From IMG/VR virus record IMGVR_UViG_3300027892_002409, positions 1 through 27,551 of that record: DNA of 27,551 nucleotides; one strand, given 5' to 3'. Numbering within the stretch: the stretch's first letter is position 1; each line of letters starts with the position of its first letter. Of this stretch, positions 1-27,551 are shown in pieces. A model generated the notes under the pieces. It was given only the letters and a program-made list of their open reading frames with translations, did no database searches and was not told where the DNA came from. The DNA comes from a virus (Duplodnaviria > Caudoviricetes). A program made the position numbers and the translations under genes.

Positions 1-145
1 AATTGCACAGGCCAAAGCAGAAGTGCTTAACCTGAAAAAGCAAAAACAACAGCTCAACGACGAAGTGCTTGAGTTGAACATCAAGACAGAGATTCCTCTT
101 TCAGAAGATGTAGTAGCTATATTGCAGGCCGAAGCATTAATTTAA
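1..145 (+). CDS. 3' end of a hypothetical protein (partial, coiled-coil-like)
   Basis: Open frame from position 2 (IAQAKAEVLNLKKQKQQLNDEVLELNIK...EALI) to TAA at 143-145; start lies outside the window. Confidence 0.7.
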   Translation, partial: IAQAKAEVLNLKKQKQQLNDEVLELNIKTEIPLSEDVVAILQAEALI

Positions 146-151
146 AACTAT

Positions 152-225
152 CGCGGGATAGAGTAACGGTAATTCACGAGTCTCATAAGCTCGAGATCTT
201 GGTTCGATTCCAGGTCCCGCAACCA
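152..225 (+). tRNA. tRNA-Met(CAT), initiator-like
   Basis: Acceptor CGCGGGA/TCCCGCA with C1:A72 mismatch, G2:C71, C3:G70, A11:U24; anticodon loop CTCATAA (CAT 184-186); GGTTCGATTCC T-arm; encoded CCA. Confidence 0.92.
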
Positions 226-239
226 ACCATAAGGTACGT

Positions 240-467
240 ATGAAAAATAAATCACTGAGTCGTGGTCCCGAAATTGACACAGAAAAATGTGTGGAAAATA
301 TAGGTGGTAATAGATTTGACTTGGTGCTGATTGCATCAGCTCGTGCCAGAGAACTCAGTCGCAGACACAAGGCAGCTGAACTACAGACGCAGATGAACGC
401 ACCTGTGAGCGCACTGCTAGATGTGCAGTCTGGCGCTGTGGGTCGAGAATATCTTAGAAAAGTATAA
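240..467 (+). CDS. rpoZ: DNA-directed RNA polymerase omega subunit homolog
   Basis: [23 protein letters not shown] closely matches the omega signature ([21 protein letters not shown]); C-terminal ALLDVQSG matches ALxEIxxG; AAGG SD upstream. Confidence 0.88.
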   Translation: [75 protein letters not shown]

Positions 468-470
468 TTT

Positions 471-545
471 CTCGCTGTGGTTCAATGGATAGAACAAGTT
501 CCTCCTAAGAATTAGATCCAGGTTCGATTCCTGGCAGTGAGGCCA
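471..545 (+). tRNA. tRNA-Arg(CCT)
   Basis: Acceptor CTCGCTG/CAGTGAG; anticodon arm AGTTC-CTCCTAA-GAATT; CCAGG-TTCGATT-CCTGG T-arm; CCA. Confidence 0.92.
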
Positions 546-563
546 ATGAGTAAATAAATCTAT

Positions 564-637
564 GCGGGGTTCGTATAGTGGTAATACCTTAGCCTTCCAA
601 GCTAATGCTGAGAGTTCGATTCTCTTACCCCGCTCCA
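564..637 (+). tRNA. tRNA-Gly(TCC)
   Basis: Acceptor GCGGGGT/ACCCCGC; anticodon arm TTAGC-CTTCCAA-GCTAA; U73 discriminator; CCA. Confidence 0.94.
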
Positions 638-643
638 AATAAT

Positions 644-1219
644 ATGATACCAGTCATTGATCACAACTCTCAAGCTCGTAAATACGATTTTTCATCCCTA
701 ATCACCAAGCAGGATGATCTTGAAGCCTGTGATGTTATTAAAAATATCATAGCTGACGGTAACTACTTTACTAACTCACCAAAGTTTCAGACCAAAGAAA
801 ACATCTTTGCTAGACCCGAATCGATATGGTTAAAATATCGTGTGAGTTTCATGATGAGCGTGTTTATGTATCTAGGTCGTGAGGCCAAGATATCTAACAT
901 GATGGCCTGGAGTTTTATGACCAATCTCCAGGGTGCCGAAAATCGTGACAATCTCTGGCATCATCATTGGCATCCTACTAGCCCTAACGCTCAAATACTC
1001 AGTGGCATTTGGTATCTACACATACCCGAGGATGTTAAAGATCGAGACTACTGCGGAACAGAGATGGCACCACAGGATCCTCAATCCGATGATAGATATT
1101 TTGTGCGACCCACAGACGGCAATTGGTTGATCTATCCTGGCAACATGTGGCATAGGCCCGGTATCGTGCAAAGCGATCAATACAGATTTGTCTTGGCCGC
1201 TGACATTCAAATAGACTGA
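644..1219 (+). CDS. Putative 2OG-Fe(II) oxygenase (TIGR02466-like, HxH...H)
   Basis: WHHHWHP, SGIWYL, LIYPGNMWHRP and RFVLAAD motifs; start moved to ATG 644 because the ORF-track start at 605 lies inside tRNA-Gly. Confidence 0.72.
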   Translation: MIPVIDHNSQARKYDFSSLITKQDDLEACDVIKNIIADGNYFTNSPKFQTKENIFARPESIWLKYRVSFMMSVFMYLGREAKISNMMAWSFMTNLQGAENRDNLWHHHWHPTSPNAQILSGIWYLHIPEDVKDRDYCGTEMAPQDPQSDDRYFVRPTDGNWLIYPGNMWHRPGIVQSDQYRFVLAADIQID

Positions 1220-1220
1220 A

Positions 1221-1295
1221 CTGGCCATAGTATAATGGATAATACAGCGAGCTTCTACCTCGCGAATGTGGGTTCGATTCCTGCTGGCCGGACCA
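1221..1295 (+). tRNA. tRNA-Arg(TCT)
   Basis: Acceptor CTGGCCA/TGGCCGG; anticodon arm GCGAG-CTTCTAC-CTCGC; GGTTCGATTCC; CCA. Confidence 0.92.
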
Positions 1296-1299
1296 TATT

Positions 1300-1373
1300 G
1301 CTCTCATAGTATAAAAGCATTACACTACATTGGTAATGTAGAAACGGTGGAGCATTACCACCTGAGAGCACCA
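1300..1373 (+). tRNA. tRNA-Thr(GGT) with non-canonical D- and T-loops
   Basis: Acceptor GCTCTCA/TGAGAGC; anticodon arm CTACA-TTGGTAA-TGTAG; T-arm GGTGG-AGCATTA-CCACC; CCA. Confidence 0.85.
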
Positions 1374-1374
1374 C

Positions 1375-1403
1375 TTGACAAAAATTGATAAATGTAGTAT
1401 AAT
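1375..1403 (+). promoter_or_regulatory. Consensus sigma70 (early-type) promoter
   Basis: TTGACA (1375-1380), 17-bp spacer, TATAAT (1398-1403). Confidence 0.9.
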
Positions 1404-1431
1404 ACTAGTATACAAATTATCAAAGGCCTGT

Positions 1432-1854
1432 ATGCAGATCATCATGGAAGGCAGGGCTAGCCCTACCAAATCAATCATAGAAACTTCCGCGAACTTCTTT
1501 GCCAAAGAACTAGGGTTGAGCCGTAGCCGTTTTACTCTGTTGATTATGACTGAAAGAGGACTGTCTCGTAAAGAGGGCATGCGAGGTGCGGTGCATAAAA
1601 TAGGTCCAAAATTTCTAACCATGATCATAGACTCTGGACTAGAGTTTGAAAGACTGATCATTACCTTGGCGCACGAAATGGTGCATGTCAAACAGTATGC
1701 TCGTGGGCAGATCAAACCTAGTCGCAGTTGTAAGACACACTATTGGATGGGTCAGCACATACGCAAAAGTTACTATGACCAACCTTGGGAAATTGAAGCC
1801 TATACCAAAGAACGTGTGTTAGCCAATAAAATTTTTGCTATAACAGGAGCATGA
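1432..1854 (+). CDS. Zincin-type metallopeptidase-like protein
   Basis: TLAHEMVHVKQY (HExxH) and downstream YYDQPWEIEAY; start ATG 1432 follows AAAGG SD, downstream of the promoter. Confidence 0.8.
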   Translation: MQIIMEGRASPTKSIIETSANFFAKELGLSRSRFTLLIMTERGLSRKEGMRGAVHKIGPKFLTMIIDSGLEFERLIITLAHEMVHVKQYARGQIKPSRSCKTHYWMGQHIRKSYYDQPWEIEAYTKERVLANKIFAITGA

Positions 1855-1855
1855 T

Positions 1856-2395
1856 ATGAATCCATGGATACAAAACGTAGCACTCAGCGACATCCGTAAA
1901 GGATTCCACATCGATGCAGGCATAAACTCTATGCTGATTCAAATTGTAGATCCCCCTGGAGATTTTCCTACTCCCAAGCATCAATTCAAAGAAGTTCATC
2001 AATTTCAATTCCTTGATATCGAAGAAAAAGACTTTGCATTGGACGAGGCTATGCGTTGCAGTCAAGAACAGGCCAACGAGCTGGTTCGACTGCTACAACA
2101 CGCACTGGAGAATCACATGAATGTAGTTGTTCATTGTCATGCTGGCGTTTGCCGCAGCGGGGCGGTTTGCGAAATCGGTGTTATGCTAGGCTTCCGTGAT
2201 ACCGAAGTGTTCCGCAGTCCCAACCTATTGGTCAAGCATCGCATGATGCGAGCTTTGGGTTGGTTATACGATGAACAGGAACCTCATTCAATCAATGGGA
2301 TTCCTCTGCAACAGGACTGGATCAACGACAACGAAAAGGTCTTTATGTTAGCCGACGAACGTAGAGCTCGTAGAAAAAGAGAAGGTGGCATATGA
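1856..2395 (+). CDS. Protein-tyrosine/dual-specificity phosphatase-like protein
   Basis: VVHCHAGVCRS (HCx5R P-loop) and downstream PN motif; GGAG SD. Confidence 0.82.
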   Translation: MNPWIQNVALSDIRKGFHIDAGINSMLIQIVDPPGDFPTPKHQFKEVHQFQFLDIEEKDFALDEAMRCSQEQANELVRLLQHALENHMNVVVHCHAGVCRSGAVCEIGVMLGFRDTEVFRSPNLLVKHRMMRALGWLYDEQEPHSINGIPLQQDWINDNEKVFMLADERRARRKREGGI

Positions 2396-2586
2396 ATGTA
2401 TCGAGTATTCAACGATATCAAATACAACAGTATAATCTAGAACAAAGAAATCTGCAAGAAAAGCGAGAAGAAGATTATCGTAAGCTAACAGAACGAAAAA
2501 ACTTCGAACAGATGGTTGCAGAGCGGGTGGCAAGGAATCTACGATTAGATTTAGATAAAGGTAAAAACATTGATCTAGAATGTTAA
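2392..2586 (+). CDS. Small hypothetical protein (helical, C-terminal KGxNID motif)
   Basis: ATGA overlap with upstream stop; AGGTGG SD; 64 aa. Confidence 0.7.
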   Translation: MNVSSIQRYQIQQYNLEQRNLQEKREEDYRKLTERKNFEQMVAERVARNLRLDLDKGKNIDLEC

Positions 2587-2604
2587 TAAAGAAAGGAGCA
2601 CAAG

Positions 2605-3210
2605 ATGCCTAGCGTATTTTTAGTATCAGATACACACTTCGGACACGCAGGTGTCTGCCGTTTTACCCGCGACGATGGCACTAAATTACGCCCTTGGGAC
2701 TCTGCTGAAGAAATGGACGAAGCCATGGTCAAGGCGTGGAACGAACGTGTAAAACCCGCTGACAAGGTGTACCATTTGGGCGATGTTGTTATCAACCGCA
2801 AAGCATTGAGTATTTTGCATCGGTTAAATGGTGACAAGGTGTTGATCCGTGGAAACCACGATATTTTCAAGGACACGGACTATCGTGAACACTTTCGTGA
2901 ATTACGTGCATACCATGTGATGAACGGTATGATCTTGAGCCATATTCCTGTACACGAAGCCAGCTTGGGTCGGTTTGGTGTTAACATACACGGACACTTA
3001 CATTCAAATCGTGTGCGTAAAGCCCGTGGAGTAGATGTTAGAACAGGTGCTGTTTTGTACGGTAATGAAATAGATGTTCGTTATCATTGTGTGTGCGTGG
3101 AACAGACACCGGATTTTGCACCTATTTTGTTTGAAGATGTTATTCGTAACATCGAAGCAGAAGGTGGCGAAGTGGGTTTTCGAAACGGCAACGGTCCTAC
3201 GGTGGATTAG
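2605..3210 (+). CDS. Calcineurin-like metallophosphoesterase
   Basis: SDTHFGH, HLGD, GNHD and HGHLH motifs; AAGGAG SD. Confidence 0.9.
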   Translation: MPSVFLVSDTHFGHAGVCRFTRDDGTKLRPWDSAEEMDEAMVKAWNERVKPADKVYHLGDVVINRKALSILHRLNGDKVLIRGNHDIFKDTDYREHFRELRAYHVMNGMILSHIPVHEASLGRFGVNIHGHLHSNRVRKARGVDVRTGAVLYGNEIDVRYHCVCVEQTPDFAPILFEDVIRNIEAEGGEVGFRNGNGPTVD

Positions 3211-3226
3211 GACATAGTCCTATTTT

Positions 3227-3258
3227 AGCGCCAGCCCTAAGGCGCTTACAAAAAGGGC
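3227..3258 (+). other. Candidate H-type RNA pseudoknot
   Basis: S1 AGCGCC(3227-32)/GGCGCT(3241-46); S2 GCCCT(3234-38)/AGGGC(3254-58); loops A, AA and TACAAAA. Confidence 0.5.
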
Positions 3259-3287
3259 AAAATAGCACCTTCGGGTGCTATTTTTTT
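3259..3287 (+). terminator. Rho-independent terminator with C(UUCG)G loop, possibly bidirectional
   Basis: AAAATAGCACC-TTCG-GGTGCTATTTT with a T7 run at 3281-3287. Confidence 0.92.
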
Positions 3288-3311
3288 GACTGTGTGTTCT
3301 CGACTCTGTGA

Positions 3312-3319
3312 CATAAATA
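3312..3319 (+). promoter_or_regulatory. T4-like late promoter motif (CATAAATA)
   Basis: Near match to TATAAATA, between the terminator and the AGGAG SD of a structural gene. Confidence 0.7.
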
Positions 3320-3350
3320 TACTAGTAGGAACAATTCCAGGAGTTGAGAT

Positions 3351-5015
3351 ATGCCATTACAGATTCGAAGAGGAACTGAATTACAAAGAACCTCTATGAC
3401 ACAGCCATTAGCAGTAGGCGAGCTGCTTTTTGTTACGTCCCCAACCAATAGAATTTACGTAGGCGATGGCACTACATTGGGAGGCATTGCTGTAACCGGG
3501 TATACTGATGAAAATGCGCAAGATGCAGTTGCACCTATGTTTACCGGAGGATCGCATTCCGGTATTAACTTTGTATATAATGATGCCAGTAACATAATCA
3601 ATGCTACCGTTGATCTATCCAATTATAACGGAACGATTAGTGCCAGTTCATTCAAAGGAACACTAGTTGCAGACGATTCAACCGCACTAGTTGATGCTGT
3701 AGATGGCAGAATATTCTTGGATGGTACAGTCAAGGGAAATATTGTTCCAGATGCAGATGTGGCCTACGATCTAGGCAGTGCCACATATCGATTTAGAGAC
3801 CTATATCTTAGCGGATCAAGTATAAAATTAGGTGCTGCCACAATCACAGCCACTGGTACTGCAGTAAATCTACCAGCAGGATCTACGATTGGCGGATCAG
3901 AGATAGGAATACCCGGCGGTGATTTGAATGTTAATATCGTGGCTGACGACAGCACAGTTATTGTAAATACCACCACAGAAATTGTAACTGCACAGGGCGG
4001 ATTCATAGGTAACGTTACAGGCAACGTCAACGGTATCGTTACTGGTACAGCTGGATCATCATTAGTAGGTAACGTCACAGGTAATGTCACAGGTAATGTC
4101 ACAGGCAACGTCAACGGTGTTGTAACCGGCACTGCTGGTTCTACTTTGGTAGGTAATGTTACCGGTGATTTAACTGGTAATGTATTCGGTGATTTAATTG
4201 GTGACCTAAGAGGTTCAGTGTTTGCAGATGACAGTTCAGCCATTGTTAATGCCGAAAATCGAATAGTAACTGCTGCTGGTGGGTTTATTGGTAACGTCAC
4301 AGGCAACGTCAACGGTGTTGTAACCGGCACTGCTGGTTCTACTTTGGTAGGTAATGTTACCGGCTTTTTAACTGGTAATGTATTCGGTGATGTAATTGGT
4401 GACCTAAGAGGTTCCGTGTTTGCAGATGACAGTTCAGCCATTGTTAATGCCGAAAATCGAATAGTAACTGCTGCTGGTGGGTTTATTGGCAACGTTACAG
4501 GCAACTTAACTGGCAACAGAGTTCAACTTACTCATACGTCACTCTTTCCATCGGGTATTCTAATTGAATCAGATGAAGCCACCGCAGGTGATATATTTAC
4601 TATTCGCACTCATCACAATGCTACTGACCCAAGTGTTTCTGTGTTTTCTCGCAGTAGAGGAACAACATCAGCGCCAACTTCATTAGCAGTTTCGGACGGT
4701 ATTTTTGCTCTTGCATTTAGTGGAACTACATCAGATGGCACTGCTGGAATTGCTGCTGCCTTCAGCGCAGAAGTAGCAGCTGCACCAACTGCTGGTGTAT
4801 TGCCGGGATCTATGATTTTTAGTACTACTACCACTGCTGGCGCTTTTACAACGAAATTAAAAATAGGGCCGGACGGGTTACAGACTGTGGTGGCACCGGC
4901 ATTGGTTGCTGGCGGAGCTTCAGGACAAGTTAATACTGGTTCTATTGCATCGTGGATGAAGGTAAACTTCAACGGTGTTGATTATGCTGTTCCGATGTAC
5001 ACAATTAGACCTTAA
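3351..5015 (+). CDS. Tail fibre / receptor-binding-like virion protein
   Basis: N-terminal LQIRRGT...LAVGEL...IYVGDG (Mtd_N-like attachment module); GNIVP..DLGS...FRDLYLS motif; GNVTG shaft repeats; G/T/A/S/V-rich; AGGAG SD. Confidence 0.8.
   Translation: MPLQIRRGTELQRTSMTQPLAVGELLFVTSPTNRIYVGDGTTLGGIAVTGYTDENAQDAVAPMFTGGSHSGINFVYNDASNIINATVDLSNYNGTISASSFKGTLVADDSTALVDAVDGRIFLDGTVKGNIVPDADVAYDLGSATYRFRDLYLSGSSIKLGAATITATGTAVNLPAGSTIGGSEIGIPGGDLNVNIVADDSTVIVNTTTEIVTAQGGFIGNVTGNVNGIVTGTAGSSLVGNVTGNVTGNVTGNVNGVVTGTAGSTLVGNVTGDLTGNVFGDLIGDLRGSVFADDSSAIVNAENRIVTAAGGFIGNVTGNVNGVVTGTAGSTLVGNVTGFLTGNVFGDVIGDLRGSVFADDSSAIVNAENRIVTAAGGFIGNVTGNLTGNRVQLTHTSLFPSGILIESDEATAGDIFTIRTHHNATDPSVSVFSRSRGTTSAPTSLAVSDGIFALAFSGTTSDGTAGIAAAFSAEVAAAPTAGVLPGSMIFSTTTTAGAFTTKLKIGPDGLQTVVAPALVAGGASGQVNTGSIASWMKVNFNGVDYAVPMYTIRP
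4098..4493 (+). repeat. Near-identical tandem duplication, 2 x 198 bp (66 aa)
   Basis: Unit starting GTCACAGGCAACGTCAAC at 4098 recurs at 4296, with only a few substitutions (GD/GF, L/V, synonymous). Confidence 0.95.
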
Positions 5016-5017
5016 TA

Positions 5018-5260
5018 TTACTTAACATCCTTCTTAGCATTGTTAATCATTTCTTTGTAGGAAGGATTGGGATGATCCTCAAGATGCCCGTGATAGATAT
5101 CTATGATTTGTTTGGGTGCCGTACCATCAAACAAACTAGGAACTACACCATGTATTATACTTGTTATTCCTGCATAGATCAAACGAATACCGGCCACTAT
5201 TGCCCATCGTAGATGCTCAAAGTATGTAACCTTACTGGTGTTCAAATGATCATCAAACAT
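5018..5260 (-). CDS. Small hypothetical protein, DUF6356-like
   Basis: HL...TYFEHLRWA...SIIHGVVPSLF pattern; start ATG 5260 overlaps the upstream stop. Confidence 0.62.
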   Translation of the reverse strand: MFDDHLNTSKVTYFEHLRWAIVAGIRLIYAGITSIIHGVVPSLFDGTAPKQIIDIYHGHLEDHPNPSYKEMINNAKKDVK

Positions 5261-6701
5261 TGTATGTCCTAAAGTATTCACGAAGTAGTTCGTTGTCTAG
5301 TTTGATACCGTAATAGAAATTTGACTTGGTTAACTGTGCCGCCTTAGTGATTTTGATGCGCTCAAACTTGCTTTCAATTTCAATGCTGATTCTATGTATG
5401 TGTTCCATGCTCATCTCTTCCCAACAGGCAAGATACAAGCAATGATTCAATGTATCAATTACAATATAAATGTTGGTGTATTGTTTATTTAGATCGTTAA
5501 CTGTGCTGAGATTAATACTTTCTCCGTTAATCCTAAACATATCTGAACGTCCTTTGTGTACAAAGTATTCACCGTCCCTATCAAAGTAATCATTGGTTTC
5601 AACTTTTTTGTTATACACCGGCACAGTTACAGTAATTTTGCCTTCGACTGATAAATCAATTTTATAAAAATCATTAGGAATTAAATAGTATCTAGAATCA
5701 ATATTCCAATTATCTCTAGATGCTGTATTAATAAACAACGGACCAAGGGTCTCATTGGAACCAAAAATACTAGTTATGCTATTAAAGATTCCATCTCGTA
5801 CTGCGTGTTTGGCATTTTCTAATATGTAAGATAATGTGATTAAATCTAAGTTAGGCCATGTAACGTGTTTTGCTCTGCTTTCTTCGATAAATTTATCAAT
5901 TAAGAACGGGTATGGAAATGACAAATATCCCAATTCATTCTTGTAAGGAGTTAGTGCATCCACTAGTCCGCTAATTTGCCATGCGCCAGCACCGTCATAA
6001 AACAAATGCCTATTAACTTGTTCACTAGCAAGTAATGGTAACAATGTAACCGATGCACTTGCACCGTGATTGAGATTGTTAACGTGTAATGCTGTGCCTT
6101 TATACAGTTTAGAATTTCTTAAAGAGATTGCTGAAATAAATTCATGTGTATGTTCGATAACTTTAGGAACATCTGTTGTTCCGCTACTAGTTACCCTAAA
6201 TAATATGTCTGTTGGGCTGGGTTGAATATCTTTAATTGAATCAACCAACGTTTGTTCAATCACAAAATTAAAAGCATCAACTGTACTGTATGCCCTATTA
6301 GAATGTGCAGTAAAGAATACGTATTTGGAATATCCTTGATCAGTTTCTAATAGTTCTATAGGGAAATCGTGTAAAAATATATCAATAGGTGACAGCAATT
6401 TAGTTTTGGGATCGTTGTATTCTACATCTCTAAACTCATCAGTTCTGTTATAATCTACTACAACAATTTTAAGACTTAGTTCAGCTGCTGCAATAATAAT
6501 AGCAAAATAATCAATACCAAGTTTTTGCATACCAATAAGAATAGACTCTTGTGGTTGTGCGCTGTAATTAAATCTTAAAACATACTTCCAATAATTAATA
6601 CGCTCAACTAATTGTAATTTGTTGTATGTTTGATTGTTAGCGCATAAATCAGTAAAAATAAAATTATCGCTTATGAAATCTCTATTAATAATATTAGTCA
6701 T
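5253..6701 (-). CDS. Adenylate-forming (ANL/acyl-CoA synthetase-like) enzyme, divergent
   Basis: TSSGTTDVPK (A3 P-loop), FGSNET (A5), ETND (A7) and KGRSD (A8); start 6701 overlaps the upstream TAA. Confidence 0.78.
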   Translation of the reverse strand: MTNIINRDFISDNFIFTDLCANNQTYNKLQLVERINYWKYVLRFNYSAQPQESILIGMQKLGIDYFAIIIAAAELSLKIVVVDYNRTDEFRDVEYNDPKTKLLSPIDIFLHDFPIELLETDQGYSKYVFFTAHSNRAYSTVDAFNFVIEQTLVDSIKDIQPSPTDILFRVTSSGTTDVPKVIEHTHEFISAISLRNSKLYKGTALHVNNLNHGASASVTLLPLLASEQVNRHLFYDGAGAWQISGLVDALTPYKNELGYLSFPYPFLIDKFIEESRAKHVTWPNLDLITLSYILENAKHAVRDGIFNSITSIFGSNETLGPLFINTASRDNWNIDSRYYLIPNDFYKIDLSVEGKITVTVPVYNKKVETNDYFDRDGEYFVHKGRSDMFRINGESINLSTVNDLNKQYTNIYIVIDTLNHCLYLACWEEMSMEHIHRISIEIESKFERIKITKAAQLTKSNFYYGIKLDNELLREYFRTYNV

Positions 6702-7434
6702 ACATCTTCTCATAACTTCTAACAATTAATTCTGCAAATTCATCTAATTTTTTACCATAGCCGTAACTATGCCCTATAACGTGAACCCGAGGTATATTGC
6801 TAAAATTAATAACGCTATGGTAGTTTCGTATGTTAACTATGAAAGCTGTGCCTTCTTTAAATGGAACAACCCCATATCCTTCCAATACCATATAACAATC
6901 GTCAGGATGGATGACTGCTACATTGATAGGTACACCAAAATCTAACATATCCATACCTGTCTCTCCAGGCAATTTGCCCGGCATATCGCTATGTGGAGTT
7001 ATTGCAGAGCCAGGAGTGAGTTCCATAAAACGTATGCGTCGATAATTATCAGTCGGAAACACATTTTGCCAAAAGTGTTTAACAGTAGGCACCTTGCAAG
7101 CTAGTTCTGTCCAATGGTAAGGCACATCATCTTCATTGGTATACCCATAGTTTGTCCAAGCACCTGTCTTAGCTGTATCAATACCATGTATGCAACAACT
7201 ATTCCAACCAGTGTTATTATCTTCACGATGTGCTACCAAGTAAGACTCTGCTTGCTGTGCTTCTGATTGCCAATCTTTTAGATCAATGGTTAGGTCTAAC
7301 TTGATCCAGCCAAAGTTGGCATCGTTCAAAATCCATTGTGCTTTTTCAATAGTAGATATCAAATGGGTAGGAATTGGTTCTATGGTCCATACGCAGTCTT
7401 TATTGTTGTTATAGAATTCTAAGGCCGATATCAT
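6694..7434 (-). CDS. AspH-like 2OG-Fe(II) oxygenase
   Basis: RIRFMELTPG..ITPHSD ... YHSVIN...RVH (HxD...H...R). Confidence 0.8.
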   Translation of the reverse strand: MISALEFYNNNKDCVWTIEPIPTHLISTIEKAQWILNDANFGWIKLDLTIDLKDWQSEAQQAESYLVAHREDNNTGWNSCCIHGIDTAKTGAWTNYGYTNEDDVPYHWTELACKVPTVKHFWQNVFPTDNYRRIRFMELTPGSAITPHSDMPGKLPGETGMDMLDFGVPINVAVIHPDDCYMVLEGYGVVPFKEGTAFIVNIRNYHSVINFSNIPRVHVIGHSYGYGKKLDEFAELIVRSYEKMYD

Positions 7435-7439
7435 AATAC

Positions 7440-7468
7440 TACTTATCTGTTGATAAATGCTATAAGTA
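7440..7468. promoter_or_regulatory. Divergent late-promoter-like pair
   Basis: Minus-strand ATAAGTA (7446-7440) 5 nt before ATG 7434; plus-strand TATAAGTA (7461-7468) 5 nt before ATG 7474. Confidence 0.7.
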
Positions 7469-7473
7469 ATGAT

Positions 7474-8013
7474 ATGAAACTATTATTAGACCCTTCTACA
7501 TATATCGATAACGACAAACTTCCTACATTAGTCGATTTAGTTGAAGAATTTTCAAAGCAAGATCTGTCTCATTTATGGTTCGATGTAGGCGAAGTCCATG
7601 TTGGCCGATCTATTAATTGGAAATCTATTGCGTATGATTTGCGTGATAAACACTTCGCTAGCAAAGAGCTAGAAGAAAAGCTGGCGCCGATTGTTGAATA
7701 TGCAGAGACCATAGTTGGTTTGAAACGTGTGACCATTAACTTTTTGGAAGGGTATTCGTTCATGCCTATACATGTCGACGGTGATGAAGACATACCAGAA
7801 TACGATACTAGAAACGGATCGTATAATGTTGTTGTTCCTGTAACTGATCATGGACAATCTATAGTTGATTATGTTGTAGTTAAAAATAAGAAAGGGTATC
7901 CTCTTATTTTTCATGGACAAGTTCCACACGGCGCTATGAACGACACGTTACAAACAAGAATAACACTGTTCTTAATAGTTGATAAAACAAGATTTATATA
8001 TGACAGCGCCTAA
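7474..8013 (+). CDS. AspH-like 2OG-Fe(II) oxygenase
   Basis: MPIHVD ... PHGAMN...TRITL; start set at ATG 7474. Confidence 0.75.
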   Translation: MKLLLDPSTYIDNDKLPTLVDLVEEFSKQDLSHLWFDVGEVHVGRSINWKSIAYDLRDKHFASKELEEKLAPIVEYAETIVGLKRVTINFLEGYSFMPIHVDGDEDIPEYDTRNGSYNVVVPVTDHGQSIVDYVVVKNKKGYPLIFHGQVPHGAMNDTLQTRITLFLIVDKTRFIYDSA

Positions 8014-8866
8014 CGATAAACGACAACTGCTGTATGGTGAATCAACTGCTATACTCGATGCTGATGTATTAAGCAGCATTAATCTAACCAGTATTAATTT
8101 AACTACTGATTGCGCAGCAGAGTTTTGCTCTAGCTACAAAAAATGGATATTGTCTAGCAAGTTGAATAACATCAAGGGCCTTGATCAATATCCATTTATG
8201 TGTTATAGCAATGGTACCACAGAAGCATTTGATAAATTTTATATCAAGAATCACACACGCAGGTTCCGTTGTTTTAGGGGCGAGTATGTCTACCATAGAC
8301 TAACTTGGCGTAACAGTTGGCCTAACTGGACCTGGCTTGATGACGAATGTTTAGATACAAATGACGCTGTAGTTATTAGCTTACCATTTAGTGATACAGG
8401 CAACGCTCACAGTTTACATGAAGCATTGTTAGACAAGTGTGATGAGTTAGGTATACCGGTGTTGGTAGATTGTGCATATTTTGGTATATGCGAAGGGTTA
8501 AATTTTAATTTTGATCATACATGTATAACAGATATTACATTTAGTTTATCTAAAGTATTTCCAGTAGCACACGCAAGAATAGGTATTCGGTTTACTCGCA
8601 TTGATGATGATGACCCGTTGTTTGTTGTAAACAAGATTGGTTATACAAATAGGCTAGGCTCACAGATAGGATTACAACTTATTAACAACTTTTCTCCTGA
8701 CTATATCTATATCAAGTATAGAGATAGACAACTAGAAATTTGCAAAGAGTTAAATGTTACACCAAGCAGAACAGTGCTGTTTGGGATAGGTGGAGAGCAG
8801 TGGGTAGAGTATAACAGAGGAACTACTACTAATAGATTAAGTTTCAACAAGGTATATGAAGGGTAA
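8000..8866 (+). CDS. PLP-dependent enzyme (fold type I, aminotransferase-like)
   Basis: GTTEAF, LVDCAYFG (DxAY) and FSLSKVFPVAHARIG (Schiff-base Lys motif). Confidence 0.78.
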   Translation: MTAPNDKRQLLYGESTAILDADVLSSINLTSINLTTDCAAEFCSSYKKWILSSKLNNIKGLDQYPFMCYSNGTTEAFDKFYIKNHTRRFRCFRGEYVYHRLTWRNSWPNWTWLDDECLDTNDAVVISLPFSDTGNAHSLHEALLDKCDELGIPVLVDCAYFGICEGLNFNFDHTCITDITFSLSKVFPVAHARIGIRFTRIDDDDPLFVVNKIGYTNRLGSQIGLQLINNFSPDYIYIKYRDRQLEICKELNVTPSRTVLFGIGGEQWVEYNRGTTTNRLSFNKVYEG

Positions 8867-9920
8867 AATAATTAATTTTGAGATACTACATGTCAGCGAG
8901 GAAGAGCGCCGTAGTAGTATTATCAATCAACTAGAGTCTGCTAAAGAACAAGGGTACGATATTGTATACGGCCTGTTGCTGATGGACGGATTCTTATACC
9001 GTAATCCTGAAACATTTCCTGTAGAGATACCAGTAAAATTAATAGCAGGAATGTGCGAGCATCCCGACCATTTGTATCTCAATTACTATCATCGCATTGT
9101 TTATAATAGTTTTAAAAATACTCAATTGCCTAAATGGAATAGTGATAGTAAATCATTCTTGTTCTTAGGTGGTGTTCCTAGTAGACTAAATCGTATTAAC
9201 TTACTGAGCAAGTTCTACGATAGTAACATGTTAGATAATGCTGTGTGGTCGTTCTTCCCGCCATGGACTGATGCAGATAAGATTTGGTGCCGTACAGCAA
9301 TGCTACACTATACCGACGAACAATACTTAAAATTTTTATCTAGGTGCGAACGGCGTGTAGATGAGAGGTACGAAGAATCGAAGAACTATTCTCGAATCTC
9401 TCGAAAAGAGTGGGACGAACAAGACACATACAATCAACCATGGGTCAACGACTTGGCATGGGTAAATCCACAAATATTTGCTGATACAGTATTAAGTATT
9501 GTAAGTGAAGGCAATGCATACGATCCTGCCACTAACTATAGCTTCTTAACTGAAAAAACCTGGCGTGCCGTTGCTATGAGGCATCCTTTTATATTTTCCG
9601 GTTACCCTGAACAATTTGATTATGCCAAGAGTTTAGGGTTATGCACATTTGAACAATACATGCTAATTAAAGATTATGCTTATATTACAGATGAAGACAA
9701 GCGGTTAGACGCTGTGGTTGTAAATACTAAGTATTTTATAGACAACTACAATCAATACAACAACGAAATAGGTAAAGATATAGAACATAACTACAGTTTG
9801 TTTATGGAACTTTTTAAAAAAGATAACAAGCTCCTTAACTCGTTGGCAATTACAGAATATGACAAAGAACAATGGTTTAACCAAACTGGATTTTCTCACT
9901 TGTTAAAAATACAAAAATGA
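8856..9920 (+). CDS. Hypothetical protein, possible glycosyltransferase (GT10-like TEK motif)
   Basis: FLFLGG.P.RLNR and SIVSE...FLTEKTWRAVAMRHPFI resemble the E...TEK nucleotide-sugar motif; function tentative. Confidence 0.45.
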   Translation: MKGKIINFEILHVSEEERRSSIINQLESAKEQGYDIVYGLLLMDGFLYRNPETFPVEIPVKLIAGMCEHPDHLYLNYYHRIVYNSFKNTQLPKWNSDSKSFLFLGGVPSRLNRINLLSKFYDSNMLDNAVWSFFPPWTDADKIWCRTAMLHYTDEQYLKFLSRCERRVDERYEESKNYSRISRKEWDEQDTYNQPWVNDLAWVNPQIFADTVLSIVSEGNAYDPATNYSFLTEKTWRAVAMRHPFIFSGYPEQFDYAKSLGLCTFEQYMLIKDYAYITDEDKRLDAVVVNTKYFIDNYNQYNNEIGKDIEHNYSLFMELFKKDNKLLNSLAITEYDKEQWFNQTGFSHLLKIQK

Positions 9921-10564
9921 AGTACAACTACATATACGATATACAAAACTACACTAGCTTTGATAAGTTACAAGAGCTAACGGATATATGTCGATCAGAA
10001 TTAAAACTTATTGACTGGAAACAGTTTGTTATAGATATACAATTAACAGAAAAAGAAATCGATGTTCTTGGACCGTCGTGGCGTTATGGCACTGGTAATG
10101 CATCTCAGTTAGTTGAATGCGTAGAAAGTAACACCGTTGGCACCGTAGCACCTCCTACAAGTGAGCTAGGTACATATATGTGGTTTGTATTGTTTCCGGC
10201 AGGCGGTGACTATGTCAATTATAGAATCAATTCGTTAGTTCGTACCCTATTCCCAAAGACACTAACTGCTATCAACAATTTATCAGGATTACATCATGCT
10301 AATATGAATGTGATATCTCCTAAATTTAGAGTACCAAAGCATATTGATGAACCTTCGGGAAATGTGCTAACTGTAATTGTAACATTTAAAATATCAAAGA
10401 CTACTCCTGAGCTTGCAATTTTAAATATTGCTGGCACAGATCATAGTATGAAAGATCGTGAGTATTTTGTATTTGATTCCAAATTAGAACATTACGGAGA
10501 TAATTCATCTGATGATGACTGGATTGCATTAGCATTACAAATTACCAACACGGAATTTAAATGA
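9917..10564 (+). CDS. AspH-like 2OG-Fe(II) oxygenase
   Basis: ISP...VPKHID ... FVFDSKLEHYGDN. Confidence 0.78.
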   Translation: MKYNYIYDIQNYTSFDKLQELTDICRSELKLIDWKQFVIDIQLTEKEIDVLGPSWRYGTGNASQLVECVESNTVGTVAPPTSELGTYMWFVLFPAGGDYVNYRINSLVRTLFPKTLTAINNLSGLHHANMNVISPKFRVPKHIDEPSGNVLTVIVTFKISKTTPELAILNIAGTDHSMKDREYFVFDSKLEHYGDNSSDDDWIALALQITNTEFK

Positions 10565-11208
10565 CACATTTAATACCTTTAGAAAGTTATAAAGACTTTG
10601 ATAAAATTTTAGAGTTAGCACAAATCTGTAATAATGAAATGTCTCATATAAATTGGGACGACATTAAGGCCGATTTGTTATCTCAACCAAAAGATGTTGT
10701 ACCAAGTAACACTGTTCGCTGGATGGAACACATTGCCAATGTTGATGTTGGTGAAGTTGGCTATCGAGACAATAATCGGGAACTTGAATTATGTGTCCCT
10801 GAAATGCCAGAAGAAGTCGGTAGTTGGTTTTATATAAGTTTAAAGGACGGATACCAAATACGTACCGACCATAAGCAATATATTAATGCCGCATTTAAAA
10901 ATACAATGGAATACATTAGTACATTATCTAAGGCAGTGCATGTTAGTATCAACATTTTTAGTCCGCATATGGTCTCGCCAGATCATACTGACGGGTTTCC
11001 AGATTATAATTCGATATTGCTAACATTTAAAACATCAAAAAACAATCCAGAGAATGTTATGGCATCAATCGACGGTGAAGAATTTATTTTCAAAGATCGA
11101 GAATTTTTTGTTTTTGATCCAGAAATCCCGCACTCGGGCGTGAATAAATCCGACGATGATTGGTGCTTTTTAATCATAAGAATAGATAAATCAGAATTTA
11201 GTCAATAA
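10561..11208 (+). CDS. AspH-like 2OG-Fe(II) oxygenase (tandem paralog of 9917-10564)
   Basis: FSP...PDHTD ... FVFDPEIPHSGVN; same length and shared blocks with its neighbour. Confidence 0.78.
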   Translation: MTHLIPLESYKDFDKILELAQICNNEMSHINWDDIKADLLSQPKDVVPSNTVRWMEHIANVDVGEVGYRDNNRELELCVPEMPEEVGSWFYISLKDGYQIRTDHKQYINAAFKNTMEYISTLSKAVHVSINIFSPHMVSPDHTDGFPDYNSILLTFKTSKNNPENVMASIDGEEFIFKDREFFVFDPEIPHSGVNKSDDDWCFLIIRIDKSEFSQ

Positions 11209-11212
11209 CATT

Positions 11213-11800
11213 ATGTTTAAATTTTTATTCCCTACAATAATATTAGAAGAACAGTTAGCTGGTTCGGTACTTATTAATATTCAAAATGAGCTTGATGAGC
11301 TATTACCCAATTTACAGTTTTCATTATACTCTGTTGACGATACCGGCGGCTTAATGATGAGTGACGAGGGTGTTCAGACAACTAATAATATTATTGAACG
11401 TTATAATTTAACAAAATTAGAAGCCGAAATAATACGCTGTGCAAATAAGTATTTGAAAGAAACAAATACAATTGCGGAAGTAGATTTTAAAATAACAACG
11501 TCGATGATGACGCTGTTACCTCCGCAATCTGTATCAACAAGCCATATGCATCTGTCAAGTTGTTTAGTAGTAGTGTATTATTATAAAACTCCAGACCACG
11601 GAGGAAACTTGAGATTGTTTAATCCTAGTTCAACGTTGGAGTTTTATAAAGATGAATACGTAGACATTGTTCCAACTGAGGGAAAATTAATTGTATTTCC
11701 AGGATGGCTTTATCACAAAGTTCTTAAAAATAATAGCAATCTTGTTCGTCGTAGTATTGCTATTACAATACAAATTTACAAAGATTTAATTAATAAATGA
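11213..11800 (+). CDS. 2OG-Fe(II) oxygenase, TIGR02466-like
   Basis: LFPT N-terminus, SHMH, VYY, GNLRLFNP, EGKLIVFPGWLYHKV..N....RRSIA. Confidence 0.85.
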   Translation: MFKFLFPTIILEEQLAGSVLINIQNELDELLPNLQFSLYSVDDTGGLMMSDEGVQTTNNIIERYNLTKLEAEIIRCANKYLKETNTIAEVDFKITTSMMTLLPPQSVSTSHMHLSSCLVVVYYYKTPDHGGNLRLFNPSSTLEFYKDEYVDIVPTEGKLIVFPGWLYHKVLKNNSNLVRRSIAITIQIYKDLINK

Positions 11801-12852
11801 AAATATCATCACATAACCATTGGGATCCACTAGAAGAGATTATTGTAGGCAGGGCAGACAATGCCCGTGTTCCTACAGTAGATGCCAGCACCATGAGCAT
11901 GTGCTATACTAATCACAACATAGAAACAATCAAGCCATTAGCAGGTCAGTATCCACAAAGCCTCATCGACGAAGCTAATGAAGACATGGAAGCACTAGTT
12001 AGCGCATTGGAGCAATGTCACGTTAAAGTACATCGTCCTGAAATACAGGATAACGCTAAAGAGTTTAGTACACCTGAATGGTCTACTACTGGTTGGTACA
12101 CTTGGTGTCCTCGTGATTTGCTATTGCCATTAGACAATCTAATGATTGAAACACCGAGTCCATGTCGTGCTAGGTATTTTGAAACCCGTGCGTATCACGA
12201 CATTATGATAGATGCTGTTAAGGACGGTGTTGAGTGGATTGCCGCGCCCAAACCTATCCTAACAGATGCTAGCTATAACTTTACAGATTTGAGTCAGCCA
12301 AGTTTAACTAACCTTGAGCCGGTGTTTGATGCTCCTAACTGTATACGCCTAGGTAAGGACATACTGTTTCAAATTAGCAACACTGGCAATCACTTAGGAT
12401 TACAGTGGCTACGAAACACGCTAGAGCGTCGTGGATATCGTGTACATGCCGCAGAACACATTTACAGTTTCGCACACATGGACAGTACTATCATTCCATT
12501 GCGTCCAGGACTGGTATTGCTTAATAGTACTCGCGTTAATCCCAACAACTGTCCTAAGTTATTTGAATCGTGGGACAAGATTTACTTCCAAGATGTTGCT
12601 CCTATTGTTCCACCTACAAGTGGGCCGGGCAGTATTAGTCCGTGTAGTCCATACATTGGTATGAACATACTCAGTGTTGATCCTAATACAGTATGTGTGG
12701 GCAACACACAACTATCATTGATACGTGAATTGGAAAAACGCAAGTTTACAGTTATTCCGTTACCCATGCGACATGCTGCTACCCTAAGCGGTGGATTCCA
12801 TTGCGCTACACTAGACTTGCGCCGAACTGGCTCACTAGAGAATTATTTCTGA
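11797..12852 (+). CDS. Amidinotransferase (glycine/inosamine-phosphate amidinotransferase family)
   Basis: SHNHWDPLEEIIVG, CPRD, FDA (Asp), HMDST (His) and GGFHC (Cys): catalytic triad intact. Confidence 0.92.
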   Translation: MKISSHNHWDPLEEIIVGRADNARVPTVDASTMSMCYTNHNIETIKPLAGQYPQSLIDEANEDMEALVSALEQCHVKVHRPEIQDNAKEFSTPEWSTTGWYTWCPRDLLLPLDNLMIETPSPCRARYFETRAYHDIMIDAVKDGVEWIAAPKPILTDASYNFTDLSQPSLTNLEPVFDAPNCIRLGKDILFQISNTGNHLGLQWLRNTLERRGYRVHAAEHIYSFAHMDSTIIPLRPGLVLLNSTRVNPNNCPKLFESWDKIYFQDVAPIVPPTSGPGSISPCSPYIGMNILSVDPNTVCVGNTQLSLIRELEKRKFTVIPLPMRHAATLSGGFHCATLDLRRTGSLENYF

Positions 12853-13328
12853 TGAAAGGCAAAGCCAACAACATATTTCCGTTTTGGAAAAATGATTTAT
12901 CTACATTTAAATTTTTAGATAAAACTCCTATTGCACCCCACGCTGTACCCCATGCCAACTACCAAGGAACAATACTCAAACAATCATTCAACGAAAATGT
13001 ACCCGATTACATACAGTATTACAATACATTAGGAGTAGAACACGGAAGTGTGTGTTGGCTATGTCTCGAGCCAACAGAAATGATTCCTATTCATCGAGAT
13101 TCTTTTTATATGCTTAAAACTAAGATGAATGTTAAAGTAGAAGATTGTGTACGATATCTTATAATGTTAGAAGATTGGGCGCCGGGCCACATAGTACAAT
13201 TAGACGATCTAGTATTAGCAGACTGGAAGGCCGGAGATGTGTGGTACTTTGATAGCACAGTTCTACACTGGACGGCAAACTGCGGAGCAACTAATTTTTA
13301 TAGTTGTCAAGTAAGTACATTAAAATGA
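12852..13328 (+). CDS. 2OG-Fe(II) oxygenase-like protein
   Basis: IPIHRD ... WKAGD ... LHWTAN; TGATG stop/start overlap. Confidence 0.72.
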   Translation: MKGKANNIFPFWKNDLSTFKFLDKTPIAPHAVPHANYQGTILKQSFNENVPDYIQYYNTLGVEHGSVCWLCLEPTEMIPIHRDSFYMLKTKMNVKVEDCVRYLIMLEDWAPGHIVQLDDLVLADWKAGDVWYFDSTVLHWTANCGATNFYSCQVSTLK

Positions 13329-14455
13329 ACATTTTAGAATTTACCCCTGGCTGGAAAACTGACATTGCATTTTGCTTTGTGGATAACACTCGATCATATC
13401 AATCTGGTATTCGTGAGTTTATGAAAAATCAAGCAGACGGCACCTTGTCAAATGTATACGCAAAAAAGTGGACAATCTATCAGTGGATTGACGAAGATGC
13501 ACTGCTGCGACATGCGTGTAATAACGGGCATAAGTGGGCTGTTGTGTCTAGTACTGGCACAGAGTTTATCAATGGCTCTGAATTTTTTGATGCTGTTCAA
13601 TCAATGGTTAAAAAAGATTTCTTCATTGCTGGCCATGTTCTGGATAGGTCAGAAGCATACTATGAGCTACATCATCAATGTTATATTATCAACTTGGAAA
13701 AATACAAAGAGTTAGGTCAGCCAGTAGTAGGCGAGCAAGAATTAGGTAGCAAGCATATACAGTATATTCCCGAGCGTAGTAATGATAATATACATGACGA
13801 CTATACTCCGTTAACGGTAACTCACGGAAATTATACTAGAGAAGAATATCAACATAAATGCCACGGATGGCATATTCTAAGCATAGCATTTGATAATAAA
13901 GAAACTGTATTAATTTTTGATGAAACTATTCGTAATAATAAAAAACATTTCTATCCAGAAAGTCCTAAAGATTTTTATAAAAATTTAAGTTGGGCTTATT
14001 ACAGATTAAATTATTGTCACACTACGTTTGTGCATACTAGTAATACAGAAACAATAGACTTGCCAGTTAGACAGTATAAACAAATTGTAACTCCTGCAAG
14101 TGGGGTATGGTTTACAGATTATCTTGCGCCTGGCGGCAACGTTATCATGTACGATTACAATACGGCATCATTGAATTATTGGCAAATGCAGCATCCTGAA
14201 TATAAATTTGTGCAGTGTGATTTATTAGGTGAAAATAACTTGTTGGATTGTATAGATACTAGTATACCGGATACTTTCATTAATTTATCAAATATTTTTA
14301 ACTACGAAGGTACTGTATTTTTTCACAGTCTAGCCTATAGAAAGTATAAAGAAACAGAACTTGTAAATAGAATTAAATCAGTGTTACCATCTGTAACTAT
14401 AAATTTTAGTATGCAGTCGGAGTTGTTTGATATTGTTCCCACATGGCATCTTTAA
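13325..14455 (+). CDS. Hypothetical protein
   Basis: 376-aa ORF coupled by an ATGA overlap; C-terminal YDYN...CDLL...INLSNIF is loosely methyltransferase-like, but no firm family call. Confidence 0.75.
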   Translation: MNILEFTPGWKTDIAFCFVDNTRSYQSGIREFMKNQADGTLSNVYAKKWTIYQWIDEDALLRHACNNGHKWAVVSSTGTEFINGSEFFDAVQSMVKKDFFIAGHVLDRSEAYYELHHQCYIINLEKYKELGQPVVGEQELGSKHIQYIPERSNDNIHDDYTPLTVTHGNYTREEYQHKCHGWHILSIAFDNKETVLIFDETIRNNKKHFYPESPKDFYKNLSWAYYRLNYCHTTFVHTSNTETIDLPVRQYKQIVTPASGVWFTDYLAPGGNVIMYDYNTASLNYWQMQHPEYKFVQCDLLGENNLLDCIDTSIPDTFINLSNIFNYEGTVFFHSLAYRKYKETELVNRIKSVLPSVTINFSMQSELFDIVPTWHL

Positions 14456-15164
14456 TTACTAAACGGCCATTGTCATGATTGTCAATCGCTTCGATAATCA
14501 TGTCAGCTACTAATTTATTATTTAAAGCACTACCTAAATGATTTGCAGCCATATTGTCATTTAATGTGTTTCTACCAATTGCACTAAAACATTTTAAACT
14601 GGGGCGGATTTCTGTACCTGTTTGCCAGCGGTATATATAATTTATATTAGAAGGATAGTAAGGATTTTCTTGATCCCACGTATTCGCAACTCCAAAACTC
14701 CATAGGTGAATAATTTTAGTTTTATTCTGTATTTTTGAAAGCACTTCTCTATCAAAGTGATAAAATGCTGCAATCGATTCACGTTGACCTTTTTCATAAT
14801 CGTATAAATGGGTAAAGTATTCGCGGCCGGCACGATACTCTTTGTAATTTAACAAATGTTTGTAATGTATATCCTTCCATTCACGTTTGTTTAACAACCA
14901 TGATCCTAAATTTCTTACGTTAGGGTGATACAAGCGACTAGAATCTGTCCAACAAAATACACAAACATCGGGCAAGTTATTTTCATGAGGCGGAAATTGT
15001 TTAATAATAGAATCCCAATAACTACTGCCACCTACTCCTAAGTTGACCACTTCGGCATTATAATGATTCTTGATAAGTTTTAAATATGTAACATATTTGT
15101 AATACCAGCTGTGTGGATTACTTAACTCGTAAACAAAGCTGTCTCCAAAAAATCCTATTTTCAT
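14406..15164 (-). CDS. SGNH/GDSL hydrolase-fold protein
   Basis: FFGDSF (block I), NLGVGGSS (block II) and C-terminal ANH. Confidence 0.72.
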   Translation of the reverse strand: MKIGFFGDSFVYELSNPHSWYYKYVTYLKLIKNHYNAEVVNLGVGGSSYWDSIIKQFPPHENNLPDVCVFCWTDSSRLYHPNVRNLGSWLLNKREWKDIHYKHLLNYKEYRAGREYFTHLYDYEKGQRESIAAFYHFDREVLSKIQNKTKIIHLWSFGVANTWDQENPYYPSNINYIYRWQTGTEIRPSLKCFSAIGRNTLNDNMAANHLGSALNNKLVADMIIEAIDNHDNGRLVIKDAMWEQYQTTPTAY

Positions 15165-15655
15165 ATATACTCCGTAACTAACAACATGATACGTGGCGTA
15201 TGACCGATATTAGCGGCACCGTGTGTATCAGTTGCAGTTTCAAACTGAAATACATCACCTGCCTTATATCCTGTGATCATTTCGTCTTTATAGATAAACA
15301 CATGACCAGCTGTATAATTTTGTAACGGCATCCAGTACCTCTTACAAGGCGTGTCGTAGGCATGTGGATCTGTGTGCATTGGCATATACTGTCCTGGTAA
15401 CATTTTAGTAAACCACCAGTGTATGCGGCCTGTGGTCCATGTTGGTGTGATTTGTAAGTTTAAATCTTGTTCTTCGTATACCCACCAGTTAACAGCATTT
15501 AAGTCATAGCCCGCCATTCTGTATCTACTATATTCAGCAGATTCAACAGCAGTAGAAGGAGGCCAGTCTCTTGGGCGAGCTTGCCCGGTCATCGTCAGTA
15601 TTTTGTGTTCCCATAAAGGATCAATCCAATGAGTATAGTTACCTAAGTATTTCAT
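15161..15655 (-). CDS. 2OG-Fe(II) oxygenase-like protein
   Basis: PGQYMPMHTD ... YKAGD ... THGAANIG..PR. Confidence 0.78.
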   Translation of the reverse strand: MKYLGNYTHWIDPLWEHKILTMTGQARPRDWPPSTAVESAEYSRYRMAGYDLNAVNWWVYEEQDLNLQITPTWTTGRIHWWFTKMLPGQYMPMHTDPHAYDTPCKRYWMPLQNYTAGHVFIYKDEMITGYKAGDVFQFETATDTHGAANIGHTPRIMLLVTEYI

Positions 15656-16470
15656 TAGTAACTATCCAAATGATTAATACCTAATTTAGCACGAAACTCG
15701 TCTGTGAATTTACAATCCACACGTAACGCATAGTCTTGTTCGCCTATGCTGTCGCCACCGTGCCAATCTTCATCATTCCAAAAGCCAGCGTTGCTGTTAA
15801 TGTAGTGCTTGTTTTCAGTGTCTGGATCCCAAACATAAAATCCACGTTTGGTTCTAAATCGTATGTGTATAAATTCGTTACGGTGTTCAGTGTATGAATT
15901 CTTTTCTAACACTCCATTGTTGGCATCTAAATCTCTATGCTCGAATCCCAGTCCGTTGTGATCACAGTGGAAGAATATAACACGGCCAATTTGGCTGATA
16001 ATATTTTGTTCTACTAGATTGTTGACCCATGCAACTACACCTGGAAAGAACTTGCTTTCTTCTGTGGTCTCACGCTTTGCTCCACGATTGTTCCAATCGC
16101 CTTGATCCCAGAGGAAATAGTAAATGTAAGGGTCGCTGGCACCCATGGCCATTTTTAAATAGCGAGTAAACGTATTGCGATTTTTAAAATTGCTCAGATC
16201 TGTAAAATACATAGGGTCGCCAACAACACGTATAGGATCGTTTTCTGGTAATGCCAAGTATTCTTCTACAGCCTTGTATATGGGTTTCCAGTTAACTATG
16301 TAACTAGCATCTTTCCAATCAAATCCAGGTTTCATCCAAGTGCCTTCTTTGGCATAATCTCTTGCCAAAGCAAAGCCCTTACATATTTCTGGGTGCAAGT
16401 TTTTGAACCCGTTGATGTCTAAAAATGGGTCTAAATTTATATAGGGGTGTCCACCAATACCGCGTATCAT
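15655..16470 (-). CDS. 2OG-Fe(II) oxygenase-like (cupin) protein
   Basis: FEHRD ... DWHGG ... ALRVD; start at ATG 16470 (MIRGIG) avoids overlap with the divergent gene. Confidence 0.62.
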   Translation of the reverse strand: MIRGIGGHPYINLDPFLDINGFKNLHPEICKGFALARDYAKEGTWMKPGFDWKDASYIVNWKPIYKAVEEYLALPENDPIRVVGDPMYFTDLSNFKNRNTFTRYLKMAMGASDPYIYYFLWDQGDWNNRGAKRETTEESKFFPGVVAWVNNLVEQNIISQIGRVIFFHCDHNGLGFEHRDLDANNGVLEKNSYTEHRNEFIHIRFRTKRGFYVWDPDTENKHYINSNAGFWNDEDWHGGDSIGEQDYALRVDCKFTDEFRAKLGINHLDSY

Positions 16471-16473
16471 GCT

Positions 16474-16494
16474 ACTACTTAGCTGATAAGTAGT
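16474..16494. promoter_or_regulatory. Divergent late-promoter-like pair forming an inverted repeat
   Basis: ACTACTTA-gctga-TAAGTAGT; minus-strand CTAAGTA 5 nt before ATG 16470; plus-strand GATAAGTA upstream of ATG 16517. Confidence 0.68.
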
Positions 16495-16516
16495 TACATA
16501 AAAGAGAAATTGAAAA

Positions 16517-17485
16517 ATGTATAAACATCTTAAATACGGATTGCCAATGATAAATGACGTTGTTCGCAATCGTTTTTATAAAAAGATTTTAAAAGATACA
16601 AAAAATAAAAACTGTTTAGAAATAGGATTTGGTTCTGGCATATTATCTATCCTTGCTCTCGAGGCAGGCGCCAATCATATTGTTGCTTACGAAGAAGATT
16701 TAGAAACTTATCAACTAGGACTTGAGATCATTCAAAACTTAGGCTTGCAGAATAAAATCGAACTTATAGGCGAACAGTTTAAACCAGACAATATACATAG
16801 GCACAAAAATATAGATTATATCTTTACCGAAACAATTAATCACACTCTTTTTGGTGAATCTACTCTTAAGGCTGTAAACGGGTCTCTTCCGGAAATTTTA
16901 GCAAACATTTATTTTTTAGAAGTTTATGCTGTTCCGATTAGTAATAATTATGCAAAAAGATTAATCAATAATGATAGCGAAGTTTGTAATCCTGGTTTAG
17001 AAATTAATCCTAAGTTTAGTGAAACAATAAACAAAATATTAAATAAATTAGAAACACAACCTGACTGTGGCCTTCATGGAATATCCATCAAAGATATACA
17101 TCAAGTGCTAACTGCCTGTGAAGTATCCAACATTTCACCTATAAACGTATATAATATCGATATAAACAAACCTGTTACACAACAAGGAATCGATTGGAAT
17201 ATTGAGTTATCGGCAGGATTAAATTACTTGTTTATATTTAGGACTGGAATTAAGCACAAAGAACATAAACTTTATACAGATGTTTGCGATAATTGGGGAC
17301 CTTTTGCACAATACGCATTAGTTATAAATGCAAACAACAGTTTTAGGATAGAACAAAATTTTACTGATGGAAATTTTATATTTTCATATAACGATCAAAA
17401 AATATATTTGATTAAAGAAGAACACAAACACAACTATAATATAGTTGAAACAGAAAAGATTAAGGTGATTAATTTTGTTCACTGA
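16517..17485 (+). CDS. PRMT-like SAM-dependent methyltransferase
   Basis: MINDVVRNRFY, LEIGFGSGILS (motif I), AGANHIVAYE and the double-E loop TETINHTLFGES. Confidence 0.8.
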   Translation: MYKHLKYGLPMINDVVRNRFYKKILKDTKNKNCLEIGFGSGILSILALEAGANHIVAYEEDLETYQLGLEIIQNLGLQNKIELIGEQFKPDNIHRHKNIDYIFTETINHTLFGESTLKAVNGSLPEILANIYFLEVYAVPISNNYAKRLINNDSEVCNPGLEINPKFSETINKILNKLETQPDCGLHGISIKDIHQVLTACEVSNISPINVYNIDINKPVTQQGIDWNIELSAGLNYLFIFRTGIKHKEHKLYTDVCDNWGPFAQYALVINANNSFRIEQNFTDGNFIFSYNDQKIYLIKEEHKHNYNIVETEKIKVINFVH

Positions 17486-18170
17486 TTTTGAATACTATTA
17501 CAATAATGTTCCGGGCAAAGGGCCATGTCGCAACAATTTAATTTATACAAGTTTGATTAGCAAAGACAAAACAGTATTTTGCCAACATTATCATAACGAT
17601 TCCGATTATCACAAAGGACAAAACCAAGTTATTGATCCTGCTCTGATGGATGAAAAATGGTTGAGAGAAGTGAACTACATTACACAAATGAGAAATGTGT
17701 TTCCAGATATGATACCACATATTACAAAGATAGATTTAGATTCTAAAAAAATCTACATGGAGATACAAGGTGTAGACTTTTGGCAACAGACATTAGACAA
17801 CAGTTGTACTTACGATGATATACTTCCTGATTGGCGTGAACAAATGCTCGACATATTTAAGGCACATAAAAGTTTAGGAATTTACAAATATAGCCTACAC
17901 CCTAGCAGTTATTTTGTAGTTGACAGCAAACTAAAAAGTATCAACTATTTTTTCTGCTACAAAGATATAGACCCGCCTATTAGTTTACGTAGTGTAATGA
18001 GTCACATCAGTGAAGATCGACAGGCAGACTTGTTTCCTAAAATGGCAGCTATGGGCATTGATGTAGATGCTCACACATCGTTTAAAGATATACAGTTACT
18101 GGCTTTTGAAAGTTTTAAAACTAACTTTCCTGCTGACTTTATGGAACAAGCAAAACATATCTATGAATAA
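17475..18170 (+). CDS. Hypothetical protein with degenerate protein-kinase-like motifs
   Basis: TTG start after AAGGTG SD; REV...IP....D...IYME..G; LGIYKYSLHPSSYFV....KSINYFF sits where HxDxxxxN/DFG would be. Confidence 0.5.
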   Translation: MFTDFEYYYNNVPGKGPCRNNLIYTSLISKDKTVFCQHYHNDSDYHKGQNQVIDPALMDEKWLREVNYITQMRNVFPDMIPHITKIDLDSKKIYMEIQGVDFWQQTLDNSCTYDDILPDWREQMLDIFKAHKSLGIYKYSLHPSSYFVVDSKLKSINYFFCYKDIDPPISLRSVMSHISEDRQADLFPKMAAMGIDVDAHTSFKDIQLLAFESFKTNFPADFMEQAKHIYE

Positions 18171-19323
18171 ATCTTACTGTGCTCTACCGTTTAGAGAAAC
18201 TATGATGGTGCCTGGCGATGTATTATTATTATGTTGCGCACATAATACAAATGTTATTATAAAAAACAGCTTTGATGAAACATTTAAATCTGGAAAAATA
18301 CAAGAGATAAGAGAACTAATGCTGTCCGGTAAACCAGTATCCGGCTGCGAACAATGCTATATAGCAGAATCTCAAGGAATTGAATCCTTGCGAGAACGCA
18401 GTATAAAAAAATATGGTGTTGTTACGGATATTAAATTACAGGCAGTAGAAATACAATTTGATAACGTATGTAACTTAAAATGTAGAATGTGTACTTCGGC
18501 TCAAAGTCATCTAATTTATAACGACGAAGTTGAAATATTTGGCAAAGCAATTAGTTGGAAGAAATTTATAGAAACAGATCGATATAAAGAAATAGATATT
18601 TCAGAATTAAAAGAAGTTAGGATACACGGGGGTGAACCGTTCCTTAGTCCAAGAGCAGAAGAATTTTTCTATAAAATTATACAAGAAAATCAAATTAAAC
18701 AACTGAGCATATCGACACCGACTAACGGAATGATTAAACCCACCGGAGCATTTTTGACAGCAATACAGCAGTGCAAAGTTTTATCTATCATAATTAGCAT
18801 CGATGCGTATGGAGATCTTAATGATTATTTTAGAAGTAAATCGAATTTTAACACAGTCATTGATAATTTAGATTTCTTTTATTCGTTAATTGATCAGAGA
18901 CCAGTTGGATCTACTACCGTTGGCGTTTCTACTACAGTCAACGTATATAATGTAAATAAATTACAAGAATTAGATTTATTTTTACAATCTCGGTATCCTT
19001 ACTTAAAAGTAGGTAAATCATTTTTACATAATCCAGACTACCTAAGGATTTCTTGTTTACCAAAAGATTATAAGAATAAAATTCGGCATACCGTCGTAGA
19101 GTATCCTAATGTTTTAAAAATGCTAGATAAAGAGGACACTGATTATTTTGAAGAATTTATCTTTTACCATCGCCAGTTGGATAGCATACGACAAGAATCA
19201 TTAGGTAATCTTAATTTAGAATTATCAGAGTTTATTGAAAATTATAAATTTAAAAAAGAAATAGCAACAGAACATATTATTAAATTTAGTAATTTTATAG
19301 ATCCCGGAGTATTTGATGACTAA
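18163..19323 (+). CDS. Radical SAM protein with N-terminal twitch/SPASM-like domain
   Basis: YCALPF..CC...CEQC N-terminal domain; CNLKCRMC; GGEP; TNG; SID. Confidence 0.9.
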   Translation: MNKSYCALPFRETMMVPGDVLLLCCAHNTNVIIKNSFDETFKSGKIQEIRELMLSGKPVSGCEQCYIAESQGIESLRERSIKKYGVVTDIKLQAVEIQFDNVCNLKCRMCTSAQSHLIYNDEVEIFGKAISWKKFIETDRYKEIDISELKEVRIHGGEPFLSPRAEEFFYKIIQENQIKQLSISTPTNGMIKPTGAFLTAIQQCKVLSIIISIDAYGDLNDYFRSKSNFNTVIDNLDFFYSLIDQRPVGSTTVGVSTTVNVYNVNKLQELDLFLQSRYPYLKVGKSFLHNPDYLRISCLPKDYKNKIRHTVVEYPNVLKMLDKEDTDYFEEFIFYHRQLDSIRQESLGNLNLELSEFIENYKFKKEIATEHIIKFSNFIDPGVFDD

Positions 19324-20290
19324 ACCTTATATTAAAATGTTTGATATTTACTATGGCACTAAATGCAATTTAGCCTGTAGGCATTGTGATACCAGAAGTG
19401 ATGTTATTAGGAAAACTGAAACAGATCCTCATATCGATACTATTCTAGAAGGGATTACATTAGCCAAAGAAAAGTTCGATATTGACTTGTATAGTTTTAT
19501 TGGTGGCGAACCTTTATACTATCTAGACAAGATTGAAATTATATTAGCACACATACGAAAAATAGATCCTACTGCAAAGATACAGGTTTCCACCAACGGT
19601 GCATTATTATCTAAAAACTTAGATGCCGTTGTGTCACTTATGACAACATACGAAACCAGCTTGTTTGTTTGTAATCACTTTGCGGCATTTGATGAAAAAA
19701 TGACTGATAAAATCACTGAAAGTGTAAATCAGTTAGTTGATCGATTACACTTAGGCAAGGGCGATGCAAATATATTTTTAAGCAAATTGTTAAGATTAGA
19801 CAACCCCAGGAACGATCCGTATCTCGATACATGGATTGAACAGCAGGGAGAATATTTTCTTGGCGAGCAACCGCTTGACAATTATTATCACAATGATAAG
19901 ATTTTTGTACACTTTAGACCACAGACAGATTTTAAAATGCATCATTATATGCAAAACGGAAAACCCAAACCTTTTATGACTGGGAACTCAGCACTGTCCT
20001 ATAAAGACGGTTGTAGTAGTCCAATGTGTAGTTTTATGATAGATAAAAAATTATACAAGTGTTCTGCACTAGGCACACTCGAACGCTTTTTAGAATATCA
20101 TGGCAGCTTGGAAGATCCCGATTGGCAAAAATATCGTAACTACAAATATTTAGATTTAGAAACGTGTACTGAAGAAGAAGCAATGCAATTTCATGCCACC
20201 AAGTATTGTTCTATATCAGAATGTGATATGTGCGGAACTAGTAGTTTTAACAGAACTCGAGAAGATGTAATTCATGTACGCCGTCGTTAA
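19316..20290 (+). CDS. Radical SAM protein
   Basis: CNLACRHC, GGEP and STNG; C-terminal Cys cluster (C..C, LYKC, CDMC). Confidence 0.9.
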   Translation: MTKPYIKMFDIYYGTKCNLACRHCDTRSDVIRKTETDPHIDTILEGITLAKEKFDIDLYSFIGGEPLYYLDKIEIILAHIRKIDPTAKIQVSTNGALLSKNLDAVVSLMTTYETSLFVCNHFAAFDEKMTDKITESVNQLVDRLHLGKGDANIFLSKLLRLDNPRNDPYLDTWIEQQGEYFLGEQPLDNYYHNDKIFVHFRPQTDFKMHHYMQNGKPKPFMTGNSALSYKDGCSSPMCSFMIDKKLYKCSALGTLERFLEYHGSLEDPDWQKYRNYKYLDLETCTEEEAMQFHATKYCSISECDMCGTSSFNRTREDVIHVRRR

Positions 20291-20825
20291 CTGGACCAAA
20301 GATTTAGATTTAACCGAGTTCTATGCTGAAGCAGAACAGCGCGGCTTTGTTAACAATGCTAGTCAGAAAGCAATGATAGACTGCTTTCGCAATGAGCCAA
20401 AGTGGGCGGCATGGATACTATATCAAGACCGCAAGGCTGTTGGCAGTGTAGCAGCACATAGTTTTGAACCAATGGGTCCTAATGCTTACCGTGTGCTAGC
20501 ACGTACTTGCACATTTGGCACTGCTAGACTCAATGGAGGATTAATCACTCCTAGAAAGTTAATTGCTGAACATCAGAACTTAACGGATCAGTTTTTGTTG
20601 CCTACTTGCATTGCGTGGGCAAGTGGAGAGCTGTATGCTACCAGCAATGAAAGCACTGTAGCTAGTCAACGTCTCGTACATAGACATTATTTTCCTACAC
20701 TAGCTAAACTTGGTATTGTGAAACGTGTATGCGAACTGAATTATCGTAACACAGATCAAACTGTCTGGCGCATATATCCAGACAAGTTCCTTGCTAACCT
20801 AGAACGCTATCCTAGATGGCTTTGA
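20274..20825 (+). CDS. Hypothetical protein, possibly GNAT fold
   Basis: WILYQDRKAVGSVAAH...YRVLARTC resembles GNAT beta strands; coupled to the upstream gene. Confidence 0.45.
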   Translation: MYAVVNWTKDLDLTEFYAEAEQRGFVNNASQKAMIDCFRNEPKWAAWILYQDRKAVGSVAAHSFEPMGPNAYRVLARTCTFGTARLNGGLITPRKLIAEHQNLTDQFLLPTCIAWASGELYATSNESTVASQRLVHRHYFPTLAKLGIVKRVCELNYRNTDQTVWRIYPDKFLANLERYPRWL

Positions 20826-21747
20826 TTGGAATATTCCTAAACTTCTTTTTAAAGTTCGGATCAAGGGTAAACGGTATGTTAGGTAAATGATTATCTTTCT
20901 GTTTGTCGAATGCACACAGTTTACATACTTCGATGGACTTCTTTAAATCTTCTTCTACAAACTTGCGCACACGTTCGTAGCCATCTAACGGATCACACGG
21001 GACGTATCGTTCTAAAACTTTCTGTGCTTCTTCTACATATTTTACTTGATGCTTTGCTTCAGGATAATTTGTTACAGCAGGGCAGTGATACATTATACCA
21101 TGCTGAATATTATACTCACTGTGCCATACGCATGCTTTAAAACTTTCTTCCTGATCACCGCCCATTACAAAATGCACAGTACCGTTCTCAACACGATCAT
21201 GATACGGTTTGTAAAAATGTATAAAGTGCTCGTATCTTAAAATGCGTTTGTTGTTAACGTAAAATGATGTTGATCGATTTTGTTTGTTTGGGATATATTC
21301 GTCTTCAACAACATGCATCTTATCAGACCACGGCTCAATCACGGCTAACACATCTTTCTTTAATTTTTGATATTCATCTTCGGACTTATAGTGACATGAT
21401 ACCCGCAAGTGAGCGTTACCATCACCCATGATGAGATGTGCTAGATCTTTACGTTTAATTATTTTAGAGCCGTTTGTTGGTACTTCGATATGTGCATTAG
21501 GCCATAGTCTTCTCAGGTTTAAAAACCATTCGTCTAAGTTTGGATGTAAGAACATTTCGCCGCCAGCAAATGCTATTTCGTCTGTGTCTAAATACTCTGC
21601 CCACTTTTCCCAACGATGCGCATTGTCCTTCCAGGCAAAATTGCCAGTAAAATCATAACAGGCAAGGCCGCCGCAATGGCTACATGTCATGTTACATAGG
21701 TTGTTTACTACTACAGACAAGTAAGTGTCTATTTTAATTTTATTCAT
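20812..21747 (-). CDS. Radical SAM protein
   Basis: CNMTCSHC, GGE and TNG; C-terminal C, MYHCP and CKLC. Confidence 0.9.
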   Translation of the reverse strand: MNKIKIDTYLSVVVNNLCNMTCSHCGGLACYDFTGNFAWKDNAHRWEKWAEYLDTDEIAFAGGEMFLHPNLDEWFLNLRRLWPNAHIEVPTNGSKIIKRKDLAHLIMGDGNAHLRVSCHYKSEDEYQKLKKDVLAVIEPWSDKMHVVEDEYIPNKQNRSTSFYVNNKRILRYEHFIHFYKPYHDRVENGTVHFVMGGDQEESFKACVWHSEYNIQHGIMYHCPAVTNYPEAKHQVKYVEEAQKVLERYVPCDPLDGYERVRKFVEEDLKKSIEVCKLCAFDKQKDNHLPNIPFTLDPNFKKKFRNIPIKAI

Positions 21748-22330
21748 ATTTTACTCTAGAGTCATCTAATGTAGGAAATGCAGTTTTAAGTTGATTGAAA
21801 ACAAAAGGTGTTAGTTTCCATACAAATTCCATTTGTCTAATTTTAGGATTAGCTGTCCAAAAATCAACGGCACTTAATATCTCGTCAAACTTAATAACGT
21901 AGTCGCTGGTAAATGCTGTTGGGTCATCGTTAGGTATTGGCTGTTCTATAAAACTTAAATCCAAGTGTAGTATATCAATGCCGTTAGGATCTATACTAAC
22001 GAGTCTACAAGCTTCTGCTAGCTCTTGTTTATCGTGTACATAGTCTGTATGTATAAGCTCTGGATATAGTCTGCTTACACTACCCATTACAATCATCTTT
22101 TTAACTTTGTTCTTTAATGCGTGGACCAGTCGAGTTTGTTGCTTGTCACGGTAAGCATTGTTGATAAACAAGTCGGCACCTGTCGCGGCTTCTACAACTC
22201 GATCAAAGTCTGCGGCTATATCATAACCGTTACTACGACTGAGCCCAACAACTTCCCACTCAGCAGATTTAAAACTGTCGTATAGGGCTTTACCTATTCC
22301 GTATGTGTGTCCGGTAATTACAACTTTCAT
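21740..22330 (-). CDS. Short-chain dehydrogenase/reductase
   Basis: ITGHTYGIG, FINNA, MGS and YVHDK (YxxxK). Confidence 0.85.
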   Translation of the reverse strand: MKVVITGHTYGIGKALYDSFKSAEWEVVGLSRSNGYDIAADFDRVVEAATGADLFINNAYRDKQQTRLVHALKNKVKKMIVMGSVSRLYPELIHTDYVHDKQELAEACRLVSIDPNGIDILHLDLSFIEQPIPNDDPTAFTSDYVIKFDEILSAVDFWTANPKIRQMEFVWKLTPFVFNQLKTAFPTLDDSRVKYE

Positions 22331-22770
22331 CTATTAGGTGCTCCAGTTGCTCTGAACGATATAACATTAACTAATGGGGTTGACAGCCAATATTCAATTG
22401 AGTCAATTACAACTTGTGAATCGTTGTAGGCAGTGCTGGATAGTTTTAATAACAGTATGTTAGGAAGATTAAGCTCTAACACACGTTCTTCTAATCTTGT
22501 TTTTTGCTGTGTATAGTCCGGCATTTCTACATCGGGAAAATCTGTAACTATACTGCCCATGACAACCATCTTGCCAACACTTGCGTACAGCTGATTAAGT
22601 ATGTCCATTTGTATACCATAGGTGTTATTGATAAACAAGTCACAACCAACTGCGGCACTTATGTCTGATTCTCTATTGAAGGCTGTCACATGACATCCTT
22701 TATTAACAAAGTGGTCGTATAGTGCTTGGCCGAGGCCGCGGGTAGTTCCTGTGATACCAACTTTAAGCAT
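22327..22770 (-). CDS. Minimal short-chain dehydrogenase/reductase (paralog of neighbour)
   Basis: ITGTTRGLG, FINN, MGS and YTQQK. Confidence 0.8.
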   Translation of the reverse strand: MLKVGITGTTRGLGQALYDHFVNKGCHVTAFNRESDISAAVGCDLFINNTYGIQMDILNQLYASVGKMVVMGSIVTDFPDVEMPDYTQQKTRLEERVLELNLPNILLLKLSSTAYNDSQVVIDSIEYWLSTPLVNVISFRATGAPNR

Positions 22771-23431
22771 AGGTAACTTTAAACTCCGGTGTTACAAGTT
22801 TCTCAAATTCTTCGAGCAGTTCGCGTTCTAGTTTAAATGACAAACTAAATGTTGTATGAGCAAAGTCTGCTAGTTTATGTTTTTGATTAGCACGATTTAA
22901 AAATGAACTAAATCGATTGTCAAACTTATATCTAAAATCTTGTTGTTCATACGCAGGCTCCATACTAATGCTAACTAAATCCACAGGCTGACGACTACGG
23001 CGCAATGGCTCGCGTACTACCAATTGTAGTCGTGGAATAGATCCATAATTAGTAGCCGCATGTATTCGACTGGCATCCATGTATGCCCAACGATTATCTC
23101 TAACACATTCGTACATGACTTTTTCGTCTAAGTCGATCAGGTATGCCTGCTCACCTGTTAAGTTTAAATGCCAGCGATTATCGATGTCAGCGTGAGCCAT
23201 ATAACTTTCGCCTGGCGCTAGATTGATAATACGTGCTTGTCCAATAGACATTGGCATAGTGTCTAATACTTGTTCCCAAATTGTATCTTTGTAAAATTCT
23301 TTGATCACCCACTTGTCGTAGAAAAAATCACCAGTTGGCTCATTAAGAACAATACTTTCTGTAATTGGATGCTCTTTGAGTGCTTGATCGATTAATCCTT
23401 CCGGACATACCCATATTTGTTTAGTAATCAT
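22763..23431 (-). CDS. AspH-like 2OG-Fe(II) oxygenase with C-terminal extension
   Basis: ARIINLAPG.SYMAHAD...WHLNL ... IHAATN....RLQLVV. Confidence 0.8.
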   Translation of the reverse strand: MITKQIWVCPEGLIDQALKEHPITESIVLNEPTGDFFYDKWVIKEFYKDTIWEQVLDTMPMSIGQARIINLAPGESYMAHADIDNRWHLNLTGEQAYLIDLDEKVMYECVRDNRWAYMDASRIHAATNYGSIPRLQLVVREPLRRSRQPVDLVSISMEPAYEQQDFRYKFDNRFSSFLNRANQKHKLADFAHTTFSLSFKLERELLEEFEKLVTPEFKVTYA

Positions 23432-23435
23432 GAAA

Positions 23436-23466
23436 TATTTATGTGCTATTATTACTAGCTTAAATA
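23436..23466. promoter_or_regulatory. Divergent late-promoter-like pair
   Basis: Minus-strand ATAAATA (23442-23436) 4 nt before ATG 23431; plus-strand TTAAATA (23460-23466) 4 nt before ATG 23471. Confidence 0.72.
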
Positions 23467-23470
23467 TATC

Positions 23471-24151
23471 ATGGATCTGTATTTAAATCATAACTGGAAG
23501 CGAATTGGCATTAGTATAAGCGGTGGTGCTGATAGTGCCTTATTGGCATATTTGATATGTTCAAACACGGATGCAGATATACACTTTACAAACCAAATTA
23601 GACTTTGGAAGACACGCCCGTGGCAGGAACATGTAGCTGATAATGTTATTGATTGGTTTAAAGGTCGTTTTAAGAATAATTTTTTTCTGCATAGAAATCT
23701 AATTCCATCAGAATTAGAATGGGCTGATAAAGGTCCAACTATTGTAGATGAATATGGAAAATTAAAAAGTGGCAATCAAATTATATTAAGATCTCACAAC
23801 GAGTATATTGCACACAAATATAAATTAGATGCCTTGTATGGCGGAATTAATAAAAATCCAGACATTGAGATTAAAGGAGCACTAGCTGACCGCAATGACG
23901 GACATATACCTCCTCATTTTATACACAATGGTATTGACATTTGCCATCCGTTTGTGTACACTAAAAAAGACTGGATAGTTAAACAATACTTTGAAAATAA
24001 TATCGAAGACTTGTTAAAGTTGACTCGCAGTTGTGAAGGCGAATTTAAAGGCATAGATTATACAACATACACACCTGGACAGTACGTTCCTATATGCGGA
24101 GAATGTTTTTGGTGCAAAGAGCGTGAGTGGGCTTTACAGTGCCAAGACTAA
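23471..24151 (+). CDS. QueC-like PP-loop ATPase (adenine nucleotide alpha-hydrolase)
   Basis: SISGGADS, PF...K and TRSC...CGECFWC.ER Zn motif; divergent, so QueC function is not assured. Confidence 0.75.
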   Translation: MDLYLNHNWKRIGISISGGADSALLAYLICSNTDADIHFTNQIRLWKTRPWQEHVADNVIDWFKGRFKNNFFLHRNLIPSELEWADKGPTIVDEYGKLKSGNQIILRSHNEYIAHKYKLDALYGGINKNPDIEIKGALADRNDGHIPPHFIHNGIDICHPFVYTKKDWIVKQYFENNIEDLLKLTRSCEGEFKGIDYTTYTPGQYVPICGECFWCKEREWALQCQD

Positions 24152-24708
24152 TTGCGTTTGGTTGTAGTTTTAGTTATGGCCAGTATCTGGATGACCCTGC
24201 TACACAGGCATGGCCTTCGGTGCTAGGTAAAATGTTAGATATTCCAGTAGTAAATAACGGCGAACCTGGTGCGAGTAATTTAGAAATCTTAACAAATATC
24301 TTGAAGTTTAAATTCAAACCACACGACTTAGTGGTTGTAGGATGGACGATTATATATCGAGATATAATTTATAATAGATGGAGTAAAAACACACGCATCG
24401 GTAGTTGGGTAGATCAAGAAAAGTTTGGTGTATGGGGTAGTCTTCATAACGATTATGATCTAGCTGTTCGAGCAGGCTTGCAAATTAATCATTCAAGTCT
24501 TTATCTCGAATCGTTGGGACTTACACAATATAATTTTTTTGCAGTAGACATGTTTAATAAGAAACCTATATGGATTAAGAAACCTGTTAACTGGATAAAC
24601 AAGAGCATTATTCCAGATAAAGACATTGCCAACGATGGTATGCACCCCGGAATTCTATCACACAATGCAGCAGCAAATAACTTATACAGTATAATACATG
24701 AAAGATAA
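24139..24708 (+). CDS. SGNH/GDSL hydrolase-fold protein
   Basis: FGCSFSYG, WP, NNGEPGASN and DGMHPG (DxxH); probable GTG start at 24139. Confidence 0.78.
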   Translation: MPRLIAFGCSFSYGQYLDDPATQAWPSVLGKMLDIPVVNNGEPGASNLEILTNILKFKFKPHDLVVVGWTIIYRDIIYNRWSKNTRIGSWVDQEKFGVWGSLHNDYDLAVRAGLQINHSSLYLESLGLTQYNFFAVDMFNKKPIWIKKPVNWINKSIIPDKDIANDGMHPGILSHNAAANNLYSIIHER

Positions 24709-25951
24709 ATCTAGTACATTTTGCATGCACCCTTTCACAGGGTTGGCAACTCGAGAAGACGGTGCTATAAAAGTATGTTGCCGAAGCCAACCCATAGGCT
24801 GGATACAAGATGAAAGTTTAGAAGATGTTTGGAATGGGACCATGATGCGTGAAGTACGTAAAAAAGTACTATGCGGGGAGCGGCCTGAAGTTTGCAAGCC
24901 ATGTTTTGACCTAGAAGATCAAGGAGTTGAAAGTCTACGTCAGCGTCACATCAACGGTATCATACCCGAAGCACGTATTAATTTATATCCTGATACTCTA
25001 CTACAAGAAATAATGCCATTTGAATTTCCTACTATGGAAATTAAACTCAATAATCTGTGCAATCTAAAATGTCGCATGTGTAATCCACTCGATAGCACTA
25101 ACTGGAAAGACTGGGACAAAGTTGTTCCCTTTTACAAAAAAGAAAATAACTACCTAGTACCTACTGTAGAACGACTGGTAAATAAACCAGGACAATATAT
25201 TGGTCCGTTTGATGATACTGACAGATGGTGGGATAGTTTTGAAAAACTGTTACCACACTTTAAACGTGTTGAGTTTGCAGGTGGCGAACCACTAATGGAT
25301 CCACAGCACTACAAGATTTTAGATATGCTCAAGCCTTACGGGGCTAACATAGAATTAAAATATGCTACCAACGGAACAACAATGGGTATTAGCAAAGGAC
25401 GAACAATACACGACTACTGGCCACATTTTAGAAGTATCGCTGTCAATGTTAGTCTTGACGGTATACACGATGTTTACAATTATATACGAGGTAATGCTGA
25501 TTTTACTCAAGTTGAAGCAAACATCAAAGAAATAAAAAAGATATCCAACGTAAGTCGTGTAGTAGGTGCGTTTACCGCACAGGCTGGTAACATATTACAA
25601 GCCGCAGAGTGTATTGATTATTTTATTAACAAGATGGATATTGTATTTTACAGTCATCGTGTGAGTTATCCCAACTGCTTATCAGCACAGGTGTTACCTA
25701 ACGAGTTAAAGGCATTGGCTATTACAAAACTGTTAACAGTTAAATCACAAGTAGATACATGGGATGCTGTTAAAAAGAATCCTCTGTTGGCTAAAATTAC
25801 ACATCAACAGATACAAGACAACATTAATTACTTACAAGCCAAAGATCAGAATAATTTGTGGCAAGACTTTTTAGATTTTAATTTTGCATTAGACTCTACT
25901 CGAAATCAAGACTTGTTGGCAGTTATACCAGAATTTAAACCGTATGTATAA
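24698..25951 (+). CDS. Radical SAM protein with N-terminal twitch/SPASM-like domain
   Basis: FCMHPF..VCC...CKPC; CNLKCRMC; GGEP; TNG; SLDG...YIR. Confidence 0.92.
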   Translation: MKDKSSTFCMHPFTGLATREDGAIKVCCRSQPIGWIQDESLEDVWNGTMMREVRKKVLCGERPEVCKPCFDLEDQGVESLRQRHINGIIPEARINLYPDTLLQEIMPFEFPTMEIKLNNLCNLKCRMCNPLDSTNWKDWDKVVPFYKKENNYLVPTVERLVNKPGQYIGPFDDTDRWWDSFEKLLPHFKRVEFAGGEPLMDPQHYKILDMLKPYGANIELKYATNGTTMGISKGRTIHDYWPHFRSIAVNVSLDGIHDVYNYIRGNADFTQVEANIKEIKKISNVSRVVGAFTAQAGNILQAAECIDYFINKMDIVFYSHRVSYPNCLSAQVLPNELKALAITKLLTVKSQVDTWDAVKKNPLLAKITHQQIQDNINYLQAKDQNNLWQDFLDFNFALDSTRNQDLLAVIPEFKPYV

Positions 25952-26834
25952 AATAACTAGTTCTTGGCCGCATCAAGATCAAATAAAAGTTGAATGGAAT
26001 CTTGGCAAGCGTTGTAACTACGATTGTACATATTGTCCTTCAAGTATTCATGATAATCATAGTCCGCATACAGATATTAACATCCTAGAAGCAACTGTTG
26101 ATAAACTATGCGAAATTGGAAAACCGTTACGTATTAGTTTAACAGGTGGCGAACCTTGTGTACATCCCGATATAGAAGATCTACTAGACTACTTTAAGCG
26201 TAAGGATATATTCTGGGTCAACTTAACAACCAACGGCACTCGACCTGCTAACTGGTATTTGCAAAACGAAATGTATTTTAATCACCTAGTGTTTAGCCTG
26301 CATTTTGAATATGACTGGCAGCGTGTGGTGAGAACAATTAATGAGTTCTATGACAGAACTCAAACAGACTTCTTTGTTAACATCATGGCTCATCACGATC
26401 ATATGGACAGTGTTCGCAAAGTAGTTAAAGAGTTTCGAGAGAAAGGGATTAGATTTGCTGTGCGTAGAATACGTTGGACTGAGGGTGATCACAATGTATT
26501 TGACGATATGCGCTATGATGGTAACGACTTAGAATGGATTATCTCACAGGATGCTACCGCAAAGGCTAATTGTAGAATAGACGATGTAGAAATTATGCAT
26601 GCCAACGATGTAATAAAATTGCACATGAACAAATACAAAGGTTGGACCTGTAACGCAGGTATAGAAAGTCTGATGATAAATTGGGACGGAGATGTACACA
26701 GAGCGACTTGCAGAGTCGGTGGTAGTCTTGGCAACATCTATGAAGGCAACTTCGTTGCTCCTAGCAACCCCGTAACTTGTGACCGTGATTTCTGTACCTG
26801 TGCAGCAGACATTCCATTGACTAAAACAAAATGA
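25944..26834 (+). CDS. Radical SAM protein with C-terminal SPASM-like domain
   Basis: CNYDCTYC, GGEP and TTNG; TCNAG...ATC...CDRDFCTC. Confidence 0.92.
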   Translation: MYKITSSWPHQDQIKVEWNLGKRCNYDCTYCPSSIHDNHSPHTDINILEATVDKLCEIGKPLRISLTGGEPCVHPDIEDLLDYFKRKDIFWVNLTTNGTRPANWYLQNEMYFNHLVFSLHFEYDWQRVVRTINEFYDRTQTDFFVNIMAHHDHMDSVRKVVKEFREKGIRFAVRRIRWTEGDHNVFDDMRYDGNDLEWIISQDATAKANCRIDDVEIMHANDVIKLHMNKYKGWTCNAGIESLMINWDGDVHRATCRVGGSLGNIYEGNFVAPSNPVTCDRDFCTCAADIPLTKTK

Positions 26835-26840
26835 AAATAT

Positions 26841-27551
26841 CTACATCAGGTGTTTCAATTCTGGAAATACATCAGAGAACTTAGTTTTTCTAACGATATC
26901 TAGAGACTCGATATATTCCTTAAATGCTGGTAGTTGTGCCGTATGATCTTCGGCATCCATAAAGTCTAATACTGCTTGCCAACGTTTCCATCCATAAGGA
27001 TTGTTTTTCCAAAAATCTTCATCTTGCCTGTAGTTGGTATGCAGCCAGTTAGCAAGTTCTGCAAAGCTGCTGCGTACTTGTGCCTTATCTTCTGCAGGCA
27101 ATAGTCTAATACTCAGAAAGGTGGGTATGTACAACAGATGCATATTAATAATTCCGCCACCTGCTTGTATTCCGCCTACTGTATTTTCAAGATTGACTTT
27201 TTTAAAGTTCTGTGTGATCTTCCACTTGGCAAAATCAGCCAAGTGTTTGATGTTTAATATCTGTATAGCGGTGGCAATGCTAACTTGTATGTTGTTGGGT
27301 GTGTTATCTAGTTTGTGAAGATTATGTTCGATAGTGGCCCAATCACTAGGATAACGTATATACCAATTACGGTCGCCAACAGCGTCAATACTAAAACCCA
27401 CTTTAACTTTTTTGAATTTTTTCCATAGTTCAATAATTTCATCATCTACTAGTAATCCATTCGTATTGTAACGTATAAGGATTTTATCAGCATATCCCTG
27501 TCGAATGATTTCTTCAAGAAACCATTTATGTTCACGAATCATTAAAGGTTC
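26841..27551 (-). CDS. Radical SAM protein, C-terminal part (5' end outside window)
   Basis: Frame is open to the window edge (EPLMIREH, i.e. just after GG); YNTNG and SIDA....YIRYP; paralogous to 24698-25951. Confidence 0.82.
   Translation of the reverse strand, partial: EPLMIREHKWFLEEIIRQGYADKILIRYNTNGLLVDDEIIELWKKFKKVKVGFSIDAVGDRNWYIRYPSDWATIEHNLHKLDNTPNNIQVSIATAIQILNIKHLADFAKWKITQNFKKVNLENTVGGIQAGGGIINMHLLYIPTFLSIRLLPAEDKAQVRSSFAELANWLHTNYRQDEDFWKNNPYGWKRWQAVLDFMDAEDHTAQLPAFKEYIESLDIVRKTKFSDVFPELKHLM

Follow-up and report, generated by a model that had tools for sequence, protein, structure and literature searches.

What does a phage make with a long run of chemical-tailoring enzymes, and where does the product go? 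The window analyzed here is a 27,551-nt contig of an uncultured phage. Positions 5018-27551 hold 29 intact back-to-back ORFs (99.7% coding), mainly chemical-tailoring enzymes that include nine Fe/2OG-type oxygenases and six radical SAM genes, and an earlier note that counted about 29 mostly tailoring-enzyme genes was correct. The contig end truncates this island, which runs on past 27551. Its GC content is 36.3%, versus 43.6% upstream. The earlier note had proposed a pathway that builds a complex moiety. Its viral origin, gene co-occurrence, late-type promoters, and lack of transporters stand, and the evidence points to a glycan more specifically than that note could say. We lean towards a heavily edited, probably guanidino- or amidino-bearing glycan that would be made late, in the cytoplasm, for virion proteins such as tail fibers.

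Viral origin and conservation of the island

Close relatives are T4-like jumbo myoviruses of ~360 kb (358 and 364 kb in two complete related records) with islands of 26-45 kb. Their genomes encode capsid, portal, sheath, terminase, and a gp55-type late sigma factor, and a cellular origin of the contig is not borne out. The synteny check reveals that the genes co-occur across related phages, the radical SAM core being present in 35/35 fully flanked loci. Every island gene with a close homolog is under purifying selection (pN well below pS), and gene-by-gene allele swapping is observed across the loci. A homolog of the fiber gene lies within 10 kb of the amidinotransferase gene in 21 of 22 loci, but these contain near-identical groups and therefore represent only about a dozen independent cases. 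The variable island lies inside the tail/structural region in related records G003 and G409 and is split in G001. In the complete genome G408, ~90 kb separate the amidinotransferase island from the tail module, and the island does not adjoin the fiber gene.

No clear membrane protein is found among the window ORFs. Two of 238 island ORFs from six relatives reach a hydropathy of 1.9 (a bacterial Wzm control gives 2.39), and none of the 238 encodes a flippase, polymerase, or ABC transporter, which fits a cytoplasmic pathway.

Fiber-like gene and late-type promoters

The island borders a fiber-like gene, and its transcription units begin with a recurrent motif.

3314..3319, plus strand, late-promoter-like TAAATA before the fiber gene (motif)
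3351..5015, plus strand, fiber-like virion protein, Mtd_N-like start, Gly/Thr/Val/Asn repeats; island border, possible acceptor (weak matches)
7440..7468, divergent late-promoter-like TAAGTA pair (7440-7445 minus, 7463-7468 plus; motif)
16476..16492, divergent late-promoter-like TAAGTA pair (motif)
23436..23466, divergent late-promoter-like TAAATA pair (motif)

The tail-fiber neighbor described earlier stands insofar as the adjoining gene matches Mtd_N (E 8e-6) and a PHROG tail fiber (E 2e-4), but both matches are weak. TAA[AG]TA lies 10-30 nt ahead of 6/6 divergent island leaders, starting all six transcription units visible in the window, and also ahead of the fiber gene. Across four relatives, 20 of 24 divergent leaders have it upstream, versus 5 of 105 internal genes. 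In G001 it precedes 13/23 virion genes versus 3/24 genes of a hand-picked control set; at least three of the 24 control genes later looked structural, one of those with the motif. The promoters thus look late, as had been noted, and the island is predicted to be expressed late in infection. N-x-S/T sequons are enriched in only two repeat-rich fibers (13 versus 7.8 and 14 versus 8.0 expected) and not in 11 other virion proteins.

Oxygenases and radical SAM proteins

The island has 15 redox enzymes in the window.

6694..7434, minus strand, AspH-like Fe/2OG oxygenase (Pfam)
7474..8013, plus strand, AspH-like oxygenase, HxD..H present (weak Pfam match)
9917..10564, plus strand, AspH-like oxygenase (Pfam)
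10561..11208, plus strand, AspH-like oxygenase (Pfam)
11213..11800, plus strand, 2OG-FeII_Oxy_5 / phrog_81 oxygenase (Pfam, PHROG)
12852..13328, plus strand, AspH-like oxygenase, directly 3' of the amidinotransferase in 19/22 loci (Pfam)
15161..15655, minus strand, AspH-like oxygenase (Pfam)
15655..16470, minus strand, core Fe/2OG oxygenase; H178-x-D180, H237, R250 invariant (motif; 31/35 loci)
22763..23431, minus strand, AspH-like oxygenase (Pfam)
18163..19323, plus strand, N-terminal twitch radical SAM, NF033640 220 bits (HMM)
19313..20290, plus strand, radical SAM, Cys cluster at C-terminus (Pfam, motif)
20812..21747, minus strand, radical SAM (Pfam, motif)
24698..25951, plus strand, core N-terminal twitch radical SAM, NF033640 314 bits (HMM)
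25944..26834, plus strand, core radical SAM, C-terminal SPASM/twitch-type Cys (Pfam; locus comparison)
26841..27551, minus strand, core twitch radical SAM, C-terminal half, NF033640 187 bits; 461-471 aa in relatives (HMM)

The count of nine 2OG-Fe(II)/AspH-like oxygenases holds. Eight have Pfam matches at E<=0.1, seven to Asp_Arg_Hydrox (one only at E 0.03) and one to 2OG-FeII_Oxy_5; the ninth, ORF 15655, has no Pfam match, but its H-x-D, H, and R are invariant in 8/8 homologs. All six radical SAM ORFs match PF04055, and five carry CxxxCxxC, the sixth being cut by the window end. Three of the six (ORFs 18163, 24698, and 26841) belong to the NCBIfam family NF033640, passing its curated cut-off of 170 bits, and the other three fall below it; both the number of radical SAM proteins and the twitch/SPASM character of several were rightly called.

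G001 and G003 encode eight NF033640 members each over cut-off. Among 401 sampled genomes there are three carriers, one of which is a mis-binned phage contig. Both genuine bacterial loci are polysaccharide loci, and one enzyme is fused to a Wzt ABC ATPase beside wzm, rmlC, rmlD, and WbsX. The family is a sequence model for which no reaction was found, and the bacterial members seen here lie in ABC-type polysaccharide loci, not beside fiber genes.

Since these bacterial homologs tailor an ABC-exported polysaccharide, the island might instead modify the host envelope, converting O-antigen or capsule and so blocking competitor phages. Cytoplasmic lipid-linked intermediates are a possible substrate for soluble enzymes, and G001 also encodes KdsA-like, epimerase, and heptose genes outside the island. 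In the account consulted, the authors of a study of pelagimyophage islands favor host-envelope modification, reading the cluster as acting on the host O-chain (PMC7029224). Late-type promoters would, however, come into play when lysis is near and hardly any time is left for remodeling, and the absence of flippase, polymerase, and ABC transporter genes also speaks against this explanation, which we consider improbable.

Glycosyltransferases and amidinotransferase

Three ORFs point to sugar chemistry.

8856..9920, plus strand, GT-B-fold glycosyltransferase (model pLDDT 93; VIA Z 10.9-9.7 to GT-B enzymes)
11797..12852, plus strand, amidinotransferase closest to StrB1 (inosamine-phosphate amidinotransferase); Asp178, His227, Cys336 invariant (alignment)
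13325..14455, plus strand, two fused domains, GT-A/nucleotidyltransferase fold (~9-230) and class I methyltransferase fold (~234-367) (model pLDDT 92.8)

The GT-B fold of ORF 8856 confirms a glycosyltransferase that had been called tentatively, and a second one, ORF 13325, had been overlooked. The ORF 8856 model has two Rossmann-like domains and no Foldseek match at E<=0.001; its best VIA match has Z 10.9, rmsd 4.8, and 263 aligned residues. The top two folds are the T4 alpha- and beta-glucosyltransferases (Z 10.9 and 10.7), tied with non-DNA enzymes. For ORF 13325, the chlorovirus capsid glycosyltransferase A64R (Z 10.1) is among the tied top folds, the GT-A fold match is tied with nucleotidyltransferases, and the top Foldseek matches include collagen hydroxylysine glycosyltransferases. 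Its nearly invariant D56-E-D58 is a candidate DxD metal motif. These are the only two GT-fold genes in the window versus 15 redox enzymes, and this amount of editing seems to go beyond what one short glycan needs.

UDP-sugar dehydrogenase and epimerase genes lie inside the same island in 5/22 loci. A lineage-conserved, glycogenin-like GT8 pair lies behind the tail-fiber genes of relatives, outside the window; it matches glycogenin at E 2e-8 (19 matches, no other family), and its operon begins with the late motif.

StrB1-type amidinotransferases use a Cys-His-Asp triad in a pentein fold. The best solved match of the phage enzyme is StrB1 of streptomycin biosynthesis (PDB 1bwd, E 4e-103; other amidinotransferases, e-64 to e-70). 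The match is full-length, and D178, H227, and C336, invariant in 11/11 sequences, align with the catalytic residues of 1bwd, which upholds the earlier call. Unlike the streptomycin pathway, the island has no evident cyclitol-forming enzyme or active kinase.

Other island proteins

The remaining ORFs are assigned with varying precision.

5018..5260, minus strand, DUF6356 small protein, 80 aa (E 1e-13)
5253..6701, minus strand, adenylate-forming (ANL-like) enzyme, invariant TSSGTT-PK loop (E 0.001)
8000..8866, plus strand, PLP fold-type I enzyme (aminotransferase or decarboxylase), conserved DC-Y and SLSK (E 5e-4)
14406..15164, minus strand, SGNH-like acyl transferase or esterase, weak (E 0.0013)
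16517..17485, plus strand, PRMT-like methyltransferase, accessory; both active-site Glu aligned (best E 5e-10; 3/35 loci)
17475..18170, plus strand, protein-kinase-like fold without catalytic HxD/DFG (possible pseudokinase)
20274..20825, plus strand, conserved core protein, GNAT-like by eye only (locus comparison)
21740..22330, minus strand, short SDR, Gly-rich NAD motif, YxxxK (motif, HMM)
22327..22770, minus strand, short SDR, Gly-rich NAD motif, YxxxK (motif, HMM)
23471..24151, plus strand, QueC-like PP-loop ATPase, Zn-type Cys motif; below QueC cut-off
24127..24708, plus strand, SGNH-like protein, weak (E 0.06)

The motifs of the two SDRs agree with their earlier assignment, as do the SAM-binding motif and double-Glu loop of the PRMT-like ORF 16517. 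The match of the latter spans residues ~2-125 only, and all its strong matches are protein arginine methyltransferases; its substrate could just as well be a small guanidino group as protein arginine. Motifs and weak HMM matches underlie the naming of the PLP, adenylating, QueC-like, and two SGNH-like proteins, but PDB profile searches for the first three gave nothing meaningful. The same holds for the GNAT-like protein, whose label is still a by-eye guess with no family or PDB match. ORF 17475 has protein-kinase-like features, but the catalytic HxD and DFG-type Asp of active APH, Kdo, and RIO kinases are absent from it and its seven close homologs; two distant paralogs retain only an Asp at the DFG-like position. 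No RiPP-type short precursor peptide is seen in the window, where DUF6356 is the sole small ORF, the island being incomplete at the contig end.

Could the enzymes act directly on virion protein residues (hydroxylating Asp/Asn/Lys, methylating Arg, or forming radical cross-links), with little or no role for sugars? SPASM/twitch enzymes often act on peptides, seven oxygenases match the Asp/Asn beta-hydroxylase family, and the arginine methyltransferase and collagen glycosyltransferase matches fit such a role. The StrB1-like amidinotransferase, however, like the two GT-fold proteins and the NDP-sugar enzymes, calls for a sugar to work on, and no precursor peptide except DUF6356 fits the densely coding island. 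We give this possibility very little credence.

StrB1-like, PLP, SDR, kinase-fold, and twitch radical SAM proteins have counterparts with roles in streptidine and aminoglycoside pathways. The resemblance would suit a diffusible metabolite akin to an aminocyclitol or aminoglycoside, either freed at lysis or active within the host. Among the accounts consulted, one terms similar cyanophage genes 'antibiotic synthesis genes' (PMC12801897) and another raises a metabolite product for cyanophage clusters (PMC7824862). Yet the kinase-fold protein lacks catalytic residues, no exporter or cyclitol synthase is seen in the island, and the linkage to fiber genes and the allele swapping fit a surface antigen better, which makes a metabolite quite unlikely.

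DNA as a possible substrate

The T4 alpha- and beta-glucosyltransferases act on DNA, and their rank among the folds matched by ORF 8856 (the glycosyltransferase of phage HY126 ranks 7) raises the question of post-replicative DNA hypermodification. Oxygenases would hydroxylate a base, the GT-B protein would glycosylate it, and other enzymes would elaborate it; or the QueC-like protein would complete a 7-deazaguanine pathway. The QueC-like gene is the only phrog_1550 match in 5/5 records, and FolE, QueD, and QueE are encoded by relatives (found in G001). A 536-aa protein of relatives carries what we take to be DpdA-like motifs, and its gene is present in 4/4 further records; picked by eye, it has no PDB match and matches the TGT model in 0/5 cases. 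The earlier statement that no DNA-transfer enzyme is visible is therefore true within the window but not for relatives, which have these genes elsewhere in the genome.

Several observations argue against DNA. The FolE, QueD, QueE, and DpdA-like genes sit outside the island, with the late motif at 0/4. In cultured phages the two sets come apart: PA5oct-type phages have the DpdA-like gene without a twitch-enzyme match, whereas RsoM2USA has the twitch enzyme without the DpdA-like gene. The QueC-like ORF scores 14.5 bits against PF06508 (cut-off 22) despite its PP-loop and Cys motif, shows no YPDC motif of the QueC kind, and is missing at >=40% identity from 7/35 loci. The Pfam search lists no Tet_JBP match for the nine window oxygenases, and 0/4 related records, two of them complete, have one over cut-off. 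The bacterial homologs of the twitch enzymes, moreover, occur in polysaccharide loci. DNA hypermodification is accordingly judged unlikely.

A proposed virion glycan pathway and its relation to known systems

If a virion glycan is the product, NDP-sugars would come from the host or from the dehydrogenase and epimerase genes inserted into relatives' islands, and the GT8 pair would prime glycan growth on the side chain of a protein. Elongation and capping may then fall to the GT-B and GT-A/methyltransferase proteins. SDRs and the PLP enzyme would yield an amino sugar or aminocyclitol as substrate for amidination by the StrB1-like enzyme; in phages that have it, the PRMT-like enzyme might methylate the guanidino group. 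The twitch radical SAM, oxygenase, SGNH, ANL, and QueC-like enzymes may epimerize, oxidize, and acylate the glycan, and phages that exchange genes and alleles would come to differ in their coats.

The earlier term 'undescribed' was too strong, because modules of radical SAM, amidinotransferase, and GT genes have been published from Campylobacter phages and from a cyanophage. Smaller versions are found in Campylobacter phages CP220/CPt10, cyanophage S-SCSM2R, and the pelagimyophage islands. As described in the accounts consulted, five radical SAM genes and an amidinotransferase gene form an interchangeable cluster in CP220/CPt10, which have 11-12 radical SAM genes per genome and were suggested to gain a metabolic benefit (Timms et al. 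2010, PMC2853527). The CP220 cluster is followed by two genes with NDP-sugar-transferase domains and, 12 kb on, by a tail fiber gene. The amidinotransferase is only 30% identical, however, no oxygenases are annotated there, and 10-12 genes compare with 29 or more. A single run in S-SCSM2R, ORF301-310, encodes GTs, a PLP enzyme, a radical SAM protein, an oxygenase, and an inosamine amidinotransferase, and the source reads it as antibiotic and cell-wall genes (PMC12801897). The radical SAM protein is 45% identical to a G001 island gene, but it is the only one, there are five GTs, and no fiber genes adjoin it within the stretch covered. The pelagimyophage host recognition cluster is a large variable island of the structural region with fibers, GTs, and radical SAM cassettes, but belongs to other, smaller phages, is GT8-dominated, and in freshwater members is described without radical SAM genes (Zaragoza-Solas et al. 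2020, PMC7029224).

The literature consulted reports no virion glycan for these phages. Virus-encoded virion glycosylation has been shown biochemically for chlorovirus A064R and mimivirus L230 (PMC9614988), and mycobacteriophage virion glycans are known (Freeman 2023, as cited in PMC12619734). Among these systems, one polypeptide joins GT and methyltransferase and works on a capsid glycan, and a hydroxylase plus a GT modify virion proteins. ORF 13325 has the same fold as A64R domain-1, but those accounts do not describe radical SAM or amidino chemistry.

New here are the two GT-fold ORFs, the StrB1 affinity, the late motif at six units, the GT8 pair, and the bacterial polysaccharide context. 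A bolder version of the glycan reading, which we offer tentatively and consider rather doubtful, is that the lineage has its own protein-glycosylation pathway, with a glycogenin-like start and a finish by up to ~18 radical SAM enzymes. Its tail fibers would then bear methylguanidino sugars of a type unseen in any organism, a coat that may be swapped like a bacterial serotype.

Gene content and origin of the window

The record is viral and 27,551 bases long. Four tRNA genes lie in its 5' 5 kb together with an RpoZ-like gene, one oxygenase, two phosphatase-type genes and a fibre-like gene, and the island that follows is densely coding (99.7% from position 5018 to the window end, 29 ORFs) and lower in GC (36.3% vs 43.6% upstream of it). 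The island is incomplete, because its last radical SAM gene is truncated at the contig end. ORFs cited by a single number are named by their start coordinate.

Features of the window
152-1295: tRNA genes for Met, Arg, Gly and Arg
240-467: RpoZ-like (RNA polymerase omega) ORF amid the tRNA genes; NCBIfam E 8e-5, slightly below cut-off
3351-5015: fibre-like gene, 554 aa
5018-5260: DUF6356 gene
8856: GT-B-fold ORF
13325: fusion of a GT-A- or nucleotidyltransferase-type domain and a methyltransferase domain
15655: core oxygenase
16517: PRMT-like ORF
17475-18170: kinase-like ORF
24698-25951: core twitch radical SAM enzyme

The gene tally of the earlier note is numerically correct, as judged by an ORF scan and family searches of the window. 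Eight of the nine oxygenases have a Pfam match at E≤0.1, and the ninth, 15655, is supported by invariant residues (H-x-D, H and R unchanged in 8/8 homologues). There are six radical SAM genes, three of which pass the cut-off of NF033640, the NCBIfam model for the N-terminal twitch type. The PLP, adenylating, QueC-like and SGNH assignments stand as weak matches accompanied by motifs, and the GNAT assignment goes by appearance only. PDB sequence searches with the PLP, ANL, GT-B, QueC-like, GNAT-like and DpdA-like proteins gave no meaningful match. The DUF6356 gene sits after the adenylating enzyme in the inspected loci, and its product is a possible carrier or partner.

The viral origin proposed in that note agrees with the source, a virus record, and with the relatives, which are myoviruses. 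A cellular origin was rejected on the same grounds and because the bacterial and archaeal matches are phage-ordered contigs. Alignment of the amidinotransferase against bacterial and archaeal genomes gave two matches, both short MAG contigs with phage gene order; the scan was built on two exact peptide patterns and reached close relatives, so more distant bacterial relatives may exist. Phage island contigs occur in MAGs labelled Puniceispirillum and Verrucomicrobiales (stretches L057, L058 and L069), with a risk of false bacterial distributions.

Conservation among related phages

The island is real and conserved. The amidinotransferase retrieved 22 viral loci at 73-96% identity, every one with further island genes, and a fibre homologue lies within 10 kb of it in 21 of them; several loci are near-identical, so that the 22 amount to roughly twelve independent ones. 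A search with the core twitch enzyme gave 155 viral stretches; 80 were retained, and 35 had full flanks. At a presence threshold of ≥40% identity, all 35 flanked loci contain the two radical SAM genes that partner it, 31 have the 15655 oxygenase, 29 the GNAT-like gene, 28 the kinase-like gene, 28 the QueC-like gene and 3 the PRMT-like gene, so that the core is fixed and the shell variable. Conserved co-occurrence, whose absence the earlier note would have taken as a refutation, is supported. A second, distant paralogue of the kinase-like ORF is often present in the same island.

A scan of 83 proteins of ≥170 aa in the first 128 kb of relative G001 (282 kb) located a major head protein, portal, sheath, tube, terminase and late sigma factor. 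This genome has 19 radical SAM matches, and two complete relatives of 358 and 364 kb have 13 and 10. The island spans 26-45 kb in the relatives, about a tenth of the genome. In G003 and G409 it is uninterrupted, with the tail-fibre genes on one side and the fibre-like gene on the other; it is split in G001, and in G408 has its amidinotransferase part ~90 kb away from the tail module. In the cultured phage RsoM2USA, a minimal version follows the virion genes. All island genes with a close homologue, compared with the nearest of nine loci, have a pN far lower than pS (0.022 vs 0.55 for the amidinotransferase), and the source locus of the nearest homologue differs from gene to gene. The cost of 26-45 kb and the strong purifying selection argue that the island matters to these phages.

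Several other features of the relatives were observed. Arrays of 28-29 tRNA genes lie close to the island in G001 and G004, and the RpoZ-like gene is present in G005 too and could aid host prediction. A further stretch of about ten 2OG-oxygenase-type genes lies between the tail and fibre genes of G001, at 55-66 kb (L025-L026). Cold-shock domains are fused to glutathione peroxidase or a 2OG oxygenase in relatives' islands (L034:12701-13432, L048:4276-5304). Downstream of the minimal island of RsoM2USA are ~17 unannotated ORFs of similar size, ~200 aa (L055:29000-41320).

Probable late promoters and predicted cellular location

Each of the window's six divergent leaders has the motif TAA[AG]TA 10-30 nt upstream, and the fibre-like gene has it 37 nt upstream; the background is 0.8 per kb per strand. 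Across four relatives, the motif stands before 20/24 divergent leaders vs 5/105 internal genes, and in G001 before 13/23 virion genes vs 3/24 control genes, a control set that took in at least three genes that afterwards seemed structural. This distribution, together with a resemblance to the T4 TATAAATA late-promoter site, makes TAA[AG]TA a likely late promoter, and the impression that the promoters look late is borne out at the motif level. TAAATA by itself is rarer than chance in the window (27 observed, 49 expected), and is therefore informative only by its position before unit starts. Two lake metatranscriptome runs contained 6-7% of the sequence words, in scattered short contigs, some identical, and were uninformative on expression, timing and habitat.

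Membrane proteins were not evident among the window ORFs, and 2 of 238 island ORFs from six relatives reached a hydropathy of 1.9. That the island modifies the host envelope is unlikely. The account that we favor, with somewhat better than even confidence, is late synthesis in the cytoplasm of an edited glycan for virion proteins, and we infer each of its reaction steps: the glycan would be assembled and edited late in infection, and the finished product would then be placed onto virion proteins.

Sugar-related enzymes

Two candidate sugar enzymes were recognized by their folds in structure models. In the model of 13325 (pLDDT 92.8), one domain is of the GT-A or nucleotidyltransferase type (best Z 10.2; Z 10.1 against chlorovirus A64R) and the other is a methyltransferase domain (Z 8.6); the ESM Atlas returned unnamed viral clusters only. 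A064R is described as a glycosyltransferase and methyltransferase enzyme acting on capsid glycan (PMC9614988). The model of 8856 (pLDDT 93) is matched along its length by GT-B enzymes, and no clear match was obtained by Foldseek.

The leading fold matches of 8856 are T4 alpha-glucosyltransferase (Z 10.9) and beta-glucosyltransferase (Z 10.7), tied with PimA and others, and would suit a post-replicative modification of DNA, as would FolE, QueD, QueE and a DpdA-like gene in the relatives. However, these last genes lie outside the island and are without the late motif, a TET/JBP gene was not found in the relatives' records searched, and in cultured phages one gene set occurs without the other, all of which weakens this explanation; we regard it as unlikely. 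The DpdA-like protein (536 aa; L031:5988-7595, G001 165985-167595, minus strand) is encoded beside DNA polymerase and is a candidate for the missing transglycosylase. Its putative label comes from motifs judged by eye, and neither a TGT model nor a PDB search supported it. An unannotated protein in Pseudomonas phages of the PA5oct/Paride type shares 43% identity with it; for these phages, modified G in the DNA is reported (PMC12191111).

Returning to the glycan, the best solved match of the amidinotransferase is StrB1 (E 4e-103), six other solved sequences following at e-64 to e-70, and every strong match of 16517 is an arginine methyltransferase. The co-occurrence of a guanidino-forming enzyme and a partner of the guanidino-methylating type suggests a methylguanidino product. 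A diffusible aminocyclitol as the end product is improbable, and direct tailoring of amino acid residues is more improbable still. The kinase-like protein is without catalytic residues. A UDP-sugar dehydrogenase and epimerase are added in 5/22 loci; the extra gene in other loci is a halogenase, TauD-type oxygenase or B12 radical SAM gene.

Two paralogous genes outside the window lie behind the tail fibres in four relatives and RsoM2USA. Pfam did not recognize this GT8-like pair, and its joint profile matches glycogenin alone (E 2e-8). Glycogenin puts sugar onto a protein side chain, and the pair is a candidate for initiation. Enrichment of N-glycosylation sequons was considered as a general fibre trait and rejected, since it is not general.

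NF033640 is carried by 3/401 sampled bacterial genomes (E≤1e-40; Pseudomonadota sample). One match is a mis-binned phage contig, the second has four copies within an rmlC-rmlD-wzm-wzt-WbsX locus, one fused to Wzt, and the third adjoins GT2 and a sugar epimerase. In stretch L067:8579-11143 (G108), the Wzt ABC ATPase-twitch radical SAM fusion is followed by three further copies, TylF and WbsX.

Relation to published systems

Islands of this type have been noticed before. The available text of the papers describes a swappable module of five radical SAM genes and an amidinotransferase, function unknown, in Campylobacter phages CP220 and CPt10 (PMC2853527); a single run of glycosyltransferases, a PLP enzyme, radical SAM and inosamine amidinotransferase genes in cyanophage S-SCSM2R (PMC12801897); pelagimyophage host recognition clusters in which fibres and glycosyltransferases accompany radical SAM cassettes (PMC7029224); a T4-like genome of marine origin whose 12 radical SAM genes were interpreted as Fe-S metabolism (PMC5332604); and a Vibrio phage K566 cluster labelled an anti-defence island (10.1101/2024.12.24.630238). 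In the CP220 record, two sugar-transferase-domain genes adjoin the module. The cultured phages S-SCSM2R, K566 and CP220 are only distantly comparable, at 24-36% identity. The portions available of these five papers, and of PMC7150976, 10.1101/2023.04.13.536721, PMC12191111, PMC7824862, PMC8504454 and PMC13282480, name no product, nor does the rest of the literature searched, a largely open-access set. By term counts in the available text, "radical SAM" is absent from PMC7824862, "radical" and "glycosyl" from PMC13282480, and "radical" from PMC8504454. Moraphages, with genomes of ≤307 kb, seem by description to be another lineage, the available text mentioning neither radical SAM genes nor oxygenases (PMC12619734). 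The present analysis adds an amidinotransferase that resembles StrB1 and is partnered by a PRMT-like enzyme, two glycosyltransferase folds that had been hidden, a late-promoter-like motif in a clean pattern, and a pair of candidate initiating enzymes.

The dozen radical SAM genes of such phages have been a puzzle since 2010 (PMC2853527, available text). The anatomy of the island suggests an answer that can be tested: the virion would carry a glycan made late in infection, for which both the starting enzyme pair and the guanidino step can be named. Were this correct, virion glycans made by the virus itself, as in mycobacteriophages and giant viruses of eukaryotes, would extend to jumbo phages of aquatic habitats, and the NF033640 family would gain its first substrate class, along with a large stock of new sugar-editing enzymes.
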